Part shown: piece after piece, positions 1 through 33,072 of the stretch
How positions within the stretch are numbered: position 1 is the stretch's first letter
Layout of the letters: each line of letters starts with the position of its first letter
Source of the DNA: Thermoproteota archaeon
GTDB taxonomy: Archaea > Asgardarchaeota > Jordiarchaeia > Jordiarchaeales > Freyrarchaeaceae
Length of the DNA: 33,072 nt
Direction of reading: 5' to 3'
Assembly: GCA_029258835.1 (NCBI GenBank)
Contig: JAPDJY010000088.1
Coordinates: 1 to 33,072, forward strand
The notes under the pieces: generated by a model
The model's database searches: none
Seen by the model: the letters and a program-made list of their open reading frames with translations, nothing else
Told to the model about the DNA's origin: nothing
Translations under genes and position numbers: made by a program

Positions 1-128
1 CTGACGGCTTCCCGACGGCCCCCGGCTCCACCACCATGACCGCTAAACCCGGACAGGGCGTAGAGTGCCGATCCGAGGCAGCCGCCAGCATCCGGCTCCA
101 TCCACATTGAGAGTTCAAGATTTGCCCG

Positions 129-152
129 ATGGGGTTTCAAAAGTACAATTGA
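129..152 (+). CDS. rps14: C-terminal fragment (putative 3' exon) of 30S ribosomal protein S14 (uS14): MGFQKYN*
   Basis: ATG GGG TTT CAA AAG TAC AAT TGA matches the uS14 C-terminus (xGFxKY) and sits directly upstream of S8, its usual position. The expected CRQCFRE segment is absent upstream and an in-frame TGA lies at 108-110. Confidence 0.6.
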   Translation: MGFQKYN

Positions 153-168
153 AAGGGGAGGTTAAAGG

Positions 169-558
169 TTGCTTCTGGATCCGCTGGCAGATGCACTTTC
201 AAACATTTTAAACAATGAAAGAGTTGGCAAGAAGGAGGTAATAATAAACATTGCATCAAGGCTTGTGGGCAACGTGCTCCACGTCATGCAGAAATATGGC
301 TACATAGGGGAATTCGAGCACATAGACGATGGGAGAGCGGGAAAGTTTCGTGTTCAACTCTTAGGTAGAATAAATAGGTGCGGCGTAATTAAGCCCCGTT
401 TCCCCGTAAAGTTCAAAGAGATAGACGAAGCAGAAAGGAAATATCTTCCTGGACAGGGTATAGGGATCCTTATTTTAACCACACCCGAAGGCGTAATGTC
501 CCATTATGAAGCGAAAGAGAAGAGGATTGGCGGACGGTTACTAGCTTTCGTGTATTAG
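169..558 (+). CDS. rps8: 30S ribosomal protein S8 (uS8)
   Basis: [25 protein letters not shown] and GGRLLAFVY motifs; GGAGG Shine-Dalgarno before the TTG start. Confidence 0.97.
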
Positions 559-593
559 CTCCCTTTTTCCGCAAATGCTTCTTTCACACCAGT

Positions 594-1184
594 TTAAATG
601 ATCTTCCAGACCAGCTGGTCTCCGACATACTTCCTATAAACATATATTCCATCCTGGAAGACTCGGGGGTCCTTCTCTTTAATCTTTGTTGCTTGCTGAA
701 TGTTTGCGGCACTCTGCCCGACAGCTTCGACATCCGTACCCGTTAGAATCACGTCATCCTTCTCTACTTTAACGTTTACACCTGGAAGGATCTTTGCCTT
801 CCTAGGACTTTTCTCTCCTAAGAAGTTTTCAATTACAAGTTCACCCTGCTCTGGAATAAACTTCACGCTAATGGGGAAGTGTGCATATGCTATTTTCATA
901 ACGTACTTGTATCCTTTGGTGACGCCTGCGATCATGTTCCTAACATGGCTTCTCACGCTTCCAAGAACAGCTAACTGCTTCTTTTTAGGATAGTATGTTT
1001 CCAGAATTATTTTTCCATCAGTCATCTTTATTGATATGTCTCTTGCATGGGAGAAGTCTTTCTGCACGCTCCCTAGAGGACCTTTGACCTCCACCCGTTT
1101 ACCCTCTATTTTGACTTCAACGTCACTTGGCACATTGACCTCTAACTTCGCGTGGACGGTTTTAACCATCACCGTTTCCTCCAT
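594..1184 (-). CDS. rpl6: 50S ribosomal protein L6 (uL6), inverted relative to the operon
   Basis: VKGPLG, YAHFPI, NFLGEK and DPRVFQDGIY motifs of archaeal uL6. The start could be the ATG 5 codons in. Confidence 0.96.
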   Translation of the reverse strand: MEETVMVKTVHAKLEVNVPSDVEVKIEGKRVEVKGPLGSVQKDFSHARDISIKMTDGKIILETYYPKKKQLAVLGSVRSHVRNMIAGVTKGYKYVMKIAYAHFPISVKFIPEQGELVIENFLGEKSPRKAKILPGVNVKVEKDDVILTGTDVEAVGQSAANIQQATKIKEKDPRVFQDGIYVYRKYVGDQLVWKII

Positions 1185-1267
1185 GAGAGGCGTTGGAAGC
1201 CTCCTTAGGATGGAAAATGGGAGGAGGTTTAAATTTATTTCGCAGCCGAGATTTGGGCGTAAAGATT

Positions 1268-1876
1268 TTACTTTTTAAGCCGCTCACTCCACTCCTCTAG
1301 TTTTTTCATTATCTCCTCCGCTGATTTAACGTCTAACTTAGCACCTCCACTAGACTTCAATTGTTTTATAAGTTGTGTCATCTCATAGAAGACAGGACTC
1401 ATAGGGTATTTTGACTGCAGCTGATCTCTTGCGTCCTCTAAGGCGTGTCCTATCTCCTCTGCAGGTCTGCCTCCCTCAAGTTTCTCCACGACTGTGGAGA
1501 AGGCCGGAGAGACCCTCACGCCAAAGCTTCTAACCATGAGAGGCTCTCCAGCGGCGGGTAGGACTTGCCTTTGGGTGACGCTCTCCGTCGAGGCAACTTG
1601 CAAGGGTGCGCCTCCAGCAGCACTTTCAATTTTGCCTGAAATCCGCTCCTCGAGGCTTTTTATGTTCTGCTGCATACTTTCTTGGAAGCTTGAAAGAGAG
1701 TCGCTTAACGCCCTAATCGCTTGAAGCGTGAGGTTTAAGCTGTTCTGAAGGTTTGCCATCGCGCTTTTAACATCGTTAAATACGTTGAATATGGCTTTTG
1801 AGAAATCATCAAGGATCGTTTTAACGGCTAGGATTTCTTCTAGGACTTTTTCGAAACCTTTGTTTTTTCCCTCCAA
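1268..1876 (-). CDS. Hypothetical protein: N-terminal coiled coil, linker, C-terminal helical domain
   Basis: 202-aa ORF with heptad-like helical N-terminus and natural composition; divergent from the next gene across an AT-rich spacer. Confidence 0.75.
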   Translation of the reverse strand: MEGKNKGFEKVLEEILAVKTILDDFSKAIFNVFNDVKSAMANLQNSLNLTLQAIRALSDSLSSFQESMQQNIKSLEERISGKIESAAGGAPLQVASTESVTQRQVLPAAGEPLMVRSFGVRVSPAFSTVVEKLEGGRPAEEIGHALEDARDQLQSKYPMSPVFYEMTQLIKQLKSSGGAKLDVKSAEEIMKKLEEWSERLKK

Positions 1877-2008
1877 AAAGGCGCCCCCTCATTTTAAATT
1901 AACGTTAAATAAGAATTTAGTTTTAGGTATGTCAAATACTTTTCTATTTTGCAGAACGGGGGACTGATGCTTGAGTAGAAAGCCTTGCTTCGGAGGTTGC
2001 CGAGAATA

Positions 2009-3859
2009 ATGTTCAACGAGGAAATCACCGTCGTTTTCGAACCGGAGGGAATGAAAGTTAAGGCTGTGAAAGGGGAGACGATACTGTCTATTGCGAGAGA
2101 AGCTGGGGGAGCCATAAGGTCCGAGTGTGGAGGACGAGGCATATGTGGACAGTGCAAAGTAATCGTTAGAGATCGAGAACATGTGAATTCCATATCTTCC
2201 CTTGAGAAGAAGCATCTTTCACCTCAAGAAATTTCAGCAGGTTATCGACTTGCATGCCAAACGGTGGCGTTAGGCGATTTGGTTATCGAAATACCGAGGG
2301 AGAGCCGTGTTAGGGAAAGGAAGATCCAGGTTTCAGGTGTTTGGCGTGAAGCCCGGTTAAAACCGCTAGTTAAAAAGGTTTTTGTTAAGCTGCCGCGTCC
2401 CACGCTTTCAGACACCACACCTGACCTAGAGAGGCTGGTTGAAGCATTAGCGGGCCTTCAAAACCTCGATAATGTTGTAGTTGATTATGACGTTTTAAGA
2501 GAGTTGCCGGCTCGTCTTAGGGAGGGAGGGTGGGCGGTCACTGTTGCGCTTTGGGGGGGAAGGGAGGTAATTGCCGTTGAAGCGGGAGATACTACTGGTG
2601 AAATTTACGGTATAGCGTTAGATGTTGGTAGCTCAAAGCTTGTAGTTCACCTAGTCGACTTAAAAACTGGAAAGCTGGTTGGTGTTGCCTCCTCCGAGAA
2701 CCCTCAAATATCGTATGGAGAAGACGTGATCTCGAGAATTACATTTGCAATCACCAACGAAAACGGGCGAGAACAACTTCAGAGAGTCGTAATTGAAAGG
2801 GTTAGTGAGCTAATAACGCGGGTTTGCAGTGAAAATATGGTTTCAGCCTCCAATGTTTACGAGTTAGTCGCTGTGGGGAACACTGCGATGCATCATTTCT
2901 TTCTAGGCATACAGCCAAGGTATCTTGCTAACTCCCCGTACGTCCCAGGGGTTAAAGGAGGCGTCCAGGTTAAAGCTAAAAATTTGGGGTTGAAGGTTAA
3001 CCCCAATATGAAAGTGTATTTTCTCCCGGTGATTGCCGGCTTCGTTGGTGCAGATGCTGTAGGCTGCATTCTTTCTACAGGCATACATGAATCTGAGGAA
3101 GCCTCCATGCTAATAGACATTGGAACTAATACTGAGGTTATTCTTGGGAATAGAGAAGAGCTTTACGCTTGCTCTTGTGCTTCTGGACCAGCCTTTGAGG
3201 GAGCGCACATAAAACATGGCATGAAAGCGGTTTCAGGGGCAATAGAAGCAGTCCAAATAAAAGGCTCTGAAGTTAAGTTTAAAACGATAGGAGACAGTAA
3301 ACCCGTTGGGATTTGTGGGTCAGGAATAATCGATGCATTAGCTGAAATGCTTAAGGAAAAAATCATAGATTACAAGGGACGTTTCAGAGGGTTCAATAAC
3401 CCCCGCATGTTAAAAAGCAACGGAGAGGAATGCTTTGTTATAGCCTGGGAGGGCGAAACAGAGACGGAGAAGAGAATTGTTATTACGCAGAGGGACATCA
3501 GAGAGATTCAACTGGCGAAAGCAGCCATCCAAACCGGATGGCTAACGTTGCTCAGGAAAAGAGGTATGCAAGTAGACGAACTCGACCAGTTACTGGTTGC
3601 AGGTGCTTTTGGAAACTATATTAATCCTGATAGTGCAAGGAGAATAGGCCTTTTCCCGGGCATTTCATCAAAGAAAATAAGGTTCGTCGGCAACGCCGCG
3701 ATAATGGGTGCAAGAATGTGCCTTATTTCGGCGGAGAAGAGGAAGGAAGCCGAAAAGATAGCTAAAAAAGTTAATTATGTTGAGCTGGCGGCTGAGCCAA
3801 ACTTTCACAGGACATTTGCCAGTTCAATGTACTTGCCCTACAGGGAGATTTCCCTTTAG
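2009..3859 (+). CDS. 2Fe-2S/ASKHA ATPase, reductive activator of corrinoid proteins (RACo/RamA-like, DUF4445)
   Basis: N-terminal CGGRGICGQC...RLACQ ferredoxin; DVGSSK, DIGTNTE, GPAFEG, GICGSG, DIREIQLAKAA and AGAFG motifs. Confidence 0.92.
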   Translation: MFNEEITVVFEPEGMKVKAVKGETILSIAREAGGAIRSECGGRGICGQCKVIVRDREHVNSISSLEKKHLSPQEISAGYRLACQTVALGDLVIEIPRESRVRERKIQVSGVWREARLKPLVKKVFVKLPRPTLSDTTPDLERLVEALAGLQNLDNVVVDYDVLRELPARLREGGWAVTVALWGGREVIAVEAGDTTGEIYGIALDVGSSKLVVHLVDLKTGKLVGVASSENPQISYGEDVISRITFAITNENGREQLQRVVIERVSELITRVCSENMVSASNVYELVAVGNTAMHHFFLGIQPRYLANSPYVPGVKGGVQVKAKNLGLKVNPNMKVYFLPVIAGFVGADAVGCILSTGIHESEEASMLIDIGTNTEVILGNREELYACSCASGPAFEGAHIKHGMKAVSGAIEAVQIKGSEVKFKTIGDSKPVGICGSGIIDALAEMLKEKIIDYKGRFRGFNNPRMLKSNGEECFVIAWEGETETEKRIVITQRDIREIQLAKAAIQTGWLTLLRKRGMQVDELDQLLVAGAFGNYINPDSARRIGLFPGISSKKIRFVGNAAIMGARMCLISAEKRKEAEKIAKKVNYVELAAEPNFHRTFASSMYLPYREISL

Positions 3860-3912
3860 GCCTACCGAGACGCTCTTAAAAAAAACCGAGAATTGGAGCT
3901 TTACTCTTGATT

Positions 3913-3927
3913 GAAAAAGTTTAAATT
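3913..3927 (+). promoter_or_regulatory. Putative BRE/TATA promoter for the rpl32e-cbf5 run
   Basis: GAAAAAG followed by TTTAAATT in an AT-rich intergenic region. Confidence 0.4.
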
Positions 3928-4051
3928 ACATGTTTATTTGAATGATGCTTAAAGGATTCTTCGTTAAAAAAAATCGTAACATTTTTTAACCGCCCTTCTT
4001 ACTGGGTAAGAAACCTGAAATGGACTCAAGAATTCATAGGATGGGGACGCT

Positions 4052-4711
4052 TTGAGCGAAAAGAGACTCTTAGCGCTCAGGAAGAGGCTAAAGGCCAGAA
4101 AGCCAGAGTTCATACGGTGTGAGAGTTGGCGGTATGTAAGGGTGAAGAGTAGCTGGAGAAGGCCGAAGGGTATCGATAATAAGATGCGGGAGAAGCGTAA
4201 AGGATGGCCAAAAAGCCCTAACGTGGGATACCGTGCACCTAAGAAGGTTAGAGGATTACATCCCTCAGGCTTCCAGGAAGTTATCGTCTATAGGGTTGAG
4301 GATTTAGAGCCGTTAAACCCTGAAGAGCACGCCGTCAGAATAGCTGGCTCTGTTGGAAACAAAAAGGCATTGGAGATCATGGATAAGGCCGAAGAAAAGG
4401 GACTTTGGATCCTTAATCCTCGCGTGGTTAAGGAGGAAGTTGAGGAGGAACTTGTTAAAGAGGAAGAGGTCATAGAGGCAGCAGACCTTGAAGAAGTTGT
4501 AGAGGAAGAGGAAGGGGTTCGGTTAACAGAGGTTGAATGGATTGACGGGGAAAGCGCTAAAAAGCTGGAGGAGGTTGGAGTATTTACCCTTAAAGCACTG
4601 GCTGAGGAGGAGGACTTAAAGGAGTTATCAGAGATAACAGAGATCCCCTTGGAGAAGCTTGAAGAATGGGTTAGCAAGGCTAGGGAGATGCTTAAGGAGG
4701 GTGAAACGTGA
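4052..4711 (+). CDS. rpl32e: 50S ribosomal protein L32e with acidic linker and C-terminal helix-hairpin-helix-like extension
   Basis: WRRPKGIDNKMR and RGLHPSG motifs, plus ~95 extra C-terminal residues. Confidence 0.95.
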   Translation: MSEKRLLALRKRLKARKPEFIRCESWRYVRVKSSWRRPKGIDNKMREKRKGWPKSPNVGYRAPKKVRGLHPSGFQEVIVYRVEDLEPLNPEEHAVRIAGSVGNKKALEIMDKAEEKGLWILNPRVVKEEVEEELVKEEEVIEAADLEEVVEEEEGVRLTEVEWIDGESAKKLEEVGVFTLKALAEEEDLKELSEITEIPLEKLEEWVSKAREMLKEGET

Positions 4712-5157
4712 ACCTATCGGTTCAGAGGAGGATCGCCGCGGAGATACTTAAAGTCGGCGAGAGCAGGGTTTGGTTTGACCCAGAACGCATAGAAGACATT
4801 TCAACGGCGGTTACACGTGAAGATGTGCGTAGCCTGATAAAGCAGGGAGCAATAAAGGCGAAGCCTAAGGTCGGAGTGAGCAGAGCTCGGGCAAGAAGGC
4901 TGCACGAGAAGAAGCGTAGAGGGCAACGCAGAGGGCCAGGTAGCAGGAAGGGTGCTGCTACAGCCAGGATGCCAAGAAAGGAAAAGTGGATGATGAAAAT
5001 TAGAGCAATAAGAAAGTTTCTTAAGCGCCTCAGGGCACGACGGATAATCACCCAGAGTACATACAGGAAACTTTACAGGATGGCGAAGGGAGGCGCTTTT
5101 GGAAGCGTTGCGTACCTAAAGAGCTACATAAGGGAGAGGAAGCTTGCGAGACGGTGA
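4708..5157 (+). CDS. rpl19e: 50S ribosomal protein L19e
   Basis: QRRIAAEILKVGESRVWFDP, GPGSRKG and YRKLYRMAKGG motifs. Confidence 0.97.
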   Translation: MNLSVQRRIAAEILKVGESRVWFDPERIEDISTAVTREDVRSLIKQGAIKAKPKVGVSRARARRLHEKKRRGQRRGPGSRKGAATARMPRKEKWMMKIRAIRKFLKRLRARRIITQSTYRKLYRMAKGGAFGSVAYLKSYIRERKLARR

Positions 5158-5179
5158 AAACTGAGAGGGTGTCGTGAAA

Positions 5180-5779
5180 ATGGCGAGAGGCGCTCGGTAC
5201 AGGGTTCCCTTTAGACGGAGACGGGAGGGAAAAACGAACTACAGGCTTAGGAGGAAGCTCATTCTCTCAAAACTTCCGAGAGTCGTGGTTCGTGGAAGCT
5301 TAAACAACATTACCGTACAGTTGATTGAGCCGTCATTCGGAGGGGATAAAGTACTCTTTTCTGCCCATTCAAGGGAGCTGGTGAAAAAGTACGGGTGGAA
5401 GGGTCATTGTGGGAACCTTCCGGCAGCGTACTTAACGGGACTTCTACTTGCCTTAAAAGCTAAAGGGAAGGTTAAACGTGCAGTGTTAGACATAGGGTTA
5501 CATACCCCGGTGAGGGGGAGTAGGGTCTTCGCCGCGTTGAAAGGGGTACTTGACGGAGGACTAGACGTTCCACACGGTGAAGAGATACTTCCTTCCGAGG
5601 AGCGCATATCAGGAGGTCACATAGCGAAATACGCACGCTACCTCTTAGAGCTAGATCCTACAATCTACGCGAGGCAATTCTCAGCGCAGATAAAAAGAGG
5701 AGTAAGACCTGAAGATATGCCTAAGCATTTTAATGAGGTGAAAAAGGCAATTCTTGAAGATCTGGGAGGTAAACGTTGA
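5180..5779 (+). CDS. rpl18: 50S ribosomal protein L18 (uL18)
   Basis: [19 protein letters not shown] and LDIGL motifs. Confidence 0.97.
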
Positions 5780-6405
5780 TGGCGTTAGATGAGCTTGAAG
5801 AGTGGAAGCCAAAGACGGAGCTAGGAAGGCTTGTTAAGGAAGGTTACATCACAAGTATAGATGAGATTTTCGCTCAGGGACTTAGAATAATGGAGCCGCA
5901 AATAATCGATCTTCTCCTACCAGACTTAGAAGATGAGGTTGTTGGAATAAATCTTGTCCAGAAACAGACAGATGCTGGCGAAAGAACACGGTTTAAAGCC
6001 CTCGTAGCCGTCGGAAACAAGAAAGGATATATTGGACTTGGAAGCGCTAAGGCGGCGGAAATAGGACCAGCCATCAGGAAGGCGGTGGTGAATGCTAAAA
6101 TGGCTGTGACGCCTATCAGGTTGGCTTGTGGGAGCTGGGAGTGCGGCTGCGGTGCACCGCACACGGTCCCATTTAAAGTTTTAGGGAAAGCGGGAAGTGT
6201 GCGGGTAACACTGATACCCGCACCTCGAGGACTTGGCTTAGTCGCGTCGGATGTTGCTAAGATAATTTTAAGGTTGGCCGGCGTGAAAGATGTATGGTCC
6301 TTCTCGAAGGGACATACTAAAACTACTTTAAATCTTGCGTATGCGACGTTTAACGCTCTCAAACAGACAATGAAAACTTTAATTCCATCCGACTGGGGGC
6401 GGTGA
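5779..6405 (+). CDS. rps5: 30S ribosomal protein S5 (uS5)
   Basis: WKPKTELG, QKQTDAGERTRF, CGSWEC and PAPRGLGL motifs. Confidence 0.97.
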   Translation: MALDELEEWKPKTELGRLVKEGYITSIDEIFAQGLRIMEPQIIDLLLPDLEDEVVGINLVQKQTDAGERTRFKALVAVGNKKGYIGLGSAKAAEIGPAIRKAVVNAKMAVTPIRLACGSWECGCGAPHTVPFKVLGKAGSVRVTLIPAPRGLGLVASDVAKIILRLAGVKDVWSFSKGHTKTTLNLAYATFNALKQTMKTLIPSDWGR

Positions 6406-6409
6406 AGCG

Positions 6410-6892
6410 TTGAGCAGTAACAACAGGATCCTTGCCGTGGTAAGAATAAGAGGAGACGTAGGTGTTAGAAGGGAAATACGTGACACCTTAAAGATGTTAA
6501 GGCTGCACAGGGTTCATCATGCAGTGCTGGTGCCGGATGTGCCAAGTTATAGAGGAATGCTTCAGAAGGCAAAGGACTACATCACTTGGGGTGAGATAGA
6601 CTCTGAAACGCTAAGCATCCTTCTTGAAAGAAGGGGCAGGCTTGAAGGAGGTAAGAGGCTAACCAACGAGTTCCTTAAAGAAAATACAAGGTTTAACTCG
6701 GTGAGGGAGCTCGCCGATAAAATCCTTAAAGGTGAGGCGAAAATAAGCGATGTCCCCAAACTTAAGCCGGTGTTTAGACTACACCCTCCAAAAGGCGGCT
6801 ATAAAAGAGGGACAAAGAGGCCTTACAACGACGGAGGCGAACTCGGTTATCGCGGAGCAGCAATAAACGAGTTAATAAGAAGGATGGCATAA
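6410..6892 (+). CDS. rpl30: 50S ribosomal protein L30 (uL30, archaeal long form)
   Basis: VVRIRG, KDYITWGE, FRLHPPKGG and GELGYRG motifs. Confidence 0.96.
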   Translation: MSSNNRILAVVRIRGDVGVRREIRDTLKMLRLHRVHHAVLVPDVPSYRGMLQKAKDYITWGEIDSETLSILLERRGRLEGGKRLTNEFLKENTRFNSVRELADKILKGEAKISDVPKLKPVFRLHPPKGGYKRGTKRPYNDGGELGYRGAAINELIRRMA

Positions 6893-6993
6893 CAGGGTAA
6901 GACTCGGCTTTAATCTTGTTGAACCGTTAGAAACAAAAATTATAAATTTAGTTTATGTTCCTTTGAGCCTTAAAAGCAGGATGGTGCGGGCAA

Positions 6994-7416
6994 TTGATTA
7001 GAAGGAAAAGAAAAGTGCGTAAAATGCGTGGTAGTAGAACGCATGGGTATGGCAGGGTTGGGCAGCACCGTGGAGGAGGACAACGTGGAGGAAAAGGAGG
7101 AGCCGGAAAACATAAACACTTATGGATCTGGGTTTTAAAATATGACCGAGAATACTTTGGAAAGCACGGTTTTAAAAGGCACGGTGTGACAAGGGACGTT
7201 GCAACGCTAAATGTAGGGGGGCTTGACGAGAACGTAAGCCTCCTTAAATCGGGAGAGGAGAAGGGTGTACCGATTATAGATTTGACCAGCTTGGGATATG
7301 TGAAGGTTTTAGGATCAGGCAAGGTTACAAGGCCACTAATAGTAAAAGCAACCGAATTCACCGAGTTGGCTATTAGAAAAATTGAGGAGGCAGGTGGAAA
7401 AGCAATAAAAGTTTAA
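6994..7416 (+). CDS. rpl15: 50S ribosomal protein L15 (uL15)
   Basis: [22 protein letters not shown] and KIEEAGG motifs. Confidence 0.97.
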
Positions 7417-7511
7417 AGACCGCAAAAATAGGGTGATTTAACGGGAAGAAGGCCGATGCTCAGGTTGGAAATTGCTTAGGTGGGCAATTTCACAATTCTT
7501 GGGGGCTTTCT

Positions 7512-9167
7512 ATGGCCGGTACCTTCCTAAACATCTTCAGACCGTTCATTCGCTTCATGCCGGAAGTTAAAGCCCCGGATCGTAGGGTTAGCTTCAGAGA
7601 GAAGCTCGTTTGGACCGGTGTCGTTTTGATCCTCTACCTTATAATGGCGAACATCCCACTCTACGGAATACCTAGAGGGCAAGGGTTTGACTACCTGTAT
7701 TTCCTTAGGGTTATTCTGGCGTCTTCTAGAGGAACCTTAATGGAGTTGGGTATAGGACCCATAGTTACCGCGGGACTTGTCATGCAGTTGCTTGCTGGAT
7801 CAAAACTTATCGACGTAGACTTGTCGAACCCTGAAGATAGGTCGCTGTTCACCGGAGCACAGAAGGTTCTCGCTGTGCTGATGACCATGGTGGAGGCCGG
7901 CGTCTACATATTCGCTAAGGCATATGGCGACCTAACCATCTACCAAGCAGCTTTAGTGTTCCTGCAGTTAACCACGGCAGGGATCGTCTTGATACTTATG
8001 GATGAAATGCTTCAGAAAGGCTGGGGACTAGGGAGTGGGGTCAGCCTTTTTATAGCTGCTAACGTAGCAGGACAAATACTCTGGCTTTCCCTAAACCCTA
8101 ATACGAGCCCATACGACTACCTTGGCGTGGGGGCCTTAGTGGCACTAGTACAAGTTTTAACCTTTCCTTACTGGCCAGCAGCCTCCATGTTCCTTCAAGT
8201 TTTATATTCCTACCCACCTGACCAAAGACTTAGTGTTGAGTGTTTAACGTCGGCGACGCAGGCCGCATCATACATGCTCTACTACATGGCATTTTACCCT
8301 TATACGGGGGTCTACTACGTTTTTTTCAGGTCTCATAATCAACCCAGCATGATGGGGGTTATAGGTACAATCATCGTTTTTCTTGTAGTAGTTTACGTAG
8401 AGTCTGTTAGGGTTGAAATCCCTCTCCAGTACGCACGTTTTAGAGGGTTCCGAGGGAGATACCCGATAAAGTTTCTTTACACATCTAATATACCGGTTAT
8501 CCTCGCACAAGCAGTGATCGCTAACATCTTATTGGTTTCACAGGTTTTATGGTCGAATGTTGGGTATGTCCCCTTCTCGCAGCTTATCCCGCTCTTAGGA
8601 GCAATCTGGCCGGACATCGACGTTACCCAGCTCCAACCACTAGCGAGCTTAGGGTGGAACTATAACTCCTTGGTTAACATAATAGGACAGTTTATTCCCT
8701 CAACACCGAACATGAGCCAGCTTACTCCGGTAGGCGGAATCGCCTACTACTTCTCAACTCCCTACGGCTTAGATAACGTCTTTAAGGATCCGGGGCGGGC
8801 ACTCATATACCTCATCATATTTTCAACTTTGTGTGCGGCTCTTTCATATATTTGGATAGACGTGTCGGGAATGGCTCCAAGAGATGTGGCTAACCAGCTT
8901 ATCATGGCTGGAATGCAGGTTCCAGGATTCAGGAGGTCGCCTAAAATAGTTGAGAGGCTTCTCGAAAGGTATATTCCTCCCGTTACGATCCTTGGCGGCT
9001 TCGCCGTAGGGTTACTGGCTGCGTTTGCTGATTTTCTTGGTGCATTAGGAACGGGGACGGGGGTTCTGCTAACCGTAGGAATAATATATAACTATTATGA
9101 GTTAATTGCAAGGGAACAGCTTGCCTCAATAAGCCCTGCAATACGCGGCTTACTCGGGCTAGAGTAG
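7512..9167 (+). CDS. secY: Preprotein translocase SecY/Sec61alpha with expanded loops
   Basis: GTLMELGIGPIVTAG, KGWGLGSGVSLFI, YPIKFLYTSNIP and GTGTGVLL motifs. Confidence 0.97.
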   Translation: MAGTFLNIFRPFIRFMPEVKAPDRRVSFREKLVWTGVVLILYLIMANIPLYGIPRGQGFDYLYFLRVILASSRGTLMELGIGPIVTAGLVMQLLAGSKLIDVDLSNPEDRSLFTGAQKVLAVLMTMVEAGVYIFAKAYGDLTIYQAALVFLQLTTAGIVLILMDEMLQKGWGLGSGVSLFIAANVAGQILWLSLNPNTSPYDYLGVGALVALVQVLTFPYWPAASMFLQVLYSYPPDQRLSVECLTSATQAASYMLYYMAFYPYTGVYYVFFRSHNQPSMMGVIGTIIVFLVVVYVESVRVEIPLQYARFRGFRGRYPIKFLYTSNIPVILAQAVIANILLVSQVLWSNVGYVPFSQLIPLLGAIWPDIDVTQLQPLASLGWNYNSLVNIIGQFIPSTPNMSQLTPVGGIAYYFSTPYGLDNVFKDPGRALIYLIIFSTLCAALSYIWIDVSGMAPRDVANQLIMAGMQVPGFRRSPKIVERLLERYIPPVTILGGFAVGLLAAFADFLGALGTGTGVLLTVGIIYNYYELIAREQLASISPAIRGLLGLE

Positions 9168-9178
9168 GAGGGTTAAAC

Positions 9179-9778
9179 TTGAGCGAGGAAGGATTTGTAA
9201 TAGTTATCACCGGAATACCAGGAGTGGGGAAAACCACGGTTATTGATGCGGCGATGGAAGCGGCAAAGAGAGAAAACATGAACGTCACTTTAATGAATTA
9301 TGGGACGGTCATGTTTGAAATAGCTAAGGCTGAGGGACTAGTTGAAAACAGAGACCAAATGAGGAGGCTGCCATCACACGTGCAGAGGAGAATCCAAAGG
9401 CTTGCGGCACGTAGGATATCTGAGAATGCTAAGGGGCACGTAGTGCTGGTTGACACTCACATGTTAATTCGTACACCGGAGGGGTTCCTCCCCGGAATCC
9501 CAGCATGGGTCGCCGAAGAGTTGAAGCCCAACGTATTAGTGCTTGTCGAGGCGGAACCAGAAGAAATAGCCCGTAGAAGGAAGAAGGACGAAACAAGGGA
9601 AAGAGATGTACAGTCCATCGAGGAAATACAGACGCACCAAGAAATGTGCAGGTCTGCTGCAGCGGCATGCGCAGCCTTAACCGGGGCCACGATCGTGGTT
9701 ATCCCTAATCATGACGGACGCGCCCACGAGGCGGCTGAACAAGTGTTCAAACTATTCAGGACGTTAAAGGAAAGCTAA
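9179..9778 (+). CDS. adk: Archaeal adenylate kinase
   Basis: GIPGVGKTT P-loop, NYGTVM and DTH motifs; follows secY. Confidence 0.95.
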   Translation: MSEEGFVIVITGIPGVGKTTVIDAAMEAAKRENMNVTLMNYGTVMFEIAKAEGLVENRDQMRRLPSHVQRRIQRLAARRISENAKGHVVLVDTHMLIRTPEGFLPGIPAWVAEELKPNVLVLVEAEPEEIARRRKKDETRERDVQSIEEIQTHQEMCRSAAAACAALTGATIVVIPNHDGRAHEAAEQVFKLFRTLKES

Positions 9779-9803
9779 GGTAGGCGGAAAGGAGGTTCTG
9801 GAC

Positions 9804-10520
9804 GTGTTTTGGGATCCAGCAGCTCCGCCAGCGTCTACTCTAATTGTCTTGGCAGTATCGATTTTAGTGACGTTAACGTCAAGCGTGGTGAACCGTGTGC
9901 TTCTGCCAATACCGAAAATTAGAAGGTACGCTAAGGAGATAAGGAAATGGAGAGAGATGATGCAGAGGGCAAAGGAGACGGGAGACGAAAAACTGATGCT
10001 GAAGGCTAAAAGGCGGCAAAAGCTTATTGAGAAGATGCAAAGGGAGCAAGCAACACTTCAGTTTAGACCCATGCTCGTCTACCTCATACCATTTCTGGTA
10101 TTGTTCTACTATTTGAACAGCTTTTACAGTGCACCGTTTGGACCAACCGTTTCACCAACAATCGTTGCAGTACTCCCAGTCAACCTATTTGACGTACCCG
10201 GGTTTTCTCCGGGAACATTCGGTGGATTCGTCAGCCCTCTCCTCACAGATATTTCAACGGTTTACCCTCTATTCGCTACTTTATGGCCTAGAATATACCT
10301 CATGCAAGTACTACCCGGACTTACCGCAGTCCAACAATACCTGAACGTCCTAAAAATACTGACAAAATCAAGTGTAAACCTTCCGATTCCCCCTGTTCTT
10401 GACGGGTGGGCTCCTATTCCCGGATTTGGATTATGGTTCATATGGTGGTATTTCATTTCAAGCATAGCTTTCGGGGGACTCTTTCAGCGTCTTTTCGGAG
10501 TTTACATTCAACAATCTTGA
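9804..10520 (+). CDS. EMC3/TMCO1 (DUF106, Oxa1 superfamily) membrane protein
   Basis: TM1, coiled coil, FRPM-TM2 and C-terminal WFIWWYFISS; conserved position between adk and L34e. Confidence 0.88.
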   Translation: MFWDPAAPPASTLIVLAVSILVTLTSSVVNRVLLPIPKIRRYAKEIRKWREMMQRAKETGDEKLMLKAKRRQKLIEKMQREQATLQFRPMLVYLIPFLVLFYYLNSFYSAPFGPTVSPTIVAVLPVNLFDVPGFSPGTFGGFVSPLLTDISTVYPLFATLWPRIYLMQVLPGLTAVQQYLNVLKILTKSSVNLPIPPVLDGWAPIPGFGLWFIWWYFISSIAFGGLFQRLFGVYIQQS

Positions 10521-10532
10521 GGTGAAAGTGGT

Positions 10533-10799
10533 ATGCCAGCTCCTAGACTAAGGTCTAGATCTTTAAAAAGGAAGAAAGTCAGGACTCCCGGGGGAAGACT
10601 TGTAACTCATTATTGGAGAAGGACGGTGAGGAAGTATCGGTGCGCGGTGTGTGGGGGAGTGCTCCATGGATGCCCCACCAGCAAGGAAGACGAGAAACTA
10701 GCGAAGACCAAGAAGAGGCCGGAGAGACCGTACGGAGGATACCTTTGCCACCGCTGCCTCAGGGCCATGATAAAGGCTAAAGTTCGAGAGGGAGTTTGA
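10533..10799 (+). CDS. rpl34e: 50S ribosomal protein L34e
   Basis: RTPGGR, CAVCG and RPERPYGGYLCHRC motifs. Confidence 0.96.
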   Translation: MPAPRLRSRSLKRKKVRTPGGRLVTHYWRRTVRKYRCAVCGGVLHGCPTSKEDEKLAKTKKRPERPYGGYLCHRCLRAMIKAKVREGV

Positions 10800-10802
10800 G
10801 CC

Positions 10803-11348
10803 GTGGTCGTCGTAGCCATTAGCGGGCTGCACGGAACAGGAAAGACGACGCAGGCACGCTACATAGCGGAGCGCTTTAAGCTGAGGCACTTCTCAGCTGG
10901 AATGATAATGAGGAGAATGGCCGAAGAGAGGGGAATAGGCTTAGACGAGTTCTCAAGGATCGTTGAGGAGCAGCCTGAAATCGACAAGCTAATCGATGCC
11001 GCGAGCATCACCGAAGCTGAAAAGGGGAACGTGGTTTTGGATGCACGTTTGGCCGCCTGGATGGCTGGGGATAAAGCGGACATTAAGATCCTTTTAACGG
11101 CGCCCCTTGAAGTCAGAGCTAAAAGGATTGCTGTGAGAGATGGGAAAAGCTTTGAACAAGCTTTAAAAGAGACTATCGTAAGGGAAGAGAGTGAGAAAAG
11201 AAGGTACAAGGAACTTTACGGGGTAGATGTTGATGACTGTAGCATTTTCGATCTCGTTATAAACACGGCTTTGTGGGATGAGGAAACCATAAGGAAGGTG
11301 TTAGAATTACTGGTTGAAGCTTATTTGGCGTCTTCCGAAGGGAAGTGA
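10803..11348 (+). CDS. cmk: Cytidylate kinase (archaeal type)
   Basis: SGLHGTGKTT P-loop, DARLAAW and DLVINT motifs; synteny. Confidence 0.93.
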   Translation: MVVVAISGLHGTGKTTQARYIAERFKLRHFSAGMIMRRMAEERGIGLDEFSRIVEEQPEIDKLIDAASITEAEKGNVVLDARLAAWMAGDKADIKILLTAPLEVRAKRIAVRDGKSFEQALKETIVREESEKRRYKELYGVDVDDCSIFDLVINTALWDEETIRKVLELLVEAYLASSEGK

Positions 11349-11382
11349 AGGCTTTAATAAGACTAGAAAGTGAAGGCTTGGA

Positions 11383-11670
11383 ATGGAGGTGGATACGGTG
11401 GCATTGAAGCCCGGAAGTATTTGTGTGAAAACCGCTGGAAGAGAGGCTGGAAGGAAGTGCGTTGTTGTGGACGTGTTAGACAAAAACTTTGTTTTAGTGA
11501 CGGGGCCCCCCAGCTTAACAGGAGTTAAACGTCGAAGAGCGAACATAAAACATCTGGAAGCGACAGGGTATTACATAGACATTCCTCGTGGAGCAGATGA
11601 TGAATTAGTTCTCAAGAAGCTGGAGGAGGCGAACTTAGCCGAGAAAGTAAAGGAGAAGATTAAGCTTTAA
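11383..11670 (+). CDS. rpl14e: 50S ribosomal protein L14e
   Basis: [15 protein letters not shown] and VTGP...[13 protein letters not shown] motifs. Confidence 0.96.
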
Positions 11671-11705
11671 ACTGCTTTCCTCTCTTTCTAATGGGAGATG
11701 GGTGT

Positions 11706-12746
11706 ATGGAGAAGTCTTCATTAAACACGAAGAGGAGGATGCTCGTTAAAAGTGAGGATGAGACGTCAAGGGAGTACGGGAAGTACCCCGATGAGAGGAG
11801 CGTTGAGGAACTTTTAGAGGGATCCTTTGTTAACATCGACAAACCGGCTGGGCCTACAAGCCACGAGGTCTCTTCTTGGGTGAGACGCATCCTTAACTGT
11901 AAGAAGACCGGGCATGCAGGCACACTAGAGCCCTTACTCACGTAAGGGCGGTGAAACCCTAAGGTTACCGGGGTTTTACCCGTAGCTATAGGATACGCCA
12001 CAAAGCTTATTCAAGCATTGCACCTTGCAAGTAAGGAATACGTGTGTGTAATGAGGATGCACGGGGACGTTGGCTTTGAACAGGTTAAAATGGTTTGCAA
12101 CGAGTTTACTGGCCCGGTCTATCAGAGACCTCCAGTTCGATCATCAGTCAAGAGACGGCTTAGGATTAGGAGAATACATAGCATAGAAGCTCTCGAAATG
12201 GACGGCCGAAACGTTTTGCTGAAGATACGCTGCGAGTCAGGAACTTACATTAGGAAGCTGTGCCATGACATAGGGGAAGTTTTGGGGTGCGGAGCACATA
12301 TGCGTGAGCTTAGAAGAATCGGGAGTGGACCATTCACGGAGGAAAATATTGTGACGTTGCATGATTTAAAGGATGCATATGTCTTCTGGATGGAAGAGGG
12401 GGATTTAACTATTAAGAAATTTTTATTGCCAGCCGAAATAGCCGTTCAACACCTACCTAAAATATTCGTTCGTGACTCGGCTGTTGACGCCATATGTCAT
12501 GGCGCTGACCTAGCAGTTCCTGGCGTGGTTAAATTGGAGGAGGGCATCGAGCCGGGGGGGATGGTGGCCATTCTTACCCTTAAAGGAGAGCTCGTCGCAT
12601 TGGGATCTGCTTTAATGTCGACGGAGCAAGTTATTAGAGAAAAGAAGGGGTTGGCCGTTAAGACCAAGAGAGTAATCATGGAGAAGGGGACGTACCCGCC
12701 TCTCTGGAAGAAAAAAGAGGATGCAAAGTCGGATTCTTCGCCTTAA
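11706..12746 (+). CDS. cbf5: H/ACA pseudouridine synthase Cbf5, two exons (11706-11928, 11956-12746); 337 aa after splicing
   Basis: [11 protein letters not shown] and GHAGTL^DPKVTGVLP restored by removing 27 nt; ESGTYIRKL and PUA domain downstream. Confidence 0.95.
11929..11955 (+). other. 27-nt BHB-type intron in the cbf5 catalytic Asp codon
   Basis: Central helix CACT/GGTG, bulges AG^A and AA^A, inner stem GCCCTTAC/GTAAGGGC. Splicing gives CTA GAC CCT (L-D-P). The intron contains an in-frame TAA. Confidence 0.93.
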
Positions 12747-12810
12747 AAGTGGATTTTCTCCTACGGGCATCTGCTCTTTACCTAACTTTTAAACCTGACC
12801 CCTCCGGGGC

Positions 12811-12823
12811 GAAAAGTATAAAA
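12811..12823 (+). promoter_or_regulatory. Putative BRE/TATA promoter for rpl44e-rps27e-aIF2alpha
   Basis: GAAAAG-TATAAAA about 75 nt upstream of the rpl44e start. Confidence 0.5.
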
Positions 12824-12895
12824 TTGGTTTCATTCTCTCCTTACTCAAGCTTGAACGAGATCGAGGTTCTTTAGAGGAAAAGTGGAGGGTTAACG

Positions 12896-13200
12896 GTGAA
12901 ATATCCTAAAATAAGGCGAACCTACTGTCCTAGGTGTAAGAGGCACACCGAGCATTCAGTGAGTGTTTACAAGAAAGGTAAGGATAGGGCTTTAGCGGAG
13001 GGCGCTAGAAGGTACGCGAGAAAGAAACGTGGCTACGGCAGCCAGCCCAATCTTCTCTACGCTGCGTAGAGGGGGGCAAACCGATCCAGAGAGTGTTTGC
13101 AAAAACTACGAAGAAAGTCAGTTTTAAGCTCAAATGTAAGGAGTGCGGCCATATTATTCATACTAAGGGTATCCGCCTTAGGAAGGTTGAAACTGTCTAA
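12896..13200 (+). CDS. rpl44e: 50S ribosomal protein L44e (eL42), two exons (12896-13050, 13080-13200); 91 aa; not in the ORF track
   Basis: [18 protein letters not shown]...GYGSQP^[13 protein letters not shown]...CKECG; GGAGG upstream of GTG; precedes S27e as expected. Confidence 0.95.
13051..13079 (+). other. 29-nt BHB-type intron in rpl44e
   Basis: Central helix GCCC/GGGC, bulges AA^T and AA^A, inner stem CTCTACG/CGTAGAG. Splicing gives CCC AAA CCG (P-K-P). The unspliced frame stops at TAG inside the intron. Confidence 0.9.
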
Positions 13201-13214
13201 AGGAGGGTGCTTGG

Positions 13215-13421
13215 TTGCGGAAGCAGCGTGAGATAATTCCACAGCCTAGAAGCGTGTTCCTGAAGGTTCAATGCCCAGACTGTGGTACGGAAACCATAAT
13301 CTTCGACAGGGCCAGCACTGTCGTTAAGTGCCACGTGTGTGGAGCGATGTTAGCTGAGCCAGGAGGAGGAAAGGCTCGTCTCCTAGTTAAAAAGAAGAAC
13401 ATCATCCAGGTTCTGAGTTGA
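13215..13421 (+). CDS. rps27e: 30S ribosomal protein S27e
   Basis: PRSVFLKVQCPDCG...CHVCG...PGGGKA. Confidence 0.96.
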   Translation: MRKQREIIPQPRSVFLKVQCPDCGTETIIFDRASTVVKCHVCGAMLAEPGGGKARLLVKKKNIIQVLS

Positions 13422-13466
13422 AGTTTTGAGAAGGAAAGTAGGAAAAGTAAGAGAGTGTGGGTGAAA

Positions 13467-14261
13467 ATGGTTAGGTTGCGGAAAGGATTTCCGAGCGAGG
13501 GGGACCTTGTGATAGCCACCGTTACGAGAGTTGCTAAGCATGGAGCCTATGTTTCCTTAGACGAGTACGAGGGGAAGGAGGGGCTAATCCACATTTCAGA
13601 GATTTCTCAAAGCTGGGTTCGGAACATAAGAAACTTTGTTAGAGAAGGGCAGAAGGTTGTTGCTAAGGTCCTTAGAACCGATCCTAGGAAAGGGTTTATA
13701 GATCTTTCACTTCGAAGGGTGACGGAATATCAGAGGAAGCAGAAAATACAGGAGTGGAAGAGGGCGCAGAAGGCTGATAACCTTCTTGAGCTGGCTGCAG
13801 GAAAGCTTAAGGCAACCATTGATGAAGTCTACGAGAAGGTAGGATGGCCTCTTGAAGACAAATATGGGGAGATATATGCTGGACTGGAGGAGGCTTCAGA
13901 GAGAGGGGAGCAAGCTCTTCTCGACGCAGGCGTTGACGAGAAATGGGCCGCTGTTGTAGCCGAGCTAGCCCGAGCATACGTTGAAATTCCAAGGGTTAGG
14001 ATAGGGGGGTTCCTCGAACTAACTTGCTGGAAGCCTAACGGAATAGACGCCATTAAGAAGATGTTAATCTCGGCCGAAAAGGCCGCAGGGAACGGTGACA
14101 TATCCGTTGAAATATACACGGTGGGGGCTCCCAGATATAAAGTCGAGGTAACGGCTAAGGATTATAAGCAAGCTGAAGCCGCGTTAAAGAAGGTGGTGGA
14201 TACTGCATTAGCGATAATTAAAAGCGAGCGCGGGCAAGGATCCTTCACACGTGAAAAGTAA
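13467..14261 (+). CDS. eif2a: Translation initiation factor 2 alpha subunit (aIF2alpha)
   Basis: S1 domain (GAYVSLDEY, IHISEIS, IDLSLRRV) and GAPRY motif. The start may be up to 4 codons earlier. Confidence 0.95.
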   Translation: MVRLRKGFPSEGDLVIATVTRVAKHGAYVSLDEYEGKEGLIHISEISQSWVRNIRNFVREGQKVVAKVLRTDPRKGFIDLSLRRVTEYQRKQKIQEWKRAQKADNLLELAAGKLKATIDEVYEKVGWPLEDKYGEIYAGLEEASERGEQALLDAGVDEKWAAVVAELARAYVEIPRVRIGGFLELTCWKPNGIDAIKKMLISAEKAAGNGDISVEIYTVGAPRYKVEVTAKDYKQAEAALKKVVDTALAIIKSERGQGSFTREK

Positions 14262-14279
14262 GGTAAGTTTAGACCTTCT

Positions 14280-14459
14280 TTACGTTGACTTTAACTCCAT
14301 TAGTTCTTTCTTCCGTTTCCTTCTCCACTCACCTAAGCGGTCTTCTATGGAGAATTTCGGCGGGTGGGGGATCCTAACCTCTCCTCCACAGTAGGGACAG
14401 GCATCCTGCCTTAGAGTGTACCGGCCACATGAAACACACTTTCTAAGTAGGAACCCCAT
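14280..14459 (-). CDS. nop10: H/ACA RNP protein Nop10 (59 aa; below the ORF-track cutoff)
   Basis: MGFLLRKCVSCGRYTLRQDACPYCGG...PHPPKFSIED read on the minus strand. Confidence 0.93.
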   Translation of the reverse strand: MGFLLRKCVSCGRYTLRQDACPYCGGEVRIPHPPKFSIEDRLGEWRRKRKKELMELKST

Positions 14460-14474
14460 TAGGGAGCACCCTTA

Positions 14475-17000
14475 TCAGCTTACTGTAACTTCCATTTCCC
14501 TCTCTAAATCAGGGATGGATGCCACTATCTTTAGGGGTACTTTATCGCCACTGTTAAGGGTTAACCCGCTTGCTTTGAAGGATAACTCCACGCTTTCACC
14601 CGGCTGAATAGTCACACCGGAGAAGTCGCATGCCGTACCATTAAGGTAGATTCCCGTAACGTTGAACGCGACTTTTCCATTGTTAACTATCCTTGCTACG
14701 CCGTTCCCTGACGCGTCGATGCTTACACTTTCAACGCTCATATTTGCGTCCAGAATTGAGTAATCTATTTCGAAGATCTTAACCAAGTGGTTGCTCGATA
14801 TGAAAACCGGCTTGAAGTGTTTTAAAACGCTGAAGCCGTGCTGCCAATTGGGGTACCATCCCGGAGGGTTTCCAACCTCATTGTACCCTATCACGAGGGG
14901 GTAACCGTTATCCTGCATGTAGCTGTAAAGACGGTACTCCAACGCGTTTTGAGACGGGTTTTCGGGGTTAGGGTCGTGATAGTAGAGAAGCTTGTAGAGG
15001 GTCATATTGAAGAAGCTTGGAAGGTATTTTACTCCGGTTGGCGTGGGAGCATAATACTCGTACTCCCATGGCGTGTAAAAAACGTTAAAGGAGATCTTCG
15101 CCATCCAGATCCATTTCCCCTCGTCTCCATGCAGGTTTGCGTCGTTATGCCCAAAGTACACGAGGACATGGGTGGCGTTGAACTGACGCAGGATCTCCAA
15201 GCTTTCCGTCTCATTGGTAGACGTTAACGCCCTTCCAACAAGCGCTATTTGAGTTGTGTTAAATGTTGCATTGTCAACCACGGTTGTCTTGTTGCCCCTG
15301 ACGGTAATCCAGTAGCCATAATCCCACCAAGATACTATAATAGCGTTTGGAGGCAGCTCGTTCTGCATGAATGCAAATGCCTCCTCCCAGTCAAGGTAAA
15401 AGTTCCCATAGCTGTCCCTTGGAGCCATCTGAGGCGAGCCGGAAAAGACCGTTGCCGTTACACCGTGATGGAAAGCAAAGAAAAGGAGAATTCCAGTTAT
15501 CGCAAAAACGGCAAAGGCAGATTCTTTACCCAAGATCTTCCTTACAATAGCTCTCCTTCTTTTAATGGCTATCTTCTCCTCGCCTAGGAGTACGCGTGAA
15601 AGCGGGTCATATATCATGGCGAGGGCGAAGCCCGACATGAGACACGCCACGGGGGCAAAAAGTAGTACGAGCCGAATCATGGACCCTGCGAAGTAGACAG
15701 TCGTCACGCCCAAGATTAACAGCATGAGATCTTCATCCCTTCTCCTTTGAAACGCAAAGTACATTCCAACAGGGAAAAGTATTACTGTAACGTGAAGGTC
15801 GTAGAAGAACATGCCCCACGCTGTGGAAGCATGCTCAGCGACGCTTGCTATGATTACCTCTTCCTCTCTGTAGAATGGATTGGCTACCGACAGATAGCGT
15901 CCGCTAATACTTAAAAACGAACTTAACTTGTAAGATAAAGCAAGGGAGAGAATAGGATTTGAATATAAAAGCAGCATTACACACGCTAGGAGGCTTACAG
16001 TGACCGCTGCTAGCGTGAGTGCGGCATTCCTCCTAGTTTTTATGAGATTGTGAATCTGCGGGTACTTAGCTATTTTTTCAGGGATGCTGCGGATTGCAGG
16101 TTTAACCCGCGGATACACTTCATAGAGCACAAGTATCAGTAACCCAATTATTGCGGGAAGTGCGCTTCCTGAAACTAGGTAGCCGGCATCGTATTCCGGG
16201 ACACGTGTGGCCACGAAGAGGCCCAGTGTTACGGTTATGCTATATCCTATTAGCAGGTTGCTCGAGTACCTCTTAAGTAGGATTAATAGGATGACTGCTA
16301 ACGGGAGAACGTACAGCATGTATATTGCAGCCCCCCAGCTGGCTATGAACCCTCCCAAGCTTAACCCAGCCATAACCGCTGAAAAAACCGATTTCCTCTT
16401 CAAGGATCTTATGAAGAAGAAAGTTGTCAATATGAAGAAGAATAGGCCTACACACTCGTTGTCAAAAAAGCCTGCGATGGTCCGTTCAATGAAGCCTGGG
16501 GTGAAGGAAAGCAGGAAGGAGGCTATTAGGCCTGCTTTCTCGTCTAAGACTTCACGTCCGAGGAAGAACATTGCGACGCAGGAGGCGGCGCCCATGACGG
16601 CTGGGAGGACGTAACAAACCATGTACACGTCGAGGTTAACGCCTAATGCTTTTAGTAAGAAGTATAATGTAGCGGCTGTGAAGGGGACTCCTGGAAGGTA
16701 GCTGCGTGATATATCTTGCCCATACGGGTACCACCTCATCCTGTCATACCATCCAAACCAGGCACCATACCCGTAAGTAGTTATAAACACGGTGTTATAG
16801 TACTGGATCCAGGGGTCATACGCTGCTATGTAGGGGGGATACAGGAAGAACGGGAAAAGCCTGATTAAGAAGGCAAGAAGTGCTATTAGTGCGACGCTTG
16901 CAGCTAGGACGAAGAGCTTTTTATCAACTTTGACCTTAACTACCCGGAGGATGTCGTCGAAAAGGCTTGCCAGAAAACTCCTGTTTGCCAACGGACTCAT
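14475..17000 (-). CDS. aglB: Oligosaccharyltransferase AglB/STT3 with a C-terminal Ig-like domain
   Basis: YDPW, GFFDNE, SVAEH, WWDYG and DEGK (DK) motifs; many TM helices. Confidence 0.96.
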   Translation of the reverse strand: MSPLANRSFLASLFDDILRVVKVKVDKKLFVLAASVALIALLAFLIRLFPFFLYPPYIAAYDPWIQYYNTVFITTYGYGAWFGWYDRMRWYPYGQDISRSYLPGVPFTAATLYFLLKALGVNLDVYMVCYVLPAVMGAASCVAMFFLGREVLDEKAGLIASFLLSFTPGFIERTIAGFFDNECVGLFFFILTTFFFIRSLKRKSVFSAVMAGLSLGGFIASWGAAIYMLYVLPLAVILLILLKRYSSNLLIGYSITVTLGLFVATRVPEYDAGYLVSGSALPAIIGLLILVLYEVYPRVKPAIRSIPEKIAKYPQIHNLIKTRRNAALTLAAVTVSLLACVMLLLYSNPILSLALSYKLSSFLSISGRYLSVANPFYREEEVIIASVAEHASTAWGMFFYDLHVTVILFPVGMYFAFQRRRDEDLMLLILGVTTVYFAGSMIRLVLLFAPVACLMSGFALAMIYDPLSRVLLGEEKIAIKRRRAIVRKILGKESAFAVFAITGILLFFAFHHGVTATVFSGSPQMAPRDSYGNFYLDWEEAFAFMQNELPPNAIIVSWWDYGYWITVRGNKTTVVDNATFNTTQIALVGRALTSTNETESLEILRQFNATHVLVYFGHNDANLHGDEGKWIWMAKISFNVFYTPWEYEYYAPTPTGVKYLPSFFNMTLYKLLYYHDPNPENPSQNALEYRLYSYMQDNGYPLVIGYNEVGNPPGWYPNWQHGFSVLKHFKPVFISSNHLVKIFEIDYSILDANMSVESVSIDASGNGVARIVNNGKVAFNVTGIYLNGTACDFSGVTIQPGESVELSFKASGLTLNSGDKVPLKIVASIPDLEREMEVTVS

Positions 17001-17120
17001 CCCGTTTCTCCCTTTATTTAATTTTCCTCTTTACATCACCCCTCTTTTAAAGATATCTTTCCCTTACGGATCCTCCATGATAAGAAGTTTTTTGGTGGAA
17101 TGAGAGAGCTGTGGATGGAT

Positions 17121-17134
17121 AAGCTTTATAAAAA
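17121..17134 (+). promoter_or_regulatory. Putative TATA box for rps3ae
   Basis: AAGCTTTATAAAAA in the divergent aglB/rps3ae spacer. Confidence 0.45.
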
Positions 17135-17205
17135 GGGTGCGTGTAGTCCCTTTGTCAAAGATGATGTTAGTCAAGATGTTACAGTTGGATCCGGGGCGGT
17201 CGCTG

Positions 17206-17826
17206 ATGAGCCGTAAAGAGCGTGTGAAGGATACATGGAGCACTAAAAAGTGGTTTACCGTCCTAGCCCCACCCTACTTTGGTAACGTTGAGATCGGGTT
17301 GACTCCGGCGAACAGCCCAGAGAAGATCCTTGGTAGAGTGATGGAGACTACACTGTACGACATTACAGGAGACTTCTCGTTGATCCACGTGAAACTTTAC
17401 TTTAAAATAATAAACGTTTCAGGGGATGTTGCGCAGACAGAGTTTCACGGCCACGAATTTGCACGGGACTTCCTCAGGAGCCTTATAAGGCGGGGAAGCA
17501 GTAAAGTGGAAGGTATCTTCGACGTTGTAACCAGGGATGGACGGGGGTTACGCGTCTACCCTGTAGCGTTCACTGTAAACAGGATCAAGACCAGCCAAGA
17601 AAAAGCCATTAGGAAGGTAATGAAGGAAATAGTGGAAAACAAGGCGAAGCAGCTTGATTATGGCGACTTCGCCCAAGAGATGGTGCTGGGCAAGGTGGGC
17701 TCTGAAATTTATAACTTAGCTAGGAAAATAGCGCCCTTAAGGAAATGTGATGTTTGGAAGTCGAAGCCTATTAAGCTTCGCACACGGGTGGTGGAGGTAG
17801 GTCAGGAGGCTGTCCAACCAGCTTAA
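17206..17826 (+). CDS. rps3ae: 30S ribosomal protein S3Ae (eS1)
   Basis: KDTWSTKKWFTVLAP, GRVMETTLYDITGDF and RSLIRRGSSK motifs. Start placed at MSRKER. Confidence 0.96.
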   Translation: MSRKERVKDTWSTKKWFTVLAPPYFGNVEIGLTPANSPEKILGRVMETTLYDITGDFSLIHVKLYFKIINVSGDVAQTEFHGHEFARDFLRSLIRRGSSKVEGIFDVVTRDGRGLRVYPVAFTVNRIKTSQEKAIRKVMKEIVENKAKQLDYGDFAQEMVLGKVGSEIYNLARKIAPLRKCDVWKSKPIKLRTRVVEVGQEAVQPA

Positions 17827-17848
17827 TGATGCTTGCGGGGTGTCTACA

Positions 17849-17989
17849 TTGAGCTTGGAGAAGAAGTGTGTTAAGTGTGGTTCCCCCCAAGTTGAAGTTT
17901 TACTTAGGCAGCCGTTAACTTCAGGGGTTGAGTACACTTACAAGTGTTTAGTATGCCACCACACATGGAAGGAAAAAAGGAAGCGGTAA
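17849..17989 (+). CDS. 46-aa zinc-ribbon protein, TFS/RpoM C-terminal-like; not in the ORF track
   Basis: MSLEKKCVKCGSPQVEVLLRQPLTSGVEYTYKCLVCHHTWKEKRKR*; GGGGTG SD-like motif 6 nt before TTG. Confidence 0.7.
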   Translation: MSLEKKCVKCGSPQVEVLLRQPLTSGVEYTYKCLVCHHTWKEKRKR

Positions 17990-18011
17990 AAGAAGCGACA
18001 CACGTCTACCC

Positions 18012-18284
18012 TTACTTTTTAACGTTTCTCCGGGTTAACTCCGCGGTTTTCTCTGTGAGAGAGGCGCTTGCAAGGATGTCGTCGATCGTTGATAAGAAGG
18101 TGTTAAGGCCCTTTTCACATTCGACCATTATGATCAGCTTCTCTCCGACGTTTTTCATGCTTAACTTTAACCCTTTAGGAAGAGGCTTATTGTCTGGGAG
18201 CAGCGTTTTAAACATTACCTCTGCCATGTGGGCATCCTCAAATAGTATCTCGATCACCGCTTTAGATCTGCTATCTTCCGCCAC
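18012..18284 (-). CDS. pcc1: KEOPS subunit Pcc1-like protein
   Basis: ~90 aa with LLPDN and FLSTIDDIL motifs; occupies the usual S15-DHH-pcc1 position next to S3Ae. Confidence 0.8.
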   Translation of the reverse strand: MAEDSRSKAVIEILFEDAHMAEVMFKTLLPDNKPLPKGLKLSMKNVGEKLIIMVECEKGLNTFLSTIDDILASASLTEKTAELTRRNVKK

Positions 18285-19692
18285 AGCCGCCCATCCCCAG
18301 TTCTTCGTCGAGTAACATGAGAAACTCTTCTTCCTTACCAACAGGTATGTATGCTCCAGCAGCTAACTCATGGCCTCCAGCCGCCGTCTCAAGCTTCATC
18401 CTCTCCATAACCCTCCTCACCAATTCTCCTAAATCTACATTTTCCCCTCCTTTCCCCAGCCGAATGGAAGCTTTAATGCAGTCTTCCTCGTTAGAGTAGG
18501 CTAATCCAACGATAACTTTGCTTTGATACTTCTTAGAGGATGCGAGTATGGACGCAACTGTTCCAACCATCCTTACGTCGATGCGGCCAACTCCACTGAA
18601 CCAGTACAGGTTCTTCCGCTTCTTCATCCCCTCTCCTTCAACCCAGTTGATGTAGTCTGCTAGCTTCACCCGGTACTCGTCAACGGCCTCCGCTGCCTCG
18701 GAAAGGGACCTCTTCCTTTCCCCCATACATATGGCTAATCCCAGCCCGGTCCTCCCGGTACGTCCACAGGCGTTAAGGAGCGACGCGTACTCTCTTGCAT
18801 CCCTCATGGGGGTTCCCTCTCTCTCCCTGCTTAAGACGTAAACAGTACCTATAATGCTCTGAGCTTCGTCAGCGCTCATGTTTCCCGGACCCAACATGTA
18901 CTTTACAAGCTCGGAGACCAGCCTAGCTTTCTCTTCACGTGAAAGCTCGGCTATTGTCCTCCAGCGATCACCCGCCTTCAATGGTATCTGCACTCTCTCC
19001 ACGAGAAACTTTAAGCATGCACCGTGGTTCCCGGATAAACCGGGTATGAATGGGTCTGTCGTGTATTCAAGAGCAACTGGTATGGGACGTGTCTCACGTC
19101 CAAAAACTATCAGGTCTTTAACCTCCTGCAGAATGCCGTGCTCCACTCCTTCCCTAGCTATTTCGGCATTTAAGCCTGTTAGACTACGTTGCTTTCCTTT
19201 GTCTTGCCTGTCCCCGAGGGCTCCGACGATGGCCAACGGGGACAGGTCCCTGTTTTTAACGTCAATCTCTCTTGCCACCAGGTATGCTGCTCCGGCGCCG
19301 CTGACGTCGACACCTCCATCTAAGCCGAAAAGGTGAGGGTTAAAGTGAATGAGCCTTCCACCGCCCTCTTCGGGGGGGTGATGATCGATTACTACGGTGT
19401 CTTCTTGCAGGGATTCCTCCAGAAGCTTTAACTGTCCACTACCCATGTCGGTGAACACGAACACTCTCTCCCTTCTCGGGATACGCTCTAGGCTCTTCCT
19501 GCTTAGCTGCTGGATTATCCGGACGTGGAACCTTGCATTAAGCCGTGTAAGGGAGGTTGAAATGATGCTTGCCGCTGCGATGCCGTCAGCGTCCAGGTGA
19601 GAAACTACCTGAAAAAGAGCATTTTCCCGTGCTTTTTCACGCAGGTAACTCGCCACGTCTCTAGCTGCCTTAACGAGTTGAGGTGGAGGCAC
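18271..19692 (-). CDS. DHH-family RecJ/GAN-like phosphoesterase
   Basis: HLDADG, TDMGS, IDHH, GALGD, LLNACGR and GGHELAAG (DHHA1) motifs. Confidence 0.93.
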   Translation of the reverse strand: MPPPQLVKAARDVASYLREKARENALFQVVSHLDADGIAAASIISTSLTRLNARFHVRIIQQLSRKSLERIPRRERVFVFTDMGSGQLKLLEESLQEDTVVIDHHPPEEGGGRLIHFNPHLFGLDGGVDVSGAGAAYLVAREIDVKNRDLSPLAIVGALGDRQDKGKQRSLTGLNAEIAREGVEHGILQEVKDLIVFGRETRPIPVALEYTTDPFIPGLSGNHGACLKFLVERVQIPLKAGDRWRTIAELSREEKARLVSELVKYMLGPGNMSADEAQSIIGTVYVLSREREGTPMRDAREYASLLNACGRTGRTGLGLAICMGERKRSLSEAAEAVDEYRVKLADYINWVEGEGMKKRKNLYWFSGVGRIDVRMVGTVASILASSKKYQSKVIVGLAYSNEEDCIKASIRLGKGGENVDLGELVRRVMERMKLETAAGGHELAAGAYIPVGKEEEFLMLLDEELGMGGCGGR

Positions 19693-19712
19693 TTTCCCTT
19701 CAAACCCGCCTT

Positions 19713-20171
19713 TTACTGCCGTATGAGTATGGCTGCCTTCTCAGGGTCATACTTCCAGTCTGGTGGTAGAACTCCCTTCCGCTTGTAGTACTTTACCAGC
19801 CTGTGGATCTTTGACTCTATAAGTTGAAGACCCCTTCTTGAGTGGAGGTCCTTCTTGTGCTCTTCAAGATGACGTCTAACCCTCACAGCCCGCCTCATGA
19901 GGTTTATGAGGTCCTCTGGAAGGGAAGGGGCGAGTCCGTGCTCCTTCAAGATCTGGGTGATCTTTTTGCCTACTATCGGCTTAACAAGGGGGACACCATA
20001 CTGGTCCCTTAGGATAACTCCAATCATGGATGGCGGGTGGCCGCTTTTGGCAAGCTCTACTACTTTGTCTACAACCCACTCCGGCGTCTTATCAAACCAT
20101 TCAGGCGGCCTTTTCACCGGGGGTCTCTTCGACGATGACTTCCCTCTCTTCCTGGCGTATATCCTCGCCAT
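19713..20171 (-). CDS. rps15: 30S ribosomal protein S15 (uS15/S13e)
   Basis: [26 protein letters not shown] and [14 protein letters not shown] motifs. Confidence 0.97.
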
Positions 20172-20229
20172 GGCTGAACCCTTCAGAAGTCTTAGACCGT
20201 GAAAGCTGGAGGAACTATGGTTCGAAGAT

Positions 20230-20805
20230 TTAAATAATTTTCGAGCTTCCAGTGAGCCATTCCGCAAGCTTTCTAAGAGCTCTTGCCCTATGGGAAAGGG
20301 CGTTCTTTTCCTCCACTTCAAGCTCTCCGAAGGTCCTCCCGTCGCCTTCGTAGGGTATGAATATAGGGTCGAACCCGAACCCTTTCCCGCCTTTAGCCTC
20401 GTGCGCGATCACTCCGAGGACTTCCCCTCTAAACGTTACGATTCGGCTCTGGTTTACGGCTGCGACTACGGATTCGAACTTTGCCCTGCGGTTTTCAACG
20501 CCATCCATCAACTTCAGGATGCCTTCATTACCTATTTTGCTAAAAACATAGGACGAATATGGCCCCGGAAAGCCATTAAGAGCCTCTATGAACAAGCCGG
20601 CGTCCTCGACGAGGACGACGCCGTCTAAGTGGACCTCACGCATAACATGTTCCAGGCTAAACCTAGCTATCTCCTCCAAGCTTTCCGACTGTACCTCAAC
20701 CCGTTTAACAGTTAACTGTTCGACCGTAATACCGTACTTGGAGAGAACCCTTTTTGCTTCCTTCAACTTGTGAGGGTTTCCGGTGGCGAAAAAAACCTTT
20801 CTCAC
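20230..20805 (-). CDS. rdgB: XTP/dITP diphosphatase (RdgB/HAM1)
   Basis: [27 protein letters not shown] and SHR motifs. GTG overlaps the bud32 stop. Confidence 0.95.
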
Positions 20806-21426
20806 CGTTCCGAGTACCTCCCTCGCCTCTCGATCTCCCACATTTTCTCTATTACAGCGTCTGCCCCGCTGAACGAGCTCCGGTAGCCTTGAAGTATGAT
20901 GCCGAAGGCCTCTTCAAAAACGTCATAGTGGGTGCTTTCCAGCGCCCTCTTCATCAGGTGAAGGTCTACACCGCGGTCCTCAACGCTTCGGGAGAAGTCG
21001 CCCAGTCCGAAGTCTATGAAGAAGATTTTTCCACGGCTGAGTATCATATTAAGTTGTCAGGTCCCCATGTATTACTCCCATCCTATGCAGCCTCCCTATC
21101 GACTTTCCCACCTCGTAAAGTCGTTTACGCAGCTCCTCACCCGGTAACCTGCCACTTTTAATAAGCTCTTTCAAGGTTCCACCTTCAACGTAGTCCATTA
21201 CGATGGTTGCGTTATCTACGTCTACCAGGTAAACAGTTGGCGCCGGTACTCCAGCCCTCTTGGCGGCGTGGAGCAGACGAGCCTCACGCACCGTCCTCTG
21301 CCGCCTTAAAAGAAGGTCCAACTCTGTAACCCTATAATTTTTGGTGACTCTCACCTTGACGAGAACCTTCCTGCCGAAGAGGTCTTCTAGGAAAAGGTGA
21401 GCCTCCGCGCCCTTCCTGAAAAGCAA
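20802..21426 (-). CDS. bud32: KEOPS kinase Bud32, frameshifted at ~21051 in this sequence
   Basis: KGAEA, VKVR and HGDLTT in one frame; NMIL, IDFGL, VDLHL and RGRY in another. The junction ACT T AAT lacks 2 nt of the expected Ser codon. Confidence 0.88.
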
Positions 21427-22472
21427 TTATGACTCCTCCATCCAGGGGACGGTCACCTCGTCAAGCCTCCATCTAGGCTTAACCCGGCTTTCCTCCACTC
21501 TTATTATTCTCCCGCTGGCGTACTCCAGTATTCCTGTCCATGCAATCATTGCCCCATTGTCGCCTGCCAGGGAGGGGGGGACCACATGGAACTCTGCGTC
21601 GTGCTCCTTGGAAATGTATTCGATCATTTCCTGTAGACGCTTGTTCCTAGCCACGCCACCCGTTAGTAAGACCTCTCTTTTACCGGTGTGAGCCAGCGCC
21701 CTCTCCGTCACCTCTGCAAGCATGGAAAAGCATACTTCCTGAACGCTGTAACATAGATCCTCGATCCTGCAGTGTCCTATCTTTCCTATGGCAGCCGTGT
21801 ACAAACCCGAGTACGAGAGGTCCATGCCCTTGACAACATATGGAAGTTGAATAAACAACTTTCCTTTGCCTGCAAGCTCCTCTACCTTTGGCCCTCCAGG
21901 GTGTTTCAAACCGAGAGCCCTAGCAAACATGTCGAGCATGTTCCCCACGGCTATGTCTAATGTTTCGCCGAAAACCCTGTACCTTCCCTTCTCGTAGGCT
22001 GCGACCAGCGTATTCCCCCCGGAAACGTACAGAGTTAAAGGGTCTCTTACGTCCTCGGCGAGGCGGCCTATTTCTATGTGTGCCAGGCAGTGGTTTACGC
22101 CTACTAGGGGTACTTCAAGCAGTAGCGATAATGCCCTGGCAATGGTTGCAACGGTTCTTAAGCAAGGGCCTTTAGGGGGTTCTCTAGCCCCGGCCCCTGC
22201 GAGAAGGCAACAAGGTTGATGTCCTCCATGTTAACTCCTGCATCCTTTAGAGCTGATAGGATTACTTGCTTAGCGCTGTTCGAATGGTGCTGGGCGGCCT
22301 CCCTGGGATGTATCCCTCCTTCGGCCGGAACGTACTCATCCCTAACGTTGGCGAGCACTTCGCCTTCACCGTCCACGATCCCTACGCCTAGGGTGTGCGC
22401 TGTCCCTTCAATCCCGATGCATAGTATTCGGCGGCCACCCAGATTCCTCTTCACCAGCGAGGGGAGGGGCAT
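21427..22472 (-). CDS. kae1: t6A synthase Kae1/TsaD, two exons (22472-22186, 22171-21427); 343 aa after splicing
   Basis: GIEGTAH, GGIHP, SQGPGL^GPCLR, VNHCLAHIE, YVSGGNT and DNGAMIA motifs. The frame is restored by removing 14 nt. Confidence 0.95.
22172..22185 (-). other. 14-nt canonical BHB intron in kae1
   Basis: Outer helix CAGGGGCC/GGCCCTTG, central helix GGGG/CCCT, bulges CT^A and AA^A. Splicing gives GGG CTA GGC CCT (G-L-G-P). Confidence 0.9.
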
Positions 22473-22476
22473 TCCG

Positions 22477-22665
22477 TTACGCCTCTTTCTCCTCTGAGCC
22501 ACCTTCCTTCTTTTTCTCTCTCACATAGTCTGTGTAGCCGCACTTGCCACACGTGTAACGGCGCCAGTGCTCAGCCATGAAAACGCCGGGGCCGCACCTA
22601 GGGCAAAACCTTTTAACACGGACAAGCTTCCCATCAACAATCTTATAATATTTGCTAACGCTCAC
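22477..22665 (-). CDS. rps27ae: 30S ribosomal protein S27ae (eS31)
   Basis: [13 protein letters not shown]...CGKCGYT; GGAGG before GTG. Confidence 0.95.
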
Positions 22666-22709
22666 CCGACCGCCTCCGCCACCTATTTTCAAGGTCGGCT
22701 AGCGTGTTA

Positions 22710-23012
22710 CTACGCTGCCTCCTCACTTTCCTTCACCTCATTTCTCTTAATAATGTATTCTGGCTCCACCTGATAAGCTATTTCCTTTGAATCGTAGATC
22801 ATCGCCGTCCCCTTCGACCGGCCTAAACCGTACTCCGTCACGATCTTCCTAACGTAGACGTTTTCTAGGGGGACGCTTAGAAGGGCGGCTATCTTCCTTC
22901 TCACTTCCATCCTGCTAGGCGTTCCTTCCCCCTGATGCAACACCATGAAGGCAACTTCTTCTCTCTGGAAGAACGGGTTTCTACGTTTAGAGACAACTTT
23001 CACTTCCATCAC
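22710..23012 (-). CDS. rps24e: 30S ribosomal protein S24e
   Basis: NPFFQREE, GTPSR, TEYG and EPEYIIKRN motifs. Confidence 0.95.
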   Translation of the reverse strand: MMEVKVVSKRRNPFFQREEVAFMVLHQGEGTPSRMEVRRKIAALLSVPLENVYVRKIVTEYGLGRSKGTAMIYDSKEIAYQVEPEYIIKRNEVKESEEAA

Positions 23013-23559
23013 AGGCTTCCTCCATCATCTCCCTAACGATGCTGATCGCTCTCCTCCTAGCTTCATCGTTTACGTCCAAGACTACTAACCCCTGCTTCGG
23101 CTGGCCATAAATTATTATCGCCCCCTCAGGGGCGAGTATTATCGCCGGTATCGCCAGTAGGTCTTCTTCTCCATCAACAACCACGTAGACGCGGCCAGTC
23201 TTCGAGTAAGCCTCCCTGATCACCCTCCAAGCATCCTTACTTATCGTCCCGGGAGGATTCTTCAAGTTAAGCCTGACCCCGTCCGTTAAACTCCGGTTCA
23301 AACTAACGGTTCTAAGAGTTTTCCCGTCGACGATGCTAACGTCAAACTCTACGCCGACGTCAAGCAGTGTGTCCGTAGCGACGTCGCCCACCACCACCAC
23401 CTTGGCAGGCTTCCGCGTCGCGATAAGACCTTTAATTTTCAAGCTTGTTTCTGGGTGTTCACCCTCAACCAGCACTCCAAAAGGCTCCTTAAGGGAGTCT
23501 CTGAGGTGAAGCGGCAATTTCAAGTCGCAGTCAGGAATCATCCTTCTCCCCTTTTTCAC
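22987..23559 (-). CDS. DUF359 GTP-dependent dephospho-CoA kinase
   Basis: VGDVAT, DGKTLR, NPPGTI, DGEEDLL and YGQP motifs; conserved synteny. Confidence 0.9.
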   Translation of the reverse strand: MKKGRRMIPDCDLKLPLHLRDSLKEPFGVLVEGEHPETSLKIKGLIATRKPAKVVVVGDVATDTLLDVGVEFDVSIVDGKTLRTVSLNRSLTDGVRLNLKNPPGTISKDAWRVIREAYSKTGRVYVVVDGEEDLLAIPAIILAPEGAIIIYGQPKQGLVVLDVNDEARRRAISIVREMMEEACDGSESCL

Positions 23560-23741
23560 CTCACTTTCAACGCGTACTTACCCTTCTTTTTAATGTCCAG
23601 CCTTCTAGCTATCTGCGAGCCCTCCGGGTCAAATACGATCAGCAACCCCCCGTAGTCGTCGGACAGGGAGTACGACTTACATTCAGGGCACATTTGCCCT
23701 CTCACGAGAAGCTTACATGTGCGGCAAGCCCTTTCCCTCAA
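23556..23741 (-). CDS. spt4: Transcription elongation factor Spt4 (RpoE'')
   Basis: ACRTCK...CPEC...DPEGSQIA...GKYALKVR. Confidence 0.95.
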   Translation of the reverse strand: MRERACRTCKLLVRGQMCPECKSYSLSDDYGGLLIVFDPEGSQIARRLDIKKKGKYALKVR

Positions 23742-23750
23742 CCTTCCACC

Positions 23751-24338
23751 TCAAGAGGAGTGCTTCTCTTCTCCTGCCTCCTGCTTCCCGTATATTCGCT
23801 CCAGTTCCTCCTTTATCCATTCGATCTTCCCGAGGAACGGCTGCCTCATCGTTAAACCTATCCTCCCGCCTCTCGCCCCCCCGCTCATGGACACGGAGAC
23901 AACCCTCGCCCTCACCATGTCGCCCCGCATTATACGCCGCCCAGTCTCCTTCCCTATGAGGGCAGGGGTCTTACTGTCAAAGTCGATGAAGTCGTCCGTG
24001 AGCTGGGAAATGTGTATGAGGCCTTCGACCGGGCCAAGCCTTACGAAGACGCCAAAATCGACGACCTCCGTCACGGCGCCCTCTACGACCTCGTGCTGCT
24101 CCGGTTTAAAGGTGAGAACCCTGAACGTGGCTTGATGGAAGGCGCCTCCGTCTCCTGGGATCAGCCTTCCAACCCCCACGTCCTCCACGTCTATAACGCT
24201 GATAACTATCCCCAAGTCAGGGTCCATCACTTCCTCGTACTCTCTTCTAAGCATTTCAAGAGCTACTTCCTCAACTGGCTCCCCGAACCTGTCAGGGGGG
24301 ATCCTAAGCACGTCTCTAAGAGTTACGAGCTTGTACAT
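23751..24338 (-). CDS. rpoE: RNA polymerase subunit Rpo7 (RpoE')
   Basis: RIPPDRFG, GDGG, FGVFVRLGP and IGLTMRQPFLGK motifs. Confidence 0.96.
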   Translation of the reverse strand: MYKLVTLRDVLRIPPDRFGEPVEEVALEMLRREYEEVMDPDLGIVISVIDVEDVGVGRLIPGDGGAFHQATFRVLTFKPEQHEVVEGAVTEVVDFGVFVRLGPVEGLIHISQLTDDFIDFDSKTPALIGKETGRRIMRGDMVRARVVSVSMSGGARGGRIGLTMRQPFLGKIEWIKEELERIYGKQEAGEEKHSS

Positions 24339-24504
24339 TTCCCATTCACCTCAACAAAACCCCAAGGTAAACGGGGCCTCGTTAAACGAGGGAGCAACAC
24401 TTGGGAACCCCTATGAAAGCCAAAAGGTAGAAGGTGCTGATGGAGGCTACGGTAACCCTAAGCGCCACTATAACTGGCTTGCTTCACCTGTAAGCGACAT
24501 CCCC

Positions 24505-24906
24505 TTATAAAACTTCCCCGTCAAGTGCCAGGTGGTCCTCCTGCCTGAGGAAGACCACGGCGACGCCGGCCTCCCTAAGCTTCCTCCGAAGCTCCCTGTC
24601 ATTGGTGGCTACGACGCACCTTTCAACCTTTTTGGCATAGTTCAAAATTGATTCGTCCACCCCCCCACAGCTGAAGGAGCAAAACTTCACGTTTGCACGA
24701 TCAACAAGTTCCAATGCTGACCTAGCCATCCTTCCAATCTTTCCTCCTCTTCTAGCAAGCTCCTTCAGCTCCCTTAACACGCAGTCTAAAACCACCACTT
24801 CGTACTTTGCAACGATAACCCTATCAAGCTCCGAAAAAAGGTCTAACCCGAGGGAGAAGGGGGCAAGCAGAAAGTTAGTGTCGACCAGAACCTTAACGAC
24901 GTTCAC
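24505..24906 (-). CDS. PIN-domain protein (Fcf1/Utp24-like)
   Basis: VDTNFL, VDESI and VATNDRELR motifs; lies between aIF2gamma and rpoE'. Confidence 0.9.
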
Positions 24907-26198
24907 TTCACAATTCCCCACCCAATGAGTCTCCATCTCCCCGAAACCATCCGGCTCACGGCAACCCTTTGCCCCTCCTCGGCGCAGACCGGCCGGCGCA
25001 GGTTGATCTCGACGACCCCGCCCCTAACCGAGGACACCACGCCTACAGTAACCGATGAGCCAACGTTCAGCATTAACGGCTCATTAACCTTTACATCTTC
25101 CACCTTAGAAAGCTCCACGCTGCCGACAACACGCTCCATTAAATGCAGCTCTAAACTTAAACCATCCCATACTGGGGGAAGGGTACCCGGCTTCCCGACC
25201 ACGCTCCCTATAAGTCCGTCAGCCTTTGTCAAGGAGGGGTCTAGCTTCGTTCCAACGCCAATCAACCCTCCGGGGACAGCTTCCTCGAGCTCCACGCCTC
25301 CACCAGCATGCAAGCTCACAACGTCAGTATAGATGGGCTCGTACCCTCCGCCAAGGCTAACACCAGGGCGAATCTCGATCTCGTCACCGACCCTAACCCT
25401 CCCCTGAACGATAGCTCCGCCAATAACGCCCCCAACCAAGTCCTCAGGCCTCGTACCAGGCTTATTAACGTCGAAAGACCTAGCCACGTACATCCTTAAG
25501 GGCTTACTAAGGTCTCTAGTGGGGGTGGGGATCACCTCCTCGATGCTTTGAACCAAAACGTCAAGGTTCACACCGAAGACGGCTGACACGGGGATGACCG
25601 GGGCGCCCTCGGCGAATGTCCCGCTAATAAACTCCCTGATCTGCCTGTAATGTTCGATTGCCGCCTCCCTAGAGACAAGCTCGATCTTGTTCTGCACGAC
25701 GACGATGTTCCTAACCCCGGTGATTTCCAGCGCGGCGAAGTGCTCCCTCGTCTGAGGCTGAGGGCAAGGCTCGTTCGCCGCGATAACCAAGACGGCGCCA
25801 TCCATCAGGGCGGCGCCACTAATCATGGTAGCCATGAGACGCTCGTGCCCTGGGCTGTCCACGAAGCTAACCTTCCTCAGGAAGACGGCGTCCTCGCCGC
25901 AATGCGGGCACTTGTACCCTCCAGCCATCGCCAACGTGAAGTAGCACTGAGGGGGAGGGCAGGAGGGACACTTCAAAACAACAGCGTCGGCGTAACCCAA
26001 CTTGATGGTGATGCCGCGCCGCTTCTCCTCACTATGACGGTCAGCCCAGACCCCTGTAAGCGCGTGCACAAGGGTGGTTTTCGGCGCCCCCCATCAGCAT
26101 GGATGGGCATTGCCGTGGTCGACGTGTCCTGCGGTGCCTATGTTTACGACGCTTTGCGACTTTGCAGCATCCTCAAATGCGCCAGCATTCCCCGTCAA
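24903..26198 (-). CDS. eif2g: Translation initiation factor 2 gamma subunit, two exons (26198-26110, 26079-24903); 421 aa after splicing
   Basis: [12 protein letters not shown]^[30 protein letters not shown] and WRLIGWG motifs; GGAGGT before TTG. Confidence 0.96.
26080..26109 (-). other. 30-nt BHB-type intron in the aIF2gamma P-loop Lys codon
   Basis: Central helix CGGC/GCCG, bulges AA^T and AA^A, inner stem GCCC..CCAT/ATGG..GGGC. Splicing gives GGC AAA ACC (G-K-T). In-frame TGA inside the intron. Confidence 0.92.
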
Positions 26199-26399
26199 AA
26201 ATAAACCTCCATCAGGTTTTAATAAGTGTGAAGTTACTTTTCCTTTCTCCAGCGGTCTTTTTAAAAGTTTCTTGCATCCAGCTAGCACCTTCCACCGTCA
26301 CCTGCTTCCACGGTTAAAAACCTGCCCTTAACAGTAGAGAAGCCTTGCTCAGGGCGGAGCGGCCAGGAGTCCACGGTGCGGCGCCCTTCAGCCCTCCCC

Positions 26400-27167
26400 T
26401 TAGGGGGGTCGGGCAGCATCGTTTAGCAGGGAGCCTATCTCCTCCTGTATCCTCCTCATCACATCCACACTTATTTGCCCCGGCGCAACAGGATCGTCTA
26501 GTGAGGCATACGTGAAGGGAGAGCCGAAAAGGGGGCAAAGGATCCTCGAAACAGCCCCCAGCCTGCCCATACAGAAGGACACGGTTCTCCCCCGACGCTT
26601 GGTTGAAGCCAGCTTTAAAAGGAGGAGGTTATCCGTGATCCTCCTCGCCAAGGTTACGATTTTAGCTACGTCGCATCCGAGGCTGAAGAGGATGTCAACC
26701 TTCCTAGCCAGGAAACTCCACGTCGGCGTAGCTTCAAAGTCGTGGTAGGACAGGATAAGGGTAACCCCAACCTCTTTACACAGTGAAACCAGCCTGCCGA
26801 GGAGGGCGGGGTCAGTTGACGCCTCCACATCCACGAAGTCCGGTCCAGAAAGAACACACTTCTCTATCAGCTTCACCCGTTCACCCTCGCTAAACGGGAA
26901 AACACCCCCCTCACCTCTACGCCGAACAGTCACGATGACCGGCACCCCAATGTCAGACAGCAGCCTCCCAACCCGAACCCTCCTCCTCTTAAGATAGTCT
27001 AAACGCAACTCCACCAGGTCCGCTCCAGCATCACACGCCCTACGCGCCTTCTCCAGCATACCCTCCTCACTGTCAGCCCTCACGGAGACGCAAACCCTAA
27101 ACAAGCCAGCACCAGCCAGAGAAACCCGCCCCTTACTCCTCAGCAACCTTCCGGGAGGCAACCTCAA
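26400..27167 (-). CDS. aroD: Type I 3-dehydroquinate dehydratase
   Basis: ELRLDYL, TVRRRGEGG, SYHDF, AKIV, SRI and APGQ motifs. The true start is probably downstream of the ORF-track start. Confidence 0.9.
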   Translation of the reverse strand: MRLPPGRLLRSKGRVSLAGAGLFRVCVSVRADSEEGMLEKARRACDAGADLVELRLDYLKRRRVRVGRLLSDIGVPVIVTVRRRGEGGVFPFSEGERVKLIEKCVLSGPDFVDVEASTDPALLGRLVSLCKEVGVTLILSYHDFEATPTWSFLARKVDILFSLGCDVAKIVTLARRITDNLLLLKLASTKRRGRTVSFCMGRLGAVSRILCPLFGSPFTYASLDDPVAPGQISVDVMRRIQEEIGSLLNDAARPP

Positions 27168-27342
27168 GAACAGCTAAAGCTTCACCCTCACCCTTACGGC
27201 CGGGAAGAACCCCCTCCTTGTAGAGTAAATCCCTGACAGCCACACGGACAGCCTCACTCCTACTCCTGTAAACACCAAGCTCGACAAGCATCCTCAAACC
27301 CTTAACGTACTCCTCAGGAACCCTAAACGACGTCGACTTCAT
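27133..27342 (-). CDS. Ribbon-helix-helix (CopG/MetJ-like) DNA-binding protein
   Basis: TSFRVP...LVELGVYRSRSEAVRVAVRDLL. Confidence 0.88.
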   Translation of the reverse strand: MKSTSFRVPEEYVKGLRMLVELGVYRSRSEAVRVAVRDLLYKEGVLPGRKGEGEALAVLEVASRKVAEE

Positions 27343-27591
27343 AAGCTAAATACGCTACAATAGACAATATAAACATGACCTTTCACAGAACACGTAAAAC
27401 ACGAACCCCACCAGCACGGCACTTACACACGTTCACGGCAGACACAACCATAGGGGAAAGCCTCCCAGAACAGGCAAAACACATCCAACACCAGCGGCAG
27501 CCAACACAAAAAGAAAAACACCAGAACAAACCTCAAAAAAGGAACAGGAGAGAACCCCGACAGCCCAGCTTTCACCGGGAAACACGAGCAC

Positions 27592-28933
27592 CTACGACCT
27601 CGCCTTAACCTCCCTAACCACTCCGACGGCAACCGTGTAATCGCTGTCACGCACCGCGAAGCGGCCAAGCTGAGGAATCTCCTTATAGGGCTCAATCACC
27701 ATCGGCCTCGTCGGCTCAAACTCCACCAGCGCCGCGTCACCACGCTTAATATAGTCCGGGTTCTCCTCTATCACCTGCCCCGTCCGCCTATCCAGCTTAG
27801 CCAGAAGCTTCGAAAACCTGCACGCCACCTGAGCCGTGTGAGCGTGAATCACCGGAGTATAGCCCGCCGCGATCGCCGTCGGATGCTGAATAACAATTAT
27901 CTGACCCACAAATCTCTCAGCCACAGTAGGCGGATTAGCCGGGTGGCCAGCCACATCGCCACGCCTAATATCCTTCTTAGAAACACCACGCACGTTAAAG
28001 CCAATGTTATCCCCCGGAACAGCCTCGTCAATCCGCTCATGATGCATCTCTATAGACTTAACCTCACCCTTAACGTTGGGCGGCTGGAAAACAACGGTAT
28101 CACCAGTCTTCAAGACACCAGTCTCAACCCTGCCAACAGGAACAGTCCCCACCCCAGTAATACTGTAAACATCCTGAACCGGAATCCTAAGCGGCTTATC
28201 AACCGGCTTAGGCGGCACCTTCAACATGTCCAAAGCCTCAATCAAAGTCGGCCCATCATACCAAGGCATATTACCGCTCTTCTCAAGCAAGTTATCACCG
28301 GTCCACGCAGAAACAGGAACAAACGGCACCTCGTCAACCTTGTAGCCAACCTGCTTAAGCAACGTCTCCACTTCCTTCCTGATCTCCTCATACCTCTCCT
28401 TACTCCAGTTCACACTCGCATCATCCATCTTATTAACAGCGACAATCATCTGACCAACACCCAGCGTAAACGCAAGATACGCATGCTCCCTCGTCTGACC
28501 ACCAGGACCAATCCCCGCCTCAAACTCACCCTTCCTAGCAGACACCACCAGCACCGCAGCATCAGCCTGCGACGTCCCAGTAATCATATTCTTAATAAAG
28601 TCCTTATGACCTGGAGCATCAATGATAGTGAAGTAATACTTATCTGTCTCAAACTTCCAGAATGAGATGTCGATGGTTAGACCGCGTTCTCTCTCCTCTT
28701 TGAGTTTATCCATAACCCAAGCGAACTTGAAGCTACCCTTTCCAAGCTTTTCTGCTTCCTCTTCATATTGCTTGATTGTCCGCTCATCAATCGCCTTAGT
28801 AAGGTAAAGCAAATGACCCATAAGAGTCGACTTCGGCATTCCCCGGGAAGACAGGTTACACCGCCCGGGGAATATTGCCGTGATCCACGTGCCCTATAAC
28901 CACCAAGTTCAAATGCGGCTTAGAAGCACTCAT
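27592..28933 (-). CDS. tuf: Elongation factor 1-alpha, two exons (28933-28875, 28831-27592); 432 aa after splicing
   Basis: [19 protein letters not shown]^[22 protein letters not shown] and LGRFAVRD motifs. Confidence 0.97.
28832..28874 (-). other. 43-nt BHB-type intron in the EF-1alpha P-loop Lys codon
   Basis: Central helix CGGC/GCCG, bulges AA^T and AA^G, perfect 10-bp inner stem ATTCCCCGGG/CCCGGGGAAT. Splicing gives GGC AAG TCG (G-K-S). In-frame TAA inside the intron. Confidence 0.93.
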
Positions 28934-29148
28934 GCTAACATCCTCCTAACTCATTCATGCACGCTGATTAATCAAAACTCCACTTTTTTATTTTTTTCGG
29001 ATATCAAACAAAAGCAGTTCACATCATTAAGCAGCGCCAGAAGAGGTGGATCTGTAACAGCCACCACTGCGGCAATCCGGACAGGAAAAATTAATAAGTG
29101 AAACTGCAGGTTAGAATCCACAGGTCAGAGCTCGGCGAGGGGGCGGCA

Positions 29149-29676
29149 TTGCCTAGACGTCCATCAAGATGTTATACGAAGGTGGATGGGCCACCGTACA
29201 CCCGTTCTGAGTATATTCACGGAAGCCCACCATCCAAGATAAGAATTTATGAGATGGGAAACCCCAAGCAGAACTATACGTTAAGAGCGGACTTGATCAT
29301 TCAAGAGCCATGCCAGATCACAGATGGAGCACTTGAAGCCCTAAGAATAGCGGTTAATAGGCACCTTACAGTTAGACTCGGACGAGATAACTACTACCTT
29401 AAAATCAGACCAAAGCCACACCACATCATACGAGAGAGGAGAATGCTAGCGTTTGCAGGAGCAGACCGGCTGCAAGATGGGATGAGGCTTTCATTTGGGA
29501 AGCCTACTTTGCGTGCTGCCAGGGTTAGGGCTGGTCAGGTTATTTGTAGTGTTTGGGCCGTGGATTCTTCTAGGGCTGTGGAGGCTATTAAGAGGGCGTT
29601 TTACGTTGGGGGGAGGAAGCTTCCTCGCCCGTCACGCGTAGAGTTTGTTAGGGGGGAGGGTTTACCTTTAGAGTAG
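29149..29676 (+). CDS. rpl10e: 50S ribosomal protein L10e (uL16)
   Basis: RPSRCY, ALEALR and AGADRLQDGMRLSFGKP motifs. Confidence 0.96.
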   Translation: MPRRPSRCYTKVDGPPYTRSEYIHGSPPSKIRIYEMGNPKQNYTLRADLIIQEPCQITDGALEALRIAVNRHLTVRLGRDNYYLKIRPKPHHIIRERRMLAFAGADRLQDGMRLSFGKPTLRAARVRAGQVICSVWAVDSSRAVEAIKRAFYVGGRKLPRPSRVEFVRGEGLPLE

Positions 29677-29858
29677 CTGTTTGGCTGTGACTGGCCTTCA
29701 ACCTGCGACCGCGTTTTAATGATTGTTAATTTTCGCGTCCGCAATCGCCAGTAACACATGTCAGTCTGAAGTCCGTTAATGACCCCGTGGGGAACGCAGG
29801 CAACGTGGAAGGCAGATGGGTGAAGCCGCCCCTGCTCAGCAGTTCGCCACCGTCCTTA

Positions 29859-29972
29859 AAGCCTTGCGAAGCAGTTAAATGTTTGGTGGGTGTTTGTGGG
29901 TGCTGGTTTGGCCACGGGGTGGCTATGGGGTGGAGTCTTCGGATGTGGGGCTCCGGGGTCCCCCGAAAGCCC
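29859..29972 (+). repeat. Degenerate repeat, copy 1 (19-nt core, GT-rich tract, GC hairpins)
   Basis: AAGCCTTGCGAAGCAGTTA is identical at 30197-30215; the hairpin block 29932-29972 is similar to 30300-30341. Confidence 0.75.
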
Positions 29973-30196
29973 TATTAGAGGCGTATGCCTCTATGATGGG
30001 GAAACGCTTGACAGACCAAAACCACATTACCCATAAAAACCTATCAAGCGTGAACCCAACCTACACCAATCCTTCAGGAGTCTTAGTAAGCACGTAACAT
30101 TACAACTCGGGACTCACGCAGCACGGCGCATGCGGCGTGGGTTCGGATGGGTATGGCGTGGATTCACGTGGCTTTCTGCGAGCTTGGCCGATCGGG

Positions 30197-30341
30197 AAGC
30201 CTTGCGAAGCAGTTAGGTATTTGGTGGTATTTGTGGGTGTTGGTGAGTGAACAGGTGGAGGCTGCCCCGGATGCTCAGCCGCCTAGCGGCCTAGAGGGCG
30301 GAACCCTCAGATGAGGGGTTCCCGGGCTCCCCCGATAGCCC
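30197..30341 (+). repeat. Degenerate repeat, copy 2
   Basis: Same blocks in the same order as copy 1, starting 338 nt downstream. Confidence 0.75.
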
Positions 30342-30720
30342 ACGAGGCCACCCAGGCCGATGCGTGGAAAGGAGTAGACATCCACAAAAGCCCATCTACC
30401 CCAAAACCTGCCCATTCCAGCCTGAGAAGCTAGGAAGGAGCCAGAGTAGCCAAGCTAGACCGTGGAGTGGGGGCGCTAGGGGGACTGAGGTACGTGCAGA
30501 GACGCTGTAGACGCAGCTGGCCGCAGCCATTCAGCCCAGTACGCAGCAAACCGCCAGCAATAGCCCACAGCGGAAGCTAGGCTAATGCTCAAGCAGCTAA
30601 AAACAGCCACTGATCAGAGTAGCTTGCCACGAGCCGCCGTGACGTGGGCGGAGCAGCGGCTCAAACTAAACAAAAGATATTTAAGTGGTTGCCCTGTTAA
30701 ACTCGTTTGGAAATAAAATT

Positions 30721-30736
30721 TAATAAAATTTAAATA
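30721..30736 (+). promoter_or_regulatory. Putative TATA box for rpoA''-rpl30e-nusA
   Basis: A-rich tract followed by TTTAAATA about 65 nt upstream of the rpoA'' start. Confidence 0.45.
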
Positions 30737-30799
30737 GCCCTCCACCATACTTTAAACTCAAACCTACTTAGTCCTCATTCTTAACAGGAAGAGCTAGAA

Positions 30800-31990
30800 G
30801 TGAGTAATATGCTGACTGACGAGCAGTTAACCGAGAAAATCAATCGCCTTCGAAAGGAGGGAACATTACCTCCCCTTATAATAGACCAGCTAGAGCAGAA
30901 ACTGAAGGAGCGAGCTGAAGTACGCGACCTCACCCCGCAGGAACTAGACGAGATAATACAGGAAGTGAAAAAATCATACTTGAAAAATTTAATAGAGCCG
31001 GAGGAGGCTGTAGGGACAGTTGCCGCACAGTCTTTAGGTGAGCCCGGGACTCAAATGACTCTTCGGACGTTTCATTATGCTGGTGTTGCTGAGTTGAATG
31101 TTACGTTGGGTTTGCCTCGTTTGATTGAGATTGTTGATGCTCGTCGTAATCCTTCGACTCCCATGATGACCATTTTTTTGGATGAGGAGTGTAGGTTTGA
31201 TGCTGAGAAGGCGCGGGAGGTTCAGCGGCGTATTGAGATGACTAAGGTTGAGGGTGTGGCTTCGAGTGTGGAGATTGATCGGATTACGGGGCAGATCGTG
31301 ATTAATCTTGATCCTGAGTTGTTGGAGGATAAGGGGTTAAGTGTGGAGGATGTTGTTAGGAGGCTTGCTGGTCTTAGGAAGGGTGATGTGGATTATGATG
31401 GTTTTACTGTTTATTTGTCTCCGAAGTGTGAGAGTTTGATCGATCTTTATAAGCTGGTTGAGCGTGTGAGGGGTGTTGCTCTTAAGGGTATTGCTGGCGT
31501 GGAGAGGGTGGTTCTTAAGAGGGAGGCTAATGGGGAGTATGTTCTTTATTCGGAGGGTACGAATTTAGCTGAGGTTTTGAGGGTTCCGGGTGTGGATGTG
31601 ACCAGGACTTTTAGTAATCATATTCATGAGGTTGCTTCTGTTTTGGGTATTGAGGCTGCTAGGAACGTGATTGTGCGTGAGGCGTTGGGTGTTTTGGAGG
31701 AGCAGGGTCTTGATGTGGATGTTAGGCATATTTTGCTGGTTGCTGATTTAATGACGATGGGTGGTGAGGTTCAGCAGATTGGGCGGCATGGTGTTAGTGG
31801 TGAGAAGGAGAGTGTGTTGGCGAGGGCTGCGTTTGAGACGACGGTGAAGCATCTTGTTGAGGCGAGTGTTAGGGGTGAGGTTGACCCGCTTAGAGGTATT
31901 ACTGAGAATGTGATTATTGGGCAGGTTATCCCTGTTGGTACGGGTGCTGTTGAGTTGCTGGTTTATCGCGAGAGGCGGTCGGGGGGCTAA
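30800..31990 (+). CDS. rpoA2: RNA polymerase subunit Rpo1C (RpoA'')
   Basis: AAQSLGEPGTQMTLRTFHYAG, LGLPRLIE, IGRHG and ENVIIGQ motifs. Confidence 0.97.
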   Translation: MSNMLTDEQLTEKINRLRKEGTLPPLIIDQLEQKLKERAEVRDLTPQELDEIIQEVKKSYLKNLIEPEEAVGTVAAQSLGEPGTQMTLRTFHYAGVAELNVTLGLPRLIEIVDARRNPSTPMMTIFLDEECRFDAEKAREVQRRIEMTKVEGVASSVEIDRITGQIVINLDPELLEDKGLSVEDVVRRLAGLRKGDVDYDGFTVYLSPKCESLIDLYKLVERVRGVALKGIAGVERVVLKREANGEYVLYSEGTNLAEVLRVPGVDVTRTFSNHIHEVASVLGIEAARNVIVREALGVLEEQGLDVDVRHILLVADLMTMGGEVQQIGRHGVSGEKESVLARAAFETTVKHLVEASVRGEVDPLRGITENVIIGQVIPVGTGAVELLVYRERRSGG

Positions 31991-31994
31991 GGTT

Positions 31995-32297
31995 TTGGAT
32001 TTGAATAGGGCTATTCAGGTGGCTGTTAGGTCGGGGAAAGTTAGGATGGGGTTCAGGGAGGCTGTTAGGCTTTTGAAGACTGGTGGCGCCAGGTTGATCG
32101 TGCTTTCCGGGAATTGCCCTGAGGAGTTGAGGGATGAGGTTGTGTATTACTGTAGGCTTGCTGGTGTTCCTTTCATCGTGTTTCCTGGGTCGAGTTGGGA
32201 TTTGGGTGCTATTTGTGGTAGGCCGCATATGGTTGCGGTGTTGACGGTTCTTGACCCTGGTGATTCCGACATTGTTGAGTTGGCTGGTAGGGGGTGA
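31995..32297 (+). CDS. rpl30e: 50S ribosomal protein L30e
   Basis: GKVRMG, NCP, DLGAICGRP and DPGDSDI motifs. Confidence 0.95.
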   Translation: MDLNRAIQVAVRSGKVRMGFREAVRLLKTGGARLIVLSGNCPEELRDEVVYYCRLAGVPFIVFPGSSWDLGAICGRPHMVAVLTVLDPGDSDIVELAGRG

Positions 32298-32744
32298 GTG
32301 TGGTTGGCTGGTTACGGGGTTAGGTTGACGGCTGAGGAGCTTAGGTACATTGCCCTTTTCGAAACTTTGACTGGTGCAACGGCGAAGGATTGCGTGATTG
32401 ACCCTGAGGATGGCAGGTTGATTTTTGTCATTAAGCAGGGGAATCTTGGGATGGCTATTGGGCGGCGCGGCGCTAACATTAAGAAGGTTCGTAGCGTTTT
32501 GGGGAGGAACGTTGAGGTGGTTGAGTATGCGGATTCCCCTGCCGCCTTCATCCAGAATTCTCTTGCACCTGCAAGGGTGAAGTCCGTCCACATCACCGAG
32601 AAGAAGGATGGTAAGAAGATTGCTATTGTGAGCGTGGATCCCAGGGATAAGGGGTTAGCTATAGGTAAGAACGGGCGGACTATTGCGAGGGCGCGGCTGC
32701 TTGCCAAGCGCCATTTCGGCATAGAGGATGTTATAGTGAGTTAG
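32298..32744 (+). CDS. nusA: Archaeal NusA (KH-domain) protein
   Basis: GMAIGRRGANI, VEVVEY and GLAIGKNG motifs; follows L30e. Confidence 0.95.
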   Translation: MWLAGYGVRLTAEELRYIALFETLTGATAKDCVIDPEDGRLIFVIKQGNLGMAIGRRGANIKKVRSVLGRNVEVVEYADSPAAFIQNSLAPARVKSVHITEKKDGKKIAIVSVDPRDKGLAIGKNGRTIARARLLAKRHFGIEDVIVS

Positions 32745-32819
32745 TTTTGGTTTGGCTGGTGTTTTCCTAGTAAGGCTGCTCTTGCTTGTGGGTTGTGGTT
32801 TCGTGCCGTCTTGGCCGGT

Positions 32820-33072
32820 TTGACTTGTCTGGATGTGCGGGGGTTCTTCGTGGAGAGGTACGTGTCGTTTCTGGTGGATCTTCTTGAGAGAGCGCGGGTT
32901 AGGCTGCTGCGTGAGTGGCGTGGTGAACGCGGGGTTGTGGGGGTTAACGTTAAGGGGGATGAGACGAGGGGGTTTGATTTTAGGGTTGAGGAGTACTTGG
33001 TGAGGGAGATTAGGGGAAGGTGGGGGAGGGTGGGTTTCTTCGCGGAGGAGGAGGGGGAGGTAGAGGGGGAGG
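32820..33072 (+). CDS. Inositol monophosphatase/FBPase-family protein, N-terminal part (truncated by window end)
   Basis: Open frame reading ...GVNVKGDETRGFDFRVEEYL...GFFAEEEG, matching the GDxT..D...E and EE metal-site pattern. Start uncertain. Confidence 0.65.
   Translation, partial: MTCLDVRGFFVERYVSFLVDLLERARVRLLREWRGERGVVGVNVKGDETRGFDFRVEEYLVREIRGRWGRVGFFAEEEGEVEGE

Follow-up and report, generated by a model that had tools for sequence, protein, structure and literature searches.

Two archaeal mRNAs, those of cbf5 and HVO_1309, are processed by the tRNA splicing endonuclease according to a 2023 review (PMC10485636). An intron in the crenarchaeal cbf5 pre-mRNA has been described for Aeropyrum, Sulfolobales, and Desulfurococcales (Watanabe 2002; Yoshinari 2006; Yokobori 2009, PMC2738675). 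In addition, the tRNA genes of Freyarchaeia/Jordiarchaeia and Atabeyarchaeia are rich in introns with non-canonical BHB motifs, and the reports describing them make no mention of protein-coding intron hosts (PMC11291895; bioRxiv 10.64898/2026.10.13.758758).

The window analyzed here is a stretch of 33,072 nucleotides from an uncultured Asgard archaeon of the class Jordiarchaeia. Within 17 kb of it, the genes for EF-1alpha, aIF2-gamma, Kae1, a ribosomal protein, and Cbf5 each carry a short insert that is very probably a BHB (tRNA-type) mRNA intron spliced by EndA and RtcB. The messages of these five single-copy translation-apparatus genes almost certainly need cutting and rejoining by tRNA-splicing enzymes. 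The anatomy of the inserts, their conservation and covariation, their presence in DNA, the single-copy status of the genes, and the enzyme genes were all observed. The cbf5 gene is split as CTA G↓AC CCT (arrows mark predicted cuts), the very site and codon of the crenarchaeal intron (position per PMC2738675); in position, this insert is the already known intron that the initial annotation had cited as the familiar archaeal mRNA example. No prior report of an rpl44e, kae1, aIF2-gamma, or EF-1alpha intron was found in the searchable literature, within which the claim that such introns in tuf, eif2g, kae1, and rpl44e are undescribed holds.

Anatomy of the five interrupted genes

All five inserts were confirmed at their predicted positions and lengths, as follows.

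11691..11928, + strand: cbf5 exon 1, made up of 79 codons and 1 nt, the last base being the G of the catalytic Asp codon (Pfam DKCLD, 2e-16; spliced translation)
11929..11955, + strand: 27-nt BHB intron of cbf5, in which bulges AG↓A and AA↓A flank the central helix CACT/GGTG; the inner stem of 8 bp is capped by a tetraloop, and TAA lies in frame
11956..12746, + strand: cbf5 exon 2 (Pfam TruB_N C-terminal part, TruB_C_2, PUA)
12896..13050, + strand: rpl44e exon 1, made up of 51 codons and 2 nt (Pfam Ribosomal_L44 positions 1-37)
13051..13079, + strand: 29-nt BHB intron of rpl44e, in which bulges AA↓T and AA↓A flank the central helix GCCC/GGGC; the inner stem consists of 2 bp, a 1-nt bulge, and 6 bp
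13080..13200, + strand: rpl44e exon 2, stop included (spliced translation)
22186..22502, - strand: kae1 exon 1, start GTG 22502 or ATG 22472, 3' end ...GGGCT (Pfam TsaD positions 3-66)
22172..22185, - strand: 14-nt BHB mini-intron of kae1, in which bulges CT↓A and AA↓A flank the central helix GGGG/CCCT; a loop of 7 nt replaces the inner stem, and an outer helix of 9 bp pairs exon with exon
21427..22171, - strand: kae1 exon 2, stop included (Pfam TsaD positions 137-264)
26110..26198, - strand: aIF2-gamma exon 1, probable TTG start, 3' end ...CACGGCAA inside the P-loop Lys codon
26080..26109, - strand: 30-nt BHB intron of aIF2-gamma, in which bulges AA↓T and AA↓A flank the central helix CGGC/GCCG; the inner stem has 4 bp and resumes past a G bulge, and TGA lies in frame
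24903..26079, - strand: aIF2-gamma exon 2, stop included (Pfam GTP_EFTU from profile position 44, GTP_EFTU_D2, eIF2_C)
28875..28933, - strand: EF-1alpha exon 1, ATG 28933, 19 codons plus 2 nt, 3' end ...CACGGCAA
28832..28874, - strand: 43-nt BHB intron of EF-1alpha, in which bulges AA↓T and AA↓G flank the central helix CGGC/GCCG; the inner stem has 10 bp
27592..28831, - strand: EF-1alpha exon 2, stop included (Pfam GTP_EFTU from profile position 16, D2, D3)

Each insert introduces a stop codon or a frame shift; the two with lengths divisible by three, in cbf5 and aIF2-gamma, carry the in-frame TAA and TGA. Pfam domain models are divided between the exons. Removal of the inserts yields open frames of 342 aa (cbf5), 91 aa (rpl44e), 353 aa (kae1), about 412 aa (aIF2-gamma), and about 430 aa (EF-1alpha) and regains the motifs GTLDPKVTG, GYGSQPKP, GPGLGPCLR, GHVDHGKTT, and GHVDHGKST, respectively. 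The cbf5 frame is split after codon position 1 and the other four after position 2, with aIF2-gamma and EF-1alpha both interrupted directly after ...CACGGCAA in the P-loop Lys codon. Cutting past the second bulge base recovers frames and conserved motifs for all five inserts, and the same is true of the orthologues and nine other genes. The initial annotation had proposed exactly this cut as restoring frame and conserved motif; the spliced translations bear it out in every case, and all five of its exon-junction strings match the spliced sequences.

In every insert, two 3-nt bulges bracket a central helix of 4 bp, which is fully Watson-Crick in three inserts and has one G-U pair in each of the remaining two. 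All five introns end in AA. Inner stems extend over 8 bp in cbf5, 2 and 6 bp around a 1-nt bulge in rpl44e, 4(+3) bp in aIF2-gamma, and 10 bp in EF-1alpha; kae1 has the 9-bp outer helix and no inner stem. These folds are precisely those first proposed for each insert, down to the four inner stems and the kae1 outer helix, and both the central and flanking helices were recovered in unconstrained MFE folds. Because a good outer helix is missing or weak in four of the five inserts, which are relaxed HBh' forms, the motifs are relaxed rather than canonical BHB, and their cleavage would hinge on an inferred broad specificity of the EndA of this genome. Across the genome, the strict BHB geometry fits 12 of 45 homology-defined gene breaks, compared with 1 of 45 for a decoy geometry with parallel pairing. 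The BHB fit among gene breaks thus exceeds chance.

We infer EndA cleavage and RtcB ligation of the five transcripts. Each gene would be transcribed with its insert included, and the last six bases of exon 1 (four of the helix and two of the bulge) would base-pair with the intron's 3' end to form the 4-bp helix between two 3-nt bulges. This fold would be steadied by the intron hairpin or, in kae1, by the exon-exon helix. A two-subunit EndA would then cut past the second base of each bulge, and RtcB would ligate the 2',3'-cyclic-phosphate to the 5'-OH exon ends. Only the ligated mRNA would encode Cbf5, L44e, Kae1, aIF2-gamma, or EF-1alpha.

Conservation and extent of the introns

Each of the 11 genomes of the class has the cbf5 intron at the same site, and G041, a genome of another class, has it at the same codon. 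The nine genomes of the class that could be read at kae1 have its intron at the same site, as does G011, and this intron appears to extend to families f3 and f20. The rpl44e intron was found in five of five genomes of the family. The aIF2-gamma intron shares its site with G001, G002, and G003; in G001 and G002 it is preceded, 16 nt upstream, by another BHB intron, and excising both restores the protein sequence. The EF-1alpha intron was not found in any relative examined. Judged by this distribution, the cbf5 and kae1 introns are old, those of rpl44e and aIF2-gamma family-level, and that of EF-1alpha unique to this genome.

Compensatory changes were found in the cbf5 inner stem (positions 1-7 paired in 10 or 11 of 11 genomes, with G-C/A-U and C-G/U-A/U-G alternatives), at position 3 of the kae1 outer helix (G-C/U-A/C-G/U-G, at synonymous exon sites), in the aIF2-gamma central pair (C-G to T-A, U-A in RNA), and in the cbf5 central helix of G041 (CTTT/GAAG compared with CACT/GGTG here); these covariation counts come from few, related genomes and are not independent events.

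Across Asgard archaea, the cbf5 intron is patchy, being verified in families f1, f2, and f13, with most families uninterrupted. Its interiors are too short and too variable for phylogeny, and its presence here may reflect either shared ancestry with the crenarchaeal intron or a separate insertion at a permissive site. Some genomes of families f12, f16, f18, and f19 have shortened cbf5 open frames, which are candidate interruptions.

A homology census of the genome revealed at least nine further strict BHB introns, all on other contigs, in hosts that include ppsA, dnaG, ahcY, gatE, pcm, and radical-SAM genes. Pfam matches are continuous over the predicted junctions, e.g., PPDK_N 2-113 and 114-315 in ppsA and PCMT 2-59 and 61-208. 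Altogether, the genome contains at least 14 mRNA introns; its uninterrupted tRNA genes number only 8 (ARAGORN). The scan of genome and relatives proposed by the initial annotation thus turned up more BHB introns in interrupted conserved genes, and every computational test that it had suggested came out favorably. Its view that the lineage routinely splices mRNAs with the tRNA machinery is supported in kind and has to be narrowed in extent, to dozens of genes at most rather than most genes.

On a tentative and on balance doubtful proposal, BHB introns may be an actively proliferating mRNA intron class in this Asgard branch, with repeated gains that prefer conserved-motif stretches and possibly homologous sites of paralogues (aIF2-gamma family-wide, EF-1alpha in this genome only), and with the expression of core translation factors dependent on, and possibly gated by, EndA and RtcB. 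If true, the lineage would be a prokaryotic model of intron gain and splicing-dependent expression among the closest relatives of eukaryotes.

Evidence from DNA, RNA, and enzyme genes

The assembly is a metagenome bin of 91 contigs with 94.7% completeness and an estimated contamination of 6%, and bins of this kind could contain chimeric joins or mis-assembled repeats. Logan contigs of DNA runs X1 and X2, from different studies, cover 11600-17358 and 20975-29050 and are gapless at every insert. Since two independent metagenomes span all five inserts, they are not assembly artefacts, a concern raised by the initial annotation. Orthologous inserts are also present in independently assembled genomes, complete single-contig ones among them, and each insert sequence is unique within the genome. 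An origin in assembly or binning therefore has a practically negligible probability.

The five genes might alternatively be decaying pseudogenes with random inactivating insertions, as a literal reading leaves all of them broken and the adjacent bud32 has a true frameshift in the same assembly. The bud32 frameshift is missing from the DNA of two other samples, in which the five inserts persist. The five genes are essential and single copy, and no second or intron-free copy of any of them is present in the 94.7%-complete assembly. Their exons are intact and 60-90% identical over at least 10 genomes, the inserts are kept at the same sites, and the inserts have a precise RNA geometry with compensatory changes. 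Pseudogene decay is thus extremely improbable.

Evidence from RNA bears on a further possibility, that the mRNA keeps the inserts, which would then be handled by ribosomal bypassing, by programmed frameshifting, or by production of the two halves as split proteins. Phage T4 gene 60 provides a precedent for translational bypass, of about 50 nt, and RNA-library contigs contain the unspliced inserts of EF-1alpha (run X19) and aIF2-gamma (run X17). These contigs could be pre-mRNA or DNA carry-over. One EF-1alpha contig in X17, a metatranscriptome, joins 28831 to 28875 (GGCAA to GTCG), omitting exactly 43 nt, with a short side of 69 nt; this joint was seen in none of the DNA runs compared. The contig has a depth of 2.5, and 9 of its 182 compared bases depart from the window; these differences are apparently not shared with the X1 and X2 DNA. 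Because it is only 95% identical, it could represent a closely related intron-less allele, or else carry-over of DNA into the RNA library. Of the spliced junctions whose search had been proposed, RNA thus offers a candidate for EF-1alpha only, in one low-depth, 5%-divergent contig; the remaining four junctions had no RNA cover. Against retention, this contig lacks the insert, the sequence specifies no take-off or landing codons, and BHB geometry and codon-exact cut sites are kept in 5 (genome-wide, at least 14) unrelated genes with inserts of 14-55 nt. Split proteins would be broken inside a P-loop, at a catalytic Asp codon, and within a ribosomal protein of 91 aa, with no start signals on the second halves. 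Retention of the inserts is consequently very unlikely.

The genome encodes two EndA paralogues and RtcB (607 bits). The best match of paralogue 1 is chain 3p1z_B of the Aeropyrum pernix EndA (E 4e-46), in which the catalytic His is present (Ala mutant in entry 3ajv_B). This paralogue retains the Tyr/His/Lys residues and a Crenarchaea-type loop, GIRKPKTPQFNKP aligned to DVEKPRGADFEGP; paralogue 2 is without the catalytic His. These features suggest that EndA is of the (alpha-beta)2, or two-subunit, type, which like the epsilon2 type cuts relaxed BHB motifs, and bear on the question of subunit type that the initial annotation had posed. No cleavage assay of any Asgard EndA was found in the searchable literature.

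The role of EndA and RtcB is read from sequence; real introns might instead be excised from RNA by self-splicing or by another nuclease-ligase pair. We consider the chance of this slim indeed. The inserts, at 14-43 nt, are far below the size of group I or group II ribozymes, and the window contains no Rfam match. The geometry is that of a precise EndA substrate, and the genome has both RtcB and an EndA of the predicted relaxed-motif type. Further, hetero-oligomeric EndA reportedly cleaves crenarchaeal cbf5 at the identical site (PMC2738675; PMC10485636).

Implications and comparison with known systems

Standard gene callers will call these essential genes frameshifted or truncated, and such miscalls distort Asgard completeness estimates, marker-gene phylogenies, and metabolic reconstructions. 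If the inserts are BHB introns spliced by EndA and RtcB, protein synthesis in this cell relies on tRNA-splicing enzymes acting on mRNA. The introns are graded in age, from one common to four families to one in a single genome, and occur among the closest prokaryotic relatives of eukaryotes; with this gradation, how protein-gene introns are gained and lost, and at what cost, can be tested directly in a setting that has no spliceosome.

The introns described here resemble the crenarchaeal cbf5 intron in their similar size, relaxed BHB supported by a hairpin within the intron, predicted cut past the second base of the bulge, and association with a predicted hetero-oligomeric EndA. They differ in that they belong to the Asgard phylum, that the cbf5 intron is here not the sole mRNA intron of a genome that has at least 14, and that they are predicted from sequence. 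With archaeal tRNA introns they share motif, size range, predicted enzymes, and a similar pattern of repeated lineage-specific gains, and the classes reported to be richest in tRNA introns are the classes with these mRNA introns. Unlike in tRNA introns, covariation in the mRNA introns runs via synonymous sites (kae1), and the reading frame is set by correct splicing.

The HVO_1309 transcript is reportedly cut in its 5' untranslated region and not in a conserved coding motif, and is said to stand alone, in a euryarchaeon whose EndA is homodimeric. This Haloferax volcanii intron is alike in that the archaeal splicing endonuclease cleaves the mRNA at a BHB (Schwarz et al. 2020, PMC7714728; see also PMC10485636). 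Eukaryotic HAC1/XBP1 splicing is similar in that a short mRNA intron is removed by protein catalysis, without a spliceosome and with a change of frame, and in ligation by a tRNA ligase (RtcB or Trl1), which in metazoa is RtcB. There, however, IRE1 acts on stem-loops of one regulatory target upon stress, whereas here EndA would act on BHB motifs.

Anatomy of the five inserts

The initial annotation reported short introns with a bulge-helix-bulge motif (BHB), as in tRNA introns, in five core translation genes. All five positions and lengths were confirmed, and removal of each insert regains a conserved protein motif.

Inserts, with central helix (exon/intron strand), intron hairpin and motif regained
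11929-11955, + strand: insert in cbf5; CACT/GGTG; hairpin 8 bp; Cbf5 of 342 aa, GTLDPKVTG
13051-13079, + strand: insert in rpl44e; GCCC/GGGC; hairpin 2+6 bp; L44e of 91 aa, GYGSQPKP
22172-22185, - strand: insert in kae1; GGGG/CCCT; loop; Kae1 of 353 aa, GPGLGPCLR
26080-26109, - strand: insert in the aIF2-gamma gene; CGGC/GCCG; hairpin 4(+3) bp; GHVDHGKTT
28832-28874, - strand: insert in the EF-1alpha gene; CGGC/GCCG; hairpin 10 bp; GHVDHGKST

Every insert contains a stop or shifts the frame, and the expectation that excision restores frame and motif was borne out by full-length proteins in all five cases. Pfam divides each of the five families between two exons: the Kae1 exons match TsaD positions 3-66 and 137-264, and in the long exons of aIF2-gamma and EF-1alpha the GTP_EFTU match begins only at profile positions 44 and 16, respectively.

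In each gene, a four-base exon stretch, followed by the two final exon bases, pairs with a four-base intron stretch that is likewise followed by the two final intron bases. The splice points needed fall after the second base of each of two 3-nt bulges in all five, which is the cut geometry initially proposed. In kae1, where the intron is only 14 nt, a loop replaces the inner stem and a 9-bp exon-exon helix is present, again as first described. Unconstrained folds yield the same helices, and the intron regions have modest MFE z-scores, between -2.8 and +0.3. Because shuffled short GC-rich windows also fold well, we argue from geometry and covariation, not from free energy. As a control, we took 45 gene breaks set by homology alone and tested near-optimal splice choices; the strict BHB fits 12 of the 45, compared with 1 of 45 for a decoy geometry of parallel "pairing." Rfam found no family and ARAGORN no tRNA in the window. 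Candidates from a structural scan elsewhere in the window, such as 2017-2044, were rejected, as frames and homology gave them no support.

If the inserts were assembly artefacts, they should be missing from independent DNA. Logan contigs of X1 and X2, two DNA metagenome runs from different studies, cross all five without a gap. The same contigs correct bud32 (20802-21426, - strand), directly downstream of kae1, which has a frameshift at about 21050 (GDLTT* then NMIL). In both runs, two additional bases (AG, + strand) follow 21050; they mend a 2-nt deletion and give GDLTTSNMIL, and the method thus does pick up real assembly or strain errors. The bud32 break stems from an assembly error or from a deletion specific to the strain; it is no intron. 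DNA from other samples also has an extra T behind 24400 (X2) and an extra C behind 27574 (X1 and X2). A pseudogene reading would gain from an intact paralogue, and the 94.7%-complete genome holds no second copy of any of the five genes. Nor did blastn find second copies of the five intron sequences in the genome, so there is no evidence for repeated mobile elements or recent copying among them.

Introns in relatives

The initial annotation proposed scanning relatives, and orthologous BHB introns are indeed present there. Our sample of the class comprised 11 species genomes from two families. The cbf5 intron (27 to 35 nt) occurs at the same codon in all 11; its stems vary in sequence while pairing is kept, with positions 1-7 paired in 10 or 11 of the 11 genomes by several pair types. 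It is also found in a genome of another class (G041), where the synonymous codons ACT TTA G|AT are paired by an altered intron strand, GAAG. Among 121 Asgard genomes, cbf5 frames are shortened to 258-310 aa (versus about 330-360) in some members of families f12, f16, f18 and f19. Shortened frames also occur in f1, f2 and f13, where the intron is verified; those in the former four families may reflect additional cbf5 introns, whether at this site or elsewhere in the gene.

Each of the nine class members that could be read carries the kae1 intron. It is 13-14 nt long in one family; in the second family it measures 28-29 nt and forms a hairpin. In G011, a complete 1.418-Mb Asgard genome, it is 28 nt and AT-rich. 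One pair of its outer helix covaries (G-C/U-A/C-G/U-G), linking the third codon positions of two Gly codons. Judged by open-frame length, every genome sampled from families f3 and f20 has the intron, and the other 22 sampled families with a match lack it. Among 80 kae1 loci of distant archaea (Bathyarchaeia, other Asgard, Hadesarchaea), 73 have no insert at the site and 7 are unreadable.

The remaining introns are more restricted. The rpl44e intron is shared by every one of the family's five genomes. The aIF2-gamma intron is present in four genomes of that family and missing throughout the sister family; among relatives, its first central pair changes from C-G to U-A. Two genomes, G002 (locus L036) and G001 (locus L037), have a second aIF2-gamma BHB intron that splits the His codon of GHVDHGK and lies 16 nt upstream of the common one. 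These introns are 30 and 33 nt long, with central helices of CTGG/CTAG in one and CCGG/CCGG in the other. The EF-1alpha intron occurs in this genome alone, being absent from the 26 other genomes with a readable P-loop region, nine of them in the same class. By this distribution, the set ranges from old through intermediate to very recent.

The aIF2-gamma and EF-1alpha introns split the homologous Lys codon of the P-loop at one and the same position. Both follow the exon octamer CACGGCAA and end 3' in GCCGAA, and their interiors are unrelated. Since one is family-wide and the other confined to the genome holding the window (G000), the shared site may represent gain at a paralogous permissive site. 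Overall, we regard the five inserts with high confidence as genuine BHB introns of mRNAs that are under selection and very probably excised by the archaeal splicing endonuclease EndA and the ligase RtcB.

Extent across the genome

A genome scan had likewise been proposed, and it uncovered nine new BHB introns in other interrupted genes. Using G011 ORFs as probes against the whole of G000, this homology census yielded 12 strict BHB introns, 3 of them in the window. The new introns lie in ppsA, dnaG, two radical-SAM genes, an aconitase-C/LeuD-like gene, ahcY, pcm, gatE and the gene for a small Cys-rich protein, and Pfam profile positions run on across their junctions. The census missed kae1, because G011 has that intron itself, and EF-1alpha, whose first exon is not long enough; the 12 are thus a minimum, and G000 has at least 14 BHB introns in protein genes. 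The remaining 33 breaks relative to G011, including a gene on contig C39 with three, have no strict BHB and may be frameshifts, relaxed motifs outside our criteria or paralogue misalignments.

The census replaced a homology-free scan of structure and ORFs, which returned about 2,200 candidates, compared with about 2,090 under the decoy geometry. Single hits of that scan were not trusted, because chance helices can join adjacent operon genes; the difference of roughly 100 is a hint that the genome might contain up to about 100 introns.

G011 (38% GC) served as an "intron-poor" reference, and the radical-SAM gene at G000 C1:136638 has an orthologue there that is interrupted at roughly the corresponding position (G011:C1:852162-853231; the kae1 intron locus is G011:C1:794801-795809). 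Junctions tend to lie in segments more conserved than the rest of the protein, such as the P-loop, the catalytic Asp and a CxxxCxxC region. For 13 G000 junctions, identity to G011 within 8 aa on either side falls at a mean percentile of 0.79 of the own protein (nominal p about 2e-4), a bias that ascertainment through homology may inflate. ARAGORN recognized only 8 uninterrupted tRNA genes in the genome, which agrees with a published figure of 92-95% intron-bearing tRNA genes for Freyarchaeia and Atabeyarchaeia (PMC11291895).

A repeat of about 196 nt (29863-30057, + strand; partial at 30201-30244) has at least 25 near-full-length copies in the genome at 82-90% identity. It contains an 11-bp inverted repeat and has no Rfam match in the window, and the copy at G000 C40:1631-1826, which lacks BHB ends, breaks a conserved ORF. 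The repeat may be a MITE-like element or represent a family of small RNAs.

RNA evidence, splicing enzymes and known cases

Two metatranscriptome runs from one marine-sediment sample, X17 and X19, contain pieces of the window region, with RNA cover of aIF2-gamma and EF-1alpha and none of the cbf5, rpl44e and kae1 junctions. On the junction check suggested initially, one X17 contig (251 nt, depth 2.5) joins 28831 to 28875, lacking exactly the 43-nt EF-1alpha intron and extending 10 nt past the start codon; this joint was seen in no DNA run. The aIF2-gamma insert in an X17 contig and the EF-1alpha insert in an X19 contig are unspliced. This pattern of missing cover and unspliced inserts could reflect low depth, pre-mRNA or DNA carry-over. 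The joined contig differs from the window at 9 of 182 bases, differences that we infer are not common to the X1 and X2 DNA, and its source could be a closely related organism that lacks the intron, or library DNA. The RNA evidence for splicing is suggestive, not decisive.

On the question of EndA subunit type, the genome encodes two EndA paralogues, located at G000 C1:11942-12514 and about C6:39490-40083, and an intact RtcB. Over its whole length, one of the paralogues matches the EndA chain 3p1z_B from Aeropyrum pernix (E 4e-46), in which the catalytic His is present (it is mutated to Ala in entry 3ajv_B). This paralogue retains Tyr/His/Lys, and a loop of it lines up with the 3p1z_B insert, which we take for the Crenarchaea-specific loop. 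The other paralogue has Ala at the catalytic His position. One catalytic and one His-less paralogue are, by sequence, the signature of a predicted (alpha-beta)2 type; only (alpha-beta)2 and epsilon2 enzymes cut relaxed motifs (PMC5829648, PMC2724299).

The genome contains a full-length actin match (468 bits), and DNA with the window sequence occurs in hydrothermal-vent and marine-sediment metagenomes. Both are in keeping with the probable host lineage, an Asgard archaeon of the class Jordiarchaeia/Freyarchaeia. The link drawn initially to the crenarchaeal cbf5 intron proved exact: in both, the catalytic Asp codon is broken after its first letter (PMC2738675), and the Asgard cbf5 intron is a known intron in a new host phylum. 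The searchable literature yielded no description of the EF-1alpha, aIF2-gamma, kae1 or rpl44e introns, in agreement with the initial annotation, and no report of multi-intron mRNA splicing in one genome. A 2023 review gives cbf5 and HVO_1309 only (PMC10485636), and two papers on Asgard introns are confined to tRNA genes. The mechanism is of a known kind; what stands out is which genes are affected, how many introns a single genome carries, the lineage involved and a history of gains that can still be traced.

Follow-up and report, generated by a model that had tools for sequence, protein, structure and literature searches.

Short BHB introns at conserved sites in five essential genes of an Asgard-type archaeal genome

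Five single-copy essential, translation-related genes in the window (the whole 33,072-nt stretch of DNA that was analysed) are interrupted by bulge-helix-bulge (BHB) introns of 14-43 nt, the type usually excised from tRNAs, one each in cbf5, eL42, kae1, aIF2-gamma and EF-1alpha, and their unspliced messages are unable to yield protein. Why should genes of this kind carry such inserts, and why inside conserved motifs? The preliminary description had offered two answers, that splicing acts as an on/off gate coupling EndA/RtcB activity to translation capacity, or that the introns persist where their imprecise loss would be lethal. We consider it probable that they are genuine tRNA-type pre-mRNA introns, constitutively spliced and equipped with a selected fail-safe stop, whose sites reflect gain and retention.

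The interrupted genes and their predicted folds

The interrupted genes are laid out below (a slash marks the splice site). Intron boundaries are the BHB-consistent choice, and a shift by 1-3 nt gives an identical product.

11691..11928, plus strand: cbf5 exon 1, DKCLD domain and TruB_N start (Pfam DKCLD profile 7-57 of 58); it ends at 11928 with GHAGTL plus the G of an Asp codon
11929-11955, plus strand: cbf5 BHB intron, 27 nt, splitting the catalytic Asp codon G/AC; in-frame TAA
11956..12746, plus strand: cbf5 exon 2, AC of the Asp codon, then PKVTGVLP; TruB_N 17-149, TruB_C_2 and PUA (Pfam)
12896..13050, plus strand: eL42 (rpl44e) exon 1, Pfam Ribosomal_L44 profile 1-36 of 76; it ends with GYGSQP plus AA of a Lys codon
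13051-13079, plus strand: eL42 BHB intron, 29 nt, splitting the Lys codon after GSQP AA/A; in-frame TAG
13080..13200, plus strand: eL42 exon 2, beginning with A of the Lys codon; stop TAA at 13198-13200; Pfam Ribosomal_L44 37-75 of 76
22186..22502, minus strand: kae1 exon 1, Pfam TsaD profile 3-61 of 264; it ends with FSQGPG plus CT of a Leu codon
22172-22185, minus strand: kae1 BHB-type micro-intron, 14 nt, splitting the Leu codon of GPGL CT/A
21427..22171, minus strand: kae1 exon 2, A of the Leu codon, then GPCLRTVAT; Pfam TsaD profile 64-264 of 264
26110..26198, minus strand: aIF2-gamma exon 1, probable start codon TTG at 26198, preceded by GGAGG; it ends with GTAGHVDHG plus AA of a Lys codon
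26080-26109, minus strand: aIF2-gamma BHB intron, 30 nt, splitting the P-loop Lys codon AA/A; in-frame TGA
24903..26079, minus strand: aIF2-gamma exon 2, A of the Lys codon, then TTLVHALTG; Pfam GTP_EFTU, GTP_EFTU_D2 and eIF2_C
28875..28933, minus strand: EF-1alpha exon 1, ATG at 28933; it ends with AA of a Lys codon
28832-28874, minus strand: EF-1alpha BHB intron, 43 nt, splitting the P-loop Lys codon AA/G; in-frame TAA
27592..28831, minus strand: EF-1alpha exon 2, G of the Lys codon, then STLMGHLLY; Pfam GTP_EFTU profile 17-183 of 188 plus domains 2 and 3

Removal of the introns leaves a single frame without a stop in each of the five genes. Pfam profile positions run on over the joins of eL42 (L44, 36 to 37) and kae1 (TsaD, 61 to 64), and the TruB_N and GTP_EFTU profiles each pick up at position 17 after the join. 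The preliminary description had placed the five interruptions at these sites with these four stops, and had noted that both introns whose length is a multiple of 3 (cbf5 and aIF2-gamma) bear one; we found the same. The kae1 intron has no internal stop, and its frameshift meets a TAA after 9 codons, near the join as had been said. Each unspliced message is thus non-productive, through an internal stop or a frameshift, and the unspliced forms yield only stubs of 19-105 residues. The bud32 gene, which adjoins kae1, has an apparent 2-nt deletion.

All five introns combine a 4-bp central helix (with at most one G-U) and a 3-nt 5' bulge. Of the five, kae1 alone has a real outer helix (9 bp) closing the 3' bulge, with a weak one in EF-1alpha; the cbf5, eL42 and aIF2-gamma introns take the relaxed BHB form and that of kae1 is a bulge-helix-loop. 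In cbf5, CACT pairs with GGTG between the bulges AG/A and AA/A, next to an 8-bp intron stem, and the MFE fold contains helix, 3-nt bulge and stem (z -2.48). The eL42 helix joins GCCC to GGGC with bulges AA/T and AA/A, and its TAG is located in the stem. For kae1 the helix is GGGG with CCCT, the 9-bp helix forms between the exons, and the 5' bulge is merged with the loop (MFE -24.2, z -2.59). The aIF2-gamma and EF-1alpha helices both pair CGGC with GCCG, with bulges AA/T and AA/A in the former and AA/T and AA/G in the latter, which also has a 10-bp intron stem (z -3.06). Across the 13 introns identified in the genome under study (G000), the 3' bulge opens with A in every case, and most have a GC-rich exon half in the central helix. 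Self-splicing group I or II introns were ruled out, since a ribozyme core needs hundreds of bases, and the twin stem-loops with 7-nt loops of HAC1/XBP1 are absent, the folds giving one BHB per intron.

Relatives, splicing enzymes and RNA

The cbf5 intron, at G/AY of the catalytic Asp, is present in 15 genomes of 4 families, with lengths of 27-41 nt. Its central helix covaries among genomes (CACT with GGTG, CACT with AGTG, CTCT with AGAG), and its stems differ in sequence among relatives with pairing kept. The codon position is that of the published crenarchaeal cbf5 intron. The eL42 intron occurs in 5 genomes (29 or 30 nt in the relatives G001-G004) and the aIF2-gamma intron in 4 (29-31 nt in G001-G003); both are retained in the family with altered lengths and stems, and the aIF2-gamma intron was not found outside this family among the relatives compared. 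In cbf5, eL42 and aIF2-gamma alike, compensatory changes maintain the structure. A 14-nt counterpart of the kae1 intron is seen directly in G001, and open-frame lengths suggest that it is kept in other relatives. The EF-1alpha intron was seen in G000 only and at none of the 28 relatives' loci covering the site, where the exon 1 peptide continues uninterrupted into KST. Because it is missing from those loci, the EF-1alpha intron is, judged from sequence, a recent gain, at a nucleotide site identical to that of the aIF2-gamma intron.

The identity of these two sites could point to directed spread, in which the intron, or reverse splicing, is targeted to the P-loop string GAYCACGGCAA common to the two genes. 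Nucleotide position, central helix and 5' bulge are the same in both, the aIF2-gamma intron is family-wide while that of EF-1alpha is confined to G000, and a second aIF2-gamma intron has been gained 15 nt upstream of the first in G001 and G002. However, the two introns show no similarity beyond the 6 nt required for pairing and the bulge, and separate insertions into a favourable GGC-AAR site account for the match equally well, so that we regard targeted spread as somewhat doubtful.

The genome contains two EndA-domain (PF01974) genes (C1:12233-12481 and C6:39796-40056) and one gene for RtcB (C1:78966-80273). Asgard EndA has been reported as an alpha-beta type with a broad-specificity loop, and the pair found here is probably of that kind. 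At the RNA level, one metatranscriptome contig (depth 2.5) links 28831 to 28875, representing EF-1alpha without exactly the 43 nt of the intron; it has 9 mismatches, clustered near one end, and could derive from an intron-less strain variant. Among the five junctions, only that of EF-1alpha is bridged by an RNA contig. Unspliced EF-1alpha and aIF2-gamma contigs at a depth of about 2 are present in the same RNA libraries, from one sample, and may be pre-mRNA or carried-over DNA. Both forms of EF-1alpha are seen in these libraries, which yield neither a spliced/unspliced ratio nor a comparison of conditions.

These data also bear on whether the inserts are introns at all. The nature of the assembly (see below) and the apparent deletion in bud32 might favour pseudogenes, assembly errors or programmed frameshifts. 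Such a reading would, however, make five single-copy essential genes all dead, and it is very improbable given that the inserts adopt BHB folds, that they recur with covariation in independently assembled genomes, and that an RNA contig lacks precisely the EF-1alpha insert.

Genome-wide spread and stops in the exon-1 frame

A census of G000, a metagenome bin of 91 contigs with 6% contamination, found at least 8 more BHB introns in metabolic and chromatin genes, for a total of at least 13. The filter combined a strict BHB with conservation in one relative (50% identity or more up to 10 residues from the join), and true cases were chosen by eye among 174 candidates; the census is incomplete and its counts are lower bounds. 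The genome-wide scan recovered four of the five window introns along with the 8 elsewhere. Host genes include ahcY, alba, a PIMT-like gene, queE, radical-SAM and membrane-protein genes and others, indicating that the splicing system reaches beyond translation genes. When 312 kb of a more distant genome were sampled, 273 ORFs had matches and a single split turned up, so introns are rare.

This distribution weighs against a regulatory gate, in which variable, rate-limiting splicing would let EndA/RtcB activity set the output of Cbf5, eL42, Kae1, aIF2-gamma and EF-1alpha and tie tRNA maturation to translation capacity, loosely as in HAC1/XBP1. Such a gate would suit the location of five of the at least 13 confirmed introns in one 17-kb translation-related gene cluster, the stub-only products of unspliced messages, the spliced and unspliced EF-1alpha contigs in the libraries of one sample, and the role of RtcB in HAC1/XBP1 splicing, where it likewise acts as the ligase. 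But the same introns lie in non-translation genes, the EF-1alpha intron is absent from the 28 relatives' loci that include its site and the aIF2-gamma intron is family-limited, which leaves no conserved circuit, and the unspliced contigs may be DNA. We consider the gate unlikely. The coupling to translation capacity proposed earlier thus finds no support, and the introns found in the incomplete census are not confined to translation genes; constitutive splicing is the most likely case.

The in-frame stops are non-random. A stop in the exon-1 frame is present in 34 of 42 sampled introns, whereas the other two frames have one in 14 and 12 of them; the sample includes many orthologues, so that its introns are not independent. 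Within G000 alone the count is 11/13 (3/13 in each of the other frames), the two exceptions being kae1 and the C19 radical-SAM gene; outside the window it is 7/8. For some introns the pairing sequence itself enforces the stop, as in cbf5, where GTGAA/ dictates an in-frame TGA at any length that is a multiple of 3.

Both stops and conserved sites might still be by-products of detection in motifs and open frames. An intron of a multiple-of-3 length without a stop would resemble a short insertion and be missed both by the preliminary description and by an ORF-based scan, and the census itself demanded identity close to the join. In shuffles, the stop probability of each of the five window introns is 0.10-0.36, and that of the two multiple-of-3 introns jointly about 0.07. 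Chance and ascertainment are nevertheless an improbable explanation. The other two frames provide an internal control; introns of other lengths, which are free of the detection bias, have a stop in 8/10 cases in G000 (binomial p about 0.002 at a rate of 0.3); and introns with a length that is a multiple of 3 have one in 9/9 (1/9 and 3/9 in the other frames), those of relatives having been found by position and not by stops. The rarity of split ORFs and the recovery of most window introns by the genome-wide scan argue in the same direction. We infer that the in-frame stops are selected.

Insertion sites, a proposed mechanism and known systems

The description of the introns as lying in conserved motifs agrees with our measurements: the conservation of 9-residue windows round the joins ranks between the 74th and 99th percentiles for the respective protein (Fisher combination of four values, p about 0.008), with EF-1alpha at the 74th only. 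Further introns adjoin CxxxCxxC motifs, GQTISAPH, TKWEFDN and RxCGxC. Persistence where imprecise loss is lethal, the second answer offered earlier, fits these sites and is not separated from a target-sequence preference, since sites that combine a GC-rich tetramer with a subsequent A-rich bulge are favoured at Gly/Pro codons that precede Lys codons.

In the mechanism that we propose, the splicing endonuclease would cleave within the two 3-nt bulges bordering the 4-bp helix, after the second base of each bulge as is usual for BHB introns, and RtcB would ligate the exons. The helix pairs the closing bases of exon 1 with the intron's 3' end. The five introns would belong to a genome-wide population of at least 13 micro-introns in a lineage with intron-saturated tRNA genes. 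With no nucleus, ribosomes would trail the polymerase onto unspliced RNA, where a stop 3-6 codons beyond the 5' splice site would free them, preventing both full-length protein with a ruined active site and run-through over the 3' splice site. Position in conserved motifs would reflect where such introns can arise and persist: the exon must provide a GC-rich tetramer and then an A-rich bulge, hence a preference for Gly/Pro/Ala codons with Lys next; nucleotide strings that are conserved would remain usable targets among paralogues and lineages, as may be the case for the cbf5 codon position shared with Crenarchaeota and for CGGC AA/ in aIF2-gamma and EF-1alpha; and imprecise loss at these sites would be lethal. 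The mode of intron gain and the reason for stop selection are those parts that we infer. More tentatively, and at less than even confidence, an intron population may colonise conserved coding sites of a GC-rich tetramer plus AA in intron-rich Asgard archaea, recurring at paralogous P-loops (first aIF2-gamma, then EF-1alpha) and selected for in-frame stops that keep ribosomes away from unspliced RNA. If this reading is true, these introns would represent a protein-enzyme-based answer to the conflict of splicing with coupled translation, for which eukaryotes, as is often argued, found a solution in the nucleus.

Inteins and homing introns likewise lodge in P-loops, catalytic residues and metal-binding motifs of essential genes, usually explained by a conserved target and lethal imprecise loss. 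Inteins, however, are removed at the protein level and often mobilised by an encoded endonuclease, whereas the introns here encode nothing. HAC1/XBP1 shares non-spliceosomal cleavage of mRNA at a small stem-loop, an unspliced form that gives no active protein and, in animals, ligation by RtcB, the ligase proposed here. It differs in its stress-activated IRE1 nuclease, its twin 7-nt loops, its one dedicated regulatory target and the purposely changed frame after the intron. Bacterial and phage group I introns also have essential-gene hosts and an in-frame stop shortly beyond the 5' junction, which bars ribosomes from the structured intron (PMC3073962). They are self-splicing ribozymes that run to hundreds of bases and frequently carry a homing endonuclease, in contrast to introns of 14-55 nt that are predicted to be cut and joined by proteins.

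In Freyarchaeia/Jordarchaeia and Atabeyarchaeia, 92-95% of tRNA genes bear introns, often several and at unusual positions (bioRxiv 10.1101/2023.11.21.568159; 10.64898/2026.10.13.758758). These have the same splicing motif as the introns described here and presumably the same enzymes; both reports concern tRNA genes only, and we found no mention of coding-sequence introns in either. The closest precedent is the crenarchaeal cbf5 pre-mRNA BHB intron (Watanabe 2002; Yoshinari 2006; Yokobori 2009, PMC2738675), which is of the same type and of similar size (16-44 bp), has been gained and lost in a patchy manner, and is served by a hetero-oligomeric endonuclease (PMC2738675). As of 2009, pre-mRNA splicing was confirmed for cbf5 only (PMC2738675), and our literature search found no later reports of archaeal pre-mRNA BHB introns beyond it. 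Whereas BHB introns themselves are known, the present analysis adds four further essential host genes (eL42, kae1, aIF2-gamma and EF-1alpha), an Asgard-type host genome and an excess of in-frame stops, which suggests a built-in brake on translation of unspliced messages.

Five split genes in an information-processing cluster

The information-processing gene cluster at 11.7-28.9 kb of the window contains five genes that are each split into two open frames by a short intron. All were read with the archaeal rule for bulge-helix-bulge (BHB) motifs, the tRNA-type intron motif, in which the end of exon 1 supplies four bases to the helix followed by two to the bulge, and the intron carries four complementary bases and two bulge bases at its 3' end.

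Introns of the window (a caret in a codon marks the splice site; in-frame refers to the frame of exon 1)
11929-11955, forward strand: cbf5 intron, 27 nt, in the catalytic Asp codon (G^AC), in-frame TAA
13051-13079, forward strand: eL42 intron, 29 nt, in the Lys codon after GSQP (AA^A), in-frame TAG
22172-22185, reverse strand: kae1 intron, 14 nt, in the Leu codon of GPGL (CT^A), no internal stop
26080-26109, reverse strand: aIF2-gamma intron, 30 nt, in the P-loop Lys codon (AA^A), in-frame TGA
28832-28874, reverse strand: EF-1alpha intron, 43 nt, in the P-loop Lys codon (AA^G), in-frame TAA

The merged frames are open and Pfam profiles continue over the joins, indicating split genes rather than neighbours: Ribosomal_L44 is matched at 1-36 before the join and 37-75 after, TsaD at 3-61 before and 64-264 after, and TruB_N and GTP_EFTU are each picked up again at position 17 past the join. 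ARAGORN found no tRNA in the window. Reading the DNA confirmed the four in-frame stops (TAA, TAG, TGA and TAA) listed in the preliminary description and, at base level, its placement of the introns at the Cbf5 catalytic Asp, the two P-loop lysines, the eL42 Lys after GSQP and the GPGL motif of Kae1. The claim that the kae1 intron frameshifts into a TAA was borne out as well, as the unspliced frame meets TAA nine codons on.

Minimum-energy folds of all five introns have a 4-bp helix, a 3-nt 5' bulge and an intron stem stacked on the helix. The outer exon-exon helix is strong in kae1 only (9 bp) and weak in EF-1alpha, and the cbf5, eL42 and aIF2-gamma introns are predicted relaxed BHB forms. Relaxed BHB motifs are reported substrates of the alpha-beta endonuclease with an extra loop; the genome carrying the window (G000) encodes two genes with the domain of the splicing endonuclease EndA and one gene for the RNA ligase RtcB.

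Two other places in the window were considered. Just downstream of kae1, bud32 is broken inside the kinase catalytic loop (21040-21060, reverse strand), where HGDLTT is followed by TAA, one extra base and NMILSRGK... in another frame, while the same-family relative G001 reads HGDLTTSNMIV unbroken. The break is too short for an intron. The Ser codon appears to have lost 2 nt, and the cause could be recoding, a pseudogene or a fault in the assembly. At the boundary of the rpoA''-like and L30e-like genes (31877-31951, forward strand), BHB-like pairings are kept in G001 and were judged to be chance between neighbouring genes.

Genome-wide census and intron siting

To test the claims of the preliminary description, we compared G000 side by side with one complete relative, G001, combining a strict BHB, open-frame extension and in-register conservation in G001. 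The 174 candidates were sorted by eye, and true introns were recognised by whether the protein made sense, whether the intron differed in length or sequence between the genomes, and how long the helix was. This three-criterion scan indicated at least 13 BHB introns in coding genes of G000. It recovered four of the five window introns, eL42 being missed because its merged frame was too short for the filter, and eight outside the window, in genes identified from junction peptides alone: ahcY, alba, a PIMT-like gene, queE, two radical-SAM genes, a leuC-like gene and a membrane-protein gene. Introns are therefore not limited to translation genes. By Poisson arithmetic the local excess is strong, with four scan hits in 17 kb and eight across the other 2.7 Mb; we take it as real, with a magnitude that is uncertain given an incomplete census and true cases chosen by eye.

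Other approaches were less specific. A first scan for a strict BHB with ORF rescue gave 35,920 hits, little above the 33,486 obtained with decoy pairing; scoring codon usage did not tell the two sets apart, and the scan overlooked ahcY and a gene on contig C28 because an early stop was demanded. Spanning tblastn alignments of junction peptides to G001 were useless, as they extend through stops and past the join, and became usable only after the two sides of the join received their own scores. When a BHB was demanded of both genomes, rRNA and other conserved DNA in wrong frames dominated the output, and neighbouring gene pairs such as rpoA''/L30e and hydrogenase small/large subunits passed this filter. 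A motif-free split search with G001 ORFs gave 21 candidates, mostly frameshifts, paralogues and larger inserts, with three clean BHB introns. Many false split-gene signals came from arrays with a period of ~74 nt, which are very probably CRISPR arrays (G000 contigs C2, ~156-163 kb, and C16, ~51-58 kb; similar arrays lie at G001 contig ends).

Splits are rare: when 312 kb of G036, a more distant genome, was searched without a motif, one turned up among 273 ORFs with hits. This is a P-type ATPase gene (G000 contig C40, ~1629-1826, reverse strand) with a 196-nt insert relative to G001 and G036. Its flanks are in frame, no strict BHB was found in the insert, and a larger intron or an element of another kind are both possible. 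Separately, an insert of ~265 nt on contig C31 (~11318-11596, forward strand), in which no strict BHB was found either, interrupts a gene that G001 has in one piece and that has 4Fe-4S-type motifs on its upstream side. Conversely, G001 has a 59-nt BHB intron that is absent in G000 (G001 contig C1, reverse strand, oriented position 560912); it lies within RVCGICSNA^H of a hydrogenase-large-subunit-like gene and contains an in-frame stop.

The preliminary description had placed every intron in a conserved motif. Consistent with this, 9-residue windows at the joins of four proteins rank at percentiles 99 (aIF2-gamma), 89 (Kae1), 83 (Cbf5) and 74 (EF-1alpha) of conservation within their own protein (Fisher combination, p ~0.008). 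Other introns lie beside CxxxCxxC motifs, in GQTISAPH and TKWEFDN and, in G001, at the RxCGxC nickel site of the hydrogenase-like gene. Sequence preference is also evident among the 13 G000 introns: every 3' bulge starts with A, eight introns have AA in both bulges, and the exon half of the central helix is mostly GC-rich. A phase-2 intron with AA bulges necessarily splits an AAN codon, so that a Lys codon preceded by one for Gly or Pro is an ideal site; this pattern by itself could explain the three lysines. In our reading, siting reflects target preference, the long life of conserved targets and the lethality of imprecise loss, which are not separable here. The suggestion that introns persist only where imprecise loss is lethal fits the conserved sites but is not told apart from the other two.

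Introns in relatives and RNA evidence

Of 30 genomes sampled, 15, belonging to four families, have a cbf5 intron (27-41 nt) at this G^AY position, and its site coincides exactly with the published crenarchaeal cbf5 intron position. Its central helix has compensatory changes among relatives (CACT/GGTG, CACT/AGTG, CTCT/AGAG), and pairing is retained in intron stems that differ greatly in sequence. All five members of the family carry the eL42 intron (29 or 30 nt). Open-frame lengths indicate that kae1 is interrupted at this position throughout the family and its order and also in another family, one of small genomes, but at none of 80 other archaeal loci; in G011, G022 and G032 the open frame stops at the intron position (247-249 residues versus a 247-residue query), which suggests that the intron is common to genomes well beyond the order. 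The aIF2-gamma Lys-site intron occurs in three other family members (29-31 nt) and is missing further out. At the aIF2-gamma loci of two relatives, G002 (L033) and G001 (L034), a second BHB intron of 30 and 33 nt, respectively, with an in-frame TGA in both, lies ~15 nt upstream and splits the His codon of GTAGHVDHG, placing two introns 15 nt apart in one P-loop.

No EF-1alpha intron was found in 28 relatives' loci covering the site, three same-family genomes among them, and since the gene is uninterrupted there the intron is a recent gain. It shares the identical nucleotide site, helix (CGGC/GCCG) and 5' bulge (AA^T) with the older aIF2-gamma intron, providing a handle on intron acquisition.

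Three metatranscriptome runs from one marine-sediment sample represent parts of the region; they contain only 5-12% of sampled words and leave most of the 18 kb uncovered. In one RNA contig, 28831 is followed directly by 28875, so that precisely the 43 bases predicted as the EF-1alpha intron are missing; as reconstructed, ~186 bases around the joint match the window, followed by 9 clustered mismatches near one end. Other RNA contigs are unspliced across the EF-1alpha and aIF2-gamma introns. At a depth of ~2 and with DNA carry-over possible, these contigs give no more than an early hint that splicing occurs in vivo. The cbf5, eL42 and kae1 introns are unbridged by any RNA contig, a low cover that is uninformative on their splicing.

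In-frame stops and the fate of unspliced messages

The five window introns alone make a weak case for selected stops, with shuffle stop probabilities of 0.10-0.36 each, and the set is biased, as a multiple-of-3 intron without a stop would have escaped notice. Across 42 introns (the 13 of G000 plus orthologues in relatives, which are not independent), 34 have a stop in the frame of exon 1, versus 14 and 12 in the other frames. Such a stop is present in all nine introns with a length divisible by 3 (other frames, 1/9 and 3/9); those of relatives were found by position, with stops not used. In G000 alone the count is 11/13 versus 3/13 and 3/13. The ten G000 introns of other lengths are free of detection bias, and eight contain the stop (binomial p ~0.002 at a rate of 0.3). 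Stops are also found in 7/8 introns outside the window and in both of two further G001-only introns. They lie 3-6 codons beyond the 5' splice site (eight tabulated of the 11 stop-bearing G000 introns). Some are dictated by pairing, as cbf5 GTGAA^ imposes an in-frame TGA at any multiple-of-3 length.

A 2009 survey listed cbf5 as the only confirmed case of archaeal protein-gene splicing (PMC2738675), and our literature search found no later report of spliced archaeal protein genes beyond it. For Jordarchaeia, introns are described in 92-95% of tRNA genes, with coding-sequence introns unmentioned (bioRxiv 10.1101/2023.11.21.568159; 10.64898/2026.10.13.758758). New here are the frame-specific stop excess and the site statistics, the cbf5 site common with Crenarchaeota, the recent gain by EF-1alpha of an intron at the site occupied in aIF2-gamma, and a single RNA contig that is spliced. 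With these host genes, the main elongation factor, an initiation factor, a ribosomal protein and a universal tRNA-modification enzyme need tRNA-splicing enzymes, and mis-annotation of the split eL42, kae1, aIF2-gamma and EF-1alpha genes by gene callers is to be expected.

It had been proposed, as one of two readings, that splicing acts as an on/off gate tying EndA/RtcB activity to translation capacity, loosely like HAC1/XBP1. Such control is improbable; nothing in these data points to it, and the patchy, lineage-specific EF-1alpha and aIF2-gamma introns argue against a conserved circuit. We instead read the BHB introns as constitutively spliced and the in-frame stop as a selected fail-safe against translating unspliced RNA. 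The frame-specific excess offers a testable rule for how a cell without a nucleus handles introns when ribosomes have immediate access to its messages. An in-frame stop rule has already been described for bacterial group I introns (PMC3073962), where the stop guards against translation of unspliced RNA; the stop excess of BHB introns parallels that rule, and their stops would serve the same function.

Follow-up and report, generated by a model that had tools for sequence, protein, structure and literature searches.

Ribosomal protein gene rpl44e of Jordarchaeales archaea is interrupted by a predicted BHB-type pre-mRNA intron

In the window (the whole 33,072-nt stretch of DNA analysed here), rpl44e is with high probability a single gene interrupted by a 29-nt splicing-endonuclease (BHB-type) intron, whose splicing is predicted from the sequence. 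The gene is divided between two reading frames. The first is a 57-aa ORF with a GTG start (12896-13069) that closes at a TAG within the insert and encodes a fragment without the second CxxC, and the other holds the remaining rpl44e up to a TAA at 13198-13200 (Table 1). Removal of positions 13051-13079 leaves a 273-nt reading frame for 91 aa, followed by a stop. The initial annotation had claimed that this removal yields a complete 91-aa eL42 with both CxxC pairs, and the product and an ungapped alignment agree with it. In the spliced product the four-Cys zinc ribbon is complete, with CPRC at aa 11-14 and CKEC at aa 70-73, and both pairs are retained in 12 of 12 alleles. The junction joins AA (13049-50) to A (13080) in a Lys codon, giving the protein ...GYGSQP-K-PIQR..., and the spliced eL42 aligned to solved archaeal eL42 chains without a gap over this point. 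Exon 1 matched positions 1-36 of the Pfam profile Ribosomal_L44 (PF00935; E 2.6e-12) and exon 2 matched positions 38-75 (E 1.5e-10), both above the cut-off of 25 bits. Because the profile is matched from 1 to 36 and then from 38 to 75, the two pieces are colinear halves of one domain; the junction Lys is profile position 37. The eL42 of an intron-less congener, described below, matched the solved chain 8hku with an E value of 1.9e-32.

Table 1. Positions of the rpl44e gene parts, the predicted intron structure and other interrupted genes in the window.
Feature	Position	Strand	Remarks
cbf5 insert	11929-11955, inside cbf5 11691-12746	+	27 nt, two in-frame stops
Shine-Dalgarno-like box GGAGG	12884-12888	+	7 nt 5' of GTG start; read from sequence
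rpl44e exon 1	12896-13050	+	51 codons and AA of Lys-52 codon; carries CPRC
Central helix, 5' strand GCCC	13045-13048	+	last exon bases 5' of bulge; partner 13074-13077
5' bulge A-A-U	13049-13051	+	predicted cut 13050/13051; unpaired in local MFE and RNAalifold folds
BHB-type intron (predicted)	13051-13079	+	29 nt; frame-0 reading NLLYAA, then TAG
Inner hairpin (h')	13052-13073	+	stem 9-10 bp, CUG loop
Central helix, 3' strand GGGC	13074-13077	+	within intron
3' bulge position A-A-A	13078-13080	+	predicted cut 13079/13080; no outer helix closing it
rpl44e exon 2	13080-13200	+	Lys-52 third base, 39 codons and TAA; carries CKEC
kae1/tsaD, split	21427-22502	-	Bud32-like kinase piece at 21049-21426
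aIF2-gamma insert	26080-26109	-	30 nt, in P-loop Lys codon
EF-1alpha insert	28832-28874	-	43 nt, in P-loop Lys codon

The gene lies among L14e, cbf5, S27e, eIF2-alpha, Nop10 and AglB, within a larger ribosomal protein gene block, and in relatives a GGAGG/AGGGTG-like box likewise stands upstream of a TTG or ATG start. Among named genomes the nearest eL42 exon-1 sequences were those of Candidatus Jordarchaeales, Jordarchaeum, Jordarchaeia and Freyarchaeota metagenome-assembled genomes (MAGs); this similarity assigns the window to the Asgard class Jordarchaeia, which is the same as Freyarchaeia (PMC11291895). The genome to which the window belongs is a 2.72-Mb MAG, 94.7% complete. An intact rpl44e elsewhere, which the initial annotation had named, together with a lack of junction reads, as evidence against an intron, was not found in it: in a PF00935 search of the genome the above-chance matches were these two halves only. 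Further copies of the intron were also sought in the genome and none was found; nothing therefore points to a repeated or mobile element.

The DNA runs in which the stretch occurs are metagenomes of hydrothermal vents and marine sediments. With contamination of the MAG estimated at 6%, an assembly or sequencing artefact might be suspected. However, the insert was seen ungapped in DNA assemblies X1 (record 3) and X11 (record 13), from two public runs of different studies, X1 perhaps being the window's source sample; a JGI contig (L046) has the identical sequence, and nine other species assemblies carry a homologous insert. We give an artefact practically no probability. One X1 contig showed a DNA joint 12996->13230 (side 24), which was discarded as cross-organism noise.

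A comparison of eL42 with relatives, as the initial annotation had proposed, located an insert in the same Lys codon in 10 of 11 Jordarchaeales species genomes, the window's genome counted. With metagenome contigs included there were 12 distinct alleles, and their inserts were 29, 30, 33 or 34 nt long. No insert was present at this site in ~145 other archaeal eL42 loci, taken from other Asgard classes, Thermoproteota, Bathyarchaeia and Nitrososphaeria. All 12 alleles follow the pattern (G/A)CC(C/U)-AA-N ... GGG(C/U)-AA-N, in which the AA at the 5' bulge is invariant, as is the terminal AA of the insert, although the latter is non-coding. The eL42 of other Asgard families (L029-L033, L036-L042) has a loop ~6 aa longer at the intron site, GNKGKYSKKAITQ... 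An exonised intron was considered as its origin and rejected: since the loop is in frame, stop-free and conserved at the protein level, it is a real protein difference. We take it to resemble the euryarchaeal L44e loop.

The fold of the insert is also conserved. In the alignment of alleles, 93.3% of pair cells held standard pairs, vs 43-56% when the partners were slid, a control biased towards the structure, which had been drawn from the very sequences used for the count. Compensatory double changes occurred at four inner-helix pairs, and the covariation score was reached by 0 of 500 shuffles. Mean identity among alleles was 65% for the insert vs 42% at fourfold-degenerate third positions. Judged by these sequence comparisons, the insert is under selection as RNA.

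Both exons of rpl44e are under strong purifying selection. Where dS was measurable, dN/dS was 0.03-0.08 for exon 1 and 0.04-0.07 for exon 2; synonymous sites were saturated in all comparisons of the window with a relative, where dN was 0.05-0.28, and exon 1 was 73-94% identical to that of relatives. These values bear on the idea that the locus is a decaying rpl44e pseudogene with a junk insertion, eL42 being dispensable or otherwise supplied. Such an origin would account for the broken frame and for the 57-aa product that is all gene callers record. It is nevertheless extremely unlikely, given dN/dS of 0.03-0.08 in both exons over synonymously saturated species, the retention of both CxxC pairs and the single copy of rpl44e in the genome; the same interruption, moreover, recurs in 10 species genomes (window included) and further metagenome contigs, and the insert is itself conserved.

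The insert and its borders fold into a BHB-type structure. This structure was the local MFE fold of positions 13031-13094 (64 nt; -21.6 kcal/mol), and RNAalifold recovered the same core from the 12 alleles with no helices prescribed; in the MFE fold of an 81-nt stretch the central helix was absent. The central helix of 4 bp parts two unpaired 3-nt stretches on opposite strands. Exon bases ahead of the 5' site are paired with intron bases ahead of the 3' site, which is the bulge-helix-bulge arrangement of pre-tRNA. It was present both in the RNAalifold and in the local MFE fold, and 97.9% of its cells were paired over the 12 alleles, compared with 91.5% for the inner hairpin. Nine of the 12 alleles have a 5' bulge of exactly 3 nt; the window's allele can be read either with a 4-nt bulge or with a 3-nt bulge and an additional bulged U (13053 or 13054) in the inner stem. 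The strict hBHBh' form, which demands flanking helices of 2 bp or more at each bulge, was not found, as the adjacent outer helix is missing. Beyond a 2x2 loop RNAalifold placed at most two non-adjacent pairs in the outer region, one of which is a C-A mismatch in this allele. Since the outer exon-exon helix is missing beside the 3' site, the motif is of the relaxed form. Of the BHB intron proposed in the initial annotation, the BHB-type fold and the canonical cuts that give the junction stood, with the qualification that a real outer helix is lacking. Relaxed motifs have been associated with cbf5 introns and with hetero-oligomeric EndA (PMC2738675, PMC5829648).

In the ARMAN-2 EndA-RNA structure the 2'-OH of the second bulged nucleotide attacks, and cleavage falls between bulge bases 2 and 3 (PMC12397907). 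Applied to the insert, this rule predicts cuts at 13050/13051 and 13079/13080, which is the junction that homology requires and which results in the conserved QPKPIQ. The junction pattern, a 4-nt helix strand and AA/T followed by a 4-nt helix strand and AA/A in a Lys codon, was said in the initial annotation to be shared with two GTPase inserts, and it does recur in aIF2-gamma and EF-1alpha. CAA stands at both insert boundaries, so that four cut pairs give one product, and only the geometry rule distinguishes the exact cut sites. Direct repeats around the cut sites were CAA/CAA in the window, TAAG/TAAG in contig L026 and TAAAC/TAAAC in contig L049 (alignment of 12 rpl44e alleles, columns 18-21 and 52-55).

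How often such a motif arises by chance depends on where it is looked for. A permissive BHB pattern scan returned 819 matches on one strand of the 33,072-nt window, and with the pattern this common a BHB motif by itself is no evidence. When the insert region was shuffled with its boundaries fixed, however, 4 of 200,000 sequences gave a 4-bp central helix and an inner helix of at least 9 bp. It is the coincidence of the motif with the homology-defined junction that constitutes evidence, and chance is an unlikely explanation of it. Rfam and ARAGORN gave no matches on the window.

The genome encodes both enzymes that splicing would need. An EndA catalytic subunit (C1) is of the crenarchaeal alpha type, with 190 aa and candidate Tyr, His and Lys residues; its best PDB match was the (alpha-beta)2 enzyme of Aeropyrum pernix (3p1z_B, E 4e-46), and it also matched the (alpha-beta)2 catalytic subunit of Pyrobaculum (2zyz_B). 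A second EndA paralogue (C6) lacks, by inspection, the His at the catalytic spot. From these two genes we infer a two-subunit EndA in a heterotetramer state. Non-canonical motifs are cut only by (alpha-beta)2 and epsilon2 enzymes (PMC5829648). RtcB is likewise encoded in the genome (profile score 607 bits). Introns occur in 92-95% of the tRNA genes of Freyarchaeia and Atabeyarchaeia (PMC11291895); of the 23 tRNA calls that ARAGORN made in this genome, 18 were intron-containing, in agreement with these intron-rich groups.

We propose the following course of events. In the pre-mRNA, GCCC of exon 1 (13045-48) would form the central helix with GGGC (13074-77), which lies close to the insert's 3' end, and the bases between them would form a hairpin of 9-10 bp. 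On either side of this 4-bp helix, on opposite strands, A-A-U (13049-51) and A-A-A (13078-80) would stay single-stranded. Here the two-subunit EndA would cut after the second unpaired base at both sites (13050/13051 and 13079/13080), and RtcB would join the exons, so that AA and A make the Lys codon and translation would give the 91-aa zinc-ribbon eL42. The excised 29-nt intron would probably be a circular product. From mRNA left unspliced, nothing but the 57-aa fragment could be translated.

Translational recoding would instead have the ribosome pass the insert by frameshift, by a hop like that of T4 gene 60, or by Pyl/Sec insertion or read-through at the stops. Relatives with 30- or 33-nt inserts do keep the frame, there is a hairpin after the break, and the insert is bordered by short direct repeats (YAA). 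However, the lengths of 29, 30, 33 and 34 nt cover all three phases, and a single rule of frameshifting cannot account for them. A frame-0 stop is present in 12 of 12 alleles (TAG, or TAG and TAA), and the frame-0 translation of the insert is unconserved. Because the YAA repeats do not lie in frame, hopping from one matching codon to another would cost the protein its conserved Lys, and neither the intron-less congener nor the solved homologues have extra residues at the site. Read-through or Pyl/Sec recoding across the allele group is, on these sequences, untenable, and we hold recoding of any kind to be very improbable.

A split gene, in which polypeptides of 57 aa and ~35 aa assemble on the ribosome, could make use of a GTG at 13093 (codon 57), from which a 35-aa ORF spans the greater part of exon 2. 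This GTG is missing from 11 of 11 other alleles, though; exon 2 has no in-frame start in 5 alleles and one only from codon 83 in 6, and the 35-aa ORF omits the invariant KP(I/V)Q segment. The probability of two separate polypeptides is accordingly negligible.

Other genes in the window are interrupted as well. The cbf5 insert folds with a CACU/GGUG helix, bulges AGA and AAA and an 8-bp inner stem, and the predicted cuts at 11928/29 and 11955/56 turn GAG...AAAC into G/AC, by which the catalytic Asp in GTLDPKVTG is rebuilt. The upstream cut divides this Asp codon after its first base. The crenarchaeal cbf5 intron has been assigned to the same codon position, and its splicing was experimentally confirmed in Crenarchaeota (PMC2738675). 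Because the cbf5 Asp codon is recreated, the geometry rule predicts correctly and non-trivially 1 kb from rpl44e. The cbf5 insert may be either an intron common to Asgard and TACK archaea or the result of recurrent insertion. In aIF2-gamma and EF-1alpha, each insert shows CGGC-AA/N ... GCCG-AA/N and an inner hairpin, and these paralogous GTPases are interrupted at the homologous codon, GHVDHG-K-T/S-T. The shared site suggests either an old intron or site-specific insertion. In kae1, the TsaD profile was matched at 3-66 and 137-264 by two separate ORFs and its middle was absent, so at least one further insert or frame change divides this gene.

The intron has probably been lost in one lineage. 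The curated complete Freyarchaeia-1 chromosome (G006, CP147778.1) reads ...CAGCCTAAGCCAATA... at this place, without the insert. In a tree of spliced coding sequences, which comprised 276 columns and in which several forks were weak, G006 grouped with a peat-type contig (L050; support 95/87), and the intron-bearing contig L049 was sister to the two (87/81), within the intron-bearing family-f2 clade. As the intron-less genome nests inside an intron-bearing clade, a precise loss in the soil Freyarchaeia-1 lineage is indicated. The distribution would be most parsimoniously explained by one gain in the Jordarchaeales ancestor and one precise loss in the Freyarchaeia-1 lineage. One gain with precise loss is the pattern that Yokobori et al. 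described for cbf5 in 2009 (PMC2738675). Microhomology at the cut sites could offer a route to intron deletion at the DNA level, as an alternative to reverse-transcribed spliced mRNA. Intron-bearing alleles together with a precisely intron-less congener form a clean natural pair for experiments on the gain and loss of mRNA introns.

RNA and protein records were also searched. Contigs from two metatranscriptome runs over 3001-23000 covered L14e, S27e and eIF2-alpha, and none lay over 12896-13200; the stretch made up small shares of these runs, and they yielded no RNA joint. Among the 120 best-scoring of 5.8 billion protein clusters, the spliced form of eL42 was not among the clusters listed, and the sole full-length eL42 of Jordarchaeia type in that list (P0007) belongs to an intron-less soil relative. 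An exact look-up for the spliced form returned the 57-aa stub only. This exon-1 product (P0001, 12896-13066) occurred on 7 contigs across NCBI, ENA and Logan. Its 90% cluster has as representatives 376-aa proteins annotated as OafA/YrhL acyltransferase, apparently a quirk of the clustering. The initial annotation had called the gene hidden, and for this organism the truncated 57-aa ORF is indeed the only recorded product. Since gene callers see the 57-aa stub, rpl44e seems truncated or missing in Jordarchaeia genomes, and an rpl44e overlooked in this way can bias completeness estimates based on marker genes, phylogenies built from ribosomal proteins and reports of gene loss.

Introns in crenarchaeal cbf5 pre-mRNA were reportedly studied by Watanabe in 2002 and Yoshinari in 2006. 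Like the rpl44e intron, the cbf5 intron of Crenarchaeota (Aeropyrum, Sulfolobales, Desulfurococcales) is short (tens of nt) and intra-coding. In both cases a BHB or relaxed BHB lies at the borders and the host has a hetero-oligomeric EndA (an assignment that we infer here), the gene is mis-annotated by callers, and the intron is confined to certain lineages, some of which have secondarily and precisely lost it. Unlike crenarchaeal cbf5, the host gene here encodes a ribosomal protein rather than a pseudouridine synthase, the organisms are Asgard Jordarchaeia, and splicing is predicted. Archaeal tRNA introns at non-canonical positions, which have relaxed motifs (HBh'/BHL) and are cut by (alpha-beta)2 or epsilon2 EndA, share with the rpl44e intron a 4-bp central helix and 3-nt bulges cut after the second base; they likewise lack one flanking helix, are 11-175 nt in size and are processed by the enzymes presumed to act on rpl44e. 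The rpl44e substrate differs in being an mRNA, with no tRNA body aiding recognition. With an mRNA as the substrate, excision would compete with translation and decide the reading frame.

Two systems outside the archaea can also be compared. In eukaryotic HAC1/XBP1, as predicted for rpl44e, a short intron is removed from a coding sequence independently of the spliceosome by a stem-loop-recognising protein endonuclease, the ends are then joined by an RNA ligase, which is RtcB in metazoa or else Trl1, and splicing alters which protein results, as we propose for rpl44e. HAC1/XBP1 differs in that its endonuclease is IRE1, not EndA, and in being stress-regulated. In the translational bypassing of phage T4 gene 60, a single coding sequence likewise contains a short stretch that is left untranslated and that includes a stop and a hairpin. 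Unlike gene 60, rpl44e is without matching in-frame take-off and landing codons, its gap length varies in all phases, and the structure of its insert fits EndA geometry.

In the literature searched, splicing of an archaeal protein-gene mRNA by the tRNA machinery was confirmed for cbf5 only, and Asgard tRNA introns were described but Asgard mRNA introns were not found. The rpl44e gene would thus provide a new host gene and a new phylum for the known BHB pre-mRNA introns, and splicing is very probably needed for its expression.

The intron might further serve as a gate, with no eL42 made until EndA and RtcB have processed the mRNA, and with retention and conservation of the insert reflecting a role beyond staying cleavable. 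We consider such a role unlikely. If it were true, the output of ribosomes in Jordarchaeia would be tied to the capacity for tRNA processing, and there would be an archaeal counterpart of HAC1/XBP1, acting on a group of core translation genes that in this window alone comprises cbf5, rpl44e, kae1, aIF2-gamma and EF-1alpha. Apart from any such gate, an essential single-copy ribosomal protein gene would depend on the predicted splicing, in a lineage that stands near the origin of eukaryotes and whose tRNA genes are exceptionally rich in introns.

What the first reader, a model, noticed from the sequence alone, without database searches (positions are those of the whole stretch)
22172..22185. Near-minimal 14-nt intron in kae1 with a textbook BHB built largely from coding sequence
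The exon codons for Q-G-P and G-P-C form an 8-bp outer helix (CAGGGGCC/GGCCCTTG). The intron AGAGAACCCCCTAA supplies little beyond one strand of the central helix and the bulge bases. This suggests a pre-existing exon hairpin can act as a landing site for a very small intron. Splicing would gate t6A37 tRNA modification.
Basis: partly seen in the sequence, partly recalled or inferred. Interest (0 to 1): 0.8.

Follow-up and report, generated by a model that had tools for sequence, protein, structure and literature searches.

The report
14-base tRNA-type intron splitting kae1
The only copy of the essential tRNA-modification gene kae1 in this Asgard (Freyarchaeia/Jordarchaeia) archaeon is broken by a 14-base insert shaped like a tRNA intron; it is kept at the same codon in every related genome examined, so the mRNA is very probably cut and rejoined by the tRNA-splicing enzymes, which papers report for only one other archaeal protein gene (cbf5).

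Summary
On the minus strand, removing 22172-22185 joins two frames into a complete Kae1: exon 1 matches arch_KAE1 profile positions 1-78 and exon 2 matches 80-323.

The insert sits at the same codon (GPGL|GPC) in all 10 kae1-bearing genomes of the window's class. It is 13-14 nt in its family and 28-29 nt, with an inner hairpin, in the sister family. It also occurs in two further Asgard families (25-32 nt) and two metagenome loci (21 and 28 nt).

One rule restores AFSQGPGLGPCLR in all of them: 8-bp exon helix, 4-bp central helix, cuts after base 2 of each 3-nt bulge. Synonymous exon sites co-vary with each other and with the intron. More than 100 other archaeal kae1 genes are uninterrupted.

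DNA contigs from two other studies keep the 14 nt. Two EndA paralogues and RtcB are present. No RNA read covered the junction.

- "Textbook BHB" is overstated: here the inner helix is missing, giving a relaxed bulge-helix-loop.
- The tiny size looks derived by shrinkage, though the direction is not settled.
- "Gating t6A" has no support, because four other genes in this window carry similar inserts.

This scan found the kae1 intron before on other DNA (Jordarchaeales and Odinarchaeia genomes).

The parts
22186..22502 (-). kae1 exon 1. The open frame runs from GTG at 22502; the true start is uncertain (ATG at 22472). It ends with ...AFSQGPG + CU of the split Leu codon.
   Evidence: translation; arch_KAE1 TIGR03722 profile positions 1-78, E 2e-29.
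22172..22185 (-). 14-nt intron AGAGAACCCCCUAA. It consists of 1 nt of the 5' bulge, a 7-nt loop (GAGAACC), the 3' strand of the central helix (CCCU) and 2 nt of the 3' bulge (AA).
   Evidence: Present without indel in DNA contigs of two other studies.
21427..22171 (-). kae1 exon 2: A of the split Leu codon, then GPCLRTV...PWMEES and the stop. It contains the NHCLAH metal-site motif.
   Evidence: TIGR03722 positions 80-323, E 4e-117. No ATG/GTG/TTG in this frame before 21948.
22192..22199 (-). Outer helix, 5' strand CAGGGGCC (codons Gln-Gly-Pro).
22163..22170 (-). Outer helix, 3' strand GGCCCUUG (codons Gly-Pro-Cys).
   Evidence: The Gly-wobble:Gly-wobble pair shows 6 standard pair types across 17 genomes.
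22188..22191 (-). Central 4-bp helix, 5' strand GGGG (third base of the Pro codon plus the Gly codon, both exon).
   Evidence: GGGG is found in 10 of 10 genomes of the class but in only 5 of 78 intronless genes.
22174..22177 (-). Central helix, 3' strand CCCU (intron).
22185..22187 (-). 5' bulge position CU|A. The predicted 5' cut lies between 22186 and 22185.
   Evidence: Rule applied; inference.
22171..22173 (-). 3' bulge AA|A. The predicted 3' cut lies between 22172 and 22171.
   Evidence: Rule applied; inference.
20802..21426 (-). bud32, the downstream KEOPS partner gene. In this assembly its frame is broken by a 2-nt deletion at 21050/21051. It is not part of the intron.

Best explanation
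The 14 nt are an archaeal tRNA-type intron inside the kae1 coding sequence.

Proposed mechanism:
- In the pre-mRNA, the Gln-Gly-Pro and Gly-Pro-Cys codons pair into an 8-bp helix.
- The next four exon bases (GGGG) pair with CCCU of the intron.
- This leaves a 3-nt bulge (AA|A) on the 3' side. On the 5' side the CU|A cut site sits at the edge of a 10-nt loop. This is a relaxed bulge-helix-loop form of the BHB motif.
- The two-subunit splicing endonuclease EndA cuts after the second base of each bulge position.
- RtcB joins the exons, rebuilding the Leu codon CU-A and the conserved loop GPGLGPC.

Shown:
- the anatomy of the site;
- its conservation and covariation in relatives;
- the presence of the 14 nt in DNA from other studies;
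- the presence of EndA and RtcB genes in the genome.

Inferred: the cleavage and ligation themselves.

The intron is one of several in this lineage's protein genes. It is probably a tolerated passenger rather than a regulator. The 13-14 nt size in this family most likely arose by loss of the inner hairpin that other carriers keep.
For: - Excision gives a 353-codon frame. Exon 1 matches TIGR03722 positions 1-78 and exon 2 matches 80-323; position 79 is the split codon.
- The same site is interrupted in all 10 kae1-bearing genomes of the class (13, 14, 28 and 29 nt). It is also interrupted in families f3 (26-32 nt) and f20 (25 nt) and in metagenome loci L147 and L148 (28 and 21 nt).
- One cut rule gives AFSQGPGLGPCLR wherever the flanks could be read.
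- Covariation: outer pair 6 appears as GC, GU, UA, CG, UG and AU, with 1 mismatch in 17. Central pairs 1 and 4 switch between G-C, G.U/U.G and C-G together with the intron strand.
- Control of 78 intronless genes: the wobble pairs form in 51% and 27% of genes, against 16 of 17 and 15 of 17 in carriers. GGGG occurs in 6%, against 10 of 10 in the class.
- Sister-family folds are strict hBHBh'.
- 80 other loci and all other sampled Asgard families are uninterrupted at this site.
- There is no second kae1 in the genome.
- DNA contigs from two other studies span the site without an indel.
- Two EndA paralogues and RtcB are present.
- Asgard archaea have the broad-specificity (alpha-beta)2 EndA (PMC5829648).
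Against: - There is no RNA evidence. The only RNA contig on kae1 covers 22240-22442 and stops short of the junction.
- The hairpin alone is not significantly more stable than shuffles (z = -1.8).
- In this genome the inner helix is absent, and the canonical register is 2.3 kcal/mol above the minimum-free-energy register. Cleavage therefore relies on an enzyme that tolerates relaxed motifs, which was not tested for this organism.
- Two carriers have a mismatch in the outer helix (G003, G004).
Confidence: 0.88

Rival explanations
1. Translational recoding: ribosomes read through or hop over the insert (a -1 frameshift within the 14 nt, or bypassing), so no RNA splicing is needed.
For: 14 nt is equivalent to a -1 shift. 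In this genome the zero frame stays open through the insert until a UAA 8 codons after the Leu codon.
Against: - There is no slippery heptamer. The take-off codon CUA does not match the would-be landing triplet AAA (sequence).
- Inserts in f3, L148 and L117 carry in-frame stops, and some are multiples of 3 (21 and 30 nt), so frameshifting cannot be the shared solution.
- Read-through would add 4-5 residues inside the invariant GPGLGPC loop.
- The conserved, co-varying feature is the BHB geometry.
Confidence: 0.04
2. A broken gene or an artefact: kae1 is a pseudogene, or the 14 nt are an assembly error.
For: The genome is a MAG with 91 contigs. The neighbouring bud32 does carry a 2-nt deletion private to this assembly.
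Against: - Independent DNA contigs from two studies keep the 14 nt.
- Seventeen genomes and two metagenome loci carry an insert at the same codon. Both exons are under strong protein conservation (81-84% identity within the family).
- Exon synonymous sites show compensatory changes.
- It is the only kae1 copy, and Kae1 is universal (154 of 161 Asgard genomes sampled).
Confidence: 0.03
3. A split gene: the two parts are translated separately and assemble into Kae1 as two polypeptides.
For: Public gene calls list the parts as separate proteins of 82-114 aa and 223-253 aa.
Against: In the window, the exon 2 frame has no ATG, GTG or TTG before 21948. That is 74 codons into exon 2 and beyond the NHCLAH metal-binding motif. 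The break lies inside a conserved loop, and the split Leu codon needs bases from both sides.
Confidence: 0.03

Closest known systems
BHB intron in the cbf5 pre-mRNA of Crenarchaeota (Aeropyrum, Sulfolobales, Desulfurococcales; Watanabe 2002, Yoshinari 2006, Yokobori 2009 = PMC2738675)
   Same: It is a short tRNA-type intron inside a protein-coding sequence. It often has a relaxed cleavage motif, occurs in organisms with a hetero-oligomeric EndA, and shows lineage-specific presence and absence. The window's own cbf5 also carries such an insert.
   Different: The host gene is kae1 and the phylum is Asgard. The intron is much smaller (13-14 nt; two Staphylothermus cbf5 introns are given as 36 bp in PMC2738675). 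Splicing of cbf5 was shown experimentally, whereas here it is inferred.
Archaeal pre-tRNA introns with hBHBh' or relaxed HBh'/hBH/BHL motifs (Marck & Grosjean 2003; definitions as quoted in PMC5829648)
   Same: The geometry is the same: a 4-bp helix, 3-nt bulges and a cut after base 2. The exon supplies the outer helix and one strand of the central helix, as the anticodon arm does in a tRNA. The size lies within the reported tRNA-intron range of 11-175 nt (PMC2738675). Freyarchaeia have introns in 92-95% of their tRNA genes (PMC11291895).
   Different: The substrate is an mRNA. The helices are built from codons, so they are constrained by the protein sequence and maintained through synonymous sites.
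Putative 12-bp inserts in protein genes of an archaeal virus (Peng et al., cited in PMC2738675)
   Same: Very small inserts in archaeal protein-coding genes, proposed to be introns.
   Different: They are viral, splicing was not shown, and no BHB comparison was available to me. I know of this case only through the citation.

Membership tests
Archaeal BHB-type (EndA/RtcB-spliced) intron | A 4-bp central helix with a 3-nt bulge and a flanking helix on the 3' splice-site side | tested here: met
   GGGG/CCCU, bulge AAA, and an 8-bp outer helix. The canonical register is 2.3 kcal/mol above the minimum-free-energy register because of the run of five C.
Archaeal BHB-type (EndA/RtcB-spliced) intron | A second 3-nt bulge closed by an inner helix h' (strict hBHBh') | tested here: not met
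   In the window, the 7 nt GAGAACC can form at most 1 bp, giving a bulge-helix-loop (relaxed form). The feature is met in relatives: 2 bp (GC-GAA-GC) in genus g2, 3 bp in L148, and about 6-9 bp in f2, f3 and f20.
Archaeal BHB-type (EndA/RtcB-spliced) intron | Cutting after base 2 of each bulge yields a functional, in-frame product | tested here: met
   Every carrier whose flanks could be read gives AFSQGPGLGPCLR; L147 and L148 fit the same rule by eye. The TIGR03722 profile is collinear across the junction, 1-78 then 80-323.
Archaeal BHB-type (EndA/RtcB-spliced) intron | Helices maintained by compensatory change | tested here: met
   Outer pair 6 shows 6 standard pair types. Central pairs 1 and 4 change on both sides. 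Related genomes are not independent, so no P value is given.
Archaeal BHB-type (EndA/RtcB-spliced) intron | Splicing endonuclease and RtcB ligase encoded in the genome | tested here: met
   Two PF01974 genes: a 190-aa one that best matches PDB chain 3p1z_B (E 4e-46), and a second that best matches 5x89_A and 1a79_A. One RtcB gene, E 2e-182. Substrate range was not tested.
Archaeal BHB-type (EndA/RtcB-spliced) intron | Spliced RNA observed | tested here: inconclusive
   RNA contigs cover exon 1 only. No full-length protein from this clade is on record. No spliced-junction match from this clade was found in metagenome contigs.
Kae1 (KEOPS t6A synthase, NCBIfam TIGR03722) | Full-length match to the equivalog profile | tested here: met
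   Exon 1 scores 102.6 bits and exon 2 scores 390.9 bits; the latter alone exceeds the 375-bit cut-off. bud32 lies directly downstream.
Programmed ribosomal frameshift or bypass | A slippery site, or matched take-off and landing codons, conserved among carriers | tested here: not met
   No such sites are present. Several carriers have in-frame stops or inserts whose length is a multiple of 3.

The most novel reading that the evidence does not exclude
The peptide motif Q-G-P...G-P-C, whose codons are reverse complements of each other, acts as a built-in exon helix. This would make the kae1 site a hot spot that acquired BHB introns independently in the Freyarchaeia/Jordarchaeia clade and in the Odin-like clade. 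Intron gain in Asgard protein genes would then be steered by pre-existing coding-sequence hairpins. The 13-14 nt forms would mark the practical lower size limit for EndA/RtcB splicing of an mRNA.
Probability: 0.2. Interest if true: 0.8.

Novelty: new member of a known kind. Interest (0 to 1): 0.62.

Why it matters
In the papers I could search, splicing of a tRNA-type intron out of an archaeal coding sequence is documented for one gene only, cbf5 in Crenarchaeota.

This is a second host gene, essential and single-copy, in Asgard archaea, the closest known relatives of eukaryotes. It has strong comparative support. It comes as a size series (13 to 32 nt) at a single site, which shows how far such an intron can shrink while relying on exon-encoded helices.

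It also has a practical consequence. Public annotations record kae1 of these lineages as truncated proteins of 223-253 aa. Gene callers therefore under-report genes in intron-rich Asgard genomes, and completeness or metabolic inferences may be affected.

Tried and rejected
- **RNA evidence.** Two metatranscriptome runs held small parts of the region, but their contigs (22240-22442, 20761-21003, 20333-20489, 22715-22895) do not reach the junction. This gives no verdict on splicing.
- **Spliced or intronless form in the protein database.** Every relative at 74% identity or more is a truncated call; full-length proteins start at 73% identity or less and belong to other lineages.
- **Degenerate spliced-junction pattern in metagenome contigs.** There was one hit, an unrelated intronless kae1 at 59% identity or less.
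- **Single or repeated gain.** The Kae1 tree shows two carrier clades (f1+f2 with support 98/94; f3+f20 with 85/92) on an unresolved backbone, so one origin is neither shown nor excluded.
- **TAG 'stops inside' kae1 of G007 and G008.** One is the natural stop at the end of the match. The other is a scaffold gap with a duplication. Neither is recoding.
- **Short frame in G154 (family f7).** This is a 1-nt frameshift, not an intron.
- **P0070/L146.** It is called as 242 aa but is uninterrupted at this site.
- **Fold stability alone as evidence.** Rejected, because z is only -1.8.
- **PMC3064391 (Tocchini-Valentini 2011).** The paper is not held, so I could not read it.

Full report
**What is in the sequence**

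kae1 lies on the minus strand. One frame (22502 down to 22186) reads ...LVAFSQGPG, then runs into ENPLKALA and a stop. The rest of Kae1, GPCLRTVATIARA...PWMEES, is in another frame from 22170 down to 21427.

Removing 22172-22185 (AGAGAACCCCCUAA on the coding strand) joins the two into one 353-codon frame. NCBIfam places exon 1 on positions 1-78 of the archaeal Kae1 profile TIGR03722 and exon 2 on positions 80-323. The missing position is the Leu codon split as CU|A.

The exon 2 frame has no ATG, GTG or TTG for its first 74 codons, which include the NHCLAH motif. It therefore cannot be translated on its own.

**The fold**

The minimum-free-energy fold of the region has three elements:
- a 4-bp GGGG/CCCC helix stacked directly on it;
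- a single-stranded stretch on the 3' side.

Because the intron has five C in a row, three registers are possible. The canonical register (GGGG/CCCU with a 3-nt AAA bulge) is 2.3 kcal/mol above the minimum at 37 C, and about 1 kcal/mol above it at 60-80 C.

There is no inner helix. The 5' cut site CU|A sits at the edge of a 10-nt loop. In the terms quoted in PMC5829648, this is a relaxed bulge-helix-loop, not a strict hBHBh' motif. The fold by itself is not beyond chance (z = -1.8).

**Who the organism is**

The window is contig 27 of a 2.72-Mb MAG with 91 contigs. Its GTDB class holds only 11 genomes in two families.

One genome of the sister family is a single contig of 3,576,204 bp. A neighbouring family has contigs of 2,808,651 bp and 2,756,679 bp. 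These are exactly the sizes of the complete Freyarchaeia and Atabeyarchaeia genomes in PMC11291895.

The class is therefore Freyarchaeia, called Jordarchaeia in GTDB, within Asgard. That paper reports introns in 92-95% of these organisms' tRNA genes, often at non-canonical positions. Runs that hold this DNA are labelled as hydrothermal-vent and marine-sediment metagenomes.

**Comparative evidence**

All 10 genomes of the class in which kae1 was found are interrupted at the same codon:
- 14 nt in the window and in three genomes of the sister genus;
- 13 nt in a fourth genome of that genus;
- 28-29 nt in the five genomes of the sister family.

The eleventh genome (87% complete) gave no kae1. The 28-29 nt forms fold as strict hBHBh' with a 7-9 bp inner hairpin. 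In the sister genus the inner part is the mini-hairpin GC-GAA-GC. In the window it has decayed to GAGAACC.

A screen of 161 Asgard genomes by open-frame length, followed by reading the DNA, found the same site interrupted in two more families. Family f3 (four genomes of 1.3-1.4 Mb, Odin-like) has 26-32 nt inserts. Family f20 (three genomes) has 25 nt inserts. Two metagenome loci carry 28-nt and 21-nt inserts at the site.

All other sampled Asgard families are uninterrupted there, including Atabeyarchaeia. So are 80 loci from Bathyarchaeia, Asgard and other archaea.

**One rule fits all carriers**

In every carrier, the same rule rebuilds AFSQGPGLGPCLR: an 8-bp outer helix, a 4-bp central helix, and a cut after base 2 of each 3-nt bulge position. 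For G004 the upstream flank runs off the contig, so its product was not read.

Six of the eight outer pairs are forced by the codons of Q-G-P and G-P-C, which are reverse complements of each other. The other two pairs involve wobble positions only:

| Feature | Carriers | 78 intronless genes |
|---|---|---|
| Gly-wobble:Gly-wobble pair forms | 16 of 17 | 51% |
| Gln-wobble:Pro-wobble pair forms | 15 of 17 | 27% |
| Exon strand of the central helix is GGGG | 10 of 10 in the class | 6% |

In carriers, the Gly:Gly pair appears as G-C, G.U, U-A, C-G, U.G and A-U. The exon strand of the central helix changes to GGGU (f3) and CGGC/CGGU (f20), matched by intron strands GCUU and GCUG. Related genomes are not independent, so I give no P value. 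The number of different standard pair types at synonymous sites is what a maintained RNA helix predicts.

**DNA and RNA checks**

Contigs from two other studies (about 99% identical strains) span the site with no indel, so the 14 nt exist in DNA. RNA contigs from one sediment metatranscriptome lie on exon 1 (22240-22442) but stop before the junction. There is thus no RNA evidence either way.

No full-length Kae1 from this clade is on record. Databases list truncated products of 223-253 aa, and 167 aa for the window itself. A degenerate spliced-junction pattern found no clade member in metagenome contigs.

**Machinery**

The genome encodes two EndA homologues. One is 190 aa and closest to PDB chain 3p1z_B. 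The second is closest to 5x89_A and 1a79_A. It also encodes one RtcB.

[quoted passage not shown] This fits the relaxed motif seen here, but the enzyme of this organism has not been tested.

**Interpretation**

The best explanation is a real mRNA intron removed by EndA and RtcB (confidence 0.88). Recoding, pseudogene or artefact, and split-gene readings each fail on specific points; these are set out under the rival explanations.

- The BHB is indeed built largely from coding sequence. This is also how a tRNA supplies the outer helix and one strand of the central helix, so it is the normal architecture rather than a special one.
- 'Textbook' applies to the sister family, not to this genome.
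- The exon hairpin does pre-exist: intronless genes average 5.8 of 8 pairs, and 25 of 78 have at least 7. A predisposed site is therefore plausible.
- The Kae1 tree shows two carrier clades on an unresolved backbone, which leaves both one gain and parallel gains open.
- Every carrier outside this family has 21-32 nt with an inner hairpin. The 13-14 nt form is therefore more simply a reduction than the arrival of a tiny intron.
- At 13-14 nt it is near, but not below, the reported lower bound for archaeal tRNA introns (11 nt, PMC2738675).
- 'Gating of t6A' is unsupported. The same 33-kb window has similar inserts in cbf5, rpl44e, aIF2-gamma and EF-1alpha, so dependence on splicing is a general property of this genome.

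**Prior work**

In the searchable literature, only cbf5 is described as an archaeal coding sequence with such an intron. No paper mentioned kae1 or Asgard protein genes in this context.

Earlier notes of this scan had already reported a 14-nt kae1 intron in Jordarchaeales relatives and 25-28 nt ones in Odinarchaeia, as well as many mRNA introns in this genome. I re-tested the points I rely on.

Noticed in passing
window 21050-21051 (bud32, minus strand 20802-21426): The bud32 frame is broken in the catalytic loop (HGDLTT / NMILSRG). DNA contigs from two other studies carry two extra bases here (AG on the + strand), which restore HGDLTTSNMIL. The window's break is therefore a 2-nt deletion private to this assembly (an error or a strain lesion), not an intron.
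   Followed up: yes
window 11929-11955 (+), 13051-13079 (+), about 26080-26109 (-), about 28832-28874 (-): Four more short inserts interrupt protein genes. The cbf5 insert (27 nt) splits the GTLDP motif, and excision gives a full Cbf5. The rpl44e insert (29 nt) gives a 91-aa eL42 on excision. aIF2-gamma and EF-1alpha are both interrupted directly after GHVDHG-AA, in the Lys codon.
   Followed up: partly
L146 (NCBI GCA_054474275.1, JBMYAN010000008.1), locus 403-701: This kae1 is uninterrupted at the GPGL|GPC site but is called as only 242 aa, with about 300 nt of uncalled sequence upstream after the S27 gene. It may carry a different interruption in the N-terminal part.
   Followed up: no
L123 (G154:C10:75378-76700): kae1 of one genome in Asgard family f7 has a 1-nt frameshift a few codons before the same motif (FAR-GPGLGPCL). 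Its three genus mates are intact, so this is probably a sequencing error.
   Followed up: partly
public protein records (P0002-P0010, P0036 and others): kae1 of these lineages is on record only as truncated products: 223-253 aa for relatives, 167 aa for the window's own gene, and one NCBI entry named TsaD. Gene callers miss the first exon and the intron.
   Followed up: partly
L008 (G008:C185), kae1 exon 2: A run of N with duplicated flanks lies inside kae1 of this MAG. It is a scaffolding artefact and explains the split match and the 'TAG inside' flag.
   Followed up: yes

Follow-up and report, generated by a model that had tools for sequence, protein, structure and literature searches.

Why should two ancient paralogues among the translational GTPases, EF-1alpha and aIF2-gamma, be interrupted in one genome at exactly the same nucleotide of the lysine codon in their P-loops? 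The question arises from the window considered here, by which is meant the whole 33,072-nucleotide stretch of contig JAPDJY010000088.1 of a jordiarchaeial Asgard genome, in which the outer ends of the two inserts span positions 26080-28874. It is particularly relevant given that, in the literature searched, archaeal BHB introns within protein-coding sequence are published for one gene, cbf5, alongside a single case in a 5' UTR. The inserts are probably genuine pre-mRNA BHB introns that were gained separately, the common nucleotide being a preferred place of landing or retention and neither intron a recognisable copy of the other.

Both introns split the P-loop lysine codon after its second base, behind the octamer CACGGCAA (Table 1). 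Exon 1 of EF-1alpha encodes 19 residues together with AA, the first two bases of the lysine codon, and the first base of exon 2, a G, completes Lys AAG ahead of STLMGHL, such that the gene without its intron encodes a 432-aa protein reading ...VIGHVDHGK^STLMG (here and below, ^ marks the place of a cut or insert). With aIF2-gamma the first base of exon 2 is the A that ends Lys AAA, followed by TTLVHAL. NCBIfam assigns the two exon-2 products as EF-1alpha and aIF2-gamma equivalogs in which only the first ~20 profile positions, those corresponding to exon 1, are missing. When the EF-1alpha intron is read through a TAA stop is encountered in frame, and the unspliced RNAs would be expected to give only peptides of 25 and 34 residues. 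This anatomy and the restoration of the frame agree with the first-pass annotation of the DNA, which had placed introns at the identical nucleotide of the two codons.

Table 1. Coordinates of the split GTPase genes and of the elements of their introns (window positions).
Feature	Position	Strand	Details
EF-1alpha exon 1	28875-28933	minus	ATG at 28933, GGAGG upstream; N-terminus matches intron-free relatives; ends CACGGCAA
EF-1alpha BHB intron, 43 nt	28832-28874	minus	begins T, ends GCCGAA
EF-1alpha exon 2	27592-28831	minus	stop codon 27592-27594; TIGR00483 profile positions 21-425
EF-1alpha 5' bulge AA^U	28876-28874	minus	
EF-1alpha central helix, exon strand CGGC	28877-28880	minus	from codons CAC GGC
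EF-1alpha inner helix, 10 bp	28873-28864 with 28847-28838	minus	
EF-1alpha intron loop	28863-28848	minus	
EF-1alpha central helix, intron strand GCCG	28837-28834	minus	
EF-1alpha 3' bulge AA^G	28833-28831	minus	
aIF2-gamma exon 1	26110-26198	minus	provisional, putative TTG start 26198 behind GGAGG; ends CACGGCAA
aIF2-gamma BHB intron, 30 nt	26080-26109	minus	begins T, ends GCCGAA, in-frame TGA
aIF2-gamma exon 2	24903-26079	minus	TIGR03680 profile positions 19-407
aIF2-gamma 5' bulge AA^U	26111-26109	minus	
aIF2-gamma central helix, exon strand CGGC	26112-26115	minus	
aIF2-gamma central helix, intron strand GCCG	26085-26082	minus	
aIF2-gamma 3' bulge AA^A	26081-26079	minus	

The two introns have in common a 4-bp central helix, CGGC/GCCG, with 4/4 pairs and with bulges AAU and AAG/AAA, and both the helix and the GCCGAA ends had been picked out in the first-pass annotation. 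The MFE folds of both include the central helix and the 5' bulge. Under the BHB rule, which takes a 4-bp helix and cuts each 3-nt bulge behind its second base, exactly the frame-restoring junction is selected in both genes, generating GHVDHGK[ST] and a full-length ORF, and the same rule also works for 20 related introns. Within the aIF2-gamma intron the inner helix consists of GCCC/GGGC and a further stem (4+5 bp), and the MFE fold contains no outer helix; the EF-1alpha fold has only a weak one, GAU/GUC behind a 2x2 loop, such that neither 3' splice site shows the textbook 3-nt bulge backed by a solid outer helix. This arrangement would correspond to the relaxed HBh' form. The central helix of aIF2-gamma also covaries, as CGGC/GCCG, TGGC/GCCA and CGGT/GCCG (four sequences only), the outermost pair being C-G in G000 and G003 vs U-A in G001 and G002, and the innermost pair G-U in G003. 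Self-splicing introns of group I or group II were considered and rejected, since such ribozymes are hundreds of nt long and the inserts only 30 and 43 nt, and a search of the whole window with Rfam covariance models gives no match at the gathering score.

The relaxed form is reported to be accepted by the (alpha-beta)2 type of EndA, and Asgard EndA is reported to be of this type, with a broad-specificity L1 loop (PMC5829648). The genome contains two genes with the EndA domain PF01974 (C1:12233-12481 and C6:39796-40056) and one RtcB gene (PF01139, C1:78966-80273). With these genes present, the likely course of events is that the exon CGGC, from the His-Gly codons CAC GGC, pairs with GCCG towards the intron's 3' end to form the central helix; the bulges AA^U and AA^R would lie on either side of this helix, and the intron-internal hairpin would close it. 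EndA, represented by two paralogues as in the broad-specificity (alpha-beta)2 type, would then cut after the second base of each bulge, prior to the joining of the exons by RtcB and the rebuilding of the lysine codon and the P-loop GHVDHGK[S/T].

Is the intron actually removed? For EF-1alpha splicing is observed in RNA. A contig of metatranscriptome run X18, a single assembled contig of low depth, joins 28831 to 28875 and omits exactly the 43 nt in between; the match is exact throughout its two flanks, of 69 and 117 nt. The first-pass annotation had let the introns stand or fall by splicing, and it is at this junction that they stand. The intron is retained in DNA run X14, which comes from the same sample as X18, and in the best DNA run, X1, and RNA run X19 holds an unspliced contig too; an intron-less strain within the RNA library might conceivably underlie the spliced contig. 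At the aIF2-gamma site the sole RNA contig is unspliced, at a depth of 2, and it is conservation and covariation that suggest splicing of this intron.

The distribution of the two introns among relatives bears directly on whether the site was inherited from a common ancestor of the paralogues. The aIF2-gamma intron is present in G000, G001, G002 and G003, which cover both genera of the family (Jordarchaeales-type Asgard), and is absent from 26 other Asgard genomes inspected. The EF-1alpha intron is absent from G001-G003, from 80 species representatives and from 76 of 77 readable metagenome loci, the remaining locus being interrupted 8 nt upstream instead. A survey covered 301 Asgard genomes, and the ~150 EF-1alpha matches listed from it all start at query residue 1-4 apart from those of G000, of G003, which has a G3-motif intron of its own, and of G004, which is cut by a contig end. 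Among the matches listed, the EF-1alpha lysine intron is thus found in this genome only, vs about 450 other EF-1alpha genes. Since one intron is confined to one family and the other was found in one genome only, common descent of the two is excluded. The probable history is a single gain of the aIF2-gamma intron in the ancestor of the family and a later, separate gain in EF-1alpha on the branch leading to this species, although the EF-1alpha intron might instead date back to the family ancestor, with a loss in the sister genus; the order of the gains is accordingly only a probable one, as the family is sampled in two genera, where gain on one branch and ancestral gain with loss look alike. Among JGI metagenome contigs no closer relative exceeds 79% identity, which leaves the EF-1alpha gain dated no more finely than this.

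What, then, is it about this codon that attracts introns? A 29-nt BHB intron also splits aIF5B at the equivalent lysine codon, 1 nt downstream by best fit, in all four sister-genus genomes, such that one conserved target has received insertions recurrently, in aIF2-gamma, EF-1alpha and aIF5B. Full-length comparisons give six intron positions in total in the EF-1alpha, EF-2, aIF2-gamma and aIF5B genes of the family, and 6/6 lie in G1 or G3. In other Asgard lineages inserts are found in EF-1alpha at GHVD^HGK and HKDFI^KNM, in EF-2 at DTPG^HVDF and in aIF5B at EAGGI^TQHIG. In general, the BHB introns found in translational GTPases of Asgard archaea cluster at codons of the G1, G2 and G3 motifs. 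A plausible cause of the preference is that the invariant GAY CAY GGN AAR provides both the GC-rich exon strand of the helix and, directly after it, AA. Sequence context is nevertheless insufficient, because EF-2 of this genome has the identical CACGGCAA context and is intron-free. The expectation of the first-pass annotation that other GTPases with a DHGK motif would be targets is borne out by aIF5B of the sister genus and fails in this genome, where EF-2, aIF5B and the SelB-like gene are without a P-loop intron.

Several further candidates were put aside. EF-2 in the sister genus and EF-1alpha in G003 both have an intron in the G3 motif, but these lie 4 nt apart and do not form a second identical site, and an EF-2-like match at C7:25137-25229 is a 45-residue N-terminal duplicate with no continuation. 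A scan of this genome for BHB-split Walker-A codons, GK^[ST], finds 4/4 central pairs in the two known cases only, and the remaining matches look like chance. A genome-wide scan combining BHB and ORF restoration was rejected as an intron counter: AA/AA bulges pass in 79/3532 cases and control dinucleotides in 65/3074, and with rates that are equal under the relaxed rules the scan has no discriminating power.

Against separate gain stand other ways of accounting for the same data. That the inserts are not introns at all, and are instead assembly artefacts, pseudogene lesions or sites of programmed frameshifting or bypassing, might be entertained given that the length of the aIF2-gamma insert is divisible by 3 and that the folding energy of both regions is unexceptional against shuffles (z = -1.8 and 0.0). 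This is highly improbable: the EF-1alpha insert is present in independent DNA assemblies and RNA lacking exactly the 43 nt contradicts this reading for EF-1alpha, four genomes retain the aIF2-gamma insert and show compensatory changes in it, there are in-frame stops in both inserts, and both genes are single-copy and essential, with both exons strongly conserved. More attractive is spread from paralogue to paralogue, with the aIF2-gamma intron as the ancestor both of the EF-1alpha intron and of that in aIF5B of the sister genus. Transfer would have proceeded either through reverse splicing with reverse transcription or through gene conversion over a short patch of the near-identical P-loop codons, and the interior would since have been remodelled beyond recognition. 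An identical nucleotide and an identical BHB core (CACGGCAA^T ... GCCGAA^), 5' flanks that agree in 17/20 bases, the use of one codon in three paralogues of one family, and the head-to-head arrangement of the EF-1alpha and aIF2-gamma genes in the sister genus, about 1.3 kb apart, would all suit such a process. The interiors, however, are dissimilar (score 0, z = -2), which together with the lengths of 43 vs 30 nt accords with the difference reported at first pass, and no paralogue pair of interiors is significantly similar. This test is low in power because orthologous introns diverge fast as well, the similarity of the aIF2-gamma interiors between genera being nearly gone (z = 1.8-2.1), and missing similarity is therefore weak counter-evidence. 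No donor intron emerged: blastn-short of both introns against this genome returns no other copy and no donor, and a 34-mer of the EF-1alpha intron has no match with <=3 mismatches in 40 relatives. Neither intron holds an ORF, and the genome, which is 94.7% complete, has no match to the reverse transcriptase profile RVT_1. The 3' flanks share only 8/20 bases, which is poor for gene conversion. Nor does the common core demand copying, for the ends T... and ...GCCGAA are accounted for by forced complementarity to the exon CGGC, by an AA bulge of the common kind and by the choice of CAC GGC codons: EF-1alpha and aIF2-gamma here read CAC GGC AA, the sister genus has CAT GGR AAR, and intron-free EF-2 has the same octamer, such that the likeness reflects codon usage and was rejected as a gene conversion signature. 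Asgard tRNA introns, moreover, are generally without copying between genes (10.64898/2026.10.13.758758). Copying between the paralogues is thus not supported and such spread is unlikely. Where the earlier proposal set targeted spread in place of common descent, the distribution upholds its rejection of common descent, and the unrelated interiors and the want of a donor and of RVT_1 speak against its copying.

It might also be argued that in an intron-rich lineage many random gains at BHB-compatible positions have by coincidence put two introns on homologous nucleotides. The lineage is indeed extremely intron-rich in its tRNA genes (PMC11291895; 10.64898/2026.10.13.758758). Within the 1299 positions of the EF-1alpha CDS, 288 follow A-N, 57 follow AA and 12 follow AA behind a GC-rich 4-mer, such that, according to the null model chosen, p for an exact coincidence with the aIF2-gamma site ranges from about 0.0008 to 0.08, the upper value belonging to the strictest of these, with its 12 sites. 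As the 5' bulges of other introns in these GTPase genes are varied (AC, AG, AT, TA, CA), a realistic null is about 1 in 288 to 1 in 1299, and adding the sister-genus aIF5B intron at this codon lowers p a great deal further; with every intron position in the four full-length genes falling within two short motifs, mere coincidence is very unlikely. Site-specific recurrent gain is supported. Whether insertion is targeted, through recognition of the conserved G-motif codons in translational GTPases, is a more speculative matter, and an affirmative answer is rather doubtful; the candidates may include an RNA-level reversal or trans-reaction of EndA/RtcB, or very short-patch recombination at invariant sequences. 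If insertion were targeted in this way, BHB mini-introns would represent a protein-free analogue of homing elements, and in the closest prokaryotic relatives of eukaryotes the production of core translation GTPases would hinge on the capacity for tRNA splicing.

Inteins and homing group I introns likewise sit in the most conserved motifs of essential genes, P-loops included, and recur at homologous sites. Such elements carry a homing endonuclease of their own or need one, and their copies resemble one another in sequence. The likeness is one of pattern only, as the GTPase introns of 30-43 nt encode nothing and are unrelated in sequence. In eukaryotic paralogues, parallel gain of spliceosomal introns at proto-splice sites has given identical positions through site preference, and in the unconventional splicing of XBP1/HAC1 the metazoan XBP1 mRNA is cleaved by protein only (IRE1) and ligated by RtcB. 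The recognition rules of spliceosomal introns and of IRE1 differ from those of the BHB introns described here.

Separate, site-specific gain has consequences for both biology and annotation. Two highly essential and highly expressed Asgard translation genes need tRNA-type splicing, with RNA evidence for one, and the same codon has been used independently in up to three ancient paralogues. Gene callers give N-terminally truncated EF-1alpha and aIF2-gamma proteins that are without the P-loop. The tRNA introns of Jordiarchaeia and Atabeyarchaeia, from the same organisms, follow the BHB rule and recur in position, with repeated gains at BHB-compatible sites and no intron families common to different genes (PMC11291895; 10.64898/2026.10.13.758758); they lie in tRNA genes, whereas here the host is an mRNA, in which the need to encode protein holds the exon half of the motif fixed. 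Gain that is specific to a site and leaves no recognisable copies provides a concrete, testable handle on BHB intron arrival. In the tRNA introns of Thermoproteales related sequences recur through transposition (Fujishima 2010, as cited in PMC11291895 and 10.64898/2026.10.13.758758), of which the GTPase introns here give no sign. The intron of Haloferax volcanii HVO_1309 is likewise an mRNA substrate of the splicing endonuclease, confirmed both in vivo and in vitro, but it resides in the 5' UTR and not in a codon, and is handled by the euryarchaeal alpha'2 enzyme (PMC7714728). A parallel in kind is the cbf5 pre-mRNA BHB intron of Crenarchaeota, which is also short, within the coding region and dependent on the tRNA-splicing machinery (Watanabe 2002; Yoshinari 2006; Yokobori 2009, PMC2738675), and its history of gain in one lineage with lineage-specific loss resembles that of the GTPase introns. 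That case concerns one gene and one site in Crenarchaeota, in contrast to several paralogues at one codon in Asgard EF-1alpha and aIF2-gamma, with several introns per gene family possible. A cbf5-like gene is also found within the window, and holds a 27-nt BHB insert at 11929-11955.

The genes for EF-1alpha and aIF2-gamma, both on the minus strand of contig C27, are interrupted at the identical nucleotide, within the Lys codon of the P-loop motif GHVDHGK. Both introns are real, and the coordinates and description that the first-pass annotation had given for them proved exact. Excision according to the bulge-helix-bulge (BHB) rule restores GHVDHGK/STLMG in EF-1alpha and GHVDHGK/TTLVH in aIF2-gamma (slashes mark splice or cut sites throughout), and unspliced read-through stops within both inserts, at TAA and TGA, respectively. 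The exon-2 products are EF-1alpha and aIF2-gamma equivalogs (NCBIfam), with only the first ~20 profile positions missing in each. The source genome, G000, comprises 2.72 Mb in 91 contigs (48.8% GC, 94.7% complete, 6% contamination), and its EF-1alpha is 89% identical to that of the closest named relative, a Candidatus Jordarchaeales (Asgard) MAG. A 415-codon ORF (window 27592-28839, minus strand) begins at an ATG within the EF-1alpha intron (GGGGAATGCCGAAG); gene callers would annotate it as an EF-1alpha without GHVDHG, which makes it a likely source of truncated annotations.

Features of the two GTPase genes, their neighbours and related introns in the sister genus (G001-G004)
Feature	Position or locus	Strand	Remarks
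EF-1alpha exon 1	28933-28875	-	start 28933; 3' end CACGGCAA
EF-1alpha intron	28874-28832	-	43 nt
EF-1alpha exon 2	28831-27592	-	
aIF2-gamma exon 1	3' end at 26110	-	terminal octamer identical to EF-1alpha exon 1, CACGGCAA
aIF2-gamma intron	26109-26080	-	30 nt
aIF2-gamma exon 2	26079-24903	-	
Dehydroquinase-like gene	26400-27167		
Small ribbon-helix-helix-like ORF	27133-27342		
aIF2-gamma 5' region, G001/G002	L123, L124		two BHB introns, 33/30 nt and 29/31 nt; 16-nt micro-exon ACGTKGATCATGGCAA between, inside P-loop codons
aIF5B P-loop intron	L142 (G002), L147 (G001), L143 (G003), L138 (G004)		29 nt

In both transcripts the central helix is formed by exon CGGC and a GCCG placed 2 nt before the intron 3' end, with bulges of AA/U on the 5' side and AA/G (EF-1alpha) or AA/A (aIF2-gamma) on the 3' side, and the motif is closed by an intron-internal hairpin of 10 bp in EF-1alpha and 4+5 bp in aIF2-gamma. 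By rule, the tRNA-splicing endonuclease EndA cuts each strand behind the second base of its bulge, and the cut so predicted is the sole frame-restoring choice in both genes, barring a trivial AA sliding ambiguity. Neither motif has more than a weak outer exon-exon helix, if any, which places both introns in the relaxed (HBh') form. Since the folding energies of both regions are no better than those of shuffles, the structural case is built on rule-based frame restoration, on covariation and on the repetition of the same cut rule in 20 related introns.

Two metatranscriptome and two DNA runs were aligned to window 24900-29000. A 251-nt RNA contig from run X18 connects 28831 straight to 28875, omitting exactly the predicted 43 nt, and the match is exact on both sides, over 69 nt (upstream) and 117 nt (downstream). 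The intron is retained in DNA, both in X14, from the same sample, and in X1, the best DNA run, where the whole stretch lies in one contig; the second RNA run also has an unspliced EF-1alpha contig of the same allele. The EF-1alpha intron is spliced in RNA, on evidence that is direct if thin. RNA coverage of the aIF2-gamma site consisted of an unspliced contig of depth 2, which argues neither for nor against splicing. G000 encodes two EndA-domain proteins and the exon-joining ligase RtcB; Asgard EndA has been described as (alpha-beta)2, with an L1 loop conferring broad specificity (PMC5829648).

The aIF2-gamma intron is present in G000 and in G001-G003, which represent the family's one other genus (G004 is uninformative, the gene being missing from its 73%-complete assembly), and is absent from the other Asgard genomes inspected, six of the neighbouring family and 20 others. 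Its interior varies and its central helix is kept: CGGC/GCCG in G000, CGGT/GCCG in G003 and, with both bases of a pair changed, TGGC/GCCA in G001 and G002. A second aIF2-gamma intron lies in the His codon of G001 and G002, 16 nt upstream of the first. The EF-1alpha intron occurs in G000 alone among the genomes and loci inspected, being absent in G001-G003, in 80 species representatives and in 76 of 77 readable metagenome loci. When 301 Asgard genomes were surveyed with a full-length EF-1alpha query, only G000, G003 and G004 failed to begin at residue 1-4 among the ~150 matches listed, 143 further matches falling outside these; the late starts reflect a G3-motif intron in G003 and a contig end in G004.

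The expectation that other GTPases with a DHGK motif would be targets holds for aIF5B of the sister genus and fails in G000 itself, where the P-loops of EF-2 (AHIDHGKTT), aIF5B and a SelB-like gene are uninterrupted; G000 EF-2 reads GACCACGGCAAAACA, the same context as the intron sites, yet is intron-free. In all four sister-genus genomes aIF5B carries a BHB intron at the same Lys codon; its best fit cuts after AAA, 1 nt downstream, and by A sliding phase 2 fits the DNA equally. This intron is near-identical across the four species (z = 13), whereas in the same genomes the aIF2-gamma intron is almost wholly diverged, so that interiors evolve at very different rates. Two further introns occupy G3-motif sites 4 nt apart: one of 29 nt in DTPGHV(G/AC)F of EF-2 (G001, G002 and G004) and one of 35 nt behind the His codon of DAPGH in EF-1alpha (G003). 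Full-length tblastn showed EF-1alpha, aIF2-gamma, EF-2 and aIF5B of the family to be otherwise unbroken, so all six intron positions in ~6.4 kb of GTPase coding sequence lie in G1 or G3 motifs.

What, then, brought two paralogues to share an intron site? The narrow distribution of both introns excludes common descent from a pre-LUCA paralogue ancestor, an origin that the first-pass annotation had also thought less likely. Its proposal of sequence-targeted spread between the paralogues is possible but not supported, there being no positive evidence for copying: the interiors lack similarity (semi-global score 0, z = -2), neither intron has a second copy in the genome, no copy of the EF-1alpha intron was found in 40 relatives, no RVT_1 reverse transcriptase was found in the 94.7%-complete genome, and the 3' flanks are identical at just 8/20 bases. 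The interior comparison is admittedly a weak test, because aIF2-gamma introns, although orthologous, can hardly be aligned across genera either (z = 1.8-2.1). The letters shared at the boundaries have other explanations: GCCG has to pair with exon CGGC, bulges are most often AA among the introns compared, and CAC GGC is the codon choice in all three G000 GTPases, intron-free EF-2 included (sister-genus EF-1alpha has CAT GGR).

Chance is unlikely: the p of exact coincidence runs from ~0.0008 (uniform) to 0.08 (AA sites behind a GC-rich 4-mer only). Bulges of AC, AG, AT, TA or CA in other introns put the realistic value near the lower end, and both the motif clustering and the aIF5B intron reduce it further. 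As the family has only two genera, it is possible that introns were gained in a burst on its stem and later lost. The best reading is recurrent, site-specific gain or retention; the shared site is real and non-random, and its probable cause is a site preference. The same pattern of recurrent site-specific gain is seen in Asgard tRNA introns of this class, which a 2026 preprint describes as gained repeatedly at BHB-compatible positions without shared intron families, their arrival route being left open (10.64898/2026.10.13.758758).

Beyond the family, a clean BHB intron of 30 nt interrupts GHVD/HGK in the EF-1alpha (67% identical) of an unplaced archaeal metagenome contig (L215, Ga0315279_10000989), at the Asp/His codon boundary, ~60 nt upstream of contig position 3501 and 8 nt upstream of the G000 site. 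Thor-like EF-1alpha has inserts at HKDFI/KNM and TDKY/YNY, and G016 aIF5B a 30-nt in-frame insert in EAGGI/TQHIG. EF-2 of G005, from the neighbouring family (L245, C414:1300-2450, minus strand), contains a 217-nt insert at DTPG/HVDF, in which the BHB rule finds a central helix of 4 bp, with no inner helix beside it. In G000, C7:25137-25229 (minus strand), ~5 kb from the intact EF-2 gene, holds an 82% identical, 45-residue duplicate of the EF-2 N-terminus (P-loop AHIDYGK) with no continuation, probably a gene remnant.

All three sister-genus genomes compared (L123, L124, L125) have the block 26400-28933, from the dehydroquinase-like gene to EF-1alpha, in the opposite orientation, with EF-1alpha and aIF2-gamma head to head, ~1.3 kb apart; the flanks of the block, aIF2-gamma on the left and ORF 29098-29676 on the right, are collinear. 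In the next family the genes are unlinked and so do not polarise the inversion.

Published BHB introns in archaeal mRNAs comprise those of crenarchaeal cbf5 (PMC2738675) and a 5' UTR intron in Haloferax (PMC7714728), with none beyond these in the literature searched; a 2025 structural paper on EndA still cites cbf5 alone. At window 11929-11955 (plus strand) a 27-nt BHB insert (CACT AG/A ... GGTG AA/A, 8-bp inner helix), recovered by a strict BHB scan, joins two open frames of a putative cbf5 gene.
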